Origin: Candidatus Poribacteria bacterium
GTDB taxonomy: Bacteria; Poribacteria; WGA-4E; WGA-3G
Direction: 5' to 3'
NCBI GenBank assembly: GCA_963663765.2
Contig: CAXXUA010000002.1
Span: 128,001-192,000 of the forward strand
Length of the DNA: 64,000 bases
Shown here: piece after piece, positions 1 to 64,000 of the stretch
Position numbering within the stretch: the stretch's first letter is position 1
Layout of the letters: the number at the start of each line of letters is the position of its first letter
Translations under genes and position numbers: made by a program
Notes under the pieces: generated by a model
What the model saw: the letters and a program-made list of their open reading frames with translations, nothing else
Told to the model about the DNA's origin: nothing
Database searches by the model: none

Positions 1-198
1 ATTCATTCACCGTTTCGTTACGAAAATCCTACAACAATCAAACAACTACATGGCAAGATGAAAGGGTTTTATCGGTATCGACTGGGGAATCTCCGTTTCA
101 TCTATCAAGTCAATATAGATGAACGAAGCATTAGAATTCTACAAATTGACAATAGGGTGATATTTATTAACTTAATTGCTGTAATATTTTTGCGATAA
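1..198 (+). CDS. RelE/StbE-family toxin, 3' part (5' end outside window), possible frameshift at C-terminus
   Basis: Frame 1 reads IKQLHGKMKGFYRYRLGNLRFIYQVNIDERSIRILQIDNR, typical of RelE. The usual RGDIY* ending lies one base out of frame at 151-170. Not in the ORF track. Confidence 0.7.
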   Translation: MHSPFRYENPTTIKQLHGKMKGFYRYRLGNLRFIYQVNIDERSIRILQIDNRVIFINLIAVIFLR

Positions 199-206
199 AA
201 TATACT

Positions 207-1601
207 ATGTCCACCACATTTCTCAGACAACTTTTTCAACCAAAAAATATCCCGAAGGTATCAATATGGACGGTGTCAATCCTACTGCTATTCTTTGGGT
301 TTTATGCAAACACGTGGGATGTTGCTGATCAACAATGGTTTGATAGCCATCAACGAGGCACAGAGAGTTTAATAATGGGGAGGATTGTACAATCGCGCCA
401 ACATGGAATCTTATCTGCTGGAGGTCTAAATGGGTATGGAACTTTGCAGAAAGTAGAGCAGCAATGGATTACATCGTCACAAGCAGAAAATCAATATGCA
501 GCATTTTTAAACGGTCTGACCTTTGATGAATATAAGACATACAAATCACAACCTGGTGGACAAGGCATTATATTCAGTCTACTTGATAAACTCCTTCCGT
601 TGTCACCTACCGTCAAGTTAAAATTCTTCTATTTTTTAACTGCTTTTCTATCTGCAATCGCACTGACCGCAATCATTGCTTGGTTTTACGAAGAATTCGA
701 TTGGATAGTTGTGTTATTCGTATTAGTATCAGCTGTGATGTCTCAATGGTTGACAGTGTTTGGTAAAAACCTTTGGTGGAGTCTATGGGCTTTCTATCTA
801 CCTATGATCGTTGTCTTGTATTACCTTAAACATAACAGAGAAACAGAAAACAGACTACCCATCAAATTTGGACTTCTTATTCTCATCTCCGTTTTCATAA
901 AGTGTTTGATCAATGGGTTTGAATACATAACAACCACTTTGGTTATGATGATGGTACCATTAGTCTACTATGCTATCTTAGACAAGTGGAATAGAAAGCA
1001 ATGTCTCAAATTTGCTTTTATAGCAGGAATTGGTTCAAGTGTCGCAATATTCTTGGGACTTACCTTGCTATGCATTCAGATTGGTGCTGTTAAAGGTAGT
1101 TTCTCGGATGGAATTGAACATGTGGTATATTCATTTGGAAAGCGTACACACGGACAAGCTGAAGGATTTCCTGAAATCTATGCACCAAGTCTTAAAGCAA
1201 GTACAATAGACGTGCTCAAATCTTATGTAATTGGCAATGCAAAAGGCGTTTTCTTTGATTTCAACAATTATTTGAAGACTTCAAACTCCTTCATTGCTAA
1301 ACATTTATTCAAACTACGCTATTATTACCTGTTAATACTATTCTTGATAATGTCTGTTTCACTTCATTTTCGGAGTAGAGGTGAAATAGAACAGAATCGA
1401 CAACAAAACATTGCATTAATCTGGACAACTTGGTTTGCTGTATTAGCGCCATTATCGTGGTATGTGATTTTCAAAGCACATTCACAAATACATCTGCACA
1501 TGAGTTTTCTGTTATGGCAGATGCCTTTTACGCTCTTTGGTTTCGCTCTTGTTGGTGCATTACTGAGTAGAATAGTGCAAAGAGATTACCAAGTTGCATG
1601 A
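207..1601 (+). CDS. Polytopic membrane protein, possibly GT-C-fold glycosyltransferase-like
   Basis: 464 aa with many hydrophobic segments and a large loop after TM1; no diagnostic motif recognised. Confidence 0.5.
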   Translation: MSTTFLRQLFQPKNIPKVSIWTVSILLLFFGFYANTWDVADQQWFDSHQRGTESLIMGRIVQSRQHGILSAGGLNGYGTLQKVEQQWITSSQAENQYAAFLNGLTFDEYKTYKSQPGGQGIIFSLLDKLLPLSPTVKLKFFYFLTAFLSAIALTAIIAWFYEEFDWIVVLFVLVSAVMSQWLTVFGKNLWWSLWAFYLPMIVVLYYLKHNRETENRLPIKFGLLILISVFIKCLINGFEYITTTLVMMMVPLVYYAILDKWNRKQCLKFAFIAGIGSSVAIFLGLTLLCIQIGAVKGSFSDGIEHVVYSFGKRTHGQAEGFPEIYAPSLKASTIDVLKSYVIGNAKGVFFDFNNYLKTSNSFIAKHLFKLRYYYLLILFLIMSVSLHFRSRGEIEQNRQQNIALIWTTWFAVLAPLSWYVIFKAHSQIHLHMSFLLWQMPFTLFGFALVGALLSRIVQRDYQVA

Positions 1602-2857
1602 ACAGGTTTTTCAAGTGCTTTTTCATATAGGTTTTCCCACTCTTTTGTTCCATCATCAAGAGTTAACTCAAGACGTGCACCTTCCACATAAGCATCACCA
1701 TTGCCAGCGTTAAAATAACTCAATCCATCTCCTGCCATGTGAATACAACTTCCATCTGGGTAGACAGCAGTTTTTATTATTCGTGGGTGCGGATGAATGG
1801 TATATCCATCAGCATCCAATTTTTCTTTGGGAACACGGAAACGTTTGATAGCTTCTTCATCTACCTCAACACCTAAACCAGGGGCATCAGGGACTGCATG
1901 GCATCCATCTACAACTGTAATCGGTTCTGTAAGAAGATGTTCGCTGTAAAGATTGATGCATGTAATAGCTGGCCAAGTCGCATGTGTTAACACACTCCCA
2001 AGATGTGCTGCCCATGTTGTTGTCAAACCGTTTCCTACGATTTGCAGCCAAAACGGCATATCGGCAGCAGCACTGAGGTAACCCTCGCGCATTACTTGAG
2101 ATTTTCCACCACCGATCACAAAACCGTTGCAGACATCCTCCTGAATGCATGTGGTATAGGGTGGTGAACCGAAATGCATCGCAATTGGACACTCAGTGTT
2201 TTCAACTATCCTTTTATTACCTTCAACATCTCCTTGAGGTATTGGGGATTCAAATATAGCAACATTCGGGTGTACAGCAAGTTTTTTCAGTATGGGTATA
2301 GCAGTATCAGCATCACGTAGAGAACTGTTGGGGTCTAAGTCCAGTTTGAAGTCTTCAGGAACGACTTCTGCGACTGCCTCGACTTGCTCAAAAATATCCC
2401 ACCATGGGCGCGGTTTGTTTTTAAAACTTGTATATCCACTTTTGACTGCATCTGATGCTTCGGCTGCCCAATTCTCAGGTGAGGAGTCAATACACCACCA
2501 TGAAATTGGTACTGTCTCACGACATTTCGTGTCAAGCAACCTAAATACTGGTACTTCCAATATTTTACCTACAACATCAAAAAGAGCCATCTGTAAGCCG
2601 GCGCCGAGTGAGTCATCATGTATGAGTTCAGCTGGGTTGTTTCCAAGAACACGTTCAACGCTGTGGTCACTCACACGACAGTATGTGTAATGGATAACGG
2701 TCTCTCCCCAACCAATATGACCGGTATCTGTTGTTACCTTACACAGTTCAAGCAGTGACCAGTTGTAAACTGTGGAAACGCTCTGTCGTGTTATTTCTTG
2801 TTGTCGTGACGTAAATGGAACATCAACGTGGATACGTTCTATGTTAGTAACTTTCAT
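1586..2857 (-). CDS. Mandelate racemase/muconate lactonizing enzyme family (enolase superfamily)
   Basis: GWGE N-domain motif, KNK (KxK), LDPN, FESP, PDAPGLGVEVDE. Confidence 0.85.
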   Translation of the reverse strand: MKVTNIERIHVDVPFTSRQQEITRQSVSTVYNWSLLELCKVTTDTGHIGWGETVIHYTYCRVSDHSVERVLGNNPAELIHDDSLGAGLQMALFDVVGKILEVPVFRLLDTKCRETVPISWWCIDSSPENWAAEASDAVKSGYTSFKNKPRPWWDIFEQVEAVAEVVPEDFKLDLDPNSSLRDADTAIPILKKLAVHPNVAIFESPIPQGDVEGNKRIVENTECPIAMHFGSPPYTTCIQEDVCNGFVIGGGKSQVMREGYLSAAADMPFWLQIVGNGLTTTWAAHLGSVLTHATWPAITCINLYSEHLLTEPITVVDGCHAVPDAPGLGVEVDEEAIKRFRVPKEKLDADGYTIHPHPRIIKTAVYPDGSCIHMAGDGLSYFNAGNGDAYVEGARLELTLDDGTKEWENLYEKALEKPVHATW

Positions 2858-3082
2858 ATTTCATGTATTCCTTTAGGGTGCAATTTACAAATAGAATACC
2901 AGATACACTAAAAATGTAAAAGAAATTAATAACGTTCAATTTCATGTATTTTTGCTGATTGGTTTGTCATAATTTCAACTTGACTCTATCAATAAACAAT
3001 GTTATTCTTATCACATAAAAAGCATAAACTGTTCATGCTAAGAAAATCAACAAACTTATGTTATACCATTTTCATGTGATAA

Positions 3083-3184
3083 TGTCTCATTAGCAGCGGA
3101 AATCTGGTAGGAGCGACCTCCCGGTCGCTCCTACCGAAGAGAGTAACCCCCTGCCAGTAAACATTAGAATTCCTTAATGAGACA
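3083..3184. repeat. Small MITE-like element with 10-bp TIR and internal REP-like palindrome
   Basis: TGTCTCATTA (3083-3092) and TAATGAGACA (3175-3184) enclose GGTAGGAGCGACC..GGTCGCTCCTACC. A related degenerate copy lies at about 40496-40597. Confidence 0.55.
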
Positions 3185-3230
3185 AGATTTATTTGAATTG
3201 GTATTAGTAGAAACAATGAATGGAGAATTT

Positions 3231-4289
3231 ATGGAACCAGTAAGAATAGGGGTTATAGGATGTGGCGTCATAGGAAGTAGACATCTTAGTATTGCAAAGG
3301 ATTCCGATCATATAGAATTGGTTGCAGCAGCAGATCTAATAGACTCAAATAGGGAACGTGCAGCAGAACGTTTCAATCTTTCGAATATATACGACAATGA
3401 TATTGATCTGCTTGATAATGATGAAATTGAGGCAGTTGTTCTTGCCTTTCCAACGCAATATCGGACAGAAGTTGCATTGCGCGCCTTTGCAAAAGGAAAA
3501 CATGTCCTGATTGAAAAACCGATTGCAATGAATGTTGACGAGGTGAATCAACTGATTGAAGCCAGAGGAGATTTGGTGTCTGCGTGTTGTTCATCACGGA
3601 ATCGCTTCAACAAAGCAGCAAGACTTGCTACGGAGCTTATTACAACCGGTGGTATCGGAGACTTACGCACAGTTCATTGCCGTGCGATAAGAGGGTGTGG
3701 CAAAGAACCTGGATCACCGAGACCCGCATGGCGGTTAAAAAAATCACTCAACGGCGGTGGAATCCTTGTCAATTGGGGATGTTATGACATTGATTTCTTA
3801 CTCGGTATCACTGGTTGGAAACTCAAACCACGAACCGTATTAGCACAAACGTGGACGGTACCACCGAAATTTGAATCGCACATTGCTCCCGGGTCTGACG
3901 CAGAGACTCACTATAATGCATTGGTTACGTGTGAAGATGGAACGGTGATTACGCTTGAACGTGGTGAATTTATGACTACGCATTCCCATTCAGATTGGGA
4001 AATCATCGGTTCCGATGGTTCTTTGAAAATGAATATGGGAGATGGAAACCCAAGCAAAATTACGCATAACCAAATTACGACTGCTGATGGTGTAATTTCT
4101 AACCCACTTGAAGATACCGGTGATACGGAAGGTCCCCATTATGGTGATCCAACAACAGATTTTGCAGCAGCTATCCGTCAAAATCGACAACCCTTAACCA
4201 GTTTGGAACGTGCTTTTGTCGTTCAGCAGATTACAGATGGTATCTACGCATCGGCTGAGTCTGGAACGGCGGTAGATATTTCAGATTAA
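3231..4289 (+). CDS. Gfo/Idh/MocA family oxidoreductase
   Basis: IGVIGCGVIG Rossmann motif, HVLIEKP, GGG. Start moved to ATG 3231 (GGAG upstream); the ORF-track start lies in a repeat. Confidence 0.88.
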   Translation: MEPVRIGVIGCGVIGSRHLSIAKDSDHIELVAAADLIDSNRERAAERFNLSNIYDNDIDLLDNDEIEAVVLAFPTQYRTEVALRAFAKGKHVLIEKPIAMNVDEVNQLIEARGDLVSACCSSRNRFNKAARLATELITTGGIGDLRTVHCRAIRGCGKEPGSPRPAWRLKKSLNGGGILVNWGCYDIDFLLGITGWKLKPRTVLAQTWTVPPKFESHIAPGSDAETHYNALVTCEDGTVITLERGEFMTTHSHSDWEIIGSDGSLKMNMGDGNPSKITHNQITTADGVISNPLEDTGDTEGPHYGDPTTDFAAAIRQNRQPLTSLERAFVVQQITDGIYASAESGTAVDISD

Positions 4290-4451
4290 ACTTGTAGGAA
4301 AGTACGCTGATCCATGACGAAACACAGTAATAGTCAGGATTTGGCGTTCTTTCCTACGTTTAGGTATTAAAACATTTACCATTTTTCTGCTAATTAGTTT
4401 TACCACCACAACACGATGGATGTGTAAAGCTATCAGCAAATGTTTGGGAAA

Positions 4452-4620
4452 GGTGTGTTGTCTGAGACATTTTCTTGTTTAAATCGCGGATTATGCGGAT
4501 AAGACCGCAGCCACTAATCGTCTTGCTTAGAAAAAACTTATCCTAATCAATAAATCCTATTGTAGAAGTCTTATCCGCGAAATCTGTGGAATCCGTGTAA
4601 TCTGCGATTCAGACAACACC
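4452..4620. repeat. Inverted-repeat-bounded intergenic repeat (GTGTTGTCTGA...TCAGACAACAC)
   Basis: Ends pair with each other; internal GCGGAT/ATCCGC repeats. The same end motif recurs at about 35814. Confidence 0.5.
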
Positions 4621-4657
4621 ATGCAATACTTTACACACCTCACAACACGTTTGTACA

Positions 4658-4687
4658 TTGACATTCATTTCTGAGAAATGTTATAAT
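4658..4687 (+). promoter_or_regulatory. Sigma70-type promoter with palindromic operator in the spacer
   Basis: TTGACA (4658-4663), 18 bp, TATAAT (4682-4687); CATTTC-TGA-GAAATG at 4666-4680. Confidence 0.6.
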
Positions 4688-4720
4688 TTTTTAGATTCCA
4701 CCTATCAATAAGGCTGCATC

Positions 4721-6742
4721 ATGACCAACCCTAAATTGTATATCAACAATTCTTGCATTCCCCAAATCCTATTCCTTCTATTGTTTTGTATTAGTATAAC
4801 TGTCGCTCAAGATTCTCCAACTCCGATAGAACTTGAAAAAATCGTAGTTACACCTGGACGTTATGCTATTTATGAAGAAACAACGCCACAAATATCACTA
4901 TCAAAGGAAGATATTGAAAGGTTTCCGTTAATTGACAATGACATCATGCGTTCAGGACATATTTTCCCTGGTGTCATTGCGAGTGACTTTAGCGCACGTT
5001 TCAGTGTCCGAGGCGGAGAAAAGGATGGTGTAACTGTTAGATTAGATGGAATGGAACTATACAATCCGTATCACCTACAGGATTTTGGCGGTGCAATTTC
5101 GTTGGTCGGACTTGATTTGATACAGCACGCTGACCTCCTGATGGGTGGATTCCCCGCAGAATACGGTCATAAAATGTCTGGTGTGTTTGATATGACGACA
5201 AAAAAACCAAACACAGAAAAAGTCAAAGCAAATTTTGGGATAGATCTGATTAACGCAACAGCATTGCTGGAGGGACCTCTTACTGAAAAAGGGGGTTGGA
5301 TGTTGTCAGCACGCAGAGGATATGTTGACCTAATACTCGCTCTCATAGATATTGATGATAAATATAAACCTCAATATGCTGATGTTTACGGTAAGTTGAT
5401 GTATCAATTGACCGACACAGATACACTAACAATTAATGCGCTATATGGATGGGACAAAAACCTTGTGAACGCAGATGATGTTGAAAACAACTTGAATTCA
5501 CGGTATGACAATACAACTGCTTGGTTGAAATGGAGACATACATTCAATGCGTCACACTGGACAGATGTGTATGTTTATGGTGGCACATCTTACCAAGACA
5601 GAACAACTGGAGATGCTGATTTTGACAATCGAAACTTTGATTACTTGGGAACAAAAGGTGAATACACAGCAAACTTTTTACAGAAACATACGTTACGTAC
5701 TGGTATAGAGTGGCGCTGGTCTGCTGCGCATTACGATTACAAAGTAAGAGATAGATTAGCAGGAATAAATAACTATGATTTGGTGCAAGCAAATATTAAC
5801 AAGAGTGGAAATGACTTAAAAATGTTTATCCAAGATGAATGGCAGATACATCCCAAACTTGCACTCAACATAGGTGGACGTCTTGTTCTTCAAACCTACC
5901 GTGAATCTGATGAACCCAACTATGAAATTGGTCCACGTGTGGCACTTGCAATACAACCCATACAGAACTTAATCCTTCGCTGTGCATGGGGAATATACCA
6001 TCAACCAATTGACCTATTGACCATCCCTATTGAAGACAACATACAACATGTAGGTGTAGCAGAACAAAGTACGCACTATATCATTGGTGGTGAATATAGT
6101 AGAAATGCTAATTTCCTGTTTCGCATTGAAGGATACTATAAAAAATATGATAATTTAGTGGGACGCCATAGGGAATTTGATCGAATCACACAAATTTTCT
6201 TTCCGCCTGAATCTGCTGATGCGATAGGGTTTGATATATTCGCAACAAAAGCGTTTTCAGCTCGTCTGACAACTTCAATCGGCTATGCTTTTGGCATTGC
6301 AGAAGAAACATCAGGAGATATGACAATATATAGAGAGAATGACAGACGACATTCTATTTTTCTCAGTAGTAGTCATCAGATCGCAACAACTTGGCATTTA
6401 TATCTCAGTTGGCGTTTTCACACAGGGGACCCCAGAACACCATTGATTCATGAGCTTAACGATGAAAAAACTACATGTAACCGAATATTCGGTGAAACGA
6501 ATTCAGAACGTCTGCCTGCCTATCACAGCCTTGATTTTAGGATTACCAAACGCAGCCCGTATAGACGATGGTCACTTACATGGTATTTCCAAGTTTTAAA
6601 TCTGTATAATCATACAAATGTTGATCAGTACTCATTCAGTGAAGTCCGTGATGAAGAAACGGATGAACTTATAGATTGCACTATTGCTGAAGAACCTTTA
6701 TTGCCAATCGTACCGACATTGGGCATGACAATTACCTTTTAA
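4721..6742 (+). CDS. TonB-dependent receptor
   Basis: Signal peptide, TonB-box-like EKIVVT, plug motifs FSVRGG and GGFPAEYG, LNLYN, C-terminal Phe. Confidence 0.9.
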   Translation: MTNPKLYINNSCIPQILFLLLFCISITVAQDSPTPIELEKIVVTPGRYAIYEETTPQISLSKEDIERFPLIDNDIMRSGHIFPGVIASDFSARFSVRGGEKDGVTVRLDGMELYNPYHLQDFGGAISLVGLDLIQHADLLMGGFPAEYGHKMSGVFDMTTKKPNTEKVKANFGIDLINATALLEGPLTEKGGWMLSARRGYVDLILALIDIDDKYKPQYADVYGKLMYQLTDTDTLTINALYGWDKNLVNADDVENNLNSRYDNTTAWLKWRHTFNASHWTDVYVYGGTSYQDRTTGDADFDNRNFDYLGTKGEYTANFLQKHTLRTGIEWRWSAAHYDYKVRDRLAGINNYDLVQANINKSGNDLKMFIQDEWQIHPKLALNIGGRLVLQTYRESDEPNYEIGPRVALAIQPIQNLILRCAWGIYHQPIDLLTIPIEDNIQHVGVAEQSTHYIIGGEYSRNANFLFRIEGYYKKYDNLVGRHREFDRITQIFFPPESADAIGFDIFATKAFSARLTTSIGYAFGIAEETSGDMTIYRENDRRHSIFLSSSHQIATTWHLYLSWRFHTGDPRTPLIHELNDEKTTCNRIFGETNSERLPAYHSLDFRITKRSPYRRWSLTWYFQVLNLYNHTNVDQYSFSEVRDEETDELIDCTIAEEPLLPIVPTLGMTITF

Positions 6743-6769
6743 TTCCATTCCATTTATGGATCAGAAAAA

Positions 6770-7213
6770 ATGTTTAAACGCATCACAGAATTACTACGCA
6801 AAATCTGGCATTCAGTCAATATTGCCTCCAAAGAGAATACTATACCTAAAGCAGCTCCCAGTGTAGAAGAAGCCATTATTCCATTTGACCCTGAAGAATT
6901 CACCATTCAACCAAATGAACTAAAAACTATGATTGATTCTGGTAGAAAAATCGTTCTGCTTGATGTTCGAGAAGAATGGGAGTATCAACAGGTTCATATT
7001 GAAAGTGCTATATCCATTCCACTTGGGCAGCTACCAAAAAGAATTGGTGAGCTCTCACCCGTGGATGAAATCGTTGTCTATTGTCATCGTGGAATGCGAA
7101 GCATTGATGCAGCATATCTTCTACAACAAATTGGTTTCAAATCTGTGTTAAGCATTGTTGGGGGTATTGACAAGTGGGCAAGTGAAGTTGAACCAGATAT
7201 GCAACGATACTAA
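6770..7213 (+). CDS. Rhodanese-domain protein
   Basis: LLDVREEWE, active-site YCHRGMRS, GGIDKW. Confidence 0.88.
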   Translation: MFKRITELLRKIWHSVNIASKENTIPKAAPSVEEAIIPFDPEEFTIQPNELKTMIDSGRKIVLLDVREEWEYQQVHIESAISIPLGQLPKRIGELSPVDEIVVYCHRGMRSIDAAYLLQQIGFKSVLSIVGGIDKWASEVEPDMQRY

Positions 7214-7247
7214 ATATACCCATCATCATTTACGTATATATATGTCT

Positions 7248-7464
7248 CAGGACTTACGCAAAAACGGTAGGCGGGGAATGCCTAAAGAAGCATGCGCGTA
7301 TGGCATGCTCCATGATTCATACCCGGGGAATGCTTTATAGCATTCATACCGTTGATTTCTTGATTTGGTGCTTTGTAAGCGCGCCGGAAATCTAAAAAAA
7401 AGCTGATAATTACATCATTTTCATCATAATTCTTGATTAAAACAAGAAAACTGCGTAAGTCCTG
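7248..7464 (+). mobile_element. MITE family A copy; hairpin modules at site 1
   Basis: TIR CAGGACTTACGCA...TGCGTAAGTCCTG; 5-bp TSD TGTCT at 7243-7247 and 7465-7469. Confidence 0.9.
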
Positions 7465-7476
7465 TGTCTTATAGGA

Positions 7477-7785
7477 TAGGACTTACGCACCCAACGGTAG
7501 GCGGGGAATGCCTAAATGGTTCTTTCGGCAATTAATATTAGCATAAAATAATATTCCAATGCTGAAGAACCCAGTAGTCATCTGTTTAAGTTGAAGATCG
7601 TCAATGGAAACATATCATAAATACTTAGCAAGAAAACCACTAAAGAAGCATGCGCGTATGGCATGCTCCATGATTCATACCGTTGATTTGGTGCTGTGTA
7701 AGCGCGCCGGAAACCTAAAAAATGCTGAAAATTACATCGTTTTCGTCTTAATTCTTGATTGATCATGAAAACTGCGAAAGTCCTG
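7477..7785 (+). mobile_element. MITE family A copy carrying a nested 123-bp element
   Basis: TAGGACTTACGCA...TGCGAAAGTCCTG; flanks ATAGGA/TTAGGA. Confidence 0.8.
7517..7639. mobile_element. Nested MITE (TGGTT...AACCA ends)
   Basis: Absent from the otherwise matching copies at 7248 and 9765; flanked by CTAAA at 7512-7516 and 7640-7644. Confidence 0.75.
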
Positions 7786-7799
7786 TTAGGAGAAGATAT

Positions 7800-8672
7800 A
7801 TGGAAAAAAGTTTAATACATGAGGGTATTCCATTTAGTGAAGAAAAAACTGCACAGATTGCTCAACAGTTTTTTGACGATGGATTTGTATATATTCCTAA
7901 AGTACTAAGCGAAGACGAGGTTACTGCTCTCAGGGACAAGACAGATGCGTTTTTTGACGATCCTGAACTTGCAGAAAAAAGCAATCCTAACCTTGCTGAT
8001 GTACGATATATTCAGATGGGTACACACGCAGAAACAGGTGAAAAATTACCATTTATCTTACGGAATACGATTGAGCTTGATCCAATATTTAGAGATATGC
8101 TGCTTCGCGAACCGATTTTGAGTTTGGCAGAAGCGATTGTAGGACATAATTGCAAGTTTTGTGGGCAAAATGTACTACGGAATTTACCAGGTCTTTCAAT
8201 AAGCAAGTGGCACGTTGACGGTTCAGTACATTTTCCTGTTTCTGATGAGATGCCACGTCATGACCAACGTTTACGCATGCCAGTGATGTGGTTCACCGTT
8301 CAGATCGCTTTGAGTGATATTGATTCTATAGAGGAAGGACCAACGCAATATGTCAAAGGTAGTCATTACTCTGGTAGGCATCCTAATGATCAAGAAAACC
8401 CTGAATTTATTGGGAATAAACCTGTTTCTATCTATTGTAAAGCGGGTGACATTTATCTACAAGACCCACAATGTTGGCATCGCGGCGCACCAAACCTGTC
8501 CGACAAGACACGTTATATCTTACAATCTCAATATGCAGCACATTGGGCTTACTGGCGATTTAGTCTATGTAATGATGTCCCTGTTCCAAAAGAGGCACTT
8601 CAAGGAGCAAGTGATCGACTGATCAATCTTTTAGGACGTAGTCGACCGAATAGTAACGATATTCAAATTTGA
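7800..8672 (+). CDS. Phytanoyl-CoA dioxygenase (PhyH) family protein
   Basis: DGFVYI, WHVD (HxD), GSHY, KAGD, WHRG; start ATG 7800 after AGGAG. Confidence 0.88.
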   Translation: MEKSLIHEGIPFSEEKTAQIAQQFFDDGFVYIPKVLSEDEVTALRDKTDAFFDDPELAEKSNPNLADVRYIQMGTHAETGEKLPFILRNTIELDPIFRDMLLREPILSLAEAIVGHNCKFCGQNVLRNLPGLSISKWHVDGSVHFPVSDEMPRHDQRLRMPVMWFTVQIALSDIDSIEEGPTQYVKGSHYSGRHPNDQENPEFIGNKPVSIYCKAGDIYLQDPQCWHRGAPNLSDKTRYILQSQYAAHWAYWRFSLCNDVPVPKEALQGASDRLINLLGRSRPNSNDIQI

Positions 8673-8684
8673 AGGAGAACATCA

Positions 8685-9761
8685 ATGGAAAAACTAAAGA
8701 TTGCGCATATCGGTACGGGTAATCGTGGTACCAATACATATCTTCCACTGATTGCAAAATTGAAACAGGACTTGGAACTCGTAGCAGTATGTGATCTAAA
8801 TGAAAAAAGGGTGACTGAACAGGGAGAAAAGTATCAAGTACCCGCATATACAGACACAGAGCAGATGTTGGAAAATACAAAACCCGATATCTGCTCTATT
8901 GTTATCACACCCAGTAAAAACCATCTTCCTGGACTACTCTGCTCACAACACGGAGTAAGTTATTGTACTGAAACACCGATTAACACGGATCTGAAACGGG
9001 CAGATATGATGATAGAATCCGCCAAAGAACACGGTACGAAGTTGGAAGTAAATGAGAACTATTACCGACGACCATCCGAACGTATCAAACGGGAAATGAT
9101 TCTTGCAGGCATTTTCGGTACTGTAAATCTCGCATACAACGATTTTCGTGGACACGGTTATCACGGAATCGGTCTTATTCGAAGTTATGTAGGTTTTGAT
9201 AATGAACCCGTGCAAGTATATGCGTTTAATAAGAAGTTCAGTGTTCAGGAACACGAGTGGCGTAAAGGACAACCCAGAAAAAAGAACGAGGATTGGCAAC
9301 ATGCAGTGATAGAATTTGCCAATGGTGCTGTTGGAATATTCAACTTCAGCAGTCTATCCTATGGTTCACCTTTGCGCGGATTTAATGGCACAAAATTCTA
9401 TGCAGAACGCGGGATGTGTTTCCGTGAGGATGCCGTCATTCTAAATGACAACGCAGACACACAGCACCCCATATCCATTACAAGGAAAACAAACAACGTT
9501 GATGGCTATGACACTCTTGCTGCCCTCGTTGCAGACACTACCCCTGAAGTCGTATGGGAAAATCCATTACACTATTATCCGCTCAGTGATGGTGAAATCA
9601 CAGTCGCATCCGAAATAATGAGTATTGCAAATGCTGTACGCAATGATACCGAACCTGAATATGGTGCTTACAACGGACGAAAAGATAGAGAAATTGATGT
9701 TGCCATGGGACGTTCCATTGCAAAGAACGGTGCACCTGTAACTTTCCCATTTGAGTACTAA
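8685..9761 (+). CDS. Gfo/Idh/MocA family oxidoreductase
   Basis: IGTGNRG, VAVCD, ETP variant of EKP. Confidence 0.8.
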   Translation: MEKLKIAHIGTGNRGTNTYLPLIAKLKQDLELVAVCDLNEKRVTEQGEKYQVPAYTDTEQMLENTKPDICSIVITPSKNHLPGLLCSQHGVSYCTETPINTDLKRADMMIESAKEHGTKLEVNENYYRRPSERIKREMILAGIFGTVNLAYNDFRGHGYHGIGLIRSYVGFDNEPVQVYAFNKKFSVQEHEWRKGQPRKKNEDWQHAVIEFANGAVGIFNFSSLSYGSPLRGFNGTKFYAERGMCFREDAVILNDNADTQHPISITRKTNNVDGYDTLAALVADTTPEVVWENPLHYYPLSDGEITVASEIMSIANAVRNDTEPEYGAYNGRKDREIDVAMGRSIAKNGAPVTFPFEY

Positions 9762-9764
9762 CAA

Positions 9765-10006
9765 CAGGACTTATGCACCCAACGGTAGGCGGGGAATGCC
9801 TAAAGAAGCATGCGCGTATGGCATGCTCCATGATTCATACCCGGGGAATGCCAAATGGTATTCATACCCGGGGAATGCCAAAAGGCATTCATACCGTTGA
9901 TTTCTTGATTTGGTGCTTTGTAAGCGCGCTGGGAACTTAATAAATACTGAAAATTACATTATTTTCAGTATTTATTAATTGAATCATGTAAAATGCGTAA
10001 ATCCTG
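9765..10006 (+). mobile_element. MITE family A copy with three tandem hairpin units
   Basis: CAGGACTTATGCA...TGCGTAAATCCTG; three GGGAATGC units in 9792-9913. Confidence 0.82.
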
Positions 10007-10182
10007 TAATAAAACTGATCTTTCTTTTTCATAACATTGGTTGATGGATTTTACTTGTCATTCTTACCTGATTCGGTTATACTTAAGCGGCAATCATCAT
10101 ATATACCCTATTTGGATTATATGATAATTTCACTATGACTAAGACACTCAGAGAACTTGTATTACCAAAAGGGTTAATTTAG

Positions 10183-10304
10183 CAGGACTTACGCACCCAA
10201 CGGTAGGCGTGCTTTGTAAGCGCGCTGGAAACCGAAAATATGCTGAAAATTACACCATTTTCGTCATTATTCTTCATCAAACCATGAAAACTGCGTAAGT
10301 CCTG
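10183..10304 (+). mobile_element. MITE family A copy, empty allele
   Basis: Perfect TIRs; TSD TTTAG at 10178-10182 and 10305-10309. Confidence 0.9.
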
Positions 10305-10396
10305 TTTAGAAGAAGTAGAGAATAGAGGTAGAGTGACAGTATCTAAATATCTACATATTACTAGACATTCCTTGATATTTATGTGATACTATATAC

Positions 10397-10984
10397 ATGA
10401 CTTATGTATCAGCGCGCAAAGCAAGTGAGCTGCTGGATTATACACCTGACCATTTACGGAGGTTGGCAAATGAAGGAAAGATTGATATTATCCGCACAGG
10501 AGGCGGACACAGACGCTATGATGTTGACGGATACATCAAAAGCAAATCCACATCAATTGCAACTGTTTGCTACTGCAGAGTATCCAGCACAAAGCAAAGA
10601 GAAGACCTTGAACGACAAGTTGAATATATGCGAAGTATCTACCCCGAAGCAGAAGTTATCCGAGACATCGGAAGCGGAATCAACTTCAAAAGAAAAGGGC
10701 TTAGAACCTTATTGGAACGGCTTATGCAAGGTGATAAGCTCAAAGTTGTTATTGCCCATCGGGATAGACTCGCCCGCTTCGGTATCGACCTTATACGGTA
10801 CCTCATTGAACAAAACGGTGGCGAACTCGTGGTTCTCGATCAAACAGAACACAGTCCGCAAGAAGAACTCACGTCGGATCTTCTCGCAATCCTGCACGTC
10901 TTCAGTTACAGAATGCACGGACTCCGAAGTTACCGTGACAAAATCAAAGAAGATAAGAGTTTATCCGACAACAGAACAACGTGA
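10397..10984 (+). CDS. tnpA: IS607 transposase TnpA (HTH + serine recombinase)
   Basis: N-terminal HTH with TGGGHRRY, catalytic YCRVSS, DIGSGINFKR, DRLARFG. Confidence 0.95.
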   Translation: MTYVSARKASELLDYTPDHLRRLANEGKIDIIRTGGGHRRYDVDGYIKSKSTSIATVCYCRVSSTKQREDLERQVEYMRSIYPEAEVIRDIGSGINFKRKGLRTLLERLMQGDKLKVVIAHRDRLARFGIDLIRYLIEQNGGELVVLDQTEHSPQEELTSDLLAILHVFSYRMHGLRSYRDKIKEDKSLSDNRTT

Positions 10985-12053
10985 AACACTGCGTCAGTGG
11001 TTTGGCACAGCACGTTTTACTTATAATAAAACAATTGCTTTGTTGAACGAAACAGACACAAAAGCGAATTGGAAAGCGATAAAAACAGGTATTCTTCACG
11101 ATCTTCCTGATTGGAGCAAAGAAACACCGTATCAAGTGAAATCTGTTGCTATCCGTGACGCTTGTATTGCTGTCCGAGAAGCAAAGCGAAAATGCAAGAA
11201 AACAGGTCAATATCAGTCTGTTTTTTTCAAATCCAAACGTCATCCATCAGATAGTATTTTCATACCAAAGTCTGCTATAAAACCTCGCGGTGTTTATCAC
11301 ACAGTGCTTGGTGATCTCAAAATGTCCGAGATGTTACCTGATAATATCTGTGACTCACGCCTCGTGAAAGAGAATGATAAATACTATCTCTGTGTTTCCT
11401 ATACTGTGACAACTCCGAAGCGAAAACCAAACGGAAGTGTTGTTGCTTTAGACCCTGGCGTGAGAACATTCCTCACATATTTCCATGAGCGTGGTTTCGG
11501 ATGGCTTGGACACCATGCTATCAATCGGATTCAAAGACTTTGTTCATACCTTGATAATCTTTTATCCCGTGCAATAAAAGCGACACAACAATCACGCAAG
11601 AATATGAGACGTGCTGCAAATCGCATCAGAAAACGTATCAGATATCTTGTTGACGAGTTGCATCATAAAATAGCACGTTTCCTTGTGGATACCTTTGATA
11701 TTATCCTACTCCCTACTTTTGAGACTTCAGATATGGTAATGCGTGGAAACCGCAAACTACACAAGAAGTCTGCCCGACAAATGTTGACACTGTCGCACTA
11801 CAGATTCAAACAGTTTCTAAAGCACAAAGCGAAAGAGACTGAATGTCTCGTCATTGATGTCTGTGAAGCATACACATCAAAAACAGTGTCGTGGAATGGT
11901 GAGATTAGAAAATCACTCGGTGGACGAAAGATAATAAAAGATAGCATGGGACTCAAGATGGACAGAGACTTGAATGGCGCACGCGGGATATTTTTGCGTG
12001 CTTTGGTAGATGAACCCTGGTTGCTTTCTATAAGCAACTTGCAAACCGTATAA
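10404..12053 (+). CDS. tnpB: IS607 TnpB with Fanzor-like rearranged RuvC; true start uncertain
   Basis: KIRVYPT..QWFGTARFTYN, ALDPGVRTF, ILLPTFE, CEAYTSK, DRDLNGARGI. Confidence 0.9.
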   Translation: MYQRAKQVSCWIIHLTIYGGWQMKERLILSAQEADTDAMMLTDTSKANPHQLQLFATAEYPAQSKEKTLNDKLNICEVSTPKQKLSETSEAESTSKEKGLEPYWNGLCKVISSKLLLPIGIDSPASVSTLYGTSLNKTVANSWFSIKQNTVRKKNSRRIFSQSCTSSVTECTDSEVTVTKSKKIRVYPTTEQRETLRQWFGTARFTYNKTIALLNETDTKANWKAIKTGILHDLPDWSKETPYQVKSVAIRDACIAVREAKRKCKKTGQYQSVFFKSKRHPSDSIFIPKSAIKPRGVYHTVLGDLKMSEMLPDNICDSRLVKENDKYYLCVSYTVTTPKRKPNGSVVALDPGVRTFLTYFHERGFGWLGHHAINRIQRLCSYLDNLLSRAIKATQQSRKNMRRAANRIRKRIRYLVDELHHKIARFLVDTFDIILLPTFETSDMVMRGNRKLHKKSARQMLTLSHYRFKQFLKHKAKETECLVIDVCEAYTSKTVSWNGEIRKSLGGRKIIKDSMGLKMDRDLNGARGIFLRALVDEPWLLSISNLQTV

Positions 12054-12111
12054 GATGTGAAATGCACAGCATTGCACGGAAATATACAGGTTAATATCAT
12101 CGGAGTAAATT

Positions 12112-13005
12112 GTGTTGAAGAGATTTCGTGTTTTTTTATTGTTGATACTATTGTTTTGCTTGAGTCCTATCATAATGGGGAACGACACAGCAAAAGTCTA
12201 CTTACCGGACAACCTCGGCAGTTCTTGGGTTTATGTAGATCAAGATGGAAAGGAATTCACTCGTTACGCTGTTGAGGAAAAAGCTATTGATGGCGACATC
12301 TTTCGTGCTTTCAACTATGAACCTGAAATAGAAGATTGGGAACAATATCGGTATCATATACACACATCTCTATATCAGGTCGCTGAAGAGTGGGTTGCAT
12401 TCTACGTTGGTAAGGACATTGAAAACGCTACAAAAACAATCCTCGGTAAACGATTAGAAGATATTATTGCTAAATTACGTCAACAAACAGCAATAAAACT
12501 ACCAGCAGGAATCACCATAGACTTCAAACACTCAGTTAAGCCTAATTCCAAAGATTTTTTCTATCTTTTACCTACGAAAATAACTCTAAATCAAGAATGG
12601 GTAGCTATGCAACTTGATATAAATATGAAAATAACTATGGATATTAAAGGCGCCCCTGTTGACATATCAAATGAATTAAAAACCATTTCATCAACAATAA
12701 ATGTTGTTGAGAAAGGGAACATCATTGGAAGAGAGAATGTGAAAACCGAAGCGGGAACTTTTAAAAATTGTCTGAAAATTGAATATCGCTCATTAACTAC
12801 AACAAAAACAACCGCTGCTTCAGAGATAAAGCAACTACTACCTGAACAGAAACCAAATGAAACTACTACCACACTTTGGTTAGCACCTAATGTCGGAATT
12901 GTCAAATTTACAAGCGAGAAGGAACAATCTGACGAAAAAACCATATACGAACTGAAAAGTTACGAAATAAAATCTGATGATTCGGACATCAGTGATAATA
13001 ATTAA
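12112..13005 (+). CDS. Secreted protein, one repeat of a DUF3108-like beta-rich domain
   Basis: Signal peptide; W.Y.DQDG.E and V.T.AGTF..CLKI.Y...TLWLAPNVGIVK motifs; GTG start. Confidence 0.65.
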   Translation: MLKRFRVFLLLILLFCLSPIIMGNDTAKVYLPDNLGSSWVYVDQDGKEFTRYAVEEKAIDGDIFRAFNYEPEIEDWEQYRYHIHTSLYQVAEEWVAFYVGKDIENATKTILGKRLEDIIAKLRQQTAIKLPAGITIDFKHSVKPNSKDFFYLLPTKITLNQEWVAMQLDINMKITMDIKGAPVDISNELKTISSTINVVEKGNIIGRENVKTEAGTFKNCLKIEYRSLTTTKTTAASEIKQLLPEQKPNETTTTLWLAPNVGIVKFTSEKEQSDEKTIYELKSYEIKSDDSDISDNN

Positions 13006-13057
13006 CCAACAGAACTATTTATTTTCAAAACTTTCTGCTATTTTTTGAGGAGCAATT

Positions 13058-15787
13058 ATGCTTAAGAGAATCTGTTATCTCATGTTGATCATATTTATGT
13101 TTTGCTTATGTGCTACTTTGTTGGGTGAAGAGTCTATGAAAGATTTCTTTCCTGTAACTCATGGAAGTACTTGGGTATATGTCGACCAAGATGGAAATGA
13201 AATGACATTAAGCACAATTGAAGGTGAAGAAATTGCAGACAAGATATATCACGGATTTAGCCAAGAACCTGAAATAAAGGATTGGATAAACTTCAATCGT
13301 TTTATGCTTCCAACGCTGTGTCATATTGGAGAAGAAAATATTCAATTCCTCGTTGGAGATGAAGTAGAAAAAGCAGTCAAAGCGCGATTCAACAGAGAAT
13401 TTACACTTTTGTCTAAGTTAGCAAAGAACGCAATAGAGAACGAATTACCAGACGAAGTGAATGCCAGTGTCAAACTCAATTATGATGTTGAAGTGGAATC
13501 AGATGACCACTTCAATCTGCTGATGGTCAAAGCTGCACCTGAAGAAGAATGGGACACAATTCAAATCAAAGCAAAAGTGGAAATGGAATACGACATAAAG
13601 GGTATCCCAGACTTTCCAAATGCTGAAGAGATACCTACATTCACCTTTAACTTTACTATTAATGAATCTGGAAAGATCCTTGGAATGGAAACTGTTAAGA
13701 CCGCTGCTGGAACATTTGAAGATTGCTTGAAAATTGAATACAGAACTGAAACTGAAATGAAGTCAAACGCACCAGCAGGCGACCCTGAGGAATCTCCAGG
13801 TGAATCAATTACGACTTTATGGTTAGCTCCTAATGTTGGCATTGTAAAATTTCATCAAGAATCAAAGATGATATTTATGAGTATGTTGTCAGAAAGAGAC
13901 CTTGTACAGACTTCACCGTCTGAGCAAGAGGTTACTGAAATCACTAAACCAAAAGTAAGAACCTTTGAACTCAAGAAATATGAAATCAAAACAGGTGATA
14001 AAGGAAGCAAAGAGATAATATCTAAAAATGAAACCGAAACAGAAAATGAACAACCAAAAAATGCTGCAAAATCACATAATTATTTTCCAAATACCTTGGA
14101 TAGTTTTTGGGTTTATGAAGATCAGGATGGTACTGAACTGAAACGCATTGCTATTGAGGGAGAGGAAATTGCTGGAGAAATATATCCTGCTTTCAGTTAT
14201 GAACCTGAGTTAGAAGACTGGGTAAAATATAACTGTTTCATGTATCCATCTTTATACAACATTAGCGATGAGGGTATAAAGCTTGTTGTAGGTGAAGAGA
14301 TAAAGAAATCAGTTAAAACACGCTTGAAAAAAGAAATAGATTTAGCCTTTGGAAAACTCTTAGAAACTGCACCAGAAGGAGCAAGTATTGATTCTGAAAT
14401 TGATGTCAAGGGACAAGACAAATTTCTTTTGCTTCCGAATGAAACTGTTGGAAATGAAGATTGGGATTCAAACAAAGTTGAAGCTAAAATAAAATTGACA
14501 TTTAGTGAGGCGGGTATTCCGGAACCGCATTCAATGACTTTCAATTTCACGATAATTGAGACTGGAATTGTGGTGGGGAAAGAAACTGTAAAAGTTCCTG
14601 CTGGAACCTATGAAAATTGTCTGAAGGTACAATACATAACAGATACAACCCTTTCAACGATTCCTGAGGAAATTGTTGATGATACAGATCCTGCTGGTGA
14701 AACCGTTACAACCTTATGGTTTGCAGAAAATGTCGGTATCGTCAAATTTCATCAGAAACGCAAACACACCTTTATAGAAATAATCCCAGATGATGATTTG
14801 CCATTTGCACCCGAGGATCCAAAAGACATTACCTTTGAACTCAAAAAATTTGCAATAAATACTGGTGATAAAGGAAGCGATGAGATAAAATCAGAAAATG
14901 AAAACAAAGTAGAAAACGAACAACCAAGAAATGAACAAACTGTAAAAGACGCTGCAAAATCACATAATTATTTTCCAAATACCTTGGATAGTTTTTGGGT
15001 TTATGAAGATCAGGATGGTACTGAACTGAAACGCATTGCTATTGAGGGAGAGGAAATTGCTGGAGAAATATATCCTGCTTTCAGTTATGAACCTGAGTTA
15101 GAGAATTTCACAAAATTCATTTCTTTCATGCATCCATCTTTATACAACATTAGCGATAAAGGAATAAAACTTGTTGTTAGTGAGGAGTTGAAAAAATTTG
15201 TTAAAGCAAGTCTGAAAAATGAAATGGACTTTTTAATAGATAAAAATAGAGAATTAATGACAGAAAATGAAAAAATTGACTTTGATATAGAAGTACAGAC
15301 ACAAGACAACTTACTCCTTTTATCCAACACCACAGTCATAAATGAGGAATGGGATGTAAACGAGGTTGAAGCTAAGATAAAACTAACAGTTAGTGATAAG
15401 GATCAACAAAGACCACAAGAAGAAATAACTTTCAATTTCACGATAATTGAATCAGGAAATGTGATTGGTAAAGAAACAGTTATAGTGTCTGCAGGAACAT
15501 TTCAAGAATGTCTCAAAGTTGTGTATAAAACTGAAACTTCGTTTTCAATGATGCCAGATGATGATTCTGATGAAACAGATCCGCCAGGAGAAACTGTAAC
15601 AACCTTGTGGTTTGCACCAAATGTAGGTATCGTCAAGTTTCATCAGAAAAGAAAATATACTTTCTTGGAGATTATTCCTGATGATGCAGGATTTCCAATG
15701 CCACCCGATCCAAAGGACATTACCTTAGAACTTAAAAAATATGAAATCAAGACTACAGAACCTGTAATTGATGAACAGGGTAAATAA
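13058..15787 (+). CDS. Secreted protein, three repeats of the same domain
   Basis: Signal peptide; three DQDG...[13 protein letters not shown] units. Confidence 0.7.
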   Translation: MLKRICYLMLIIFMFCLCATLLGEESMKDFFPVTHGSTWVYVDQDGNEMTLSTIEGEEIADKIYHGFSQEPEIKDWINFNRFMLPTLCHIGEENIQFLVGDEVEKAVKARFNREFTLLSKLAKNAIENELPDEVNASVKLNYDVEVESDDHFNLLMVKAAPEEEWDTIQIKAKVEMEYDIKGIPDFPNAEEIPTFTFNFTINESGKILGMETVKTAAGTFEDCLKIEYRTETEMKSNAPAGDPEESPGESITTLWLAPNVGIVKFHQESKMIFMSMLSERDLVQTSPSEQEVTEITKPKVRTFELKKYEIKTGDKGSKEIISKNETETENEQPKNAAKSHNYFPNTLDSFWVYEDQDGTELKRIAIEGEEIAGEIYPAFSYEPELEDWVKYNCFMYPSLYNISDEGIKLVVGEEIKKSVKTRLKKEIDLAFGKLLETAPEGASIDSEIDVKGQDKFLLLPNETVGNEDWDSNKVEAKIKLTFSEAGIPEPHSMTFNFTIIETGIVVGKETVKVPAGTYENCLKVQYITDTTLSTIPEEIVDDTDPAGETVTTLWFAENVGIVKFHQKRKHTFIEIIPDDDLPFAPEDPKDITFELKKFAINTGDKGSDEIKSENENKVENEQPRNEQTVKDAAKSHNYFPNTLDSFWVYEDQDGTELKRIAIEGEEIAGEIYPAFSYEPELENFTKFISFMHPSLYNISDKGIKLVVSEELKKFVKASLKNEMDFLIDKNRELMTENEKIDFDIEVQTQDNLLLLSNTTVINEEWDVNEVEAKIKLTVSDKDQQRPQEEITFNFTIIESGNVIGKETVIVSAGTFQECLKVVYKTETSFSMMPDDDSDETDPPGETVTTLWFAPNVGIVKFHQKRKYTFLEIIPDDAGFPMPPDPKDITLELKKYEIKTTEPVIDEQGK

Positions 15788-15825
15788 CGATTTCATTTTG
15801 ATTCAATACAAACTGGAGTAAATTT

Positions 15826-17643
15826 ATGTTGAAAAAACTATGGAACACTATTGCATTACTTTTCATTTTTTCGTTTTGTATGACTCTATCCGCAAATGAC
15901 ACATTGCAAACATATTTTCCAGCAACTCCTGATAGTTTTTGGGTTTATGAAGATCAGGATGGTACTGAACTGAAACGAATTGCTATTGAGGGAGAGGAAA
16001 TTGCTGGAGAAATATATCCTGCTTTCAGTTATGAACCTGAGTTAGAAGACTGGGCAAAATATAACTGTTTCATGTATCCATCTTTATACAACATTACCGA
16101 TGAGGGTATAAAGCTTGTTGTAGGTGAAGAGATAAAGAAATCAGTTAAAGCACGTCTAAAAAAAGAAACAGATACTGTCGTTAAAATGGTGTTAGCGGAC
16201 AACTCAGATGAAATAAAACTTGACTCTGAAATTGATGTCAAGGGACAAGAAAATTTTCTTTTGCTTCCAAAAGAAATAGTGGAAAATGAAGAATGGGATG
16301 CAAACAAAGTTGTAACTAAGATTAAATTGACATTTAGCGATTTGAATAATCCAACACCAGAAGAAATGACTTTCAATTTCACGATAATTGAGACTGGAAT
16401 TGTGGTGGGGAAAGAAACTGTAAAAGTTCCTGCTGGAACCTATGAAAATTGTCTAAAGGTACAATACAAAACAGATACAACCCTTTCAACAATTCCTGCT
16501 TATGAAGTTGATGATACAGAACCTGCTGGTGAAACAGTTACAACCCTATGGTTTGCACCAAATGTCGGTATCGTCAAATTTCATCAGAAACGAAATTACA
16601 CATTTTTGGAAATAATTCCAGAAGATGAATTACAAATTCCCTCCGATCCAAAAGACATAACTTTTGAGCTCAAGAAATATGAAATCAAGACTGGTGATAA
16701 AGGTAGCGATGCGATAAAATCAGAAAATAAAAACAAAGTAGAAAACGAGCAGCTAAAAAAAGAACAAACTGTAAAAGACGCTGCAAAATCACATAATTAT
16801 TTTCCAAATACCTTGAATAGTTTCTGGATATACGAAGACCAAGATGGAAACGAATTGACTCGTAATGCAATTGAAGGTGAAGAAATTGCTGGAGAAATAT
16901 ATCCTGCTTTCAGTTATGAACCTGAGTTAGAGGATTTCTCAAAATTCACTTCTTTCATGCATCCATCTTTATACAACATAAGCGATAAAGGAATAAAACT
17001 TGTTGTTAGTGAGGAGTTGAAAAAATATGTTAAAGCACGTCTGAAAAATGAAATGGACTATTTTATAGATAAAAATAGAGAATTAATGACAGAAAATGAA
17101 AAAGATCACTTTGACATAGAAGTTGACTTTGACATAGAAGTACAGACACAAGACAACTTACTCCTTTTATCCAACACCACAGTCATAAATGAGGAATGGG
17201 ATGTAAACGAGGTTGAAGCTAAGATAAAAATAACAGTTAGTGATAAAAATCAACAAAGACCACAAGAAGAACGAAGTTTTAATTTCACGATAATTGAATC
17301 AGGAAATGTGATTGGTAAAGAAACAGTTATAGTGTCTGCAGGAACATTTCAAGAGTGTCTCAAAGTTGTGTATAAAACTGAAACTTCGTTTTCAACGACA
17401 CCAGATATAGGAGAAGCTGGTTATGATGAAATAGATCCACCAGGAGAAACTGTAACAACCTTGTGGTTTGCACCAAATGTAGGTATCGTCAAGTTTCATC
17501 AGAAAAGAAAATATACTTTCTTGGAGATTATTCCTGATGATGCAGGATTTCCAATACCACCCGATCCAAAGGACATTACCTTTGAACTTAAAAAATATGA
17601 AATCAAGACTACAGAACCTGCAATTGATGAACAAGGTAACTAA
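15826..17643 (+). CDS. Secreted protein, two repeats of the same domain
   Basis: Signal peptide; two units nearly identical in long stretches to domains 2-3 of the preceding gene. Confidence 0.7.
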   Translation: MLKKLWNTIALLFIFSFCMTLSANDTLQTYFPATPDSFWVYEDQDGTELKRIAIEGEEIAGEIYPAFSYEPELEDWAKYNCFMYPSLYNITDEGIKLVVGEEIKKSVKARLKKETDTVVKMVLADNSDEIKLDSEIDVKGQENFLLLPKEIVENEEWDANKVVTKIKLTFSDLNNPTPEEMTFNFTIIETGIVVGKETVKVPAGTYENCLKVQYKTDTTLSTIPAYEVDDTEPAGETVTTLWFAPNVGIVKFHQKRNYTFLEIIPEDELQIPSDPKDITFELKKYEIKTGDKGSDAIKSENKNKVENEQLKKEQTVKDAAKSHNYFPNTLNSFWIYEDQDGNELTRNAIEGEEIAGEIYPAFSYEPELEDFSKFTSFMHPSLYNISDKGIKLVVSEELKKYVKARLKNEMDYFIDKNRELMTENEKDHFDIEVDFDIEVQTQDNLLLLSNTTVINEEWDVNEVEAKIKITVSDKNQQRPQEERSFNFTIIESGNVIGKETVIVSAGTFQECLKVVYKTETSFSTTPDIGEAGYDEIDPPGETVTTLWFAPNVGIVKFHQKRKYTFLEIIPDDAGFPIPPDPKDITFELKKYEIKTTEPAIDEQGN

Positions 17644-17682
17644 CGATTTCATTTTGATTCAATACAAAACTGGAGTAAATTT

Positions 17683-18570
17683 ATGTTGAAAAAACTATGG
17701 AACACTATTGCATTACTAATCATTTTTTCGTTTTGTATGACTCTATCCGCAAATGACACACTGCAAACATATTTTCCTGCAACTCCCGGTAGTTTCTGGC
17801 TATATGAAGACCAAGATGGAAATGAAATAACGCGCCGTGCAATTGATGGTGAAGAAATTGCTGGTGAAACATATTACGCTTTTGAATATGAACCCGCATT
17901 TGAAGATTGGGAAAACTACGAATACTATATCCATCCAATGCTATTTAAAATTGATGATGATGGTATTAAAGTCATCATCGGAGACGAGGTCAAAAATGCA
18001 TATAAAGAAATAATTGAAAATGAGATAAAATCAACAATGGAAGAGACTCCAGCACCACCGGAATTTAATCTAAAATTTGATGTCAAAGTTGATGTTGAAG
18101 CACAAGATCACTTCTTATTACTACCGACACAGTTATCCCTTAATGAAAAATGGAAATCAATACGGATAAAACCATCTATCAAGATTATATACTCAATGAT
18201 AAGCGATGAAGTTGATACGGAGTTAGCAGGTTTTTCCCAAGCGGTTACAGTTTATTTCACTATAATGGAATCAGGGATGATCACCAGTAAAGAATCCGTT
18301 GAAACTGAAGCAGGAAAATTTGAGAACTGTCTGAAAATTGTATATAGAACAGAAACCGTTATGCCAAATTTACCCGGTAATGATCAAACTGAAATTGGTG
18401 AATCTGTTACGACATTGTGGTTAGCTCCAGATGTAGGTATCGTAAAGTTTCATCAGGAATCACAAACACCTATTGTACTAGAATTTGGCAATGATGAATC
18501 TACAACAGAAGTGAAAACACTTGAGTTAAAGAAGTATGAGATAAAATCGGATTCGTCGGAGGATGAATGA
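17683..18570 (+). CDS. Secreted protein, one repeat of the same domain
   Basis: Signal peptide almost identical to the previous gene; stop overlaps the hemB start (ATGA). Confidence 0.7.
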
Positions 18571-19544
18571 GCGTTTTTCCTATCTATCGTCCCAGACGAC
18601 TCCGTGCAAATGAAAATCTGAGAAGACTTGTACAGGAAACGCATCTCTCGGTAGATGATCTCATCTATCCCATGTTTGTAGTTCACGGAGAAAATGTAGA
18701 AAACGAAATACCTTCAATGCCCGGTTGTTTCCAATACTCCGTAGATCAACTTGTAGCAGCAGCGAAAGAACTTGTTTCACTTGGTATCCCTGGAACAATC
18801 TTGTTCGGTATCCCTGAAACGAAAGATGCAGTTGGATCTGAGGCTTATGCAGATGACGGAATCATTCAGCAAGCAATCCGTGCAATCAAAGATGCAGTCC
18901 CTGAGATGCTTGTCATTACAGATGTATGCCTTTGTGAGTATACTGACCACGGACATTGTGGCATCATTGAAGATGGTGATGTCCTAAACGACCCAACACT
19001 TGATTTGCTTGTCAAGGAGAGTTTATCGCATGCGCGTGCTGGTGCCGATGTAATTGCACCTTCGGATATGATGGATGGACGTGTTGGAGCAATTCGAGAA
19101 GCATTAGATGAGGATGGCTTTAAAAATATACCCATAATGGCATATTCAGCAAAATACGCATCTGCATTCTACGGTCCCTTTAGGGACGCAGCAGAATCAT
19201 CACCTCAATTCGGTGATAGAAGGTCATATCAAATGGATCCAGCAAATAGTGAAGAAGCACTACGAGAAGTTGCATTGGATATTGATGAAGGGGCAGATAT
19301 TGTGATGGTCAAACCTGCACTTTCATATTTGGATGTCATCTATCAGGTAAAATCGGAATATCAGATGCTTGTTGCTGCCTATAACGTCAGTGGAGAATAT
19401 GCTATGATTAAGGCAGCAGCACAGAACGGATGGATTGACGAGAAACGTGTTGCACTTGAGGTGTTAACAAGCATCAAACGCGCTGGGGCTGATATGATAT
19501 TAACTTATTTCGCAAAGTCTGTTGTTAAATGGCTAAACAATTAG
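18567..19544 (+). CDS. hemB: Porphobilinogen synthase
   Basis: [20 protein letters not shown] Zn site, [22 protein letters not shown]. Confidence 0.97.
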
Positions 19545-19623
19545 GTGTGTGAATAGAATCTAATACTTGTCTTAACTAAGACTTTACACAACCATCAAAC
19601 AAAATTTTTACGCAATCAGCATT

Positions 19624-19760
19624 TATAGTGAAATATACAATTAAGTTTACACTTGTTCTGTAGGAGCGATCTCCGAATCGCAACTGAACGCCTTGATAGT
19701 CGGGAATCGGAGTTCCCTCCTACACCTGAAAGTGTAAAAATAATTCTAAAATCCACTATA
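19624..19760. mobile_element. MITE with ~31-bp imperfect TIR (TATAGTG...CACTATA) and REP-like core
   Basis: Left TATAGTGAAATATACAATTAAGTTTACACTT vs right-end reverse complement TATAGTGGATTTTAGAATTATTTTTACACTT; a related end lies at about 49062-49090. Confidence 0.65.
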
Positions 19761-19800
19761 AAACTGGTTAATTCAACATGTTAGAAAATGGAGGAAATAA

Positions 19801-21084
19801 TTGGAGAGCAGCAAATCGTTAACAGCATGGCAAAAATCACAGCAGTTTATCCCTGGTGGTGTTAACAGTCCTGTGCGTAACTTCAGCAAGGTTGGCAAAC
19901 ATCCGCGTTTCATTGACAGGGGAAATGGGAGTAAGGTCTACGATATTGATGGAAACGAATATATTGATTACGTTGCATCATGGGGTCCATTAGTCTTGGG
20001 GCATGCACATCCTGACGTAGTGCAAGCCGTCACTGCAGCCGCTGCCAGCGGCACAAGTTTCGGAGCACCAACTCTACTGGAAACAGAGCTCGCTGAAATC
20101 ATCGTCAACGCAGTTCCTTCTATAGAGCAAGTTCGACTTGTAAACTCTGGTACCGAAGCAACAATGAGTGCTATTCGTGTTGCACGAGGATACACCGGAC
20201 GAGACAAGATACTAAAGATTGATGGATGCTATCACGGACATGTTGACTACCTATTAGCAAAAGCAGGTTCTGGAGTTGCTACTTTCGGTCTTTCTGATAG
20301 CGGCGGTGTACCAGAAGATTTTGCACGAAATACACTCACCGTTCCATTCAACGATCCTGATGCAGTGAAAAAAGCCATCGCTGCAAATACAGATAAAATT
20401 GCATGTCTTATTCTCGAACCCATCATGGGAAATATGGGTATCATCCCACCACGTGATGGGTACCTCGCCGAACTACGCGAAATCACAGAACAGAACGGTA
20501 TCGTACTTATCTTTGATGAAGTAATCACTGGATTCCGCGTTGCTTATGGTGGCGCACAGACATATTACAATGTGACACCTGATATGACCTGTCTTGGAAA
20601 GATAATCGGTGGCGGTCTACCTGTCGGTGCTTACGGTGGAAAACGCGAAATTATGCAGTGTGTTGCACCCGAAGGCGATGTTTATCAAGCAGGCACTTTA
20701 TCCGGTAATCCATTAGCAGTATCTGCAGGTATAACCACATTGAAAAAGTTGGCAGAATCAGCGGTTTATGAACAGCTTGAAGAAAGAGCAGCTAACCTTG
20801 CAAATGGACTTGCAGACGCAACACAAAAACATGGAATTGACGCATGCCATAGTCGAATAGGTTCAATGTTGATGCTCTATTTCACATCGGAAACGGTAAT
20901 AAATGCCGATGGCGCGCGCACTGCAGATACGGATCGTTTCCGTCAATATTTTTGGGGACTCCTTGAACGCGGTGTTTCCATCGCACCATCCCAATTTGAA
21001 GCAGGTTTTGTCTCATTAGTTCATACTGAAGACGATATAAACAGAACTGTCAAAGCCGCATCTGAAGTATTATCTCAATTATAG
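19801..21084 (+). CDS. hemL: Glutamate-1-semialdehyde 2,1-aminomutase
   Basis: [40 protein letters not shown]; TTG start after GGAGG. Confidence 0.97.
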
Positions 21085-21096
21085 CAAAGGAATTGA

Positions 21097-22077
21097 ATGT
21101 CAAGTCTTGATCAAATTGTTAGTCCAATTGTTGACGATCTAAACGATATAGAGAAAATACTAATAGAAAACACTGCAAACGAATATAGTTTTGTTGACAT
21201 GGCAGTACAACATGTTGTGGAGGGAGGAGGAAAACGGCTTCGTCCAATTCTTGTTTTACTGTCTGCGAAAACTGTCGGTTACCAAGGTGTTGATGCACAC
21301 ACTCTCGCTGCGGTTGTAGAACTCATCCATGTTGCATCGCTTGTGCATGACGATGTACTTGATGAAGCAGCAATCCGTCGCGGTCGCGAAACTTTACAGA
21401 CGAAATGGGGAAACAAGGTCGCTGTGCTTGTAGGAGATTACCTTCATGCACGGGTACTATCAATGCTCGTAGCAAGACAATCAGATGACCCAGCAATGGC
21501 AATCCTCGCAGACACAACGCAGGCAATGTGTGAGGGTGAGGTCATACATGCATATAAAAGCGGAGATTTTGATATATCTGAGGAGGAATACCTGAAGATA
21601 ATTAGTTTCAAAACTGGGAAGTTAATAACCGCTTCTTGCACACTCGGTGTGCAGCTTGGAACAAAGGACCAACAACAGATTGACGCAATAACTACTTATG
21701 GACAAAAAATCGGCACTGCATTTCAAATCGTTGATGATTTACTAGATTTTGTAGCAGCACCAGAGAAATTAGGTAAAAACGCCTATGGTGACTTACGTGA
21801 AGGAAAACTTACCTATCCGATTATATACACCCGCAAAGTCTGTAATGACAATGAAAAACAGACCCTTGAAAAAGTGCTAAATCCTAACACAGATGAGAAC
21901 GAAGCAATACTTACTGTAGAGTCACTTTTCAAAAAATACGATGTTGAACCGCACTGTTTGAACGTAGCACAGGATTATGCTAACAGCGCAAAAGAAGCAT
22001 TGACAGTTATACCGCCTTCAGATGCACGAAACGCACTTGAAAAGCTGGCGGATTACGTTGTTTCTCGCGATACTTAG
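21097..22077 (+). CDS. Polyprenyl diphosphate synthase
   Basis: GGKRLRP, LVHDDVLD (FARM), FQIVDDLLD (SARM). Confidence 0.93.
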   Translation: MSSLDQIVSPIVDDLNDIEKILIENTANEYSFVDMAVQHVVEGGGKRLRPILVLLSAKTVGYQGVDAHTLAAVVELIHVASLVHDDVLDEAAIRRGRETLQTKWGNKVAVLVGDYLHARVLSMLVARQSDDPAMAILADTTQAMCEGEVIHAYKSGDFDISEEEYLKIISFKTGKLITASCTLGVQLGTKDQQQIDAITTYGQKIGTAFQIVDDLLDFVAAPEKLGKNAYGDLREGKLTYPIIYTRKVCNDNEKQTLEKVLNPNTDENEAILTVESLFKKYDVEPHCLNVAQDYANSAKEALTVIPPSDARNALEKLADYVVSRDT

Positions 22078-22131
22078 AAAAGTAATACCTCTTTCCTATA
22101 TGCTGTTTCATTACTCTGCTTCAATTTTTGG

Positions 22132-22253
22132 CAGGACTTACGCACCCAACGGTAGGCGCGCTTTGTAAGCGCGCTGGAAACATAAATAATGCTGAAAATT
22201 ACATCATTTTCAGCACTATTCTTGATTAAATCATGAAAACTGCGTAAGTCCTG
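22132..22253 (+). mobile_element. MITE family A copy, empty allele
   Basis: Perfect TIRs; flanks TTTGG/ATTGG; both GCGCGC sites unoccupied. Confidence 0.88.
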
Positions 22254-22270
22254 ATTGGATTTATTTTTTG

Positions 22271-23437
22271 ATGTTTTATCCCGCTTATATAAACCTAAAA
22301 AGTAGAAAATGTCTTGTTGTTGGTGGTGGTACTGTCGCTGAACGAAAAGTTGTATCAATGCTAATCAGTGGGGGAAATGTCACAGTCATTAGTCCCAATG
22401 CAACTGATCTCGTCATGTTCCTTGCAGAGAACAACACAATTCGTTGGTACAAGCGGAACATAAGGGAAAGTGATACAAAAGGTTATTTTCTTGTTTGCGC
22501 TGCAACTGACTATACTGATATAAATACCAATATTTTCACAGAAGCACACGAAAAGAACAATATCCGATTAGTCAACGTTGTAGATGTGATTCCACAATGT
22601 ACCTTCGCCGCTGCATCCGTTGTAACGGATGGAGATATTATGCTCAGTATTTCCACAAGTGGCAAAAGTCCGGCAACAAGTAGACGTATTCGCGAACATT
22701 TTGAAGAAACATTGAATACATCATCTTTATACACACTTGGCTATGAAAATGGGAAACCAGTGTCTATTGAAAACCAAGGGTTGCCCTATCCTGTCTATCT
22801 TCTGTTGGAAAACCGAAAATGTTTTGTCATAACAGATGAAAATAGTGATGAAATTGAACGACGGGTATCGCTGCTTCGTCAATGTGGTGCAAAAGTATTG
22901 TGCCTGACACAAAATGAAGTGAAAGATGATGAAATCCACGACGCTTTTCTTGTTATTGCAAAAGACAAGACCTATGTAAACTATTCACTATGGAGTTCAT
23001 CAGATTTCTTATATGAAATAATCAATGATGGAGTAACGGGAACACACTTCACACCAAATGTCATAGTAGACAACAACCTAATAATAAGTATCGCATCCAA
23101 GAATCGCAATGATGTTAGCAAAGAAAAACATCTTCATCAGAAACTCATACATCAGTTTGAAAATAAAGGTTATGGTGCTTTTATAGAACTCCTTGGTGAA
23201 AGACGTCAGGAAGTCCTTGATGCGTTTCCTACTTCAAAAATGAGGGCAGACTTTTTTGAGAAAATCATCGACCACGTCTCAAATACAACAAAACAAACTT
23301 GCTGCCTAAACCTTACAGAACTGGAGTGTTCTGCTGATTGTCTATTCAATTGGATACGAGAAAATAAAATCTCAAAAGCCAACAACTTCATTACTCAACA
23401 ATTAAATACGCAACGTGCAAACCTAAATCTCAATTAA
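22271..23437 (+). CDS. Precorrin-2 dehydrogenase/ferrochelatase (Met8/SirC-like) with internal duplication
   Basis: LVVGGGTVAERK, AATD, VNVVD, ISTSGKSP; a second degenerate unit begins at YPVYLLLENRKC. Confidence 0.8.
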   Translation: MFYPAYINLKSRKCLVVGGGTVAERKVVSMLISGGNVTVISPNATDLVMFLAENNTIRWYKRNIRESDTKGYFLVCAATDYTDINTNIFTEAHEKNNIRLVNVVDVIPQCTFAAASVVTDGDIMLSISTSGKSPATSRRIREHFEETLNTSSLYTLGYENGKPVSIENQGLPYPVYLLLENRKCFVITDENSDEIERRVSLLRQCGAKVLCLTQNEVKDDEIHDAFLVIAKDKTYVNYSLWSSSDFLYEIINDGVTGTHFTPNVIVDNNLIISIASKNRNDVSKEKHLHQKLIHQFENKGYGAFIELLGERRQEVLDAFPTSKMRADFFEKIIDHVSNTTKQTCCLNLTELECSADCLFNWIRENKISKANNFITQQLNTQRANLNLN

Positions 23438-23445
23438 GCACTATT

Positions 23446-24285
23446 ATGCATTTTCTATTTCTTATTACTGTCTTAGTCTATTTAGCTGCCGGTATATTTC
23501 AGGCACTATATCTTGCTATTGGAAAGCAGACCGAATATCCCTCTTTGCGACCAACGATTGCAAATATAGCATATTGGGGAACTTGCCTCGGTTTTGCACT
23601 ACTGACATTTTTCATTATCCTCTGGTGGTCACGACAAGGGCATTACCCAATGACACACTGGACAGACTCCACCGCTTTCTTCGCTTGGGCAATAACCCTG
23701 ATCTATCTGATTGTCGTTCGCATGACGCAGCTACGGGCGGTCGGCAGTTTCGTTATACCACTGGCATTCATTACAATACTGATTTCATACAGTTTCGCAA
23801 CAGATACTGCTACTCTATCTGAAAATTTGAAATCATATTGGTTGGTCTCTCACGTTACACTCATTTTATTAGCTTATGCGACGTTTATCACTGCGTTCGC
23901 TTTTGGATTGCTTTATCTAATTGCAGAAAAAAAGATTCAACAGAAAACTGAAACAATCTTTCACAATCTACTTCCAGCTCTTACGGCTTCTGATGACATC
24001 GGCTACCGATGTTCTTTCTTCGGTGTAGTCCTACTGTCATGTGGCGTAATTATCGGCGCACTTTGGACACAATATATAGAAGATGAAATCTGGAGATGGC
24101 TTGACGCAAAGGTGTTTTTTACTGTGGTGACATGGGTGATCTATGTCGTGCAAATTGGTATTCGCCAATTATGGGGTTGGCGTGGAAGAAAAGCAGCATA
24201 TTCAGAGATAGTCGGTTTCATCGCAGTCTTATGCACATACATTGGTGTAAATCTATTCTTAGATAGTGCACACACATTCCGCTAA
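23446..24285 (+). CDS. Cytochrome c biogenesis CcsA/HemX-like membrane protein
   Basis: WLVSHV, GALW...WRWLDAK (WWD-like), WGWRGRKAA; adjacent to hemA. Confidence 0.85.
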   Translation: MHFLFLITVLVYLAAGIFQALYLAIGKQTEYPSLRPTIANIAYWGTCLGFALLTFFIILWWSRQGHYPMTHWTDSTAFFAWAITLIYLIVVRMTQLRAVGSFVIPLAFITILISYSFATDTATLSENLKSYWLVSHVTLILLAYATFITAFAFGLLYLIAEKKIQQKTETIFHNLLPALTASDDIGYRCSFFGVVLLSCGVIIGALWTQYIEDEIWRWLDAKVFFTVVTWVIYVVQIGIRQLWGWRGRKAAYSEIVGFIAVLCTYIGVNLFLDSAHTFR

Positions 24286-24311
24286 TAAAAAAAATGCAAA
24301 ATCGCTGTTTT

Positions 24312-24340
24312 TTGACTTTAACGCGGAATTGTGCTATAAT
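24312..24340 (+). promoter_or_regulatory. Sigma70-type promoter upstream of hemA
   Basis: TTGACT, 17 bp, TATAAT, with extended TG. Confidence 0.65.
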
Positions 24341-24390
24341 TTACCTATTACGGTATTCGTTCTTTATATTGACTCCGTAGAGTATGAACC

Positions 24391-25689
24391 ATGAAGCAAA
24401 TTGTATCAGTCGGAACAAGCCATCATGTCGCCCCTATAGAATTTAGAGAAAAGCTGGCTTTTTCCGAAGATCAACTAATTGAATCTCTCCACCAACTTCA
24501 CAACTCCTATCAATTTCAAGAGTCTGTGATCTTATCTACATGTAACAGAGTAGAGGTATACGCAGTTGCTGATTCACAACAAGTATCCCTGCCACCTGCC
24601 AAAATACTAATTGATTTCCTTTCTCACTACCACAACATCGGCAAAGAAAATCTGAAAAAATGGAGTTATCAAAACAACAATCTTGATACTATTTCGCATC
24701 TCTTCAGAGTAACTTCAAGCCTTGACTCAATGGTTGTCGGAGAGTCGCAGATTTTGGGACAAGTCAAAGAAGCATACGATCTTTCTCGAACGGTAGGTGG
24801 TGCAGGTGATGTACTGAACCGCCTATTTACGAAAGCATTTAGCGTTGGTAAACGAATCCGTTCTGAAACTACCATTGCGAGCGGGGCAGTATCTATCAGT
24901 TATGCAGCAGTTGAACTTGCAAAAAAGATCTTCAATACATTGGAAAACAAAACTGTCGCAATTATCGGTGCTGGTGAAATGAGCGAATTAACCGCAAAGC
25001 ACCTTGTCTCAAATGGCGTATCAAATGTGATTGTGGCAAATCGTACATATCAACGGGCAGTTGAAATAGCAAATAAGTTTAAAGGAATACCTGTCGCTTA
25101 CGAGGAGGATCTCTCATTCCTTATAGATGCTGATATCGTCATCAGTTCAACAGAAGCACCGCATTATCTGATTGAACGAGCACCTCTCGCAGAAATCATG
25201 CGGAAGCGAAAACATCAGTATATGTTCCTTATTGACATTGCTGTGCCACGTGACATTGATCCGGATGTCAGCAAAATCAACCACGCATTTCTCTATAACA
25301 TTGATGATTTAGAAGCAGTCGTTGCATCCAATTTGAAAGACCGAAAGCAGGAGGCAATTCGCGCAGAACAGATCGTCTCTGAAGAAGCAAAGCGATTCCT
25401 TGACCAACTGCAAATCCTTGAAGTCAATCCTACCATTAGAGCACTCCATCAGCAATTTCAACAAATTGCCGAATCCGAACTCCAATCATGCTTTGGCAAA
25501 ACAGAACTTTCAGAGCATCAGGAGGAGGCGGTTGAATCAATGACGCAGGCAATCGTCAAAAAACTCCTACATCATCCCGTACATAATTTACGTCAATCTG
25601 TGAACGATGGCAATTTAGACCACGGTCAGTATATTCATGCACTCCAAGAACTGTTCGCTTTGGATGACAATAACGATAAGGAACAGTGA
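24391..25689 (+). CDS. hemA: Glutamyl-tRNA reductase
   Basis: LSTCNRVE, SLDSMVVGESQILGQVK, GAGEM, DIAVPRDID. Confidence 0.97.
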   Translation: MKQIVSVGTSHHVAPIEFREKLAFSEDQLIESLHQLHNSYQFQESVILSTCNRVEVYAVADSQQVSLPPAKILIDFLSHYHNIGKENLKKWSYQNNNLDTISHLFRVTSSLDSMVVGESQILGQVKEAYDLSRTVGGAGDVLNRLFTKAFSVGKRIRSETTIASGAVSISYAAVELAKKIFNTLENKTVAIIGAGEMSELTAKHLVSNGVSNVIVANRTYQRAVEIANKFKGIPVAYEEDLSFLIDADIVISSTEAPHYLIERAPLAEIMRKRKHQYMFLIDIAVPRDIDPDVSKINHAFLYNIDDLEAVVASNLKDRKQEAIRAEQIVSEEAKRFLDQLQILEVNPTIRALHQQFQQIAESELQSCFGKTELSEHQEEAVESMTQAIVKKLLHHPVHNLRQSVNDGNLDHGQYIHALQELFALDDNNDKEQ

Positions 25690-26600
25690 TGAAAAGCATA
25701 GTGACAATTGGCACACGTGGCAGTCAACTCGCTTTATGGCAAGCACAATTCGTAAAACAGCAATTAATTCCACGTTACCCTGATATTGAAATAAAAATAA
25801 AGATCATAAAAACCACAGGGGATACTATACAAAACCGTTCTTTAGTTGGACTCGGTAAAGGCGTGTTTACAAAAGAGATCGAATTTTCACTTTTAGATGG
25901 TGAAATAGACCTCGCAGTTCATAGCCTAAAAGACCTACCGACTGAAATGCCGACAGGACTCTGTATCGCTGCTATCCCAACACGTGACGATCCGCGGGAT
26001 GTACTGGTAACATCTACCGGGAGCCTTATAGAAAATTTACCAGTTGATGCTAAAATCGGCACGACAAGTCCTCGCAGAAAAGCACAACTTCTTTACACAT
26101 ATCCACACTTGCAAGTCGTTGATGTCCGAGGAAACGTAGATACACGGTTACGGAAACTCAAAGAAACTGACCTTGATGCAATTATACTTGCTGCAGCAGG
26201 ACTTAAACGCCTCAACAAAGAGGAAGCAATCACCCAGTATTTTGATATAGAACAGATGGTCCCAGCAGTAGGACAAGGCGCGTTAGCTGTTCAAACACGG
26301 CAAGACGATAGCCAGATTCAAGAGTTACTTACAACCATAAATGATGCAACGACTACAGTTGAAATCACTGCAGAAAGAACCTTATTAGAATACCTCGGTG
26401 GTGGTTGTCAAGTACCAATTGGAGGGTTCGCTAAACGCAAAAATGACGAACTTTCACTCATTGGCACAGTATGTCACCCTGAAGGAAAACACCGGATAGT
26501 TGAAAGAGCAAACGGAACTATTGATGAACCCGTTAACTTAGGTAAATTAGTCGCAGAAAAACTACTCAAAACTGGTGCAAAAGAATTATTGTTAACTTAG
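25686..26600 (+). CDS. hemC: Hydroxymethylbilane synthase
   Basis: GTRGSQLALWQ, AVHSLKD, RGNVDTR, GGCQVP. Confidence 0.97.
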   Translation: MMKSIVTIGTRGSQLALWQAQFVKQQLIPRYPDIEIKIKIIKTTGDTIQNRSLVGLGKGVFTKEIEFSLLDGEIDLAVHSLKDLPTEMPTGLCIAAIPTRDDPRDVLVTSTGSLIENLPVDAKIGTTSPRRKAQLLYTYPHLQVVDVRGNVDTRLRKLKETDLDAIILAAAGLKRLNKEEAITQYFDIEQMVPAVGQGALAVQTRQDDSQIQELLTTINDATTTVEITAERTLLEYLGGGCQVPIGGFAKRKNDELSLIGTVCHPEGKHRIVERANGTIDEPVNLGKLVAEKLLKTGAKELLLT

Positions 26601-26612
26601 TTAATTTTGTAT

Positions 26613-28136
26613 ATGAATGCAACGAATCAAGAAACACATAATGGTATCGTTTATATAGTTGGCGCAGGTCCAGGAGACAGAAAACTCATTACCCTAAAGG
26701 GTGTGGAGTGCCTACAAAAAGCGGATGTTGTAATATATGACCTGTTGTTGAACAACACTTTGTTAGAACATTGTCCTGCTCATACAGAAAAGATTCAAGC
26801 ACCAGATCCGAGAATCCGCACCACGCGTCAAGCAGAACTGAATCACCTACTTATTCAATATGCCAAAGCGGGTAAAGTCGTGGTACGTCTCAAAGGGGGT
26901 GACCCGTATATCTTCGGACGCGGTGGTGAGGAAGCGGTGGAACTTGTCAAAGCAGGAATCCCGTTTGAAATTGTCCCAGGTATAACCTCCGGCATCGCTG
27001 CAACTGCCTACGCAGGTATACCAGTAACACATCGGGACTATGCCTCATCTGTCGCATTTGTCACGGGTCATTCCGCTGCAACACACCCAAAGTCTAACAT
27101 CAAATGGAACTATCTCGCAACAGCAGTAGACACGCTTGTAGTCTATATGGGTGTGGCACATCTTCAACAGATTGTAGACCTACTCATAAAGCACGGTAGA
27201 GATGCACATACTCCCGTGAGTTTGGTTAGAGTCGGCACAACTCCACAACAATTAGTTGTTCAAGGTACGCTTTCGGATATAGCGGAAAAAGTTGAGGCAG
27301 CAAAACTCACAAGTCCTGCACTCATTGTTGTTGGGGAAGTCAATCTACTGCGCGATCAACTACGATGGTTTGAGATGAAACCCCTGTTCGGTAAGCGAAT
27401 TCTTGTAACCCGCGCACGCGCACAAGCAAGCGATTTCTCAGCACTCTTGGAAGTGAACGGTGCTGAAGTCATCCAATTTCCAACTATAGAGATTAAACAA
27501 CTTGATGAAACAGTAATTCCTACACCAGAAAAGTATGAGTGGGTTATCTTTACAAGTGTCAATGCAGTTGAAATATATTATGAAAACCTATTGCAGAAAG
27601 GAGAGGACGCGCGTGCTTTTGGTGATGTCAGAATCTGCGCCGTTGGACCGAAAACAGTTGATGCACTAAACCAAATTGGTATACGTCCAGATTTTATCCC
27701 GTCACATGCAAGTGGAAAAACCGTCGCAACAGAATTAGAGGATGTGGACGGTAAGAATATCTTACTGCCACGAGCAAAAATCGCAACCCCAGATCTCCCC
27801 AATATCTTACGTGAAAAAGGAGCAATCGTAGACGACGTACCACTCTACGAAACAATCAAAGTCGCCAGTGAAAACTGCAACTCAGTTGAAACTGACCTAT
27901 TACATGGAATTATAGACATCGTGACGTTTACAAGTTCTTCTACCGTTACCAACTTCCTTGACATGTTCCCAGCACGGACAGCGAAAGATTTACTTACAAA
28001 TGTTCGTGTTGCAGTCATCGGTCCCACGACACAGGCAACAGCAAAAGAACACAGTATTAATGTTGATATCGTAGCACAGGAAACAACAATAGAAAGTCTT
28101 ACAGATGCTATTATAAAATCATACCGCAATCAATAG
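26613..28136 (+). CDS. cobA: Uroporphyrinogen-III C-methyltransferase / synthase fusion (CobA-HemD)
   Basis: VGAGPGD and [16 protein letters not shown], followed by ILVTRAR, FTSVNAV, FTSSSTV. Confidence 0.95.
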
Positions 28137-28139
28137 GAT

Positions 28140-28163
28140 CAGGACTTATGCAAAAACGGTAGG
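28140..28163 (+). repeat. Truncated left end of MITE family A
   Basis: CAGGACTTATGCAAAAACGGTAGG with no matching right end. Confidence 0.65.
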
Positions 28164-28383
28164 TTAGGCATGTCAATCTGTTCACTTGAATTTATCGGTT
28201 TCATAGTCGTAATTAACTACAGGTTATCACCCCCCCTCAATTCTGTTAATTTCCTTGCTTCAGAAAATAGAGTCTTATTGTATTATCGTACCTGCACGCG
28301 CATTCTGTTATATATAGAGTGTTTCGTCGCAGGTTTTTGTCGTTTAATTTGACTTGATAAATATTAACGAAGGAGGTACAATT

Positions 28384-28545
28384 GTGGAAACGAACATCTT
28401 ACGTCCTATTCTTGAATTATTTCTCAATTTGATGTGTGCAACGCTCCTGATAGGTTTTTTCATTATGATTGAATCAATACCGACAGGACAATCCCAACCT
28501 GACAACTCTATATCAGAAAAACAGGAACCCCCGTACTGTCCATAA
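28384..28545 (+). CDS. Small putative membrane peptide
   Basis: AAGGAGG before GTG; one hydrophobic segment. Confidence 0.4.
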   Translation: METNILRPILELFLNLMCATLLIGFFIMIESIPTGQSQPDNSISEKQEPPYCP

Positions 28546-28604
28546 TCAAACCTACTACCCCGCTCTTGCCCGCGCGAGGCAGGAAACTGAAGGAGGAATT
28601 AGAG

Positions 28605-30302
28605 ATGTTATTCTTGAGAAAACACACTTATTTGATACTCGGTTTGCTTGTTGGAATCGTAATCAGTAATGTCATTTTATTACAACGCGGACAGCAAACA
28701 AATTCACCAGACGAAGTGTTAGTACAACGCGAACAGCAGCAGACAAGTACACCAGAAGGTATTGTGCCTGATGTTGCTAACCGAATAGCAGATACTGCTA
28801 AACCGCCCCCTCCTGGTGAAACTCACCAAACAGGACATTGGCATGGCAATGTGTGGCATAAAACGAAACCGCCCACTAATTTGAAAAAAGATGGCTTGCA
28901 ACAGCGGGGAACTAGGAACCAGAAATCTGTTGTGGGTATCACTTGGAAAGGTGGTGCATCGAGCGGAGAATATAGTTGTGTTTATGATCCAGGGTTTTTA
29001 GAACTACCAAAGGAGATAAAAGATGCTTTATACATCTTAGATGCAGAAAAGTTTGTCAGGGAAGAAATTGTGGATTTAATTGAAACACATGACTTAGATG
29101 TCAAGGAAGCGTTAAAACAGGTGAAGATTAACCATGGTGATATTATTGACAATTTAGATCTCTTAACAGAGAACGGAACCCCTAAATCCACAATGACTGA
29201 CGAAGAATTTCAAGAACGTGAGTTTAAGATACTTACTGGAGATCGTGATCTTGAATCTGCAACTCGTTTTTTGGAAGATCATGGGTATTATAGTAAAGCA
29301 CTATTAAAACGTCTTAATTCCAAGCGTGCGTTTGAATACCTTAAGAATATAGAGACGCCTAATAAACGTGGTCGCTCGCGCGCGTACGCAGAACAAGTTA
29401 TCGCTGCAAATCCTTCAGATTTAGATGCGCGTTTATATCTTGCCGATACTGCACCAAAAAACTCAAAGAAAGAAGTTGAGGCAGCGTTAAATCAATACCA
29501 AAATATTCTTTCGGATCATCCAGATTCTGCTCACGCGTTAGTGGAAGCAGGGAGTTTGCTCATTTCTTTAGAGTCACCTATTGAAGCACTTGAAAAGTTA
29601 AGAAAAGGACATGAATTAGGAGCTTCTCGTGGTTATTTTGAGGCTGCGTATGCGTATCAACAACTGAGTGACTACAAAACTGCGTGGGTGTACTTGAAAA
29701 AAGCGATGCAGTTACCACATGGTGAGCGCACATATACGCACTTACGGGCAATAGAAGCGGGTACTCCGATATTTGCCCCCTTGCCTTTTGATAAACTTGA
29801 TTTTCCTGAGCAAGATGGACCTTTTGAAACTCCAGATGTAGAACCGTCTACACCAGAAAAGCGTGATAATTCCGTGGACGACCCGATTTGGGGAGAAGTA
29901 TCGAATGATACTAACGAAGAAGTAGAGTTATTACCCACTAATGATCGAGCTGAACGGGCACGTGCTGCCGCTGGAGCTGCACAGCGCGCGAGAGAGGAAT
30001 TTACGAAAATACAGGAACTTAGACGAAAAGAGTTTAAGGATTTTCTGCAATGGGTAGAAACCATCATGAATGCTGAATCGCCCATGGATACCAATAATTT
30101 CCTGATGAAGGAGATGGAAGCGTTTCTAAAAGCTGGAAAACCGCAGTTTGAACCTGTACGTATCGTCCGCGCCTTTGAAATCTTTGAACGTTATGGTCCC
30201 AAAGAAGGGATAAAACGCTTGCAAAAATATGACCCGAAAGTTGCCGAACAAGTGCAACGGTTACTTGCAGAAAAACGCCCCCATAACCCAAATAATAAAT
30301 GA
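28605..30302 (+). CDS. Membrane-anchored TPR-like protein (paralog 1)
   Basis: AGGAGG RBS, N-terminal TM, KPPPPGE..GHWHG..WH motif, TPR-like helices, conserved DFLQW..NAESPMDTNNFL C-domain. Confidence 0.65.
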   Translation: MLFLRKHTYLILGLLVGIVISNVILLQRGQQTNSPDEVLVQREQQQTSTPEGIVPDVANRIADTAKPPPPGETHQTGHWHGNVWHKTKPPTNLKKDGLQQRGTRNQKSVVGITWKGGASSGEYSCVYDPGFLELPKEIKDALYILDAEKFVREEIVDLIETHDLDVKEALKQVKINHGDIIDNLDLLTENGTPKSTMTDEEFQEREFKILTGDRDLESATRFLEDHGYYSKALLKRLNSKRAFEYLKNIETPNKRGRSRAYAEQVIAANPSDLDARLYLADTAPKNSKKEVEAALNQYQNILSDHPDSAHALVEAGSLLISLESPIEALEKLRKGHELGASRGYFEAAYAYQQLSDYKTAWVYLKKAMQLPHGERTYTHLRAIEAGTPIFAPLPFDKLDFPEQDGPFETPDVEPSTPEKRDNSVDDPIWGEVSNDTNEEVELLPTNDRAERARAAAGAAQRAREEFTKIQELRRKEFKDFLQWVETIMNAESPMDTNNFLMKEMEAFLKAGKPQFEPVRIVRAFEIFERYGPKEGIKRLQKYDPKVAEQVQRLLAEKRPHNPNNK

Positions 30303-30365
30303 GACAATAAATGAAAACCACACAGAAAACGCAATCAATCGCAGCAGGAAAGGAGGAACCAACAC

Positions 30366-31730
30366 GTGGAACGGAAAAACCCCCCTCAGACTCCACACCC
30401 ATCGCAAAATAAGAACGGTGATGCGCACAGAAACAGAACTGACACTTATTCGCATACACATAACAACAATAGCACAATCAGACATAAACATATTCCACAA
30501 GAAATCTTAGAACAACTTACCCAGTTACGAGAACAGTATAAAGACAATGTTGTAGGAACGCGCCAATGGAATAGTAGAATTGCAGGATTTCAGCGAGAAA
30601 CATTGTATCCAGAGGAGTATTATGAAAAAGAATTAGAAATCTTGTGCGGCGACATGACACCTGAACAAGCAACCAACTATCTGGAATCAGTTGGTCTCTA
30701 TAGTCCTGCCTTGCTAAAACGTTTAGACACTGTGAGTGCTTACCGACATCTTAAGACGTTAGGTTACGATAGACCCGAACTTCGTGAATATACTGAACGT
30801 GTCATAGCTGAAAACCCTGGGACAGAGATAGAGTTTGAAGCGCGTTATTACCTTGCACGAGAGTTAATACCTTATAGTAAAGAATTACATTTAGAAAAAG
30901 TAGCTGCGTTTCAAGCTGTGCTGAAAATAGATCCGAATTTTCAAGGAGCTTTATCTGGAATAGGAGCAATATTGGTGAATAATGACAAACCAGCGGAAGC
31001 CATACCCTATTTAAAAAGACACAATAGTGTTGCCATCCCTGGTGGTGGATATCCCGCTGATGCGTGGTTAGGTGAAGCGTATGAAAAGTTAGGAGATGTC
31101 AAAACTGCATGGATATATTATAAAAGGGCATTAGCAGGTTCAATTTATCACGAAAATGATCCAGCAGCAGTGTCGATGAGAGCTCATATTGAACGGATTG
31201 AAGCGGGTAATCCGATTTATAAGCCAGTGTTATCCGCGCGTGAACCTACTTCAATAGATGCACATTCGCATGAACACAGAAAGGAATCTGTTATGCCAAA
31301 AGAACATATACATCATACCGAAATTTTACCTAATGATAGTCCCTTGGCAGAACCTGATTCCACTATTCTATCGGATATCCGTGTTGAAAACGCCGAAAAG
31401 CGTCGTGCTGCGGCGAAAGCAGTACAACAAGCTTACGATGATTTGCAAAAACATCAAGAACGCACAAAAAAGGAACTTCAAAAGGAACTTAACGATTTTC
31501 TGCAATGGACCGCAACGATTATAAATGCTGAATCTCCAATGGATACTAACAATTTCCTCATGAAAGAGATGGAAGCGCATCTTAAGGGGGGACAAGCACA
31601 GTTTGAACCAGAACGCATTATCCGCGCTTTTGAAACGATGGAATGTTACGGAGCAGCAGATGGGATCAAACACATCCAAAAAGCCAATCCAGAACTTGCA
31701 AGGCAAATACAACGTCTGCTTTCAGAATAA
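30366..31730 (+). CDS. TPR-like protein (paralog 2), no signal peptide
   Basis: GTG after AGGAGG; LGEAYEKLGDVKTAW; same C-domain. Confidence 0.65.
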   Translation: MERKNPPQTPHPSQNKNGDAHRNRTDTYSHTHNNNSTIRHKHIPQEILEQLTQLREQYKDNVVGTRQWNSRIAGFQRETLYPEEYYEKELEILCGDMTPEQATNYLESVGLYSPALLKRLDTVSAYRHLKTLGYDRPELREYTERVIAENPGTEIEFEARYYLARELIPYSKELHLEKVAAFQAVLKIDPNFQGALSGIGAILVNNDKPAEAIPYLKRHNSVAIPGGGYPADAWLGEAYEKLGDVKTAWIYYKRALAGSIYHENDPAAVSMRAHIERIEAGNPIYKPVLSAREPTSIDAHSHEHRKESVMPKEHIHHTEILPNDSPLAEPDSTILSDIRVENAEKRRAAAKAVQQAYDDLQKHQERTKKELQKELNDFLQWTATIINAESPMDTNNFLMKEMEAHLKGGQAQFEPERIIRAFETMECYGAADGIKHIQKANPELARQIQRLLSE

Positions 31731-31891
31731 GGCACTAATCACCAGAACCAACCACAAATGAGGAAAAAATAAAAATGTTCAAAAGATTTTTTATACACAT
31801 GATTTGTCTAATAGGTGTCTTTGGAATGGTTGATATTTCAAAATGAAGTAATCCTGTAAATCTAACGCAGCAGGAAAGGAGGAACCAACAC

Positions 31892-33241
31892 GTGAAACGG
31901 AAAAACCCGCCTCAGACTCCACATCCATCGCAAAATCAACATGGGAGTACACACGCACACGAAATGCGCTCCTATTCACTTAGCTTCGAACGGAGAGAAT
32001 GGCAACCTCTTCCACAAGAAACATCTCTTCTTCTTGATAAACTGCGTTTCCAATATAAAGATAAGATAATTGAAAAGCGTTCATTTGAATCTTATACCTA
32101 TGGGTATTGTGAATACAATGTGTATCCAAATGAGTATTATGAAAAAGAATTGGAAGTCTATTGCGGCGATATGGAACCTGAACAAGCAGCAAACTACCTG
32201 GAAACTGTAGGTAGGTTTAGTCTGGCACTTCTCAAACGTTTGGATACTGTGCGCGCCTATCATTACTTAAAGACATTAGGCCATTTACCTGAATCACGTG
32301 AGTATACAGAACGTGTCATCGCAGAAAATCCCGGGACACCGATTGAACTTGAAGCAAGGTATTACCTTGCTGATGTTCTGATTCCTTGGAACAAAGAATC
32401 TTACTCCGAAAAAGCACAAGCGTATCAAGAGATACTTGAAATTGAACCGAATTCAATAAATGCCTTAGGATTATTAGCGAGTGCTTTGGTGCAAGATGAC
32501 AAACCTGCTGAAGCAATTCCTTACTTAAAACGGGTAAATCGCCTGAATCCTGAGGCAGGATTTTTTACGTTAGGTGAAGCGTATGAAAAATTAGGGGATG
32601 TTAAAACTGCTTGGACATACTACAAAAAGGCATTATCATATCCGTTTCCACCACAGACAGTATTTCTCAAGTTACATATTGAGCATATTGAAGCAGGTAA
32701 TCCGATTTATAAGTCAGTGCTATCCGCGCGTGAACCTATTTCAATAGACGCACACGCGGATGAACACAGAAAGGAATCTGTTATGCCAAAAGAACATATA
32801 CATCATACCGAAATTTTACCTAATGATGGCCCTTTGGCAGAACCTGATTCCACTATTCTATCGGATATCCGTGTTGAAAACGCCGAAAAGCGTCGTGCTG
32901 CGGCGAAAGCAGCACAACAAGCTTACGATGATTTGCAAAAACATCAAGAACGCACACAAAAGGAACTTCAAAAGGAACTTAACGATTTTCTGCAATGGAC
33001 CGCAACGATTATAAATGCTGAATCTCCAATGGATACTAACAATTTCCTCATGAAAGAGATGGAAGCGCATCTTAAGGGGGGTCAAGCACAGTTTGAACCA
33101 GAACGTATTATCCGCGCATTTGAATACACTCACAGATACGGTGAAACGGATGGTCTCAAACATCTTCACCAAAAAGACACTAAACTCGCCAAAGAAATTC
33201 AACGGTTTAAAACGCCAGAAAAAAACTCTAATCCACTATAG
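31892..33241 (+). CDS. TPR-like protein (paralog 3)
   Basis: Paralog of the preceding gene; 3' region nearly identical at DNA level. Confidence 0.65.
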   Translation: MKRKNPPQTPHPSQNQHGSTHAHEMRSYSLSFERREWQPLPQETSLLLDKLRFQYKDKIIEKRSFESYTYGYCEYNVYPNEYYEKELEVYCGDMEPEQAANYLETVGRFSLALLKRLDTVRAYHYLKTLGHLPESREYTERVIAENPGTPIELEARYYLADVLIPWNKESYSEKAQAYQEILEIEPNSINALGLLASALVQDDKPAEAIPYLKRVNRLNPEAGFFTLGEAYEKLGDVKTAWTYYKKALSYPFPPQTVFLKLHIEHIEAGNPIYKSVLSAREPISIDAHADEHRKESVMPKEHIHHTEILPNDGPLAEPDSTILSDIRVENAEKRRAAAKAAQQAYDDLQKHQERTQKELQKELNDFLQWTATIINAESPMDTNNFLMKEMEAHLKGGQAQFEPERIIRAFEYTHRYGETDGLKHLHQKDTKLAKEIQRFKTPEKNSNPL

Positions 33242-33591
33242 GATTTACAATCACACAACTACACATCATAATAACATTTTTCAAACAATCAAGCTACAAG
33301 CATTTTCGAGATTTCATTGATAACAATATCTTCCGTCCTCTCGGATGGAAACCTACCAAAAAACCACCGAACTATTCCCTCATCGGCACTGCTGTTTCTG
33401 AAAATACAGAAGAATCTAAGGCATTTATAGTGGATCGACATACAAATCAGATGCGTACTGTCAAAGTAGGTGACACCATCGGAGAAGCATTAGTAAAAGT
33501 CATTGAAGCAAAACGTGTCCTATTAAACGCAACAGGAAAAGAGATTGTGGTGCATTGCGGAAAAATGCAGTTCTTGACGCGCTTTCGGTAA
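33232..33591 (+). pseudogene. Start-less ORF resembling a GspC/PilP-type small beta domain
   Basis: Open frame IDNNIFRPLGW..YSLIGT..KAFI..VKVGDTIGEALVKVIEAKRVLL with no canonical start before the domain. Confidence 0.5.
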
Positions 33592-33726
33592 TGGCAAAAC
33601 ATGCCTTAATGTATATGGAAATTAAAACCACTATTCTGTTGAAGTTCTGTAGAAGCAATCCTACAATTTAGCTGAAAAATACGACAACTGAATGACTCTG
33701 GATTTGTATTGCATATTAGCGAAGTT

Positions 33727-35328
33727 TTACTTAAAAATCGGTAATATAAAGGGCTCAATAACCTTTATGTAGATTGATATAACTGCAAAAATAGAATAGA
33801 ATCCAGCACACAACAGCAAACCTATCTGCTTCCAAATCGGCGGTTGTATCTCTTTTGGAAGGAATCTTCTATTGACAATAAACGTATGGATTGAACACAT
33901 GACTAACTGAAAACCACCAATTGTTGCCGAAACAATAATCATAAAGAGCGGTTTTGCCAAATACATAGCGATGACACCCCACACAATATAGACCGCAAGA
34001 ATAGGATAGTATATCCATTTTGCATCATGTTCGTCCATTTTTCTCGCGTTACTAAAACCTGTCCAAATTATGTCCGTAAAACGTCTTGGAACACCATCAA
34101 CCCCTCCCAGTTGTGTTGAGAACAACACCCAAAATCCACATAACAACGTCAGGTACCACAAAACTCTACCACCAACTTGTGCTAATCCAGGAGAATCGAA
34201 TGTAGATTCTAACTCTAAAGCCACTTTCTCGGAGAGTCCCTCGGCTTGGATTGCCGCCGCATCCCATTGACCAATTTTTTCACCAGAGTCAACATAAGCT
34301 ATCGTTAACATTGCAGGTAGTGCCAAACCGATAAAGCATCCTATCAGCCAGATATAATATTGCTCAAATCGGACATACTTCCACCATTCGCGGAATCGTT
34401 CCAAATTCTCAGGTGTAATGCGAAAGACTTTACCCAAATGGGATAGTTTTACATGCTGACCACCGATGATGGAAGGGATTGCCCCCACCAGACTTCCCAT
34501 ACCCCAACCCTTATCTCTTACATAATTGGAAATCGTAATGTTGCCCAAACCACCACTACCAGCATAAGCGGCAAATGCACCGAGTAATAACCAATCAAAA
34601 TCTGCGCTCATTATATCATCAGGCAGCGCACCAAAACTAAAGAAACCTTTTATCACAACCCACCATGTTTTTGGTGGCACAAGAAATAGATCTACGACGA
34701 CCAAATATCCAATAATCCACACGACCATAAAAAGTAACACTTTTTCAAGAGCGTTGTATATCTTTTTACCGAACATCACAATGGCGATACAACCAAAAAA
34801 GATCAAGTATGCGAAAATCCTTACTGTATTCTTATCCGATGCGATCTGTGCCAACACAGCAGGATCATCAGCACCACCAGCCGTAGGAATTACACTCGTC
34901 GGCATGTGTCCCAACCAAGCTGCTGCCAATGCTGTCGCAGCAGTCATCGCCCATGCTGGCCAGATACTAAAAAAGTCAACACTAGAATACAAAATCGCCC
35001 AAAACCGTGGTCCTGGCTTACAACGCATGTATCCACTCAACATCGGTTCGCCGGTATATAACGTGTAGCGGATCGCCTCAGTGTTAAGAAATGATTGAAG
35101 TACAATAGAAATCGTTGCAATCCAAAGCAGTGTACCACCATATTGTGCCGTTATCGCAGGACCTAACAACCATTCCCCACTGCCGATAGATGCTCCCAAG
35201 GCAATAATTCCAGGACCAAGTATGCCAGCAAATGCTAAACCAAACTTATATCGTGGAGGTGCAGGTAAATTTGTAACTTCCCAATCGGGTAGTGTTCCAC
35301 CATCAACACGTTCATTCGTTTCTTCCAT
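33727..35328 (-). CDS. Nramp-like (APC superfamily) transporter
   Basis: GPGIIALGASIGSGEW, RYTLYTGE, multiple TMs. Confidence 0.75.
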   Translation of the reverse strand: MEETNERVDGGTLPDWEVTNLPAPPRYKFGLAFAGILGPGIIALGASIGSGEWLLGPAITAQYGGTLLWIATISIVLQSFLNTEAIRYTLYTGEPMLSGYMRCKPGPRFWAILYSSVDFFSIWPAWAMTAATALAAAWLGHMPTSVIPTAGGADDPAVLAQIASDKNTVRIFAYLIFFGCIAIVMFGKKIYNALEKVLLFMVVWIIGYLVVVDLFLVPPKTWWVVIKGFFSFGALPDDIMSADFDWLLLGAFAAYAGSGGLGNITISNYVRDKGWGMGSLVGAIPSIIGGQHVKLSHLGKVFRITPENLERFREWWKYVRFEQYYIWLIGCFIGLALPAMLTIAYVDSGEKIGQWDAAAIQAEGLSEKVALELESTFDSPGLAQVGGRVLWYLTLLCGFWVLFSTQLGGVDGVPRRFTDIIWTGFSNARKMDEHDAKWIYYPILAVYIVWGVIAMYLAKPLFMIIVSATIGGFQLVMCSIHTFIVNRRFLPKEIQPPIWKQIGLLLCAGFYSIFAVISIYIKVIEPFILPIFK

Positions 35329-35864
35329 AGGTCACTCCTAATCATATCAAGACTATAACCCTTATTTTACTAAATAGGAAGTTATGAATCAAGAAGAATA
35401 TCTATAATCATCCATAGAAAATCAAAAAAATGAAATACTCATCACATTATACAAATATTTACTTGACAAACACATTTTATATATATGTTATAATTGTAAT
35501 TACATAACGAACATCAATGAAAAATGTCTCTAAATCTGTAAAAAATATGCAATATGAACTGCGAAAAAACCAAAACTCAAGAATGTTACACTTTCCAAAA
35601 ATTATATTTTTTAATTCTCACAAATTAGCACATAAAATACCTATAAACCCTTACTATAACTGGGTTTTAGTCCAAATATTAAGAGTTACCAAAAAAACGA
35701 AAAGAGTGTCCATTTGGAAACTTTTTAAGGTAGGGGCAACACATGAAATGCTGAGAAAAACTCAAAAATTCAACATCAATGTTTCGTAAATGCAAATATA
35801 ATGCTTTTGGCAAGGTGTTGTCTGAATCACCAAATCAATAATAATAATCATGGCAATTACCATG

Positions 35865-36015
35865 CGGGGAATGCCTACCGTTGGAGAAATATATGATTAC
35901 CCGATTAATAAATTAATCTTCAATAGGGACAATATGTTTATTCTTCTATGTCGTTCCTACGGAACTCAATTGGGGTGGAAAACATTTTCTATAAAAATAG
36001 CGTCCCTTCGGGACT
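35865..36015. repeat. Composite intergenic repeat shared with about 51697-51750 and 53600-53647
   Basis: GCCTACCGTTGGAGAAATAT..TAATAAATTAATCTTC and AGGGAC.ATATGTTTATTCTTCTATGTCGTTCCTACGGAACT recur as reverse complements. Confidence 0.7.
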
Positions 36016-36190
36016 ATAGACACATACAAGAGGGTATCACATAAAATTAACGACATAGCAAAATATTATCAAAAATATTGAAAACTAAATAATCCTGTCC
36101 TCCATATTTTCTTGATTATCTCCATAATGTATGCTATATTATGTAAGGGCAAATTACCTAACACCTTAGGTTTTAGTTAAGGAAAGATTC

Positions 36191-36952
36191 ATGGGAATCA
36201 CAAATTGGTTAAACACAAATAGTGGCGTAGTCATTGGGATTGCAACTGTTGTCCTTGTGGGCATAACAGGTTATTATGCTTATCTAACGTGGAAAATGCT
36301 AAAAGCATCTAACACACCAGAAATCGCGATCTCACTACGTCCTCATGAAGCATATATCCATTGTGTTATGCTTTGCATAGAGAACATAGGTACAGGCGCA
36401 GCTCATGATCTACAATTCACAATAAATCCTCCTTCTATAGAACATCTTGACATACCATTTGAGAAAATCGGGTTCCTCAAATGCGGAATTGCTTACTTTG
36501 AACCCGGACGGAAAATTGAACAGTTTATAGTGAGTGTGACGAATAAGTTTGATGAACTAAAACAGACACCTTTTGAGATTGGTATAACGTATAGAGATTC
36601 TGTGAAACTTAAACATCACCGTTCTTTTCATCTTGATTTCGGTCTGAACGAAGGCATGGCACACATTGACAGACCACCACTTTTTGAGATTGCCAAATCT
36701 ACGAAAGAAATGCAAAGAGATATACGTAATTTCGTAACTGGTATTTATAAACCTACAATTCTCACAGAATCAACTTCTGAGCATCCCCTAAGACAGCCTA
36801 CCAATACACTTGAGACACGTATTGAACAACTCCCGAACGAGGTTCAAAAGAAAATATTACAAGAATTTTCTAATCTTGTCACGAAGTGGGAAGAGAAAGT
36901 ACGAGGAAACGAACAGAATGAGGAAACAATAACGGTTGAAGATATATCATAA
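36191..36952 (+). CDS. Hypothetical membrane-anchored protein
   Basis: N-terminal TM and IENIGTGAA motif. Confidence 0.55.
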   Translation: MGITNWLNTNSGVVIGIATVVLVGITGYYAYLTWKMLKASNTPEIAISLRPHEAYIHCVMLCIENIGTGAAHDLQFTINPPSIEHLDIPFEKIGFLKCGIAYFEPGRKIEQFIVSVTNKFDELKQTPFEIGITYRDSVKLKHHRSFHLDFGLNEGMAHIDRPPLFEIAKSTKEMQRDIRNFVTGIYKPTILTESTSEHPLRQPTNTLETRIEQLPNEVQKKILQEFSNLVTKWEEKVRGNEQNEETITVEDIS

Positions 36953-36968
36953 ATAGGAGATTAAATAG

Positions 36969-37199
36969 ATGACAGTTAATGTTCATATCTTCCCAAATGA
37001 ACAGTTATTATTGAAAATTCCTGATGACATTGAGGTGACTTCTGTGGGTAACAATCAGATATTATCACATAAGGAATTTAAAGTCGCATTAGAGAGATTA
37101 AATGCTTTAGTGAAAAAAATTGACGGTCCTGATGCTCAACCATTATCCGATAATGCAATGAGCCGCGAGAGCATATACGAAAATTACCCAAAACTATGA
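36969..37199 (+). CDS. Putative antitoxin
   Basis: 76 aa, LSDNAMSRESIYE ending, ATGA overlap with the PIN gene. Confidence 0.7.
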   Translation: MTVNVHIFPNEQLLLKIPDDIEVTSVGNNQILSHKEFKVALERLNALVKKIDGPDAQPLSDNAMSRESIYENYPKL

Positions 37200-37639
37200 T
37201 ATTTCTGCTTGATACCAATGTTTTGTTGCGAATTACACGAAGTGCCGATCCGCTACATCAAATTGTTCATAATGCAGTGGACAAATTAGAGGAAGATGGT
37301 TATGAGTTACGGACAACATCACAAAATTACGCGGAATTCTGGAACGTGTCAACTCGTCCTGCTAACCAAAACGGTTTTGGACGCACAATACTTGAAACAG
37401 ACGATATTTTGTCTCAATTAGAGCGACTTTTCCCTTTGCTACAGGATTTACCTGAAATGTACCCCAAATGGAGACAACTTGTTGTAGATTATGAAGTATC
37501 AGGCGTTAAAGTTCATGATGTTCGATTAGTCGCATTAATGATTACTCATAATGTAACACATATCTTGACCTTCAACACTTCAGATTTTATCCGGTACGCT
37601 TCCGAAGGAATTGTGGCAATTGACCCAATAGTTGCTTAG
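37196..37639 (+). CDS. vapC: PIN-domain (VapC) toxin
   Basis: LLDTNVL, QNYAEFW, VHDVRL, LTFNTSDF. Confidence 0.88.
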   Translation: MIFLLDTNVLLRITRSADPLHQIVHNAVDKLEEDGYELRTTSQNYAEFWNVSTRPANQNGFGRTILETDDILSQLERLFPLLQDLPEMYPKWRQLVVDYEVSGVKVHDVRLVALMITHNVTHILTFNTSDFIRYASEGIVAIDPIVA

Positions 37640-37717
37640 TAAAGTAGGTAATAACATTTCTAAACGCAATAAGTAGTTTTGGACTTTCAATAAACATGAT
37701 AAAATGCTAAAATACCC

Positions 37718-37746
37718 TTGTGTAGACTGGGTTTATATGGTATAAT
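37718..37746 (+). promoter_or_regulatory. Inward promoter of the IS1595 element
   Basis: TTGTGT, 17 bp, TATAAT, with extended TG. Confidence 0.55.
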
Positions 37747-37876
37747 ATAGATAAGAAAATAGGGGGTTGTCAAACCCCCTAAATGAACACAAAAAGCGAG
37801 TTGCTTTTTGACGGTTCTTAACTTATCTGGTATTGTATCAGAAATCCGTCAGAAAAAGCAACTCCTAATCAAGGAG

Positions 37877-39334
37877 GGGTGTGTAAAGTTTTTGTCACAA
37901 GAATGTACTGAATACAGATCTTGCTTAGTATTAGGTTAAATGGTATCCTTCTAAAAAACACTTTTTTATCAGAGAGGATACCAATGTTTAGTATATCATT
38001 AGCAAGTTGTGAAGTCGAAGAGTTTAGAGAAGATGCAATCCATTTTGTAGAAAAGATCAATAATGTTTTACACACCCTTAGTTCAGACAGTCTTTATGTA
38101 GACGCTATGGAGATAATAGCCTTAGAGACGATGCGTTCGTTAGGTCAAATGATGTTAGAAATGGGTGTTCTCAAACATTCCGTTGAACAAGTTTCTGGAT
38201 CTGTTGAATGTCCACAATGTCAACAAGCGTGTCGTCCGTATCGTAAAAGAGAACGCCGTATTACGACGCTATGTGGTGTTATTCGTGTTGACCGTTGGGT
38301 GTATCGTTGTGCTTCGGGTCATTATCATTTTCCGTGGGATACGAAAGAAAAGTTGAAAGGTCAATACACACATCGTGTAGCTGAAGTGATGTGTCGTATG
38401 TCTGCGCGTCTTGACTTCAGGGAGGCAGCAGAGGAGTTGTTTCGTCAAGGGATAGAAGTCAGTCATACGACCCTCAATCAAAATGTGCGTGAATGGTCAA
38501 AAGCGTTGCGGGATTCACAACAAGTGGAAACACAAAAACTTGAGGCAAATCAGCGTTGGTATGTGAGTTGTGATGGATGCCACACCAACTCACAAGAGGG
38601 GTGGAAAGAAACCAAAGTTGGTTGTATTTATAGAGATTATCCACAACCTCCAAATAGTTCTGGTGCGACACCGAGTGCGAGAACACCAAGCATTCGTTAT
38701 GTTGCGGAGCGTGAGAATGCTGCTCATTTCGGTAAAGCGTTGTATAAGTTAGCAACGCAGAGCGGCATCTATCAAGAAGATATAGGCACGCAAGAGGTCG
38801 TGTTTATCGGAGATGGAGCGGCGTGGATATGGAACTTAGCGGCTGAATACTTCCCGAATGCTGTAGAGATTGTGGATTACATGCATGCCAAATCACATCT
38901 TTATGATGTGGCTAAAGTTGCCTTTGGTGAGACAGAAACAGAAGACGTAGAAACTTGGGTCACAGAGACAGAACCCTTTCTTTTTGATGGCAACATTCCA
39001 GAAGTTGTCTCACGTATCCGTGCTTTAGCCACACAGCACCCAGACGTTTGTGAGATTTTAGTAAGAGAAACAGGTTATTTTGAAAAACACGCGAAACGGA
39101 TGCAATATAAAACGTTTAGAGATAAGGGGTATCAGGTTGGGAGTGGTGTGATTGAGAGTGCGTGTAAACATGTTGTGGGACAAAGGTGTAAACAAGCTTC
39201 TATGAGATGGGAGAAACCGGGTATTAATGCTGTTCTAAGTTGGAGATGTCTGTTGAAGAATAATGCCTGGGACAGATATTGGTATCCAGACACAAAAGCC
39301 GCATAACACTTAGTGACAAAAACTTTACACACCC
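37877..39334 (+). mobile_element. ISKra4-family element
   Basis: 22-bp perfect TIR GGGTGTGTAAAGTTTTTGTCAC; TSD TCAAGGAG (37869-37876, 39335-39342). Confidence 0.92.
37984..39306 (+). CDS. ISKra4-family DDE transposase
   Basis: CPQC, VSCDG, WKETKVG, IGDGAAWIW, DYMHA, GSGVIESACK. Confidence 0.9.
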   Translation: MFSISLASCEVEEFREDAIHFVEKINNVLHTLSSDSLYVDAMEIIALETMRSLGQMMLEMGVLKHSVEQVSGSVECPQCQQACRPYRKRERRITTLCGVIRVDRWVYRCASGHYHFPWDTKEKLKGQYTHRVAEVMCRMSARLDFREAAEELFRQGIEVSHTTLNQNVREWSKALRDSQQVETQKLEANQRWYVSCDGCHTNSQEGWKETKVGCIYRDYPQPPNSSGATPSARTPSIRYVAERENAAHFGKALYKLATQSGIYQEDIGTQEVVFIGDGAAWIWNLAAEYFPNAVEIVDYMHAKSHLYDVAKVAFGETETEDVETWVTETEPFLFDGNIPEVVSRIRALATQHPDVCEILVRETGYFEKHAKRMQYKTFRDKGYQVGSGVIESACKHVVGQRCKQASMRWEKPGINAVLSWRCLLKNNAWDRYWYPDTKAA

Positions 39335-39349
39335 TCAAGGAGTATTCTG

Positions 39350-40228
39350 ATGGATTTGTTGAAAGTGATGGAGCGTTTCCCTGATCAAGAGTCTTGTATT
39401 GAGCATTTAGAGAGGATTCGGTGGAAAGGCAAACCGAAGTGTCCGCATTGTGAAAGTGAGGTTGTCCGAAAGCGAACAGAGGAAGAATTGGGGCGTATCG
39501 GTCGTTGGCAATGTCATGATTGCACTGCAACATTCAAGGTGACGTGCAAGACAGTGTTTCACGGGACAAAGATAGGGTTACAGAAATGGTTTCTGGCGAT
39601 TTCGTTGATTATGAATGCGAAGAAGTCGTTATCCAGTTATCAGTTATCTCGCGATTTAGAGTTGAATCAAAAGACTGCTTGGTATATCATGACACGTATA
39701 CGTGCGGAGATGGCTAAGGATCGCGTGGTGCTACAAGGTATCATTGAAGCAGATGAAACCTATATCGGTGGTAAACCTCGCAAAGCAAACAAAAAGGTAG
39801 ATAGAAAACCTGCGAAACGCGGTCGTGGAACGGAAAAAACTGCCATTCTGGGAGCAGTTGAACGCGGGGGTAAGGTTGTCGCAAGGATGGCAAAAGAACT
39901 AACGGGACGTGCTATCCTGGGCTTTATTCAGAACGTTGTGAATATGAAAGACTCTACGTTGATGACGGATGAATATAGAGCATATCTGTCGCTTGGACAC
40001 AAGATGCAACATTATATCATCAATCACCAGGAGCAATATGTTGAAGGTGACGTCCATACAAACACAATTGAGGGATTTTGGAGTCTACTTAAACGGGCGT
40101 GGTATGGAAGTCACCACCATTACCAAACAGAATACATCCCCTTGTATGTGGCAGAGGCGTGCTATAAGTATAACTATAGGAGCGTTAACAGCATTTTTGA
40201 TAAGTTTGTCAATGAAAGTATGCGATGA
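39350..40228 (+). CDS. IS1595-family transposase
   Basis: CPHC..CHDC zinc ribbon, IEADETYIGG, TDEY, HTNTIEGFW. Confidence 0.93.
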   Translation: MDLLKVMERFPDQESCIEHLERIRWKGKPKCPHCESEVVRKRTEEELGRIGRWQCHDCTATFKVTCKTVFHGTKIGLQKWFLAISLIMNAKKSLSSYQLSRDLELNQKTAWYIMTRIRAEMAKDRVVLQGIIEADETYIGGKPRKANKKVDRKPAKRGRGTEKTAILGAVERGGKVVARMAKELTGRAILGFIQNVVNMKDSTLMTDEYRAYLSLGHKMQHYIINHQEQYVEGDVHTNTIEGFWSLLKRAWYGSHHHYQTEYIPLYVAEACYKYNYRSVNSIFDKFVNESMR

Positions 40229-40238
40229 TGGATAGTAG

Positions 40239-40448
40239 AAAATCTATGGCAAAAGTATTGAAGAGAACGGATTTGACAAAGACAGTAATGATCCTTTGAA
40301 ATCTGTTTTTTATGAAAGTGAGCATTTAGAAGAACTGTGTCTTGTAAGCCATTATTTGTCAGAAACATTGTCCCACCATATTGCTAAGAACGAACTGATT
40401 CATGATGCAGAGGGTTTGGAGACATCCAGTGTGCCTGATGAGTTTTAA
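40239..40448 (+). pseudogene. Possible 3' remnant of an IS1595 passenger gene
   Basis: 69-codon open frame with no start at its 5' end, ending 11 bp before the right TIR. Confidence 0.35.
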
Positions 40449-40609
40449 GGGATTTTTGCAAGTCCAAAACTACTTATTGCGTTTCTAAATAATAATGTCT
40501 CATTGCAAAATTGGAAGAAACCCCACCCTCCCATACGCTATCGCTATGGGAACCCTTCCCTTTTGTCAGTGGGACTTTAAGAAATCCTTTATGACAGTTT
40601 CTTAAATAG

Positions 40610-40732
40610 CAGGACTTACGCACACAACGGTAGGCGTGCTTTGTAAGCGCGCCGGAAAACCATAAAAACGCTGATAATGGCGTCATTTTCATCATAATTT
40701 TTGATTAAATCAAGAAAACTACGTAAGTCCTG
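40610..40732 (+). mobile_element. MITE family A copy, empty allele
   Basis: TIRs; TSD AATAG at 40605-40609 and 40733-40737. Confidence 0.9.
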
Positions 40733-40768
40733 AATAGAAATGGTATAATATAGTAAAAAGAGGCATGC

Positions 40769-41938
40769 ATGCACATATTGCACACAGCCGATTGGCATAT
40801 CGGACAAAAACTCTATGAACGACAACGAATTGAAGAACATGAACAGTTTTTGAATTGGTTACTAAAAACAATAATACAAAAGAATGTTGAACTCCTCCTC
40901 GTTTCTGGCGACATATTTGATACATCCCTGCCATCAGCAGATGCAACAAATCTTTATTACCGTTTTCTCCATCAACTCTATTCGGAAACAGAAACGCACA
41001 CAATCATCATCGCCGGAAACCATGACTCTCCCCGACACTTAGAAGCACCACGCGAGTTTCTCAAAATGGGACGGATCCACGTCATCGGTCTTGCAAATGA
41101 ACCAGCAGAATGTATAATTAATATTCCACCGGACGATCCTCAAGTCTCTGTTGCAGCCTTACCATTTCTGTCCGAAAATGATCTCCCCCATGTTTCTTAT
41201 GAATCTGAGATAGAGAAAAGTGAACGATACCGCGAACGACTTAAGTCCTTTTATGCTGATTGTGTAGCTCTAATGCCAAAGATACTTCCAAAGATTCTGA
41301 TGGGACACCTATTTGTTCACGGTGGAAAAGAGACAAAATCTGAACGAAATATACAAATCGGAGGAGCAACTGCAATACGTGTCAGCGACTTCCCTGATGA
41401 TGTTGATTATGTTGCACTGGGACATCTACACCGACCACAAACTCTAAAAAACAAAAATTATCCAATATGCTATTCTGGTTCACCCATACCCATGAGGTTT
41501 AATGAGGCAAGTTATCGGAAAAAAGTATCGCTTCTGGAAATCACTGATGAAGGTGAGTTGTCATTAGCTGAAGATATTGAAATACCTGTTTTCAAAGAAC
41601 TGTGTACTGTAGAAGGTGATGAAAACGAGGTTAAGATGCAAGCACTATCAGAGAATTGGAACGATAAATATATCCAAGTCAAATTGACATTAAACGCTGT
41701 AGCATTAGGTATTAACGATGAAATTCGGGGTGTATTTGAGGAACGGGGTGGTGATGTCCTTAGTGTTGAGATTGAGTTGCCTCAAGCAATAAAAACACAA
41801 AAAATAAAAATAGAGGATATGAAACAACCCACAGATATTTTCCAACAATTTCACCAAGAACAATTTGGCAAAAAACCAGACGAATCTATGTTAAATACAT
41901 TTAAGGATTTAGTCCAATTAGTTGAAGAAACACCATGA
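40769..41938 (+). CDS. sbcD: Exonuclease SbcCD subunit D
   Basis: HTADWHIG, GDIFD, AGNHDS, GHLH, YSGSP. Confidence 0.95.
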   Translation: MHILHTADWHIGQKLYERQRIEEHEQFLNWLLKTIIQKNVELLLVSGDIFDTSLPSADATNLYYRFLHQLYSETETHTIIIAGNHDSPRHLEAPREFLKMGRIHVIGLANEPAECIINIPPDDPQVSVAALPFLSENDLPHVSYESEIEKSERYRERLKSFYADCVALMPKILPKILMGHLFVHGGKETKSERNIQIGGATAIRVSDFPDDVDYVALGHLHRPQTLKNKNYPICYSGSPIPMRFNEASYRKKVSLLEITDEGELSLAEDIEIPVFKELCTVEGDENEVKMQALSENWNDKYIQVKLTLNAVALGINDEIRGVFEERGGDVLSVEIELPQAIKTQKIKIEDMKQPTDIFQQFHQEQFGKKPDESMLNTFKDLVQLVEETP

Positions 41939-44900
41939 AATTATGTAAATTGAAACTCAAGAATCTAAATAGTTTTCGTAATGATGTAGAAATAGATTTT
42001 GAAGAACCACCGTTAGATGACGCGTCACTCGTAGCAATTACCGGACCTACAGGTGCTGGTAAGACAACACTTTTGGACGCAATCTGTGTCGCACTATACG
42101 GTAAAACACCCCGCCTAACAGGAAGTGGAACTCGAAACCCAAGACATCTGATAAGTCATGGTGAAAATGAGGCGTTCGCAGAAGTCTATTTTGAGGTAAA
42201 CAAAAAACGATACCATGCAACTTGGTCTGTTAGACAAACAAAGAATACAAACTATCCCCCAACAACACAACTCTTCGATGAGAATGGGAAGTCTATTACT
42301 AAGAACGTTAGACAGGAAGTAGAATCCATTTTAGGACTGGATTTTTCTGCTTTTAAACGTTCAATCATGTTAGCGCAAGGCGATTTCGCCGCATTTTTAA
42401 GAGCAAGTAGTGAAGAAAGACGGGGTATACTGGAAGCCACAGCTGGTATATATATCTATGATTTACTAAAAGAACATTTGTTAGAAAAAGTCAGTGAGTT
42501 GAACAGGATTTATGATGAGGTGGATAGAAAAATTGAACAAATACCAGATTCCTCACAAGAACAGGTTGAAAAAGCAACAGCAGAACTAAAAAGTCTGAAA
42601 ACGGAAGTAGAAAAGTTAGAGGAACAGCATCATAGAATTGAAACGGAAAAGAGTCAAGAAACAAAACGGAAAGAAAACTTTGAAAACCTGCAAACTGCAG
42701 AAAAAAGACTAAGAGAACTTATCAATCAACAACTGAACATAGACGAACTGAAAACCGAACTTGAACGCGCTGAACGAGCAAACCAACTGCGGGCTGAAAA
42801 GCAGTCTTATGAGACAGCCAAGGCAGACCACACAAATGCTGAATCTGAACTAAAGCAAGCAAAAAAAGACCTTACTGATGCGAAAACGGAGTTAAATACG
42901 CATAAAGATCAGTTTGAAAAAAAAGAAAAGACATATTTGAAAACATCTGATAATCGAAATAAGAAGCTAACTATTTATACAGAGGCGAAATCGGATGTGG
43001 CGCGCGCAAAAGAAAAGTTTTCGGAAGCAGAGGATCGTTCTCCTACTTTACAGTCACTGAATAATAATATAGACACTGTAGATAACACATTAACACAGAA
43101 TACTACCCAACGAGATGAACTGGAAAGACAAATTAACGAAGCACAAAATTACATCAAAGAAAATCCGTTGCCATCTGACCGACAACAACGACTCGTCAGA
43201 GTGAGTGAGTTATTGACTGAAATTAACTCACAACAAGCAAACTTAGACGCAAAAACTAATACGCAGGCAGAACACATCTCAGAAATACAGGAATTGGAAG
43301 AGCAAATCACAGAACTTACAAACAAACGAGAGAAACTCAACGAAAAAAAGAAGAAACTATCCAAATCTCTTAAACAAGTTGAAACTCAATTCAAAAAACT
43401 TCAAGAAAAAGGAACACTTGAAGAATGGCAAAGCAGAAGATCTAAAGCAATAAGGGCGCAACTCATAGCACAGCAATTTGAAATTACCGGTAAGCAACTT
43501 GGTGATGAAACTGAGAACTTAGAGTCATTACAGCAACATAATGGGACACTTTCTGAAGACTTAGAAGACCTTCAGAGTAAAATATTGGATGCTGATCAAC
43601 TCTGTAAAAGCGAAAATGCTGAAGTTGAGAAGTTGGAAGCAAACATCCAATTGGCAAAATTAGCAGACCACGTAAATGAACTACGCGAACAATTAGAATC
43701 AGGTGAACCTTGTCCGGTCTGTGGTGCTACAGACCATCCTGATGCTGACAAAGTTGAAATTGAAAGTAAAGAACAAGTAAAAGTCATTCAGAAATCCTTA
43801 AAAAAAGCAAAAGCGAAAGCAAAAAAGGCACAGGAACAGCACCAGAAATTTTTGAATGACCAAGTACGTACCGAACATGATAAAGAATCCACTGCAAATG
43901 AAATTGCTGAATGCAAAGAGTTGCTTGAAAACTTGCGAACTGATATAAACGATATTCATGAGAATTGGCGAGAACTGTATGAATCTACAAACATCTCATC
44001 AGATTGGGTTCAAGAAAAACTGACAGAAGCAGACGCTGCGATTGAAAACCACAACACCACTCATGATACTTACAATGAAAAAACATATAGACTAAATTCT
44101 ATTACTCAAGAACTTGAGACCTGTGAACGCGATCATAAACGCGAAAGCGAACAAATGGAAAATACCCAAAACCGATTACATACTGTAACAGAACAGATAG
44201 AAGACCTAAAGGAAGACATCAAGGCTACCCAGGAACGTTTTTGGGAGTCAATGCCAAACCCTTTCCACGAAGATACACCCGCTGAAGCTGTCAAGAACTT
44301 CAAGAATAAGATTGATAAGGTTGATAAATACGATCAGAAACTTACTAAAATGGACACTGAACTCCAGAAACTTATTGTAAATATTAAGCATAACGAAATT
44401 AATATTACTAACCTGAACCAACAGCTTAAGGAAGTTAAGGGTAGAATCAAGCAGTATCAGAGTGAAGGTGAATCTATACTGGAAATCGTGCGGGAGAAAA
44501 CTAACGGATTAGAAACCGAAAATGAAATAAACGATGCTATCCAGAAGTTGGACACTAACTTAAACGAAAAAAAGAAAGCACATGATGATGCTCAGCAAGT
44601 ATTACAGGATACCAAAAATCTACACACACAAAAAACAACTGCACACACATTCTGTTTTGAACGATTGGAAGAAATGCACAATAGACTTGAGTCTGAAAAA
44701 GAAATATATTTCAATAAATTGGAAAAAGAAGGATTTGAGTCCCCCGACACTCATCAAAACGCGTTTCGCGATGATACACAGATGCAAGAAATAATTGAGA
44801 AAATTGAAACCCATGAAACTGATAAGCAAAACCATAAACAAACTATTTCTCAACTGTCACCACAATTTAAGAAAACCCCGTTTGATTCAGATACACTAAT

Positions 44901-45546
44901 AAAGATTTCTGAAAAAGAAGATGAAATTGATGCACAGATTCAACACACACGAGAACAAATTGGTGCAAAACAAAATGAACTTAAAAACTTGAAAGATGCT
45001 GTTAAAAAACGAGAAGAACTTGATTCCGAATTACAAGCAGCAAAGCAAGAACTAAAACGTTGGCAAACACTGCAAGAAACGATTCCCGCAAATGCATTGC
45101 GCGATTTCGCATTAGATATTACATTCAAACAGGTCAGTGTTATAGCCAACGCTCACTTGGAATACCTAACATCTGAAAGGTATCAACTCAAAGTAGAAAA
45201 CATAGGAAAATTGACCGTCCTTGATAGGTGGAACGCAAATGAAGAACGACCGGTTGAAACATTATCTGGTGGAGAATCGTTTTTAACAAGTCTTGCTCTG
45301 GCACTTGCTCTTTCTGAACTCAGCAAAGGCCGTTCACAACTCAATTCTCTCTTTCTTGACGAGGGTTTTGGGACATTGGATGCAGAAACATTAGATATTG
45401 CTATTGCTGCTTTGGAAGGACTCCGCATGCAAGGTAGGAGTATCTATCTAATCAGTCACATTCAGGAATTAACAAGACGTTTACCCGTTAAAATAAATGT
45501 TCGGAAACGGGGTAATGGAAGTTCGTATGTTGAAGTAAGAGATTAA
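41935..45546 (+). CDS. sbcC: Exonuclease SbcCD subunit C (SMC-like ATPase)
   Basis: GPTGAGKTT, coiled coils, CPVCG hook, LSGGE, FLDEGFG. Confidence 0.95.
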   Translation: MKLCKLKLKNLNSFRNDVEIDFEEPPLDDASLVAITGPTGAGKTTLLDAICVALYGKTPRLTGSGTRNPRHLISHGENEAFAEVYFEVNKKRYHATWSVRQTKNTNYPPTTQLFDENGKSITKNVRQEVESILGLDFSAFKRSIMLAQGDFAAFLRASSEERRGILEATAGIYIYDLLKEHLLEKVSELNRIYDEVDRKIEQIPDSSQEQVEKATAELKSLKTEVEKLEEQHHRIETEKSQETKRKENFENLQTAEKRLRELINQQLNIDELKTELERAERANQLRAEKQSYETAKADHTNAESELKQAKKDLTDAKTELNTHKDQFEKKEKTYLKTSDNRNKKLTIYTEAKSDVARAKEKFSEAEDRSPTLQSLNNNIDTVDNTLTQNTTQRDELERQINEAQNYIKENPLPSDRQQRLVRVSELLTEINSQQANLDAKTNTQAEHISEIQELEEQITELTNKREKLNEKKKKLSKSLKQVETQFKKLQEKGTLEEWQSRRSKAIRAQLIAQQFEITGKQLGDETENLESLQQHNGTLSEDLEDLQSKILDADQLCKSENAEVEKLEANIQLAKLADHVNELREQLESGEPCPVCGATDHPDADKVEIESKEQVKVIQKSLKKAKAKAKKAQEQHQKFLNDQVRTEHDKESTANEIAECKELLENLRTDINDIHENWRELYESTNISSDWVQEKLTEADAAIENHNTTHDTYNEKTYRLNSITQELETCERDHKRESEQMENTQNRLHTVTEQIEDLKEDIKATQERFWESMPNPFHEDTPAEAVKNFKNKIDKVDKYDQKLTKMDTELQKLIVNIKHNEINITNLNQQLKEVKGRIKQYQSEGESILEIVREKTNGLETENEINDAIQKLDTNLNEKKKAHDDAQQVLQDTKNLHTQKTTAHTFCFERLEEMHNRLESEKEIYFNKLEKEGFESPDTHQNAFRDDTQMQEIIEKIETHETDKQNHKQTISQLSPQFKKTPFDSDTLIKISEKEDEIDAQIQHTREQIGAKQNELKNLKDAVKKREELDSELQAAKQELKRWQTLQETIPANALRDFALDITFKQVSVIANAHLEYLTSERYQLKVENIGKLTVLDRWNANEERPVETLSGGESFLTSLALALALSELSKGRSQLNSLFLDEGFGTLDAETLDIAIAALEGLRMQGRSIYLISHIQELTRRLPVKINVRKRGNGSSYVEVRD

Positions 45547-45628
45547 CGTAAATTAATGTACGTTTTTTGGTATACTTATAATAGAGATGTTATTTGTAAC
45601 AAGTGTCTAATTGTTCCTATGAATAAAA

Positions 45629-45818
45629 CAGGACTTATGCAGTTTTCATGATTTGATGAAGAATTATTACGAAAATGGTGTATTTTTCAGCATTTTTTCG
45701 GTTTCCAGCGCGCTTACAAAGCACCAAATCAAGAAATCAACGGTATGAATCATGGCGAATGCCATACGCGCATTCGCCAATATGCATTCCCCGTCTACAA
45801 TTGGGCGCGTAAGTACTG
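45629..45818 (-). mobile_element. MITE family A copy, reverse orientation, site 1 filled
   Basis: CAGGACTTATGCA...CGCGTAAGTACTG; module at 45724-45791. Confidence 0.82.
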
Positions 45819-45908
45819 TAATATTTACTATTTTTGAACTCAATCTCAGGAAAATAATTATACTGTACGTTCTATGATAAATCATTGTAACATAATTGGA
45901 GGCATTAT

Positions 45909-46667
45909 ATGCAATTTGGTTTCATGTCGTCTGTCTGTCCGCCGTTCACGTTGGCAGAACTCATTGACAAAGCAAAACAATACAACTACGAACATTTGGA
46001 ATTCCGTGTAGAATGGGGACACAAACACGGTGTTGAACTGGATTCTTCATCCCAACAACTAAATGATGCAAAAAAGCTCTTAGCTGACAGTGGGATAACA
46101 TTATCATGTATCGCAACAGGGGTCAGATTCATTAATCCCGACGCACAAAAACGGACAGAACAAGTTGAACTATTGAAACGGTACATAGACCTTGCACAAA
46201 AGATGGATGCAAAGAATATACGTTTCTTTGGTGACCCTGTACCAAAAACACCCGTTGAAATAGATAAAACATTAGATTGGGAAGCAGATGGTATCCGCGC
46301 TTGTGACGGTTTAGCTGGTGATGCAGACGTCGCACTCTGTTTAGAGACACACGGTAATCTTCTCGCAAGCTACTTAGCAGAAGTCTTATACCGTGCCGAA
46401 GCACAAAACACTTATGTGAACTGGCACGCAGCACATCATGTCAGACACGGACAACCTGTGGATGTCGCTTATGTACATCTACGAAATAAAATAAGACATG
46501 CACATGTGAGTTTCGGTAATGAAGGTGACATGCCAGATACAGAAAGGGATTCTCTGCAACTGCTCAAAAAAGATAACTATGAGGGGTTTATCTCTATAGA
46601 GGTTATCAATCCAAAAGATTCAGAGGCAGTACTCAAACGACATGCAGAACTATATAAAACTCTCTGA
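45909..46667 (+). CDS. Sugar phosphate isomerase/epimerase (xylose isomerase-like TIM barrel)
   Basis: LEFR, LETHG, HAHV, YEGFISIE. Confidence 0.8.
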   Translation: MQFGFMSSVCPPFTLAELIDKAKQYNYEHLEFRVEWGHKHGVELDSSSQQLNDAKKLLADSGITLSCIATGVRFINPDAQKRTEQVELLKRYIDLAQKMDAKNIRFFGDPVPKTPVEIDKTLDWEADGIRACDGLAGDADVALCLETHGNLLASYLAEVLYRAEAQNTYVNWHAAHHVRHGQPVDVAYVHLRNKIRHAHVSFGNEGDMPDTERDSLQLLKKDNYEGFISIEVINPKDSEAVLKRHAELYKTL

Positions 46668-46744
46668 TTCGGTTGACGTTATAAGACAAGGTAGAATTAA
46701 CGATAAACGGTGGGCATGCAGGACGCATGTCTACCAAATATCAT

Positions 46745-47074
46745 CTATACACTAAATGATTCTCCGCAACCACAAGTGTTTTTTGCATTCGGATTGCTTA
46801 TCTTGAAACCAGACTCCATTAGACCGTCATTGTAATCTAATACCGAACCCGCAAGATATAGTGAACTGCGCGGATCAATGAACACTCTTAGACCGTGAAA
46901 CTCATAAACTCTATCTGTCTCTTTTTTGCCACTGAATTCAAGGCTATATTGAAATCCTGAACATCCACCCCCAATAACCTGCATGCGTAACCCAAGATCC
47001 TCTTCGGTACTACTATCGTTGCTACTTATGAGTGTAATAGCTTTTTGTGCTGCAGCTTCTGTTACATTAATCAT
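46745..47074 (-). CDS. iscA: A-type Fe-S carrier (IscA/ErpA/HesB family)
   Basis: GGGCSGFQY and NPNAKNTCGCGESF. Confidence 0.92.
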   Translation of the reverse strand: MINVTEAAAQKAITLISSNDSSTEEDLGLRMQVIGGGCSGFQYSLEFSGKKETDRVYEFHGLRVFIDPRSSLYLAGSVLDYNDGLMESGFKISNPNAKNTCGCGESFSV

Positions 47075-47448
47075 TGCAATGTCTCCTGTTTTGAAAATGA
47101 ACTTACTATCGCATTTTTGAGCACTTCTTCTGCGTAGGTCGCAAAACGTAATTTGTCCTCTGGTAGTCCACCTAATGCGTTTGAAATATCCGATTCGGTG
47201 ATATTATCTGCAGCTGAAATGCTGTTATTGATGACCAATTCTGTAAGCACTGAACCACTTGCTATCACTGTTGGACACCCGAACGCACGAAACTTCGCAT
47301 CAATAACAATACCATCTGATATTTTTAACGTTAGTTTCAGCATCTCCCCACTAGCTGCAGAACCGATTGTCGCTGTACCATCCGCATCAGCAATTGTACC
47401 AACATTAAGTGGATTTTCAAAATGTTCAGTTACCTCTTGAGAATACAT
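47071..47448 (-). CDS. IscU/NifU-N-like protein with degenerate ligands
   Basis: YS..V.EHFENPLNVG and FGC; only one Cys in the protein. Confidence 0.8.
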   Translation of the reverse strand: MYSQEVTEHFENPLNVGTIADADGTATIGSAASGEMLKLTLKISDGIVIDAKFRAFGCPTVIASGSVLTELVINNSISAADNITESDISNALGGLPEDKLRFATYAEEVLKNAIVSSFSKQETLQ

Positions 47449-47630
47449 AGCACATTACCAACTAAGACATACAACGCATCACAATAACTTCTTTTATTCC
47501 ATATTATAACTTATAATTATTCAAATGTCAATAACTTTACACATACCAACTACAATTCCCACTTGATAATTTTTCAAGTTTTGTTTATTATATAGGGACA
47601 CTTTGGTTGATTACCGGAATCATTTATTAA

Positions 47631-47822
47631 CAGGACTTACGCACCTAACGGTAGGCGCGCTTTGAAGGCGGGGAATGCCAAAAGGCATTCATACCCGGGG
47701 AATGCCAAAAGGCATTCATACCGTTGATTTCTTGATTTGGCGCTGGAAACCAAAAAAATGCTGAAAATTACACCTTTTTCGTCATAATTCTACATCAAAT
47801 TATGAAAACTGCGTAAGTCCTG
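47631..47822 (+). mobile_element. MITE family A copy, site 2 filled
   Basis: Perfect TIRs; TSD ATTAA at 47626-47630 and 47823-47827; module at 47671-47740. Confidence 0.9.
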
Positions 47823-47842
47823 ATTAAAAGGAGGACACGAGT

Positions 47843-48865
47843 ATGGCAGGTAAACTGAAAGTGGCAGCTGTAGGTTGTGGTGGAATCGGATTGTTACATC
47901 AGCACGGTTATCTGAAACATCAAGGTGCAGAATTGGTGGCTGTGTGTGATATAGACACTAACAAAGCAAAAAAACGCGCAGATGAACTTAGTATTGACAA
48001 GTGGTATCCATCCATTAAAGAAATGCTTGCGAATGAAGAGTGTGACCTCGTCGACGTAGTGACTGCAGACAATTTACATTTTGAACCTGTGATGGAGTGT
48101 CTTGAAGCTGGAAAACATGTTATTTCTGAAAAACCGCTGGCTCTTGACATAAATGAAGCAGAACAGATGGTGACAAAAGCAGAAGAAAAAGGTGTCCACC
48201 TCGCTATAGACTACAATAGACGCTTTGCACCAGGTTATGTACAAGCAAGAAAATGGTTTGACAATAATGCTATCGGACAGACATATTATCTTGATATGAA
48301 ACTATCACAAGGTGGACCCGCCTCAACTTGGAAAGGTGAGTATTATCTACTCTACGAATTACAGACGCATGCACTGGACCTATTACGCTGGTTTGGTGGA
48401 GAGATTGTTGGTGTTTGTGCAGAAATGGTAAAACCAAGAAAAAATGAAGCACGCGAAGGTGAAAACGCTTGTTTTACAAGCATGGCAATCTCACTGCGAT
48501 ATGAAACAGAAACTGTCGCAACGTTGTTGGCAAGTTGGGATAGCGATTTTATCCATCCAATTGAGCGACTTGAAATATGCGGTTCAAAAGGTGAGATCCT
48601 TGTTGATAATGTCCTCAACAAAGCAACACTCATGAAACGCGACAACCAAGTTGTTGAAGAATATCGTCCTTCTATTTTCCGAAATGAACAACTCGCTTTT
48701 GATGGCACTTTCGCGCTACGTATGGCTGCATTGGTTGATGACCTACTAAATAACCGAATCCCAGAACCTACTGGTAAGGACGGTTTGCAGGCAATGCGGA
48801 TCACTGAAGCAATCGTGGAATCATGGAAAGAAAAACGTGAAATCATGGTAAAAATAGACAATTAA
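47843..48865 (+). CDS. Gfo/Idh/MocA family oxidoreductase
   Basis: VGCGGIG, HVISEKP, YNRRF. Confidence 0.88.
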   Translation: MAGKLKVAAVGCGGIGLLHQHGYLKHQGAELVAVCDIDTNKAKKRADELSIDKWYPSIKEMLANEECDLVDVVTADNLHFEPVMECLEAGKHVISEKPLALDINEAEQMVTKAEEKGVHLAIDYNRRFAPGYVQARKWFDNNAIGQTYYLDMKLSQGGPASTWKGEYYLLYELQTHALDLLRWFGGEIVGVCAEMVKPRKNEAREGENACFTSMAISLRYETETVATLLASWDSDFIHPIERLEICGSKGEILVDNVLNKATLMKRDNQVVEEYRPSIFRNEQLAFDGTFALRMAALVDDLLNNRIPEPTGKDGLQAMRITEAIVESWKEKREIMVKIDN

Positions 48866-48888
48866 CACTGTGCAATACTACATTAAAC

Positions 48889-49090
48889 CAGGACTTACGC
48901 ATTAAACGGTAGACGAGGAATGGTATATAACATTCATACCTAGGGAATGCCATTGGGCGAAGGCGCGTACGGCATTCGCAGTGGTTCATACCGTTGATTT
49001 GCCGGTCGCGATTTTCTCAGGAAACCACCAAAATACCTAAAACTGAATAACCCTGGCTTAAGTGTGTAATTAATTCTAAAATCTACCATA
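48889..49090 (+). repeat. Chimeric repeat: MITE A left end, hairpin modules, ends of other repeat families
   Basis: CAGGACTTACGCA, degenerate modules, CTGAATAACCCTGGC (reverse complement at about 53519), AATTCTAAAATCTACCATA. Confidence 0.6.
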
Positions 49091-49123
49091 ATATGATACA
49101 ATTGAAATAATAGGGCAGATATA

Positions 49124-50035
49124 ATGGACTGGAAAGAACCCCTACAAGATATAATAACCCAACCCACCACACGACTACGGTTCGCTGAACCACTTGCAAA
49201 GCATACACACTTCGGAATCGGTGGAGAAACAACCGCATTAATAGAAGTCAGCACAAGAGAAGAATTAGCAGCGTTAGCACGTTTTCACAGAAAATGGAAT
49301 ATACCGGTCGCAATCATCGGTAGAGGTGCAAATATGCTGGTAAGTGATAAAGGTTTCAGCGGAATCTGCATAAAATTAATCGGTGAATTAGCACAACTAA
49401 ATGTTGATGGAAATGTTGTTACCGTGGGCGCAGGATTTCCTTTACCAGCACTCTCTAAAGAGATGTCCAGAAAGGGTCTAAGCGGCGTGGAATTTGTTCT
49501 CGGCATACCGGGTACTGTCGGGGGCGCACTCACCATGAACGCTGGGGCATGGGGAAGCAGTTTTGGGGATGTTGTAACAAACGTAACTGTGATGCAGGAT
49601 ACAGGTGAACTCCTAAAGTTAACGCGCTATGAAGCAAACTTTGAATATCGGCGCAGCTGTCTGCATACCTACTTCTGCATCGTAGGGGCAACTTTAACAC
49701 TCACACCTGGAGAAGTAGATACAATTACGGCTAAAATGAACAAACTCTTTAAACAGAAAATAGAAACGCAACCTTTTGTTGAAGAGAATGCCGGGTGTAT
49801 GTTCAAAAATCCACCAGGAGACTCGGCTGGACGACTCATAGACATCAGCGGATTGAAAGGACACCGTATTGGCGGTGCAGAAGTGTCCACAATACACGGA
49901 AATTTTATCCTCAATACCAACAACGCTACAGCAGCAGACGTCTTAGAATTGGTTGACTACATCCAAAATCAGGTGCGTAATAAAACAGGTATCTCACTCG
50001 AAACAGAGGTAAAACGCTTAGGTTTCAAGACATAG
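49124..50035 (+). CDS. murB: UDP-N-acetylenolpyruvoylglucosamine reductase
   Basis: GRGANML, GIPGTVGGA..MNAGA, AGCMFKNP, HGNFI, LETEV. Confidence 0.95.
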   Translation: MDWKEPLQDIITQPTTRLRFAEPLAKHTHFGIGGETTALIEVSTREELAALARFHRKWNIPVAIIGRGANMLVSDKGFSGICIKLIGELAQLNVDGNVVTVGAGFPLPALSKEMSRKGLSGVEFVLGIPGTVGGALTMNAGAWGSSFGDVVTNVTVMQDTGELLKLTRYEANFEYRRSCLHTYFCIVGATLTLTPGEVDTITAKMNKLFKQKIETQPFVEENAGCMFKNPPGDSAGRLIDISGLKGHRIGGAEVSTIHGNFILNTNNATAADVLELVDYIQNQVRNKTGISLETEVKRLGFKT

Positions 50036-50122
50036 AAAATTCATCCCTGACAATATAATTCTTTTACAACCCATTTTAAAAAAAGTCAGATAGCAAAAAG
50101 AACAGCTGAATTTAGGATAAAA

Positions 50123-51346
50123 CTAAGGACGAATGACCGTGCCGTCCATCCGACGAACCGGTGACCAACCCCCATTGAGCGGATGTTCAGGAAACGGAAA
50201 ACGTGCAGCAAGTTCCTCATTTACATCTATGCCGAGTCCAGAAGCTTCATTAACCCAAAAACAACCATCCCGAATCTCTGGACACCCTGGGAAAACCTCT
50301 TTGGTATTCTCACCGAAGACATGTTGCTCCTGAATACCGAAGTTGTAACACGCTAAATCTAAGGCAACATTTGCTGCATGTCCAACAGGAGAAACATCAC
50401 CCGGTCCGTGCCAAGCAGTACGCACACCGAAAAACTCACACAACGCCGCAAGTTTCCGAGCTGGACTAATACCCCCGATTTGCGAGATATGCACACGTAT
50501 AAAATCAATGAGTCGGTCCTTGATCAGATGAACATACTCATTCGGGTTGTTAAACAACTCTCCCATCGCAATTGGGATACTCGTTTGTTGCCGCATCAGT
50601 TGGAAATAGTCCACATCTTCAGGTGCAAACGGGTCTTCAAGAAAAAACAGGTTATACGGTTCCAAGCCTTTAGCAAGATTGATCGCTTGAATGGGCGGTA
50701 TCCGTTCATGCACATCATGCAGAAGTTCTACCTCATCCCCTAACTTATTTCGAAGATGATCAAAAAGTTTGATGACGGTATTGACATAAGGCGTGGGTTC
50801 AAATGCTGGAGAACTACGCTTTCCACCACCCGCACCATAAGTAGTATAACCAGGAATCGCAACCTGTGCACGAACATAACGATACCCTTCTTCCATATAC
50901 CGCCTTACACTGTTCTCAACATGCTCAAAACTGCCACCACCTGCATGCGCATAGAGTGTTGCTGCTTCACGACATTTTCCACCCAATAGTTGATAAACGG
51001 GCATATTTGCACGCTTCCCCATAATGTCCCACAGGGCAATGTCCACACCACTGAGAGCGTTGTTCAAAACCGGTCCATTTCGCCAATACGAACTGACAAA
51101 ACTTGTTTGAAAAATATCTTCTATGTTGCTTGGATCTTTCCCAATCAAGAAAGGTTTAAGGTACTCATCAACAGCTGTGGCAACAGCAAGCGGTCGTTGT
51201 GTAAACGTTGCACAACCAACACCGTATAAACCAGGTTCACTCGTTTCAACCTTTACAACGACAAGCCGAATCCCATCAGGCGCAGTCAGAATAGTTTTGA
51301 TGTCTGTTATCTTCAAAATTGCAGTTCTCCTATTATCTATTACCAA
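50123..51346 (-). CDS. Mannonate dehydratase-like (RspA/ManD) enolase-superfamily enzyme
   Basis: GCATF, YWRNGP, LHDVHER, FLED, MGE, WHGPGDVSP. Confidence 0.88.
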   Translation of the reverse strand: MVIDNRRTAILKITDIKTILTAPDGIRLVVVKVETSEPGLYGVGCATFTQRPLAVATAVDEYLKPFLIGKDPSNIEDIFQTSFVSSYWRNGPVLNNALSGVDIALWDIMGKRANMPVYQLLGGKCREAATLYAHAGGGSFEHVENSVRRYMEEGYRYVRAQVAIPGYTTYGAGGGKRSSPAFEPTPYVNTVIKLFDHLRNKLGDEVELLHDVHERIPPIQAINLAKGLEPYNLFFLEDPFAPEDVDYFQLMRQQTSIPIAMGELFNNPNEYVHLIKDRLIDFIRVHISQIGGISPARKLAALCEFFGVRTAWHGPGDVSPVGHAANVALDLACYNFGIQEQHVFGENTKEVFPGCPEIRDGCFWVNEASGLGIDVNEELAARFPFPEHPLNGGWSPVRRMDGTVIRP

Positions 51347-52053
51347 ATTAACCTAAATTGTAAGGACAGGTCTCAAGGGAATGCCGAAAGACAATCATAC
51401 CGTTGATTTGGTTCCCACCCGTGTTCTCTATACTAAAAACAATACACATCACGTTAATTGGGTATAATTTGTTTAGTATGCTAAGTTCTTATGCTAAAAT
51501 TTACCAAACTGAATAGGGCTTGTCAAGCGAAATCTGACGAAGGGATGTGAAAAGTTCTTTCTACAACAGACGCGTCAATTTATGGATTTTAACCTCTTGT
51601 GGGAGGGGTTTTCAACCCCGATTACAGTAAGACATATAATTAATTGGACATTTTGAGCATCAAACATTTAGTTTGTGCTGATGCAGACACAAACTAAATG
51701 AAGATTAATTTATTAATTCGGTAATAAAATATTTCTCCAACGGTAGGCGGGGGAATGCCTAAATGGCATCCATACCCGGGGAATGCCTTACTGGCATTCA
51801 TACCGTTGATTTGGAGGTCGCTCCTACCAAATAAAAGAATCGGATACTTACATGACAGCCAATATGGTAAATTGTAGAAATGTAAACTTATTTTCAAATT
51901 TCACCATAGTTGTTTTTTTCAAAATTTCGCAAAAACAAGAAACAGCCTTAAACCCATACCACGACACGGTCGAGAACACTTATGAAAATAGGATAAAAAA
52001 CAAGAAAAAACAACTAAAAAATTACGCGATTACACAGGTTACTCATATTTTCT

Positions 52054-52082
52054 TTGACAATCATGACATGACAAAGTATAAT
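52054..52082 (+). promoter_or_regulatory. Perfect-consensus sigma70 promoter
   Basis: TTGACA (52054-52059), 17 bp, TATAAT (52077-52082). Confidence 0.7.
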
Positions 52083-52129
52083 ATAGCACATTATTTTTTC
52101 ACAATTCTAATTACCTATGAGTGAATAGG

Positions 52130-52308
52130 ATGAGAAATCCGTTTTCAAATATATTCAATAAGTACTCCAAAAAGGTCGGACTTCCCCCTAGCATACTCAT
52201 ATATGCTGGTGAAGAACGGGATGAATCCACAAAAATTGAGCTGATTGATTACAATGACACGCACTGTCAAGAAAGTATAGTTGAATCCATCAATGATTAT
52301 GTTAGTTA
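52130..52308 (+). pseudogene. corA: CorA Mg/Co transporter N-terminal fragment
   Basis: SKKVGLPPSILIYAGE..IELIDYN matches the CorA N-terminus; interrupted by a MITE and the remainder is missing. Confidence 0.7.
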
Positions 52309-52501
52309 CAGGACTTACGCACCTAACGGTAGGCGGGGAATGCCAAAACGGCATTCATACCGTTGATTTGGCGCTTTGTAAGCGGGGAATGCCAAAAGGC
52401 ATTCATACCGTTGATTTGGCGCTGGAAACACAAATAATGTTGAAAATTACATCATTTTCATCACAATTCTTGATTAAATCATGAAAACTGCGTAAGTCCT
52501 G
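52309..52501 (+). mobile_element. MITE family A copy, both sites filled
   Basis: Perfect TIRs; TSD AGTTA at 52304-52308 and 52502-52506; modules at 52336-52371 and 52385-52419. Confidence 0.92.
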
Positions 52502-52536
52502 AGTTATTGTTATCATATGGGTGTGAAGGAGTTATT

Positions 52537-53133
52537 ATGCAATTCAATTCAAGTAATAAACATTGTACACCATTATTACTACTTTTAATTTATATTGCAT
52601 CATTAAGTGGTTGTGATCAGTATGATAATTTGAAGAACAACCCACCCAAAATCAACAGTCTTGATGTTCCTGAAAAGGTTCAATATGGTGAAACAGTTGA
52701 ATTCAAAGTTTCTACTTTTGATGCTGAAGAGGATACCTTAACCTATTTGTGGTACGTTTCGGATGGATCATTAGTTGATGATACCAATCCTATCGTAAAA
52801 TGGATAGCTCCTGAATTACCAGATAAGGAAGTCGTACCATCAGTTACAGTTACAGTGTACATCAATGTTCGAGACGAAGGTGAAGATGATATTTCCCAAT
52901 CTGCTTCAATATCAGTTTATTCAAAAGTTTATGAAGTAGCAAACACACTCAGTGGAGAATATGAACTTCTAAGAACCCAAGTTGACGAGGCCACATTAGA
53001 TCCTTCAAGCGGAACTATGCGTTTGACCATTTCTACGTTTACAAGTGAATTTGATACAGGAGACCAATTCTACTCAGGCGCTTATGAACTGGTAGAACCC
53101 TTTGATGAAAATATCAGAACAAAACAATGGTGA
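52537..53133 (+). CDS. Lipoprotein with PKD/Ig-like domain, possibly truncated
   Basis: Lipobox LSGC, NNPPKI, DAEEDTLTYLW. Confidence 0.6.
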   Translation: MQFNSSNKHCTPLLLLLIYIASLSGCDQYDNLKNNPPKINSLDVPEKVQYGETVEFKVSTFDAEEDTLTYLWYVSDGSLVDDTNPIVKWIAPELPDKEVVPSVTVTVYINVRDEGEDDISQSASISVYSKVYEVANTLSGEYELLRTQVDEATLDPSSGTMRLTISTFTSEFDTGDQFYSGAYELVEPFDENIRTKQW

Positions 53134-53491
53134 AAGAATCATTGTTCCTGACAATACAACAATTTCTGATGAAGCTATTAAATTGATTGAAGAAAAAGCA
53201 ATAACAGATGCAAAAAATGATGCAAAAAAACATATTAATAAAACTATTTGGTTTTCTGTTGGGTGCTTTCTACCAGTGGTTGGACCCATATATTCTCAAA
53301 GAAAAATCAAAACTATACCACTCGCGAGGACCCTTGGAAAATCACCTGAATATATCGCATTCTACACAGATAACTATCGTCTTGAAATAAAAAAACAACG
53401 ATTCACTTGGGGGTTAAGTGGGTGTATTGTTGGGGGACTCACAGACGCATGTTTGATCGGCATTCTTATTAATAGATATGTAATTCATTGA
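53102..53491 (+). CDS. Hypothetical membrane protein, possibly 5'-truncated
   Basis: DAKNDA..WFSVGC, GKSPEYIAFYTD, C-terminal TM. Confidence 0.5.
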   Translation: MMKISEQNNGERIIVPDNTTISDEAIKLIEEKAITDAKNDAKKHINKTIWFSVGCFLPVVGPIYSQRKIKTIPLARTLGKSPEYIAFYTDNYRLEIKKQRFTWGLSGCIVGGLTDACLIGILINRYVIH

Positions 53492-53882
53492 TTCAGAATT
53501 CATTAGTAAAGGCAAAAAGCCAGGGTTATTCAGTCTTCAATATTTTTGATAGTATTTTGCTATGTCGTTAATATTATGTAATACCATCTTATCCATGTCT
53601 TTAGTTCCGTAGGAACGACATAGAAGAATAAACATATCGTCCCTACCGAATCAACGCCAAATGCGCCAAATCAAGAAATCAACGGTATGAATGCCTTTTG
53701 GCATTCCCCGTGTGGCATTTGGCGGGACTAAAGAGCGATATTCATGTTTCAATAATGTAGAATTGATGCGTAAAGTTCGGTTAGGAAACCGAACCTGGAT
53801 ATTAACTTTCAGTAAATCTCAAGAACAGAAAACTCTTAAAACTGAATATCCCTGGCAAAAGGCGGATAAGTGTAGTTTTAAT

Positions 53883-54611
53883 ATGTATCATATTTTTTCA
53901 ATTAACTCCATAGTAGTCTTTAAAACTGCATTTACCTTATTACTGTTATTGTCTTCTGTTCTACCTGCTTTTAGTCAATTTGCGGATTTACCGAATGATG
54001 CCAAGACAGTGGATTTTGGGTTTTCTGGCGATAGAAAATCGCAAACACTCTCATTGACTGGAGTGCTCCCTTTCAAGAATATAAACGGATGGGGTGGAAT
54101 TTTTGGATCGCGAGCAACGGGTGAAAACACTGTCCTTTCAGAAACCATAAAGATACATATACAAGGCGGCATGCGCGTCAGTAAAATCGGTATTGAAGCT
54201 TTTACTGATTTAGAACGCAACATTAGCAAAGGCAGCGCATTAACTTCACAAATCGGGAGTTATATTAGACCGGGCATATATCAAAATGGAACTCTCCGTA
54301 TATCAGGAGGAGTTGGATACTTCATTGAGAATATTCAACCTCATAAAGATCTAACATTACGCAAATTTGATCCTACTTCATTTAGATGGTTAACGTTTTC
54401 ATCTATCGGCTGGAAGAAACTAAATACAATACTGAAATTCACACCAGAAGTTGGTTTCAAAAACTACCGATTTTCAGCAGAACCCGCACTTACTATCGGT
54501 ATTACTACCAGATTGGGATTGCGGTTAAGCGGGTCATTCACATACAATAGCGCACCATTAACCGAAAATTTACAATATAAATATCTCTCAATATTACGTA
54601 TCACACTTTGA
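53883..54611 (+). CDS. Putative outer-membrane beta-barrel protein (DUF481-like)
   Basis: Signal peptide ending AFS-Q; alternating beta-strand pattern. Confidence 0.5.
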   Translation: MYHIFSINSIVVFKTAFTLLLLLSSVLPAFSQFADLPNDAKTVDFGFSGDRKSQTLSLTGVLPFKNINGWGGIFGSRATGENTVLSETIKIHIQGGMRVSKIGIEAFTDLERNISKGSALTSQIGSYIRPGIYQNGTLRISGGVGYFIENIQPHKDLTLRKFDPTSFRWLTFSSIGWKKLNTILKFTPEVGFKNYRFSAEPALTIGITTRLGLRLSGSFTYNSAPLTENLQYKYLSILRITL

Positions 54612-54742
54612 ATATTTGGATTAGAATATTATACACAATTATTTTAAAACGACATTCTACCTGTTATCAATTCTATTAAGTGAGAAATAATCAGACATGG
54701 ATGTTTTACTGAACAATCTCACATAACAGAAGGAATTATACA

Positions 54743-57028
54743 ATGCTTTTTAACTTTGGACAACAAAACAGATCAAGAAACAGGGACAGTAATACTGTTC
54801 AACAACATGGGCACGGTTTTGGAACTGCACCTGTATTTCTTGCATCTATAAGTACTATCCTTGGAGCAATTCTCTTCTTACGTTTCGGATATGCTGTCGG
54901 TCATGTAGGACTATTCAATAGTATCGCCATCATTTTAATCGGACATCTCGTAACAATACCAACAGTTTTGGCTGTTTCAGAGGTCGCTACAAACCGTCGT
55001 GTGGCAGGTGGAGGAGCATATTATATCGTTAGTCGTTCCTTCGGAACCAGCATCGGTGGAACAATCGGAATCGCACTGTATATTTCTCAAGCAATATCTA
55101 TAGCATTCTATATGGTAGCATTCGCTCAAGCATTTGGTCCGGTATTTGAATGGATAGTAATCAACTATGATAGAATTGAAGGTCCCATCGATCTCCGATG
55201 GTTAAGTCTACCAGGCACTATTATACTTATTCTAATGATGTTAACCAAAGGCGCAGATATGGGGGTCTCATTGCTGTGGTTAATCTGTGGCTTACTTACA
55301 GTGTCACTGGTGACTTTTTTTATGGGTAAACCACTTGCTAATATTGATCCTGACAGTTTGCGAATTACACAAGGCATAGTAGGAGGTGATTCTTTCGGTA
55401 AAGTCTTTGCAATATGTTTTCCAGCATTTACCGGTATGATTGCCGGTTTAGGTCTATCTGGTGACTTGAGGAATCCTCAACGCAGTATACCTCTTGGCAC
55501 CATTGGGGCAACTCTTGCTGGACTGGTGATATACCTACTTGTTGCTGTTAAACTGTTTCAAAGTGCACCACCTGAACAACTCGCAAATGTGGATGAAATC
55601 ATTATGGCAAAGATCTCAATATGGCCAGCAGCAATTTATATCGGATTGGCGGCAGCTTCGTTTTCATCGGCACTCGGTTCAATCATGGTAGCACCGAGAA
55701 CACTTCAAGCTCTTGCAAAGGACAATGTTTTGCCAATACCTGCTTTAAACCGACTCATGCAAACTGGAGTTGGAAAAAGCAAGGAACCTATTCCCGCAAC
55801 ATTCGTATCCGGTATCATTGCAATCGTTTTTGTAGCAATTGGTGAACTTAACTATATTGCTCAGATTCTTACCATGTTCTTCTTAGTAACTTATGGAGCA
55901 CTCTGTATTGTCTCTTTTCTTGAACATTTTGCAGGAAATCCTTCTTACCGACCAACCTTCCATTCTCGCTGGTACGTATCACTGTTAGGTACAGTGATGT
56001 GCGGATTGATGATGATACAGATACACCTATTTTTCGCTATCGTATCCATCGTACTAATGATAGCAGTATATATCGGACTCCGTAGGGGTAGTAGCGAACA
56101 ACGTGGTATGTCAGCAATATTTCAAGGCGCTATGTTCCAATTGACAAGATGGCTACAAACAACATTGCAGAAAAACAGAGTTAATCTATCGGAAAGTGGT
56201 TGGCGTCCTTCAATCGTTGCAATTACACAATTTGGTGAACGACGACTCGGACATTTCGATTTGCTACGGTGGTTATGCCATAGACACGGATTTGGACACT
56301 TCATTCAGTTTTTTCCAGGAGATTACTCCTTCCCTGAAGAAATATCCGCGCGAATTCATGTCGACGCACTCATCCAACAAACTGAAGCAAGTAAAGCTGG
56401 TATATTTGTAGATTCACTTATATGTCCTTCCTTCCAACTTGCTTTAGCACACGTCCTCCAAATGCCAGGTATCTCTGGTTTACCCAACAACTCCATCCTG
56501 CTGGAATTTGACAAAAACCACCCTGAAGAAATTGGTGAGGTAAAACAAGGTTCATTGCTTGCTGTGGAATCTTTGTTTAATGTTCTGATATTACGTTCAA
56601 CAAAATACCGTTTTGGATACCGTTCATCAATTCATGTTTGGGTAAATGATGCTAATATTAGCAACGTACCCATGATGTTGTTACTCGCATATATTTTAGT
56701 TGGGCACCCAGAATGGAAACGGGCAAAAATTCGTCTGTTTGCTTGTTCAGATTCTTGGGAAACCGAACTTGATGCTGATGAACTCGCAACAGTCATAAAA
56801 GAAGGTAGACTCCCAATCTCAATGCAAAATGTCACATCGGTTTCCTACGACAACTATGAAACATTAGAAGCAGAAGTTACACAGAGATCCGCACAAGCGG
56901 ATTTGGTTATCGTTGGGTTAACCTTAGAAGATATCACATCAGGGAACTTAGAACAAGAACTACAACGATACCAAGGTGTAAACGATGTCCTATTTGTCCA
57001 CTCAATTGAAAAAATCGCAATTGACTAA
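54743..57028 (+). CDS. Cation-chloride cotransporter (SLC12)-like permease
   Basis: ILGAILFLR, GGGAYYIVSRSFG, FPAFTGMIAG..SGDLRNPQRSIP.GT, soluble C-terminal domain. Confidence 0.85.
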   Translation: MLFNFGQQNRSRNRDSNTVQQHGHGFGTAPVFLASISTILGAILFLRFGYAVGHVGLFNSIAIILIGHLVTIPTVLAVSEVATNRRVAGGGAYYIVSRSFGTSIGGTIGIALYISQAISIAFYMVAFAQAFGPVFEWIVINYDRIEGPIDLRWLSLPGTIILILMMLTKGADMGVSLLWLICGLLTVSLVTFFMGKPLANIDPDSLRITQGIVGGDSFGKVFAICFPAFTGMIAGLGLSGDLRNPQRSIPLGTIGATLAGLVIYLLVAVKLFQSAPPEQLANVDEIIMAKISIWPAAIYIGLAAASFSSALGSIMVAPRTLQALAKDNVLPIPALNRLMQTGVGKSKEPIPATFVSGIIAIVFVAIGELNYIAQILTMFFLVTYGALCIVSFLEHFAGNPSYRPTFHSRWYVSLLGTVMCGLMMIQIHLFFAIVSIVLMIAVYIGLRRGSSEQRGMSAIFQGAMFQLTRWLQTTLQKNRVNLSESGWRPSIVAITQFGERRLGHFDLLRWLCHRHGFGHFIQFFPGDYSFPEEISARIHVDALIQQTEASKAGIFVDSLICPSFQLALAHVLQMPGISGLPNNSILLEFDKNHPEEIGEVKQGSLLAVESLFNVLILRSTKYRFGYRSSIHVWVNDANISNVPMMLLLAYILVGHPEWKRAKIRLFACSDSWETELDADELATVIKEGRLPISMQNVTSVSYDNYETLEAEVTQRSAQADLVIVGLTLEDITSGNLEQELQRYQGVNDVLFVHSIEKIAID

Positions 57029-57069
57029 AGACAAATAGTGTCCTGATGAACATTATGGGATAGTAATTC

Positions 57070-58272
57070 ATGGGAGATTTACTCCAACAATTTGATAAGT
57101 TCCTAAAGAAACCCGCCATTCGGTTGGAACAAGATGTAAGTTTTGGAAATTTGTTTCTTCTAATCGGGGTTCTGGTACTAACTTTTATTATTGCAATATT
57201 CTTACGTCGATGGTTCCGAAGGTTATTTGTTAGATTGAAAATTCAAGGTAACCTTCAAAACCGATTACTTGCTATTCTGTTCCTTATCATAATGATAGTG
57301 GGTATAGGGGTAGCTTTCAACGTATCAAAAATAAGTTCTGAACTAATTGACACAGTTTTTAACTACCCTCTTGCCGATCTATTTCAAACCAGCAAAGATA
57401 CTGTGGAATCCGATGCAGGTGATGAAACATCTATAACTGATGATGAAGAAGTCAGAAGACTTACAATAGCAAGACTATTTTACGGTTTTGTTATCGTCTT
57501 TGGCATGTTTATTCTCTCAAAATATGTCCAAGTTGTTATCAGAACACAAGTATTGCAGTCATTTCAAATTGAGAAACACAACCAATTCATAATACTTCGT
57601 TTATTTCACTTTTGTCTTATTACGATTGGGGTTTTAATCAGTCTTAGCACACTTGGGATTGGTCTAACAAACATAGCGTTGATATTCGGTGGGTTGAGTA
57701 TCGGCATTGGTTTTGGTTTACAGAACACTGTTGCGAATTTGATTTCAGGTTTGATATTGATTTTTGAACGCCCTATCAAAATTGGTGATTTAGTGGAAAT
57801 TATGGATGTCAACATATTTGGTAGGGTGAGTAGTATCAACCTACGTTCAACAGTAATTATGGCAGTTGATGAAAAGGAAGTCATTGTTCCCAATTCACAA
57901 TTGATTACAGAACCGGTTCATAACCTAACACATTATAATAATAGGTTTCGGGTTCACATACAGGTAAGTGTTTCGTTTAACTCAGATGTAGAACTCGTAA
58001 AAAATGCACTAATTGAGGTCGCGTATGCACACCCTGAGGTGATTAAAGAACCGACACCTGAAATGGAAAACGTTACTGCCCCATTTGTACGATTTATAAA
58101 CTTCGGAGAATCGTCTTTAGACTTTGAATTGTTTGCTTGGATTCCTGATTCTTTCTTAAGATTTGATGTTGCGAGTGATCTTCATTTTATGGTTTGGGAA
58201 AAATTTAAGGAACACGACATCAAAATCCCATTCCCACAACGCGACGTACATTTCTTCCCAACAGAAAACTAA
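57070..58272 (+). CDS. MscS-family mechanosensitive channel
   Basis: GIGFGLQN..SGLILIFERPIKIGD, VPNS, FGESSLDF, IPFPQRDV. Confidence 0.93.
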   Translation: MGDLLQQFDKFLKKPAIRLEQDVSFGNLFLLIGVLVLTFIIAIFLRRWFRRLFVRLKIQGNLQNRLLAILFLIIMIVGIGVAFNVSKISSELIDTVFNYPLADLFQTSKDTVESDAGDETSITDDEEVRRLTIARLFYGFVIVFGMFILSKYVQVVIRTQVLQSFQIEKHNQFIILRLFHFCLITIGVLISLSTLGIGLTNIALIFGGLSIGIGFGLQNTVANLISGLILIFERPIKIGDLVEIMDVNIFGRVSSINLRSTVIMAVDEKEVIVPNSQLITEPVHNLTHYNNRFRVHIQVSVSFNSDVELVKNALIEVAYAHPEVIKEPTPEMENVTAPFVRFINFGESSLDFELFAWIPDSFLRFDVASDLHFMVWEKFKEHDIKIPFPQRDVHFFPTEN

Positions 58273-58315
58273 CAGCAAACGGGTTCCCAGTCTTCTCGGT
58301 TTCATTCCTTACATT

Positions 58316-58978
58316 CTATTGCTCAATATCTGTGTGTCGTATTACCTCACCTTTGACAAGGTAATACACCTCTTCTCCGATATTTGCTGCAAGGTCTCCT
58401 ACACGTTCCAAATGCCTAAATAGTATCAGAAGACTAAAACCCGGTTGTATAAGTTCTGGTTGCTCTGTCAAAACTGAATAAAGTTGATCTACCATCTGTT
58501 GATAAGTTTCATTAACTTTGATGTCACGTTCCCTGAGTTCTCTTGCAAGATCTTCATTTCTATTAACCAACGCATCAAGCGCATCATTCACCATTTCTTG
58601 TACTAACTGCGTTGCAGATGGAAGATCAACTATCGGCGGCATTGGAGGATATGAAATCAGTTCAATACTACGTCTCGCAATTGAAACGCATTTATCTGCT
58701 AATCTTTCAATACTTCTGTTTACCTTTTGTGCCATCACCAGATAACGCAATTCAAAAGCAACAGGTTGGTGTCGAGCAATGAGTTGGATACATCTTGCCT
58801 CAATATCATTTTCAAGTTTGTCTACAGTATCGTCAATAGCAATCACACGTTGGGCAAGTTCCACGTCGCGATTAAGAACCGATTGAACTGCATCACGGAA
58901 CATGGTTTCTGCTATCCCACCCATCTTTAATAGTTGGTGTTGAAGTGCTTTGAGCTCTGTTTCAAGATAATGTTGCAT
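58316..58978 (-). CDS. phoU: Phosphate signalling protein PhoU
   Basis: QPVAFELR, ERLAD, HLERVGDLAANIGE. Confidence 0.93.
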   Translation of the reverse strand: MQHYLETELKALQHQLLKMGGIAETMFRDAVQSVLNRDVELAQRVIAIDDTVDKLENDIEARCIQLIARHQPVAFELRYLVMAQKVNRSIERLADKCVSIARRSIELISYPPMPPIVDLPSATQLVQEMVNDALDALVNRNEDLARELRERDIKVNETYQQMVDQLYSVLTEQPELIQPGFSLLILFRHLERVGDLAANIGEEVYYLVKGEVIRHTDIEQ

Positions 58979-59002
58979 CGTTCTTACACGGAAATCCTTT
59001 GT

Positions 59003-59773
59003 TTATCCTAATCTTCCAGTCACGTAGTCCTCAGTTCGTTTGTCTTCTGGGTTAGTAAAAATCTGTTCAGTCTGTCCAAATTCAACCAATTCACCACAAT
59101 ATAGGAAACCAGCCACATCAGAGACACGAGCTGCTTGACGTCTCTTGTTGGTAACAAAGATAATGGTATAATGCCTTTTTAGTGTCTGAACTATTGCTTC
59201 CAATTTAGGAGTTTCTGTAGCATCTAATTGATCGCAAGGTTCGTCAAATATCAGGACCTCTGGATTTGCTGCTAAAGCACGAGCAACACAAAGTCTTTGT
59301 TTTTGACCATTTGACAGAACATCAGGTGAAGATTTTAAATCGTCACATACTTCAGACCAAAGTTGTGCTTTTTTTAGACTCTCTTCAACCAAAGAATATT
59401 GCTCAACCGAAGGTCTAATTCCCCTTAGACGCGCACTATACGCAACGTTGTCATAGATTGACTTCCTAAACAGTATTGGATGATCAAAAACCATTCCGAT
59501 CTGTTTTGCTATATCTGAAGCTTTAGTTTTAGGTGAATATATATCTTTTCCATTGAATATAATCTCACCAGTTAATTTGAAGCTTGATGTAAAATCATTT
59601 AATCGGTTAAAACTTCGCACCAATGCAGTCTTACCACTATTTGAAGGACCAATAAATGCAGTAACTTGCTTTGGTAGGATATCAAAGGTCAGGTCCTTTA
59701 ATATGTGATTCTTTCCATACCAAACATTTAAATTGTTTATTTGTAAGGTAGGAACTTTATTTACCTTCATCAT
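59003..59773 (-). CDS. pstB: Phosphate ABC ATPase PstB paralog with degenerate Q- and H-loops
   Basis: GPSNSGKT, LSNGQ, FDEP, TEDYVTGRLG. Confidence 0.8.
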   Translation of the reverse strand: MMKVNKVPTLQINNLNVWYGKNHILKDLTFDILPKQVTAFIGPSNSGKTALVRSFNRLNDFTSSFKLTGEIIFNGKDIYSPKTKASDIAKQIGMVFDHPILFRKSIYDNVAYSARLRGIRPSVEQYSLVEESLKKAQLWSEVCDDLKSSPDVLSNGQKQRLCVARALAANPEVLIFDEPCDQLDATETPKLEAIVQTLKRHYTIIFVTNKRRQAARVSDVAGFLYCGELVEFGQTEQIFTNPEDKRTEDYVTGRLG

Positions 59774-59824
59774 ATTTCGTTCAACCCAAGTATTACTATA
59801 AGTTTTTAAATGGTGTATAAACCA

Positions 59825-60553
59825 CTAACTATTGCTATTTTTTTGAAGAATACTTGAAAGAATGCATGACAATAGTGCTAAAGATATTAAAACGAAAACG
59901 TTGCTTGAAATCTCAAATGAACTCACATTTTGTATAATTGAAGTTCTTATTTCGCAAACAATGACGAGTAAAGCTGCGATTGCAAGTACACGTGATAATG
60001 CAGTGAAGATACCCCCAATAATCTTAGAAAATGCACGCGGGAATACATGGTCAGCAATCACCTGTAATCTGTCTGCACCCAACGCATACGCCGCTTCTCT
60101 AACTGATAATTCTACGCCTTGAATTGCATTTTGTGTTGTCTGAATTGTAACCGGTACAACAAGAAAAACGATTCCTAAAACAAATGTGAAATCTGCGAAT
60201 AATTTAACCTGAAATAAAAATATTAAAACCACTAATATCGCGTATATTACAGAAGGTATGTTTGCTAAAATTGAGATCTGTTGATTGATAACACGATAAT
60301 ACCAAGTAGTATCTGATAACCATTCTTCTATGTAAAATGCAAAAGCAATACTCAACAACAATGCTACACATAAAAACGGAATCATTCTGTAGAGACGACC
60401 AATCAAATCAGATTCAGAATCCATGTCCATCGGTGCAGATAGTATTTCACTATCAACATCAAACACTTCCGTTGTCACAACCCATACAAAAACGCATGCA
60501 ATTATCAATGTTGCTAACGCTATGATTTGAATAAACAGTTCAGACCTGTTCAT
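59825..60553 (-). CDS. Divergent PstA-like ABC permease
   Basis: LANIPSVIY, EAA loop VREAAYALGA. Confidence 0.7.
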   Translation of the reverse strand: MNRSELFIQIIALATLIIACVFVWVVTTEVFDVDSEILSAPMDMDSESDLIGRLYRMIPFLCVALLLSIAFAFYIEEWLSDTTWYYRVINQQISILANIPSVIYAILVVLIFLFQVKLFADFTFVLGIVFLVVPVTIQTTQNAIQGVELSVREAAYALGADRLQVIADHVFPRAFSKIIGGIFTALSRVLAIAALLVIVCEIRTSIIQNVSSFEISSNVFVLISLALLSCILSSILQKNSNS

Positions 60554-60650
60554 GGTTTTAGCATTGCTTTATGAGAAATGCCTATCTCCCGACAGGCTTT
60601 CTTAGGCAGCCTAAAGATTTTAACCCATAGAAGCACTCTATTGTTAGTAT

Positions 60651-61424
60651 CTATCCGTAACGCATCTGCACATAATCTGCTGTTTTTGGATGTTCAGGAG
60701 TCTCAAATAGGGCTTGTGTCTCTCTATGTTCTATCAGTTCACCAAGAAACATGTATATACACTCAGTGCTTACGCGGCGCGCTTGTGCCATATTATGGGT
60801 TACGATTAAGAAAGTGTATTTTCCAGCAAGTATTCCCATCAGTTCTTCAACTGCCAGAGTGCCTTTAGCATCAAGTGCAGAACACGGTTCATCCATCAAT
60901 ATGATCTGTGGTTTCAGTGGTAGCAAACGTGCAATACATAGTTTCTGTTGCTGTTCCAACTGTAATGATGTCGCACGTGTTTTTAACTTATCTTTTAGAT
61001 CTTCCCAAAGAAAAACGGAGGTGAGCGCTTCTTCAACGATCTCATCAGATTGGCTTCGCGTTAATCTTCCAAAAGGTGAGTGTATCCGGAGACCAAATAG
61101 GATGTTTTCGTAGACTGAAATTGGTAACGGATTTGGACGTTGAAATACCATACCCACGCTTTTTCGTAATTCCAACAATGAAACATCTGGATCATAGATA
61201 TTTTTACCTAATATCTTTATCTCACCTTCTGTTGTGACGTTTCCATAACGTTCATTCACACGGTTAAAACAACGTAGGAGTGTCGTTTTCCCGCATCCAG
61301 AAGGTCCTATGAGTGCCGTGATTTTTCCCTCAGGTATATTTACACTCACATCCATGAGTGCTTGAAAATCACCATACCAAAGACTGAGATTCTTTGTTTC
61401 AATGCTGTGGTTGTTCGTTTCCAA
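60651..61424 (-). CDS. pstB: Phosphate ABC ATPase PstB paralog with degenerate signature
   Basis: GPSGCGKTT, VFQRPNP, LMDEPCSALD, VTHNMAQA; signature reads LQLEQ. Confidence 0.85.
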   Translation of the reverse strand: METNNHSIETKNLSLWYGDFQALMDVSVNIPEGKITALIGPSGCGKTTLLRCFNRVNERYGNVTTEGEIKILGKNIYDPDVSLLELRKSVGMVFQRPNPLPISVYENILFGLRIHSPFGRLTRSQSDEIVEEALTSVFLWEDLKDKLKTRATSLQLEQQQKLCIARLLPLKPQIILMDEPCSALDAKGTLAVEELMGILAGKYTFLIVTHNMAQARRVSTECIYMFLGELIEHRETQALFETPEHPKTADYVQMRYG

Positions 61425-61523
61425 GTAATGTACTCCTCTTTCACTATCTCTTACCGTTCTGTGGTGTGTCTATTTATTTCTTAGTGACATCAGTAAATAT
61501 GTTACCAATGTCTATTTTGTATG

Positions 61524-62945
61524 CTGACATACTCCCCAAGCTAAAGCATGGGGGTTCTTAGTTCTTATATTGGAAACGGTTTGAGTTTTTTCCAAACGAC
61601 TTTTCCTGCTTCCGTGTCTCGTGCCCTTTCCTGAACAGCGTTGGGTCTTATTTGCACTCCACAGGCGTGACTTTCGGTGTGTCCCACCGTAGTTGGTTTC
61701 AAGTTTATTGCAGCGTTGACATCTCTATCTATAGACATATCACATTGACTGCAGTGATACATTCTTTCTGAAAGTGTTAGGTCTTTCTTTTGGTGTCCAC
61801 AACCGGAACAGGTTTTACTACTTGCAAAGAACATATCTGCTTCTTTGACAGGTATACCGTGCACTTCTGCTTTTGTCTTGAGTTTTAGCAGGAAACCGCC
61901 TAATGCTGTATCTGACAATGCTTTTGCGAGGTTTCTGTTCTTCAGCATATTAGTAACCTTGAGTGTCTCAATACCGATCGCAGATGCAAGGTTGACAATC
62001 TCTGTAGTTGCTTTATGATGTGCATCGTTTCGGATACAAGCGATACGATAGTGGATACGTTCTAACTTGTGTTTTTGTTTGAACCAGTTGTTAGACTTGA
62101 AAACTTTTCTACTTAATCTACGTTGTTCTCTTGCTAACTTCTTTTCATATCGTTTCAGGGGTCTTGGATTATCATATTTCGTGCCATCACTCAATGTGGC
62201 AAGTGTGTTGATGCCTACATCTATACCAATCACAGGGTGCGTTGAGTTATCAACTGCTTCGGTGTCCTCTGTTTCTATGGTGATAGATACAAACCAACGA
62301 TGTGCTGTCCTTGAGATCGTCACTTTCATAATCTTACCCACAAAACGCAATGATTCAAACATGCTAATCCAACCAATCTTAGGAAGTTTGATACGCTTAC
62401 CTTCAACTTCTACAGATTGATTATTTGTGGTGAATGCGTCCTTTTTGCCACGCTTCTTGAACTTCGGAAATCTCGCACGCTTACCAACCCAATTCGCAAG
62501 CGCAGCAGACAAGTTACCAAATATGCTTTTATTGGCTACAACCTGATCCATATCTTTAGTCCAAGTATGTGCTTTCTTAGCAATATTAAATCGAGTGTTT
62601 AACTTCGCAGCGGATAAGAACTCATCATTTGCCAATGCAGACTTGAAATCTGCTAATGCATGATTATATGCAAATCTCGCATAGCCACACTGTTGTGCAA
62701 ACCATTTTCGTTGATTGTTATTTGGATTCAATGTAATCTTATGTGTTTTTAGCATGATGATATTCCAGTCCTATGAAGACGTCAGTTCCCTCTACTAAAG
62801 GTGTGTAGGTGTTAGTAGCACCTACACTGAACTGGTATAATGAGTATCTCATGTTTTAAACCAAAAATCAAGTTTTTTCTTGACACAAGCACTTAGCACG
62901 ACTACATCCCACTACCTAAAGGTAGGGGGTTTGTCGTGATTCTTG
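61524..62945 (-). mobile_element. Non-autonomous IS200/IS605 (IS1341-like) element
   Basis: Subterminal hairpins CCCCAAGCTAAAGCATGGGG (about 61534-61553) and CCCACTACCTAAAGGTAGGGGG (about 62908-62929); no tnpA. Exact ends inferred. Confidence 0.8.
61565..62755 (-). CDS. tnpB: Canonical TnpB RNA-guided nuclease
   Basis: GIDVG, GIETL, SSKTCSGCG..CSQC, DRDVNAAIN. Confidence 0.95.
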   Translation of the reverse strand: MLKTHKITLNPNNNQRKWFAQQCGYARFAYNHALADFKSALANDEFLSAAKLNTRFNIAKKAHTWTKDMDQVVANKSIFGNLSAALANWVGKRARFPKFKKRGKKDAFTTNNQSVEVEGKRIKLPKIGWISMFESLRFVGKIMKVTISRTAHRWFVSITIETEDTEAVDNSTHPVIGIDVGINTLATLSDGTKYDNPRPLKRYEKKLAREQRRLSRKVFKSNNWFKQKHKLERIHYRIACIRNDAHHKATTEIVNLASAIGIETLKVTNMLKNRNLAKALSDTALGGFLLKLKTKAEVHGIPVKEADMFFASSKTCSGCGHQKKDLTLSERMYHCSQCDMSIDRDVNAAINLKPTTVGHTESHACGVQIRPNAVQERARDTEAGKVVWKKLKPFPI

Positions 62946-62977
62946 ATAATTCGTGAAAAATATTTGACTAACCTTTT

Positions 62978-63979
62978 CTAATATCTTAGTGGTGTTGGTA
63001 AGTCGGGACCGAGTACTGGTTGTCCTGCTTTTCTATATCTATCAAGAAGATCACTGTTTACACCACTTATGGCTTTACCTCTCCATACAGAGATAGCTCT
63101 TGCTATGAAAAGATTTGAGGTATCAACCGCTGCCTTCTGTGAGCGTTTAAACGCTTCTAATGCTTTCTCGTAATCACCCATTTGGAAATAACACAAACCC
63201 TCAACACCGAATAGTAGATAACGTGGGTCTAATTCTTGTGCTTTTCGGGCATAAATGAGAGCTTCTTCGGGATTTGGTCCTAACAGACACTTTGCAAGCT
63301 TGTGCAACACCCATGGATGACTCGGGTTCATCTGGTATAAACGACGAGTTCCTTCTGTTTTTTCTATACCATAAGGATTTGCACTACTTCCGCCTGCATA
63401 TACCCAGGTGAGTAGTGTATCAAAATCATCAGGATCCTCAGCATACGCAAGGTTCACCAATCTTGAGACTGAGGAACCAACTGCACCACCGTCCATTTCA
63501 ATTATTTGCCGCATGGATGTTACAAGACCATTTTCACCATTATTCCGAAAAAATTGCATCATTTGTTCATTATATTCTTGATTAGTTATTTTATTTGTTC
63601 TTCGAGCTTCAACCAATTCCCTTGATCTTTTCGCTCGACTAATCCACACTTCTACAGAAACAGTGAGCGGATCCCACGGTAAAGGAACTCCGCCTTTATT
63701 TTCGCGTGCAAGCTCAATATATTCGACACCTTTCAGGGACGCAAGGTAATCCAAATCACGGAAGTACTTTGCAGATAACTTTGCTGTTTTTCCGCGTGGT
63801 TTGGGTTTTGTTCCATTTTGTTTTACGTCAGAGAATATAGGTGTATCATCTGAGGTTACTTGTTTTGAAGACTCAACAGGAATATCTGAATTTGTCTTCT
63901 GTCCATATCCTGAACACCCACCAAAAATAAGTATTGAAAACATCAGTAAAACTGTCGAGTTCTTTATGCAAAATTTCAC
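62978..63979 (-). CDS. TPR-containing lipoprotein
   Basis: Lipobox-like FGGC; GLCYFQMGDYEKALEAF. Confidence 0.65.
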   Translation of the reverse strand: MKFCIKNSTVLLMFSILIFGGCSGYGQKTNSDIPVESSKQVTSDDTPIFSDVKQNGTKPKPRGKTAKLSAKYFRDLDYLASLKGVEYIELARENKGGVPLPWDPLTVSVEVWISRAKRSRELVEARRTNKITNQEYNEQMMQFFRNNGENGLVTSMRQIIEMDGGAVGSSVSRLVNLAYAEDPDDFDTLLTWVYAGGSSANPYGIEKTEGTRRLYQMNPSHPWVLHKLAKCLLGPNPEEALIYARKAQELDPRYLLFGVEGLCYFQMGDYEKALEAFKRSQKAAVDTSNLFIARAISVWRGKAISGVNSDLLDRYRKAGQPVLGPDLPTPLRY

Positions 63980-64000
63980 TGTTTTCTTCCTATTGTTGGT

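Follow-up and report, generated by a model that had tools for sequence, protein, structure and literature searches.

The 64-kb stretch of DNA analysed here (the window) contains copies of a MITE in which a short hairpin module, M1, lies at one of two sites, at both or at neither. This raises the question of whether M1 is an element in its own right and, if so, whether each filled copy records a separate insertion. With up to 2 mismatches allowed, 11 matches to the motif CATTCATACCGTTGATT were found in the window versus 0.02 expected, and 11 was reached in 0 of 100 shuffles. The coordinates quoted in a sequence-only reading that preceded this analysis were each re-read in the sequence and all hold. 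Its list of copies was incomplete, with a degenerate M1 array at 48915-49000 left out.

That reading described a fixed module of ~35 nt. However, M1 arrays are of variable length, and consist of 1-7 tandem hairpin units and, after these, 0-5 octamers that form a tail. The whole genome contains 678 hairpin units, distributed over 550 arrays. The unit is a 26-27-nt bulged hairpin with a lower stem of GG/CC, an upper stem of GAATGCC/GGCATTC and a loop of 4-5 nt. The first octamer is GTTGATTT and further ones are CTTGATTT, and the end is usually GG, though about a third of the 550 arrays are without it. Octamer and unit numbers vary by slippage. The module has no TIR, TSD or ORF, as had been claimed. 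Folded as DNA, it gives z-scores between -2.4 and -2.9, and the upper stem covaries (pair 1: GC 570, AT 30, GT 16, AC 13; pair 3: CG 514, TA 43). The sister hairpins M2, M3 and M4 have other, compensated stems and the same tail as M1, the common tail being carried by M1 (~420 copies), M2 (124), M3 (12) and M4 (15).

Three MITE copies in the window, all on the + strand, are empty at both sites, namely 10184..10303 (TSD TTTAG), 22133..22252 and 40611..40731. The first of these includes a REP-B-like hairpin, GCGTGC-TTTGTAA-GCGCGC, with a fold of -7.5 kcal/mol. Site 1 is filled in four copies. The MITE at 7249..7463 (+), with a 13-bp TIR (CAGGACTTACGCA) and the 5-bp TSD TGTCT, carries an M1 array of two units and two octamers (7274-7368), with an M2-like hairpin nested in the loop of the first unit. 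In the copy at 7478..7784 (+), M1 (7504-7691, one octamer) has both a ~120-nt insert and an M2-like hairpin interrupting its loop, and the copy at 9766..10005 (+) contains a three-unit array with two octamers (9792-9913). The reversed copy at 45629..45823 (- strand) has M1 at 45724-45791, again with an M2-like hairpin in the loop; at the orthologous place in the relative G045 the entire MITE is missing. Site 2 is filled in the copy at 47632..47821 (+, TSD ATTAA) by an array of two units of the CAAAAG-loop type with two octamers (47670-47740), and this MITE is also missing at the orthologous place in G045. Both sites are filled at 52310..52500 (+, TSD AGTTA), site 1 by 52335-52371 and site 2 by 52384-52419.

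The remaining copies lie outside complete MITEs. The degenerate array at 48915-49000 is part of a chimeric joint (48890..49015, +) between a MITE left end and the right half of a REP-C hairpin, with no right TIR present. A single unit with one octamer (51376..51411, +) is within a GACAGGTCTC...CCGTGTTCTC repeat family, and the surrounding block of ~126 bp is missing in G045. A second chimeric joint (51750..51830, +) has an array of two units and one octamer (51750-51814), a REP-B type left flank (ACGGTAGGCG) and a reverse REP-C right flank (GGAGGTCGCTCCTACC). An M2 element (53645..53724, -), with the hairpin CCAAATGC/GCATTTGG and the GTTGATT tail that it has in common with M1, is inserted in a host hairpin at AGTCCCG^TAGGGAC and itself has M1 in its loop at ACG^CGC (53666-53709, minus strand). 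The window also includes an SbcC-like gene; such genes are common in bacteria.

In the genome as a whole, the hosts of M1 are REP-type hairpins, a true MITE (270 copies), heptamer arrays and M1 itself, making up at least 10 unrelated contexts and 227 junction classes. The palindromes concerned are found in REP hairpin stems and loops, in the REP-like hairpin of the MITE, in the module's own family and in heptamer arrays. Removal of M1 restores junctions that are found many times empty, with a 1-nt (G) ambiguity and without duplication. The junction AACGGTAGGCG^TGCTTTGT was found 79 times filled and 108 times empty, CCCTGCAGGCG^TGCTTTGT 37 times filled and 92 empty, and AATGCCATACG^CGCATTTG 48 times filled and 56 empty. 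For the M2 and M4 hosts, there are 386 and 33 empties, respectively, and in every major host empties outnumber fills. The earlier proposal that deletion gives back the empty junction thus stands for many junctions but not for site 2, where filled copies mostly read GTAGGCG and empty ones GTAAGCG, so that deletion does not give back the common empty allele. In the minor contexts, the REP-C loop and REP-A2, the junction is not clean, with the loop TCCC or the dinucleotide AG replaced. M1 enters G+C-rich palindromes without TIR or TSD, often with nucleotide exactness.

The module was found in all 24 genomes sampled from the genus; it was in none of the 16 examined that represent other families in that order. 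Exact copies range from 1 to 424 per species, and the genome studied here has the highest copy number. The hosts differ between species, and are abundant yet empty in some where the module is rare, and vice versa. Genomes with 0 exact REP-B copies have abundant modules (G016, 208 copies; G023, 220; G004, 132; G001, 96). The window and its closest relative do not carry the module at orthologous positions, and the data at hand revealed no strain-to-strain polymorphism for its insertion or excision. As the module is present in all 24 genomes with hosts that differ by species, it exists independently of any single host repeat, and its description as an element of its own, not a part of the MITE, was correct.

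Whether the fills of the MITE are separate events is another matter. The loop variant is private to each host context (chi-square 974, df 36, a value overstated because module copies are not independent). The CTAAAT/CTAAAC-loop variant is carried by 82 of 102 site-1 fills and the CAAAAG variant by 32 of 40 at site 2, and one main variant accounts for 38 of 56 in the M2 loop. A flanking G (A-to-G) accompanies 28 of 40 filled site-2 copies (30 of 38 module-filled) and 0 of 174 empty ones (Fisher 6e-26, overstated for the same reason), noting that, of the 48 site-2 inserts in the filled classes of the occupancy counts, ~10 are expansions of REP-B and not M1. At site 1, a flanking T was found in 56 of 63 filled versus 83 of 129 empty copies (p = 3e-4). 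On a tree of MITE backbones, which is weak given a length of ~118 nt, site-2 occupancy is clustered (35 changes versus 42.9 +/- 1.95, reached in 0 of 500 shuffles) and site-1 occupancy is not (65 versus 64.9 +/- 3.1). Private variants together with the linked A-to-G flank suggest a few founding insertions, followed by co-amplification and gene conversion. However, every context also has minority variants (site-1 type, 6 CAAAAG and 3 CTTAATG; M2 loop, 10 CTAAATG), and an unclustered site 1 would also be expected from many independent events if the donor were always local. Separate fillings had been preferred previously to a single insertion followed by recombination among MITE copies; for the MITE, the site-specific loop variants and the flank G tied to the site-2 fill largely favour the latter.

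We lean, if only slightly, towards M1 being a non-coding REP/SDR-like micro-repeat family of a single poribacterial genus, with rare founding insertions and subsequent secondary spread. There would have been about one or a few founding insertions for each host context. Most copies, including most of the filled versus empty MITE alleles, would have arisen secondarily, either as the host was amplified and took M1 with it (through MITE transposition, REP spread or tandem duplication), or through gene conversion or recombination among host copies, processes that may also have generated the chimeric joints. Most M1 copies would then have spread as passengers of host repeats and not by jumps of their own.

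For the founding step, a single-strand, hairpin-directed transaction performed in trans by a Y1 HUH enzyme is a tentative candidate, enzyme-independent template switching at stalled hairpins is a somewhat doubtful one, and some process other than these two is held as tentatively as the first. Among the enzymes that had been proposed, no IS110 gene and no match to RVT_1 (Pfam), for reverse transcriptase, were found in this genome, which is 97.8% complete. HUH/Y1 genes are present but none is module-flanked. There are four TnpA genes (IS200/IS605 type), and the ends of the resident IS200/IS605 elements, whose copies are 98% identical, do not resemble the module. There are also at least three RAYT loci, each adjoining its own REP family, and at none of the three is the module the flanking REP. 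One module copy is upstream of the REP-B array of the C10 RAYT, and the nearest units are otherwise ~730 nt from the L136 RAYT and >1 kb from the L112 RAYT. RAYT-like matches were found in 29 of 40 genus genomes, and none of 30 RAYT loci in the genus was directly flanked by the module; as these are 30 of the 59 matches listed, a cognate RAYT may have escaped. No Y1_Tnp match was found in G001 (97% complete, 96 copies), G010 (94%, 104) or G024 (92%, 116), and G009 has 21 Y1 matches and 3 exact module copies.

This lack of correspondence between module abundance and Y1 genes would fit spread with no dedicated enzyme at any stage, solely by replication template switching, gene conversion or double-strand-break repair among hairpin repeats, where palindromes at which forks stall or hairpin nucleases cut would supply the micro-homology. 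Also consistent with this are the co-converted flank bases, the imprecise REP-C and REP-A2 junctions, the different repeats to the left and right of chimeric joints, the loss of 13 nt between site 1 and site 2 of the MITE, tandem expansions, and left flanks similar to the joint between units (CATAC(C), ACCC). The SbcC-like gene in the window, commonplace as it is, would also fit. However, some clean insertions (CAGAGACCC^CGCCC, which has 7 empties, and those in the M4 and M2 hosts) are in contexts with no obvious homology to the rest of the filled hosts, and one tail is retained on four different hairpins. In addition, an exact 17-mer is identical between species whose genes are 66-93% identical, which needs either constraint or an active source. 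We consider spread wholly without an enzyme unlikely.

Constraint is the basis of the next possibility, that the module is selected as a protein-binding or structural DNA or RNA site useful to the host, its constancy reflecting function and not mobility. A host-useful role has been claimed for some REP/BIME. Each of the 24 genomes sampled from the genus has kept the exact 17-mer, among them genomes with as few as 1-9 copies and genomes lacking Y1 genes, and compensatory changes preserve the hairpin. Placement is strongly intergenic, as only 57 of 543 arrays are inside stop-to-stop ORFs of >=150 aa, which make up 79.7% of the genome, and strand coherence is regional, as it is for REPs. Set against this, the range of copy numbers between species is wide, orthologous positions are lacking between the window and its closest relative, and no Rfam family matches the module. 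Its direction relative to the flanking gene shows no preference (147 same, 148 opposite), and, unlike terminators, it is in divergent spacers more often than convergent ones (176 versus 68). Selection as the main explanation is improbable.

A micro-transposon mobilised in trans, inserting repeatedly and independently at GCG^YGC with each filled MITE a separate event, is distinctly improbable. It would account for exact TSD-free junctions with plentiful empty counterparts, for the use of two MITE sites and the ACG^CGC site in M2, for unclustered site-1 occupancy, and for the mixed occupancy of 9 of 20 groups with identical backbones. However, GCG^YGC is not the selective target it had been taken for, because all 183 of the 550 arrays with this junction are within REP-B/MITE-type hairpins and ~4,600 GCGYGC hexamers elsewhere in the genome are unused; a further 53 of the 550 are at ACG^CGC. 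The site-specific variants, the flank base that accompanies the site-2 fill and the clustering of site 2 by descent also argue against it. RNA-templated spread has been proposed for cyanobacterial SDRs, and by this analogy the hairpin might fold as RNA, but with RVT_1 not found in the highest-copy genome and no strand preference relative to genes, it is barely credible here. Equally hard to credit is an immobile module that is an ancestral part of its hosts, with empty copies being deletions, because, though a segment between short repeats can be lost exactly, and slippage changes the numbers of octamers and units, the unrelated hosts here and in other species, the reciprocal abundance of hosts and module, and the excess of empties all oppose it.

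Small dispersed repeats, SDR1-8, were reportedly described in Nostocaceae by Elhai et al. in 2008. As far as descriptions alone can be compared (PMC5861425, PMC4390886 and PMC3116915, in part), SDRs are, like the module, units of ~21-27 nt without coding capacity that sit in mini-transposons, in tandem heptamer arrays and nested in their own copies, and compensatory changes keep their hairpins. The exact insertion of M1 within short G+C palindromes recalls SDR5, which, according to PMC4390886, is inserted between nt 3 and 4 of the G+C palindrome HIP1. However, SDRs are reported as confined to Nostocaceae (PMC5861425, in part), whereas the module is in another phylum, and the cyanobacterial frame first suggested does not apply to a Poribacteria-type genome in which HIP1 occurs just 29 times. 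Unlike SDRs, the module has an octamer tail common to several hairpin families, and its hosts are mainly RAYT-type REP hairpins.

The module also shares features with the REP/BIME/REPIN elements that go with RAYT (TnpA-REP) enzymes. On its other strand, the module reads as GGTAT, a 7-bp palindrome and a 4-nt loop, and the REPs of the genus as GGTAG, a ~8-bp palindrome and a 4-nt loop. As described in parts of PMC8266576 and PMC3116915, these repeats have a short palindrome that follows, on one strand, a conserved GTAx tetranucleotide; they number in the hundreds, are intergenic, lack TIR and TSD, and form mosaics with other repeats. REPs inside small palindromes are on record (PMC3733652, in part). 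RAYT-REP pairs are plentiful both in the module's genome and in the genus. However, its tetranucleotide is GTAT and not GTAG, its arrays are head-to-tail with an octamer tail and not inverted doublets, no module-flanked cognate RAYT was found (30 of 59 listed genus matches; 3 loci here), and three genomes that lack Y1 genes altogether have it in abundance. IS200/IS605 elements and their miniature derivatives, which transpose as single strands through HUH enzymes (PMC8266576, in part), similarly lack TIR and TSD and have strand-specific, hairpin-directed insertion, but the module has a single kind of hairpin instead of distinct left-end and right-end hairpins, no fixed short left target across all contexts, and no sequence relationship to resident IS ends. 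DDE-type MITEs are likewise small, non-coding and multi-copy, and the host element, with its 13-bp TIR, 5-bp TSD and 270 copies, is a classical one, whereas the module is only ~35 nt long and has neither TIR nor TSD. Overall, the module is similar to the 'very small mobile repeats' known, though unexplained, from cyanobacteria, and is found here in a sponge-symbiont genome and across its genus.

The motif on which the sequence-only reading was based occurs 11 times in the window when up to two mismatches are allowed (0.02 expected), a number reached in none of 100 shuffles. All of the copies of this module, here called M1, and all of the empty MITEs that had been quoted were borne out on reading those stretches, and an additional degenerate copy was found at 48915-49000. 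The genome assembly (6.35 Mb in 15 contigs, about 41 % G+C, with the window at C2:128001-192000) contains 678 M1 hairpin units, of which 310 are 26 nt and 344 are 27 nt long. They make up 550 arrays with units head-to-tail, and inverted pairs were noticed only occasionally. One unit is present in 445 arrays, two in 91, three in nine, four in three, and five and seven in one each. The units are followed by a tail of no octamer (49 arrays), one (277), two (170), three (35), four (15) or five (4). The leading octamer is GTTGATTT (446) and subsequent ones are CTTGATTT (253), which start with C rather than G. The arrays terminate in GG in 361 of 550 cases. The number of units tracks the number of octamers (Spearman's rho 0.48), with one octamer in 272 of the 445 single-unit arrays and two in 70 of the 91 two-unit arrays. 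This parallel rise resembles what nested self-insertion where unit meets tail would give, though the reconstruction is not exact.

On folding, the M1 unit forms a bulged hairpin, with DNA fold z-scores of -2.4 to -2.9. Three upper-stem pairs covary, for example pair 1 (GC 570, AT 30, GT 16, AC 13) and pair 3 (CG 514, TA 43), and these are counts of copies related by ancestry, not of events. The M1 tail is also found behind three to four other hairpins, namely M2 (124), M3 (12), M4 (15) and a fifth (4), and the stems of M2, M3 and M4 are distinguished by paired changes. M2 is inserted at AGTCCCG^TAGGGAC (386 empties) and M4 at ...CAACCCCG^ATTT within another REP (33 empties).

The MITE that carries M1 in the window is genuine, with 270 copies, a 13-bp TIR (CAGGACTTACGCA) and 5-bp TSDs (ATTAA, TTTAG, AGTTA, TGTCT). 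The left portion of the MITE consists of a REP-like hairpin, REP-B (GTAG plus GCGYGC-TTTGTAA-GCGCGC). REP-B also exists outside the MITE, alone or in long tandem arrays, and has 817 exact copies. The two points at which M1 enters the MITE, site 1 and site 2, each lie at the middle of one stem arm of the REP-B-like hairpin, and the 13 nt between them are missing from some MITEs. At these sites the long inserts consist of nested repeats or of tandem REP-B arrays, and coding elements were rejected on this basis. At 7504-7691, the loop of one M1 unit holds an A+T-rich insert of about 120 nt that adjoins an M2-like hairpin, giving three nesting levels within a single MITE. Some MITEs have site 2 filled by arrays resembling one on the same contig but outside the window (C2:50452-51304), in which 27 or more REP-B units repeat every 32 nt. 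The further hosts of M1 are the interior of REP-B, the loop of REP-C, REP-D, a REP-A variant, the M2 loop, heptamer arrays ending in CCTGGTTCAGAC, and positions behind its own units or tails.

M1 is an element in its own right, nested in these hosts. There are 227 classes of M1 junction in this genome, and the principal hosts are represented by 108, 92, 56 and 7 copies that are empty at the exact reconstructed joint. An exact M1 17-mer was found in all 24 genomes sampled from the genus, at 1 to 424 copies each, and in none of 16 genomes taken from other families within the order. Genomes with no exact REP-B copy carry 96-220 copies of M1, and species-typical palindromes or heptamer arrays are the hosts in nine relatives (G016, G004, G001, G023, G017, G003, G009, G020 and G007). 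In low-copy genomes of the genus the hosts were various and a single conserved master locus was not seen. A metagenome scan with an M1 20-mer recovered at least 120 contig stretches, and all-against-all comparison of 80 of these loci gave eight long pairs, each 100 % identical and free of indels. Viral contigs contained no exact match, and the whole window gave no Rfam match at gathering thresholds. The independence claimed from the sequence is thus upheld by the many hosts, the abundant empties and the presence of M1 in every genome sampled from the genus.

The module had been open to the objection that it is a piece of a known IS, and it was not found at the ends of the resident IS200/IS605 element, nor does any M1 unit lie at those of the TnpB element in the window. 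The latter (10320-12100, plus strand) has an ORF at 10404-12053 for a 549-aa TnpB/OrfB_IS605-type protein with HTH_OrfB_IS605, OrfB_IS605 and Cas12f1-like TNB domains, and no Pfam match covers roughly the first 178 residues. At least five copies of this IS, 99 % identical, are present in the genome, and relatives also carry it. In one closed relative without a Y1 gene (G024), about 35 M1 copies lie within 100 kb (C1:4.32-4.42 Mb), and seven form a perfect tandem array with a 35-nt period at C1:1,044,374-1,044,600.

The proposed target, GCG^YGC, did not survive. Among the junctions of the 550 arrays, 183 are GCG^YGC, 53 are ACG^CGC and the remainder are other sequences, and all 183 fall within hairpins of the REP-B/MITE type, of which 176 match a strict pattern and seven are near variants. 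Counting both strands, the genome has 7,025 GCGYGC sites, about 2,366 of them within REP-B arms. What the M1 contexts have in common is a short G+C-rich palindrome that is entered in a stem arm or in the loop.

Nor were the filled MITEs, for the most part, each the product of an independent insertion. The commonest variant of the first unit differs with host context (chi-square 974, 36 df). Site-1-type contexts have CTAAATG (72) or CTAAACG (10) among 102, the M2 loop has CTTAATG (38/56), site 2 has CAAAAG (32/40), the CTGCAGGC form of REP-B has CATACGC (26/35), heptamer arrays have CATAAG (13/22) and the REP-A variant has CAATAG (15/16). M1 accounts for 38 of the 48 site-2 inserts, and GTAGGCG is on the left in 30 of these 38 versus none of 174 empty copies. 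At filled site 1, a T on the right is enriched (56/63 versus 83/129). When 232 MITE backbones are placed on a tree with the linked flank column masked, occupancy of site 2 is clustered (35 changes versus 42.9 ± 1.95, with none of 500 shuffles as low) and that of site 1 is not (65 versus 64.9 ± 3.1). Identical backbones form 20 groups, and in nine of these occupancy is mixed. Taken together, the private variants, linked flank bases and tree results fit a history in which each context was founded by a single insertion or a few. After founding, M1 would have spread alongside its host and via short-tract conversion among host copies. Recombination through M1 is visible in chimeric joints, in the window at 48890-49015 and 51750-51830 and also elsewhere in the genome. 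M1 also shows that filled and empty repeat alleles in one genome can stem from hitch-hiking and gene conversion; such alleles should not be tallied as transposition events.

ORFs of 150 aa or more make up 79.7 % of the genome and contain 57 of 543 M1 arrays. The direction of M1 is unbiased relative to flanking genes (147 versus 148), and placement in divergent spacers (176) exceeds that in convergent ones (68), which argues against a role as terminator. Orientation is regionally coherent and common to M1, REP-B, REP-C and the MITE, with no link to ORF strand and a weak one to the sign of GC skew (odds ratio 2.8, from copies that are not independent). About 81 % of MITEs are co-oriented with the local majority of REP-A and REP-C (96 versus 21), which is unexpected for a DDE-type element. 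In the closed genome G024, M1 orientation over the 100 positions listed of 116 is patchy and does not divide cleanly into two domains. Filled MITEs (41 co-oriented, 8 anti) do not differ from empty ones (55 and 13; p = 0.81). Strand bias linked to replication was considered as a clue to mechanism and dropped.

In the nearest relative (G045, 82-91 % identity), the orthologous places hold neither the MITEs of 7249-7784, 45629-45823 and 47632-47821 nor the repeat blocks of 51339-51465 and 53489-53902. As the MITEs are wholly missing there, the suggested comparison of orthologous loci gave no shared host with differing M1 occupancy. Seven public read runs contain window sequence as Logan contigs, and four (X1, X2, X4 and X6) were compared over 40000-54500. 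Their contigs end at each MITE or M1 copy and gave no allele information on the M1 fills in this interval. One contig joint bypasses 47669-47740, at high depth and within MITE sequence, and may derive from other MITE copies. X1 and X6 represent a related strain with numerous base differences. A metagenome scan with a 22-nt unique flank of the MITE at 52310 found no match. In practice, each copy of these nested repeats interrupts the assembly of sponge-symbiont genomes from short reads.

As to what moves M1, a Y1 route in trans is plausible but unproven. The Y1 HUH genes in this genome are four IS200/IS605 TnpA genes and the RAYTs. The latter are an intact gene for 159 aa embedded in REP-A arrays (C4:621598-622074), a frameshifted gene preceded by REP-B arrays and cut by the contig end (C10:24997-25277), and a 35-aa fragment beside REP-C (C5:1704569-1704673). 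The flanking repeats at these three loci are thus REP-A, REP-B and REP-C, not M1. RAYT-like matches were found in 29 of 40 genomes of the genus, and many of the 30 loci examined (L107-L136, of 59 listed matches) are visibly flanked by their own REP family, with at least seven REP families in all. The search for a RAYT or Y1 gene flanked by M1, which the sequence-only reading had suggested, found none among these 30. Y1 genes are present in 36 of the 40 genomes. However, no Y1_Tnp match was found in G001, G010 and G024 despite 96-116 M1 copies, and G009 has 21 Y1 matches and three M1 copies. The Y1 route is nevertheless plausible because the minus strand of M1 reads GGTAT plus GAATGCC-loop-GGCATTC and REPs of the genus consist of GGTAG plus a stem, with similar stem and loop sizes, because TnpA-REP cuts single-stranded REPs beside the hairpin, and because REP spread by RAYTs is still called unresolved (PMC8266576 for both).

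A route by template switching between hairpins, or by repair between them, has about the same likelihood as the Y1 route. An SbcC/Rad50-like ATPase of 1203 aa is encoded in the window (41935-45546, plus strand). This family cleaves DNA hairpins, and the protein may be relevant to palindrome-rich genomes.

A mover of M1-M4 outside the known kinds, either a conserved host structure-specific nuclease or recombinase reading the GTTGATTT tail or purely replicative hairpin-to-hairpin copying, is possible but rather unlikely. The three M1-rich genomes with no Y1 match, the lack of an M1-flanked RAYT among the loci examined, the invariant tail on four hairpins and the lack of IS110-type and reverse transcriptase genes here all leave room for it. 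If it were true, "parasitic hairpins" of less than 40 nt would invade palindromes and persist throughout a genus with no transposase of their own, which would also account for the cyanobacterial SDR puzzle. An IS110-type recombinase or an RNA-templated route, both proposed earlier as trans-acting movers, finds no support, as the genome has no PF01548 match (a control search was positive in six of 14 reference genomes) and no reverse transcriptase match.

Overall, the earlier observation is confirmed and its interpretation is supported in part. M1 is an independent nested element and not a hexamer-specific jumper, and the majority of filled alleles are secondary. The movement of elements of 20-40 nt has been an open question since cyanobacterial SDRs were described, and M1 adds a second, unrelated lineage that shows the phenomenon. 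With about 40 species-level genomes, several of them closed, M1 copies ranging from one to more than 400, hosts that change from species to species, and several genomes that lack Y1 genes, comparative tests of mechanism are possible.

Among known systems, M1 is unlike a DDE-type MITE in that no reconstructed junction has a TIR or TSD, both of which the host MITE has. It is unlike an IS110/bridge-RNA element, whose recombinase had no match in this genome, and unlike an IS200/IS605 miniature, as it is unrelated to the resident IS ends and its left flanks vary (AGGC, ATAC, ACCC, TCCC). It resembles a REPtron in its high copy number and mostly intergenic position. Its tetranucleotide reads GTAT, and that of the genus's REPs GTAG. 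The replicative unit of a REPIN is an inverted doublet, and the M1 arrays seen are head-to-tail with occasional inverted pairs. The abundance of M1 does not follow the presence of Y1 genes, and it fails REPtron membership because no adjoining cognate RAYT was found among the 30 loci. SDRs, as reported by Elhai in 2008, are said to be dispersed units of 21-27 nt that have a common hairpin kept by compensatory changes, lie within mini-transposons or heptamer arrays and nest in one another. M1 is alike in unit size, in its covarying hairpin, in the paired changes separating the M2, M3 and M4 stems, and in its presence in a MITE, in heptamer arrays, within M2 and within its own arrays, a likeness to SDR1-8 at the level of description. 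The cyanobacterial frame of the earlier reading is wrong, because about 50 best relatives of the TonB-receptor-like ORF (4721-6742), up to 91 % identical, are in Candidatus Poribacteria MAGs and HIP1 (GCGATCGC) occurs only 29 times in the genome. The comparison with SDRs and HIP1 is therefore an analogy only. SDR5 is inserted precisely between nucleotides 3 and 4 of HIP1 (PMC4390886), SDRs are confined to Nostocaceae (PMC5861425), and REPs within small palindromes are on record (PMC3733652). No publication describing repeats of REP-like or SDR-like type from Poribacteria came up in a limited search, though the print record may hold some. As M1 is not an SDR by taxon, its host being Poribacteria-type and not Nostocaceae, and the REPtron test failed, we place it with repeats of the REP/SDR kind.

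Follow-up and report, generated by a model that had tools for sequence, protein, structure and literature searches.

Fanzor nucleases have so far been traced to a narrow group of cyanobacterial TnpB proteins, which was found with a search pattern requiring four cysteines. Does an insertion sequence from a Candidatus Poribacteria genome, whose TnpB has none of these cysteines, belong to the same lineage, and how much of its unusually placed open reading frame is protein? The element lies in a 64,000-nt stretch of DNA (hereafter the window; contig CAXXUA010000002.1 of assembly GCA_963663765.2, forward strand 128,001–192,000), and all coordinates are positions in this window. A previous sequence-only reading had described the protein as an IS607 TnpB with a Fanzor-type rearranged RuvC site in an apparently non-cyanobacterial host. 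We put at about 80% the probability of the explanation as a whole, namely an IS607 element that encodes an alternative-Glu, cysteine-free TnpB, an N-terminal arm of that TnpB overprinted on tnpA, and a guide RNA.

A recently mobile IS607 element in a Poribacteria genome

The features of the element are collected in Table 1. It has the IS607 layout, in which tnpA, with an N-terminal HTH, lies upstream of tnpB. The tnpA product matches the IS607 family transposase model NF033518 (E 1.4e-51) and Pfam Resolvase (E 9.9e-19) and has a MerR-type HTH at its N-terminus, which bears out the earlier assignment to IS607.

Table 1. Features of the IS607 element and its surroundings (window coordinates; residue numbers refer to the 527-aa form)
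Feature	Position	Strand	Basis or remark
Whole IS607-family element	10327..12103	+	1777 bp, GG at both ends, without inverted repeats
Predicted target/TAM-like motif 5′-RRGG (here GAGG)	10325..10328	+	Crossover dinucleotide: GG
tnpA, serine recombinase, 195 aa	10397..10984	+	NF033518, Pfam Resolvase, MerR-type HTH
tnpB, longest ORF, 549 aa	10404..12053	+	ORF list
Conserved tnpB start ATG, 527 aa	10470	+	GGAGG upstream, at 10459-10463
N-terminal arm of TnpB, 155 aa	10470..10934	+	+1 frame over tnpA
Conserved arm residues Trp82 and Asn-Ser-Trp-Phe 119-122	10713-10715 (Trp82); 10830-10832 (Trp of the motif)	+	Locus alignment
RuvC-I DPG, Asp328	11451..11459	+	Invariant in alignment A4; aligns with ApmFz2 Asp324
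Pro415 at canonical RuvC-II Glu position (ILLPTFE)	11712..11714	+	Aligned to the canonical TnpB of the window
Alternative catalytic Glu466 (CEAYTSK)	11865..11867	+	Invariant in alignment A4; aligns with ApmFz2 Glu467
Degenerate zinc-finger segment VSWN ... DSMG, no Cys	11886..11951	+	Alignments A1 and A2; Cys census
RuvC-III Asp500 (DRD)	11967..11969	+	Invariant in alignment A4; aligns with ApmFz2 Asp501
Predicted guide-RNA (reRNA/omega-RNA) scaffold	11977..12103	+	Overlaps tnpB 3′ end; RNAalifold consensus
Long-range pseudoknot-type helix	12009-12013 (GAUGA) with 12097-12101 (UCAUC)	+	Covariation
Predicted guide, the flank directly after the right-end GG	12104..12119	+	Conservation boundary

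Five copies of the element, 99–100% identical and of exactly the same span, are present in the window's own genome in unrelated flanks, and a comparison of ends showed that the same ends recur at 20 Poribacteria loci. In a congener (G023) the empty site consists of the left flank, a single GG and the right flank; no target duplication beyond the shared GG was seen there or in the compared copy ends. TCGG is found in 60 of the 61 distinct right ends. The locus is thus an insertion sequence that has recently been mobile in a Poribacteria (sponge-symbiont) genome. The serine recombinase TnpA would excise and insert the double-stranded element, with crossover at the GG dinucleotides.

The insertion sites also suggest a target preference. 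Twenty-two rows could be anchored (three further rows had no anchor), four of these without GG at the anchor, and in all 18 anchored insertions with GG both bases before it are purines. The TAM predicted from these sites is RRGG; a GGG TAM is reported for both ISXfa1 (PMC10711439) and ApmFz2 (PMC11832414).

The 20 closest loci, at 63–94% identity, all belong to Candidatus Poribacteria MAGs, so that the host is almost certainly a Poribacterium, and the suspicion of a non-cyanobacterial host was correct. Contigs from RNA libraries (four runs from two studies) cover 10330–12068 at 95–100% identity, with blank flanks in three of the runs. Because these are contigs, from which ends, strand and levels cannot be read and in which DNA carry-over is possible, they give a weak hint of transcription.

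The RuvC site is rearranged and the zinc finger is lost

Both the 549-aa frame and its DPG lie where the sequence-only reading had placed them. The window contains a second TnpB (61565–62755) that is canonical at the matching columns (D, E, CxxC..CxxC and DRD), again as had been described, and in alignment A1 the Glu of its IGIETL falls on the Pro of ILLPTFE. The alternative Glu466 follows 51 residues after Pro415, and the DRD of RuvC-III is intact. Glu466 precedes the first zinc-finger position by six residues (E466-AYTSKT-V473). The two CxxC positions themselves read VSWN (11886–11897) and DSMG (11940–11951), confirming the reported loss of cysteines; there is no Cys at all between the alternative Glu and DRD, and the arrangement CxxC x12-18 CxxC is absent from the protein.

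Conservation was scored over 151 rows, comprising the query and 150 cluster representatives. The RuvC-I Asp is present in 147 rows, the Pro of DPG in 141, Pro at the canonical Glu position in 144, the alternative Glu in 143 and the RuvC-III Asp in 145. As judged from this alignment, the rearranged RuvC residues are family traits and not chance. Glu418 (FET) was also considered as the alternative catalytic Glu and rejected, being Glu in only 79 of the 151 rows and absent from ApmFz2. The predicted RuvC triad is Asp328, Glu466 and Asp500, with the Glu on the next beta-strand and Pro415 at the canonical RuvC-II position. In place of the C4 zinc finger there is a cysteine-free segment, and its conservation extends throughout a large derived clade. 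In the deep-alignment model this segment has a pLDDT of 85–89.

The closest solved relative is a giant-virus Fanzor2

The window protein matches NF040570 (guided_TnpB) with E 2.2e-38 (132.6 bits, cut-off 100) and, above their cut-offs, the Pfam families PF12323, PF01385 and PF07282 (HTH_OrfB_IS605, OrfB_IS605 and Cas12f1-like_TNB). Its match to the NCBIfam IS607_TnpB model is weak (E 2e-9, 36.9 bits, cut-off 350). The first fold and the first homologue search were run on a 372-aa form starting at GTG 10935.

Among solved structures, mimivirus Fanzor2 comes closest in sequence (9b0l; phmmer E 9.6e-25, profile E 8.4e-33), with canonical TnpBs and Cas12f at single-sequence E-values of 1e-5 or weaker. 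A full-length profile matches 9b0l with E 3.6e-58, the next hit being at 1.4e-22. The fold agrees: 9b0l is the top match (Foldseek E 4.1e-20; VIA Z 28.8 over 416 aligned residues), and 8h1j, 8exa and 8iaz score Z 23–26. Grouping with canonical TnpBs, an outcome that by the sequence-only reading's own account would have counted against it, was therefore not what we found, 9b0l being best by both sequence and fold. In the phmmer alignment Asp328, Glu466 and Asp500 are each paired with a catalytic residue of ApmFz2, Asp324, Glu467 and Asp501 respectively, and the proposed Fanzor-type site stands. The ApmFz2 triad has been experimentally defined (PMC11832414), and E467 is reported as essential in ApmFNuc (PMC10530073). 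The nuclease is a TnpB of ∼527 aa from the DPG/alternative-Glu lineage, which also gave rise to the eukaryotic Fanzors; at this length it is not especially the compact enzyme that had been suggested.

By analogy with these relatives, the window protein is predicted to be an active RNA-guided nuclease. All four zinc-finger cysteines are gone, however, and their loss could weaken or change the nuclease. On a more radical reading the protein no longer cuts and serves as a TldR-like DNA binder or regulator guided by RNA, or solely as a transposition cofactor. TnpBs have been inactivated and exapted more than once, according to Altae-Tran et al. (PMC10691335), and one Poribacteria lineage (L025–L028) has DRA in place of DRD and is still multicopy. 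Here, by contrast, the three catalytic residues are kept, as they are in 143–147 of the 151 rows, the cysteine-free segment is both conserved and confidently modelled, and the gene sits within a complete, multicopy, mobile element together with tnpA and a guide-RNA scaffold. We consider a loss of cleavage activity very improbable and retain the prediction of a nuclease.

The cysteine-free proteins form a large clade

Matches at E ≤ 1e-60 occur in 50 of the 151 genomes of the host phylum, and most of these matches extend over the whole protein with no stop. Loss of the cysteines marks a large derived clade with members from cyanobacteria, Poribacteria, Latescibacterota and phages. In trees built with FastTree only, rooted on one canonical TnpB and with the giant-virus MAG loci L165 and L167 standing in for Fanzor references, the window protein falls in this derived, cysteine-poor sister clade and the giant-virus copies fall in the zinc-finger-bearing grade. 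The sequence-only reading had placed the protein in the IS607 TnpB clade proposed as ancestral to Fanzors; the shared lineage holds, but the placement within it does not, the FastTree position being in the sister clade.

The pattern used to search for pro-Fanzors, DPG x120-160 E x6 CxxC x12-18 CxxC x4-8 D (Yoon et al., NAR 2023, PMC10711439), is matched by 50 of the 151 family rows and not by the query. Because it required the zinc-finger cysteines, this pattern could not find the window protein. Pro-Fanzors are given in the same paper as exclusive to cyanobacterial hosts.

A probable N-terminal arm overprinted on tnpA

The upstream part of the tnpB frame runs across tnpA in another frame, and there are reasons to suspect that it is not translated. 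Pfam and NCBIfam matches begin only at residue 179 of the 549-aa ORF, the NCBI annotations of cyanobacterial relatives begin at varied later positions (363–420 aa), a profile of the arm finds no significant match anywhere, and arm residues 1–78 are predicted to be disordered. The nucleotide pattern in the overlap is also still dominated by the codon positions of tnpA. The nuclease might then be a 372-aa core starting at GTG 10935, with the upstream frame an untranslated by-product of tnpA and the long database ORFs artefacts of gene callers.

Against this, 44 of 52 loci have an arm frame without a single stop across 150 codons (the other eight have 1–4 stops), even though TnpA identity falls to about 50%. 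When tnpA was shuffled synonymously, the arm frame contained 4.5 stops on average and was free of them in 0.6% of trials; the third forward frame over the arm has a mean of 8.8 stops. Trp121 is present at each of the 61 loci compared (61 of 61), although TnpA varies between V, L and M at this site, always with an NTG codon. Where the TnpA residue over Trp121 is Val, its codon is GTG in 48 of 48 cases, whereas in the rest of tnpA 12 of 553 Val codons are GTG. Ser120 and Leu93 are likewise kept despite changes in the TnpA residue. Entropy at the third positions of tnpA is 1.01 in the overlap; for third positions in the core, outside the overlap, the value is 1.51.

Most loci also have a Met at a conserved distance, ∼155 codons upstream of the TnpB core, and it opens the arm frame in 60 loci; SD-like 4-mers precede it in 42 of 61 loci, a count made without a control. 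Of 80 viral loci, 54 have the arm with its frame open. Two giant-virus MAG loci were checked, and one of them, L165, is nested in the same way, with an open arm and the motif NKTILNSWF.

These results show that selection acts on the frame overlapping tnpA. As far as can be judged from sequence, the long ORF of 527 or 549 aa appears to be real, and the start at GTG 10935 was dropped after the open-frame, Met-distance and Trp121 tests; a core-only nuclease is very improbable. Of the two candidate starts at 10404 and 10470, the conserved ATG at 10470 may be the one used. A TnpA-TnpB fusion arising from programmed +1 frameshifting near the beginning of tnpA, like OrfAB of IS3-type elements, would fit frames that overlap by >500 nt and a tnpB frame that opens 7–73 nt from the tnpA start, but it is highly improbable, with a Met at a conserved position opening the arm frame and the N-terminus of ApmFz2 being a free arm without recombinase fusion (PMC11832414).

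The probable arm makes the locus a clear-cut natural example of dual coding over a long overlap, about 465 nt. No statement that tnpA lies inside the tnpB frame was found in the openly accessible main texts searched, and the main text of Yoon et al. (PMC10711439) does not contain the words overlap, N-terminal, frame or nested. The database annotations mostly give truncated forms of the protein.

Possible likeness of the arm to the Fanzor2 N-terminal domain

Including the arm and a deeper alignment raised the pTM of the model from 0.54 to 0.70. Arm residues 79–98 and 109–138 are structured in the model, at uneven confidence: in blocks of ten from residue 81, the pLDDT is 83, 68, 43, 61, 81, 52 and 38. 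The VIA alignment to 9b0l begins at model residue 78 and chain residue 53, on the N-terminal domain of Fanzor2. Only 9b0l aligns from this residue; the alignments of all other TnpB and Cas12f chains begin near residue 154. The full-length profile pairs ‘tvekSWF’ of the family with IETNSWY of 9b0l. Searched on its own, the arm-only profile (A5) gave no 9b0l match at E ≤ 10 among PDB sequences, the best hits being unrelated proteins with E 0.22 and 2, and a Pfam search of the arm found no family at E ≤ 10. Because the arm-only searches found nothing, the case for homology between the arm and the N-terminal domain of Fanzor2 is made by position, by a short motif and by a model of uneven confidence.

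If the likeness holds, the structured parts of the arm would be the counterpart of the N-terminal domain (RuvC-R and thumb) in mimivirus Fanzor2, a domain that the structure paper calls unique among available TnpB structures (PMC11832414). The arm contains an Asn-Ser-Trp motif, which in Fanzor2 touches the guide-RNA pseudoknot.

A predicted guide RNA at the right end

Conservation runs to the right-end GG, with unrelated sequence beyond, in every locus. A structured guide RNA is predicted for the segment that spans the last part of tnpB and the right end of the element. Compensatory changes occur in 13 of the 38 pairs of the RNAalifold consensus, and every pair of the long-range helix can form in 60 of 62 loci, through eight sequence combinations, a degree of pairing that none of 5000 shuffles reached. 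Folded as a single sequence, the scaffold has z = −2.64. An Rfam scan of 10200–12300 at E ≤ 1 matched no family and returned only chance-level hits to mir-254 and NsiR1.

The covarying helix would close the guide RNA just before the terminal GG, and the neighbouring flank would be the guide, probably of 16 nt as in known TnpBs; the 16 bases at this position are identical in the G023 empty site. By analogy with tested TnpBs, the ribonucleoprotein would then cut the resealed empty donor site (5′-RRGG plus flank), and repair from a sister copy would restore the element. Such a homing role for the nuclease is what the known systems suggest.

Implications for the origin of Fanzors

The catalytic layout of Fanzors is present in a much larger, cysteine-free clade of Poribacteria and Latescibacterota (sponge symbionts), cyanobacteria and many phages. 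Bacterial proteins of this kind appear already to have an N-terminal arm, a feature that the Fanzor2 structure paper (PMC11832414) treats as special to Fanzor2, which bears on the origin of this extra domain and on what the true full-length protein is for genome-editor testing.

Taking the evidence together, the balance tips slightly towards a broader reading. The ‘unique’ N-terminal domain of Fanzor2 would have arisen in bacteria by overprinting of the transposase gene and would not have been invented in eukaryotes or their viruses. The whole DPG/alternative-Glu lineage (bacterial members with and without the zinc finger, phage and giant-virus copies) would have tnpA nested out of frame within the nuclease gene, thereby locking both into one stretch of DNA, with Asn-Ser-Trp reading the guide-RNA pseudoknot, and the lineage would be far wider than the cyanobacteria. 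If this is true, the donor of the Fanzors becomes a reopened question. The proposals can be tested by standard E. coli assays.

Comparison with known systems

The best sequence and fold match is ApmFz2 (L79, PDB 9B0L; Schargel et al. 2024, PMC11832414). Features common to it and the window protein are the triad, an IS607-type element, an Asn-Ser-Trp motif and, as predicted here, an extension ahead of the WED/REC core and a G-rich TAM; the omega-RNA pseudoknot of ApmFz2 likewise involves the final bases ahead of the guide. In contrast to the window protein, ApmFz2 keeps the zinc finger, has a giant-virus host and carries an N-terminal NLS, and the two are 22–24% identical. Fanzor2 proteins are encoded by eukaryotes or their viruses, whereas the context here is a bacterial chromosome.

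Pro-Fanzors, as described by Yoon et al. (PMC10711439), are likewise IS607-borne with a serine TnpA and have DPG. Their alternative Glu precedes the first zinc-finger position by six residues, their ends carry the GG of the crossover, and their guide RNA shows conserved pseudoknot-type pairing beside the guide. The window protein shares DPG and the alternative Glu with a non-Glu residue at the canonical position; it differs in having no CxxC..CxxC cysteines and no cyanobacterial host. The same paper tested ISXfa1 TnpB of Xylella fastidiosa, also IS607, which shares the GG crossover mechanics; its right-flanking base is part of the RNA scaffold, the pseudoknot is required, and it is modelled beside the pro-Fanzor ISSoc2 (Fig. 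6 legend).

A third group comprises the RuvC-II-rearranged TnpBs, termed ‘TnpB2’ by Jiang et al. (2023, PMC10530073) and RIIr clades by Altae-Tran et al. (2023, PMC10691335), in which Pro or Gly stands at the site of the canonical Glu and a conserved Glu follows ∼45–50 residues later, comparable to the spacing of Pro415 and Glu466. According to these papers, the rearranged enzymes TvTnpB and ApmFNuc are active without collateral cleavage, and zinc-finger loss is mentioned for some large branches. The tested TvTnpB is IS605-associated and archaeal (PMC10530073), whereas the window protein is IS607-associated and bacterial.

Putative catalytic residues and family placement

Active-site residues of the IS607 TnpB were located by translation and by alignment with the second TnpB in the window (coordinates are collected in the table below). 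The sequence-only reading had described a DPG at RuvC-I, a proline in place of the canonical glutamate, a glutamate 51 residues further on, an intact DRD and no zinc-finger cysteines, all of which was confirmed. The proline occupies the alignment column of the canonical glutamate (IGIETL) of the second TnpB, and the usual CxxC and CxxC positions read VSWN and DSMG. The second TnpB had been called canonical at these positions, and it does have D, E, both CxxC pairs and DRD at the aligned columns.

Coordinates of features in the window
Feature	Position	Strand	Remark
Whole element, 1777 bp	GG 10327–10328 to GG 12102–12103	+	Part common to five copies
tnpA	10397–10984		Upstream of and overlapping tnpB
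Longest tnpB ORF, 549 aa	10404–12053	+	ORF listing
Alternative start ATG (549 aa)	10404	+	Common only to closest relatives
Conserved tnpB start ATG (527 aa)	10470	+	7 nt after GGAGG
DPG (RuvC-I)	11451–11459	+	Translation
Pro of ILLPTFE	11712	+	Translation
Glu of CEAYTSK	11865	+	Translation; 51 residues past the Pro
MDRD, last Asp	11967	+	Translation
Long-range helix, 5′ half	12009–12013	+	Asp codon and next two bases, ALVDxP motif
Long-range helix, 3′ half	12097–12101	+	Last five bases before GG
Predicted guide	starts 12104	+	First 16 bases identical in G023 empty site
Second TnpB	61565–62755	−	
MITE-like repeat, 123 bp	10183–10305		Just upstream of the IS
Downstream genes	12112–15787		

In the phmmer alignment, D173, E311 and D345 (372-aa numbering of the TnpB core; D328, E466 and D500 in the 527-aa form) align with chain residues 324, 467 and 501 of 9b0l, the structure of the mimivirus Fanzor2 ApmFz2. 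Asp324, Glu467 and Asp501 were reported as the catalytic triad of ApmFz2, seen with Mg2+, with Glu467 displaced 50 residues from the canonical place (Schargel et al., PMC11832414). The alternative glutamate is essential in the RuvC-II-rearranged enzyme ApmFNuc, and such rearranged enzymes cleave their target without collateral activity (Jiang et al., PMC10530073). Across the query and its best 150 representatives (151 rows), the D of RuvC-I was present in 147 rows, the P of DPG in 141, P at the canonical Glu position in 144, the alternative E in 143 and the RuvC-III D in 145.

Family models identify the protein as a TnpB (NF040570, E 2.2e-38; three Pfam domains above their cut-offs); the NCBIfam IS607_TnpB model, whose cut-off is 350 bits, gave only 36.9. 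Among all solved chains, 9b0l (‘TnpB-like protein L79’) was the lone top match. This was seen with the single sequence in phmmer (E 9.6e-25; next an AI-designed nuclease at 1.1e-5, with ISDra2 TnpB at 0.015), with a 19-sequence profile (8.4e-33; next 1.3e-9) and with a 66-sequence full-length profile (3.6e-58; next 1.4e-22). An AlphaFold model of the core likewise had 9b0l as its best Foldseek match (E 4.1e-20, TM 0.69), followed by ISDra2 TnpB (4.4e-16). The protein belongs to a large family: of 4378 candidates in a word-indexed search, 3365 proteins reached E ≤ 0.001, and in an exhaustive search of 50%-identity representatives 6777 passed this threshold and 1041 passed E ≤ 1e-30.

The second TnpB, 396 aa long, carries the usual Glu together with a C4 zinc finger; its match to the IS200_TnpB model (E 5.3e-91, 305 bits) is below that model's 425-bit cut-off. 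It is flanked by a PstB-like ATPase and a lipoprotein-like ORF, and no transposase gene adjoins it.

Absence of the zinc-finger cysteines

Cysteines between the alternative Glu and RuvC-III were counted in 152 rows, including the canonical comparator. Of these, 67 had none (including a few truncated rows), 18 had one (typically TCSWSGE), a single row had two, and 66 had four or five. The DPG search pattern of Yoon et al., which defines pro-Fanzors, demands CxxC x12–18 CxxC (PMC10711439); it matched 50 of the census rows and left the query unmatched.

FastTree, run on 210 rows with the window's canonical TnpB as root, grouped nearly all cysteine-poor rows into a single clade (147 rows, support 98). 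Including 78 viral rows brought the total to 288 and this clade to 191 rows, again with support 98: 157 without cysteine, 30 with one or two, one with four and three undetermined. Two rows from giant-virus MAGs (L165 and L167), both with four cysteines, lay in the basal zinc-finger grade. These were quick trees with a single outgroup. They place the window protein, which has the Fanzor-lineage catalytic layout, on a cysteine-free side branch that appears derived. The cysteine-free segment is folded with confidence in a deep-alignment model (pLDDT 85–89) but scores below 50 in a shallow-alignment model.

tnpA is nested within the tnpB frame

A start of tnpB at GTG 10935, the beginning of the core, was set aside on tests of the open frame and residue conservation of the ∼155 aa ahead of it (the arm). 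On the comparative evidence, the long tnpB ORF appears to be real, with tnpA nested inside it. The tnpB frame mostly runs open for 133–205 codons ahead of the core, in the window as in 80 genomic loci, and a Met stands ∼155 codons before the core. Stops were counted over the 150 codons preceding the core in 52 loci with an intact tnpA at standard spacing. The tnpB frame had none in 44 of the 52, and the third forward frame had a mean of 8.8; synonymous-codon shuffles within each tnpA gave a mean of 4.5 and were stop-free in only 0.6% of trials.

Poribacteria, cyanobacteria and Latescibacterota share conserved arm residues, with motifs PYW..C..ISS.LLLP and NKTV..SWFS. Trp121 is present in 61/61 loci; TnpA has V in 48, L in 10 and M in 3 of them at this spot, and every tnpA codon used there is of the form NTG. 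Where the TnpA residue is Val, the codon is GTG in 48/48 cases, compared with 12 among the 553 Val codons in the rest of these tnpA genes. Trp82 (60/61), Leu93 (61/61) and Ser120 (61/61) behave in the same way. Silent sites of tnpA vary less in the overlap: nucleotide entropy at tnpA third positions is 1.01 there, against 1.51 for third positions of tnpB core codons lying outside it. The overall nucleotide pattern of the overlap is still that of tnpA. The start codon is predicted, with two candidates (see table).

At least 120 extra residues were found in 54 of the 116 representatives that include the core N-terminus. These 54 comprise 24 with four cysteines, 24 with none and six with one or two, so arms are borne both by proteins that have the zinc finger and by proteins that lack it. 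IMG/VR contained 252 stretches encoding relatives. Of 80 viral loci kept, 72 had a same-strand tnpA upstream and 52 had tnpA nested in an arm frame open for at least 120 codons. One of these 52, the giant-virus MAG contig L165 (∼1377–3018), combines a nested tnpA, a C4 zinc finger and an arm reading ...NKTILNSWF...; the start of its tnpA precedes the nuclease core by 535 nt, inside an arm frame that stays open over 184 codons.

A second Poribacteria group of this family (L050, L052, L057, L064, L065, L071, L078, L081, L089 and others; 52–56% identity) differs in its right-end sequence and in the greater length of its 3′ non-coding part, and some members have one or two stops in the arm frame. 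At the Poribacteria MAG locus L015 (match 2501–4036), the tnpB match is ∼420 nt longer than others and the arm frame closes only 5 codons ahead of the core; an insertion or rearrangement is probable. Four copies in one Poribacteria MAG (L025–L028), 77–79% identical to the window protein, carry DRA in place of DRD at the RuvC-III catalytic position; they retain the open arm frame, tnpA and the right-end RNA scaffold, and may represent a nuclease-dead lineage that is still multicopy.

Probable resemblance of the arm to the Fanzor2 N-terminal domain

A full-length model from 66 sequences (pLDDT 76, pTM 0.70) was disordered over residues 1–78 and structured over 79–98 and 109–138. Its top structural alignment was to 9b0l (Z 28.8, rmsd 3.8, 416 residues), with model residues 78–517 on chain residues 53–518. 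With all other TnpB and Cas12f chains the alignment began at model residue 151–157, and with CasX and Cas12e chains at 113–114 with far lower Z. The full-length profile aligned ‘tvekSWF’ to IETNSWY of ApmFz2 (chain residues 79–85). Residues 53–130 of ApmFz2 form an N-terminal domain unseen in other TnpB structures: its RuvC-R region (65–91) rounds out the RuvC fold, Asn82 and Ser83 touch the −3 pair of the pseudoknot, and a basic ‘thumb’ (109–130) lies on the target DNA (Schargel et al., PMC11832414). An arm-only profile left 9b0l unmatched at E ≤ 10 and Pfam had no family for the arm, so that its homology to the Fanzor2 N-terminal domain is likely rather than certain.

The element, its insertion site and its distribution

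The IS607 context proposed from sequence held up: tnpA encodes an IS607-family serine transposase (NF033518, E 1.4e-51) with Resolvase and MerR-type HTH domains. The window's own genome contains five copies of the element at 99–100% identity in unrelated flanks, and their common part runs from GG to GG, which therefore delimits the element. It has no inverted repeats, and 20 related loci have the identical two ends. Among 61 distinct right ends of relatives, 60 read TCGG and one TCGA.

The orthologous site is empty in G023, a congeneric genome that lacks this IS (no match in the phylum search), and reads left flank, single GG, right flank (...GATAGA-GG-AGTAAATTGTGTTGAA...). The insertion is therefore of IS607 type, by crossover at GG, and recent. 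Of 22 anchored rows, four had no GG at the anchor (two by mis-anchoring), and three further rows had no anchor; in all 18 anchored insertions having GG, both bases ahead of it were purines, which suggests 5′-RRGG as the target or TAM. The TAM was reported as GGG for both ISXfa1 (PMC10711439) and ApmFz2 (PMC11832414).

The MITE-like repeat beside the IS has 13-bp terminal inverted repeats and about 45 more copies in the window's genome (78–99% identity), and is missing at the orthologous site of G023. One 105-nt RNA-library contig covers it, and it folded no better than shuffles (z = −0.7 and 0.0). The genes downstream of the IS encode secreted-looking proteins with a repeated module of ∼290 aa (FP...GS.WVY.DQDG ... 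TLW.APNVGIVKF); a DNA search turned up numerous internal and paralogous matches throughout the genus.

Among species-representative genomes, relatives are encoded in at least 516 stretches. The best 80 include 33 from Candidatus Poribacteria MAGs, 42 from cyanobacteria and three from Latescibacterota, and the 20 closest of these are all from Candidatus Poribacteria MAGs (63–94% identity), which makes it almost certain that the host too belongs to Poribacteria; taxonomic labels are carried by genomic-contig loci only, and by none of the representative proteins. Within the window's phylum, 50/151 genomes had a match at E ≤ 1e-60: 46/99 in its own family, 3/26 in a second and 0/25 in the other seven. 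There were up to eight matches per genome, mostly full-length and stop-free. RNA-library contigs from four runs in two studies (one ‘sponge metagenome’, one ‘metagenome’) covered 10330–12068, a weak hint that the element is transcribed.

A predicted guide RNA at the right end

In 17 Poribacteria-type elements, conservation extends from the tnpB 3′ end through to the terminal GG and then stops. RNAalifold gave four stems, with compensatory changes in 13 of 38 consensus pairs, and Rfam had no matching family. In a long-range helix, GAYNN pairs with the last five bases ahead of GG; all five pairs form in 60/62 loci and at least four in 62/62, through eight sequence combinations (e.g. GAUAC/GUAUC, GAUGA/UCAUC, GACAC/GUGUC). 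When the tails were dealt out randomly, the observed pairing was reached in 0/5000 shuffles. The single-sequence fold of 11975–12103 (−39.6 kcal/mol, z = −2.64) includes this helix, which would be a pseudoknot or a junction-closing helix depending on whether a small GGU/ACC hairpin forms. The RNA ends, like the TAM, are predictions from sequence.

Relation to known systems

The rearranged site and its link to Fanzors have been published (Jiang 2023, PMC10530073; Yoon 2023, PMC10711439; Altae-Tran 2023, PMC10691335; Schargel 2024, PMC11832414), and the core point of the sequence-only reading is therefore a further member of a published type. According to Altae-Tran et al., who refer to a supplementary figure, certain large branches of TnpB have lost the zinc finger (PMC10691335). 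Features that go beyond the searchable texts include what appears to be a large cysteine-free sister clade, invisible to the pro-Fanzor search pattern, and a nuclease ORF that encloses tnpA in a different frame, with an arm resembling the Fanzor2 N-terminal domain. The openly available main texts searched yielded no statement of tnpA nesting in tnpB, nor any paper linking TnpB with overprinting. The long-range helix matches both the pseudoknot required in the ISXfa1 reRNA (PMC10711439) and the pseudoknot observed in ApmFz2 (PMC11832414).
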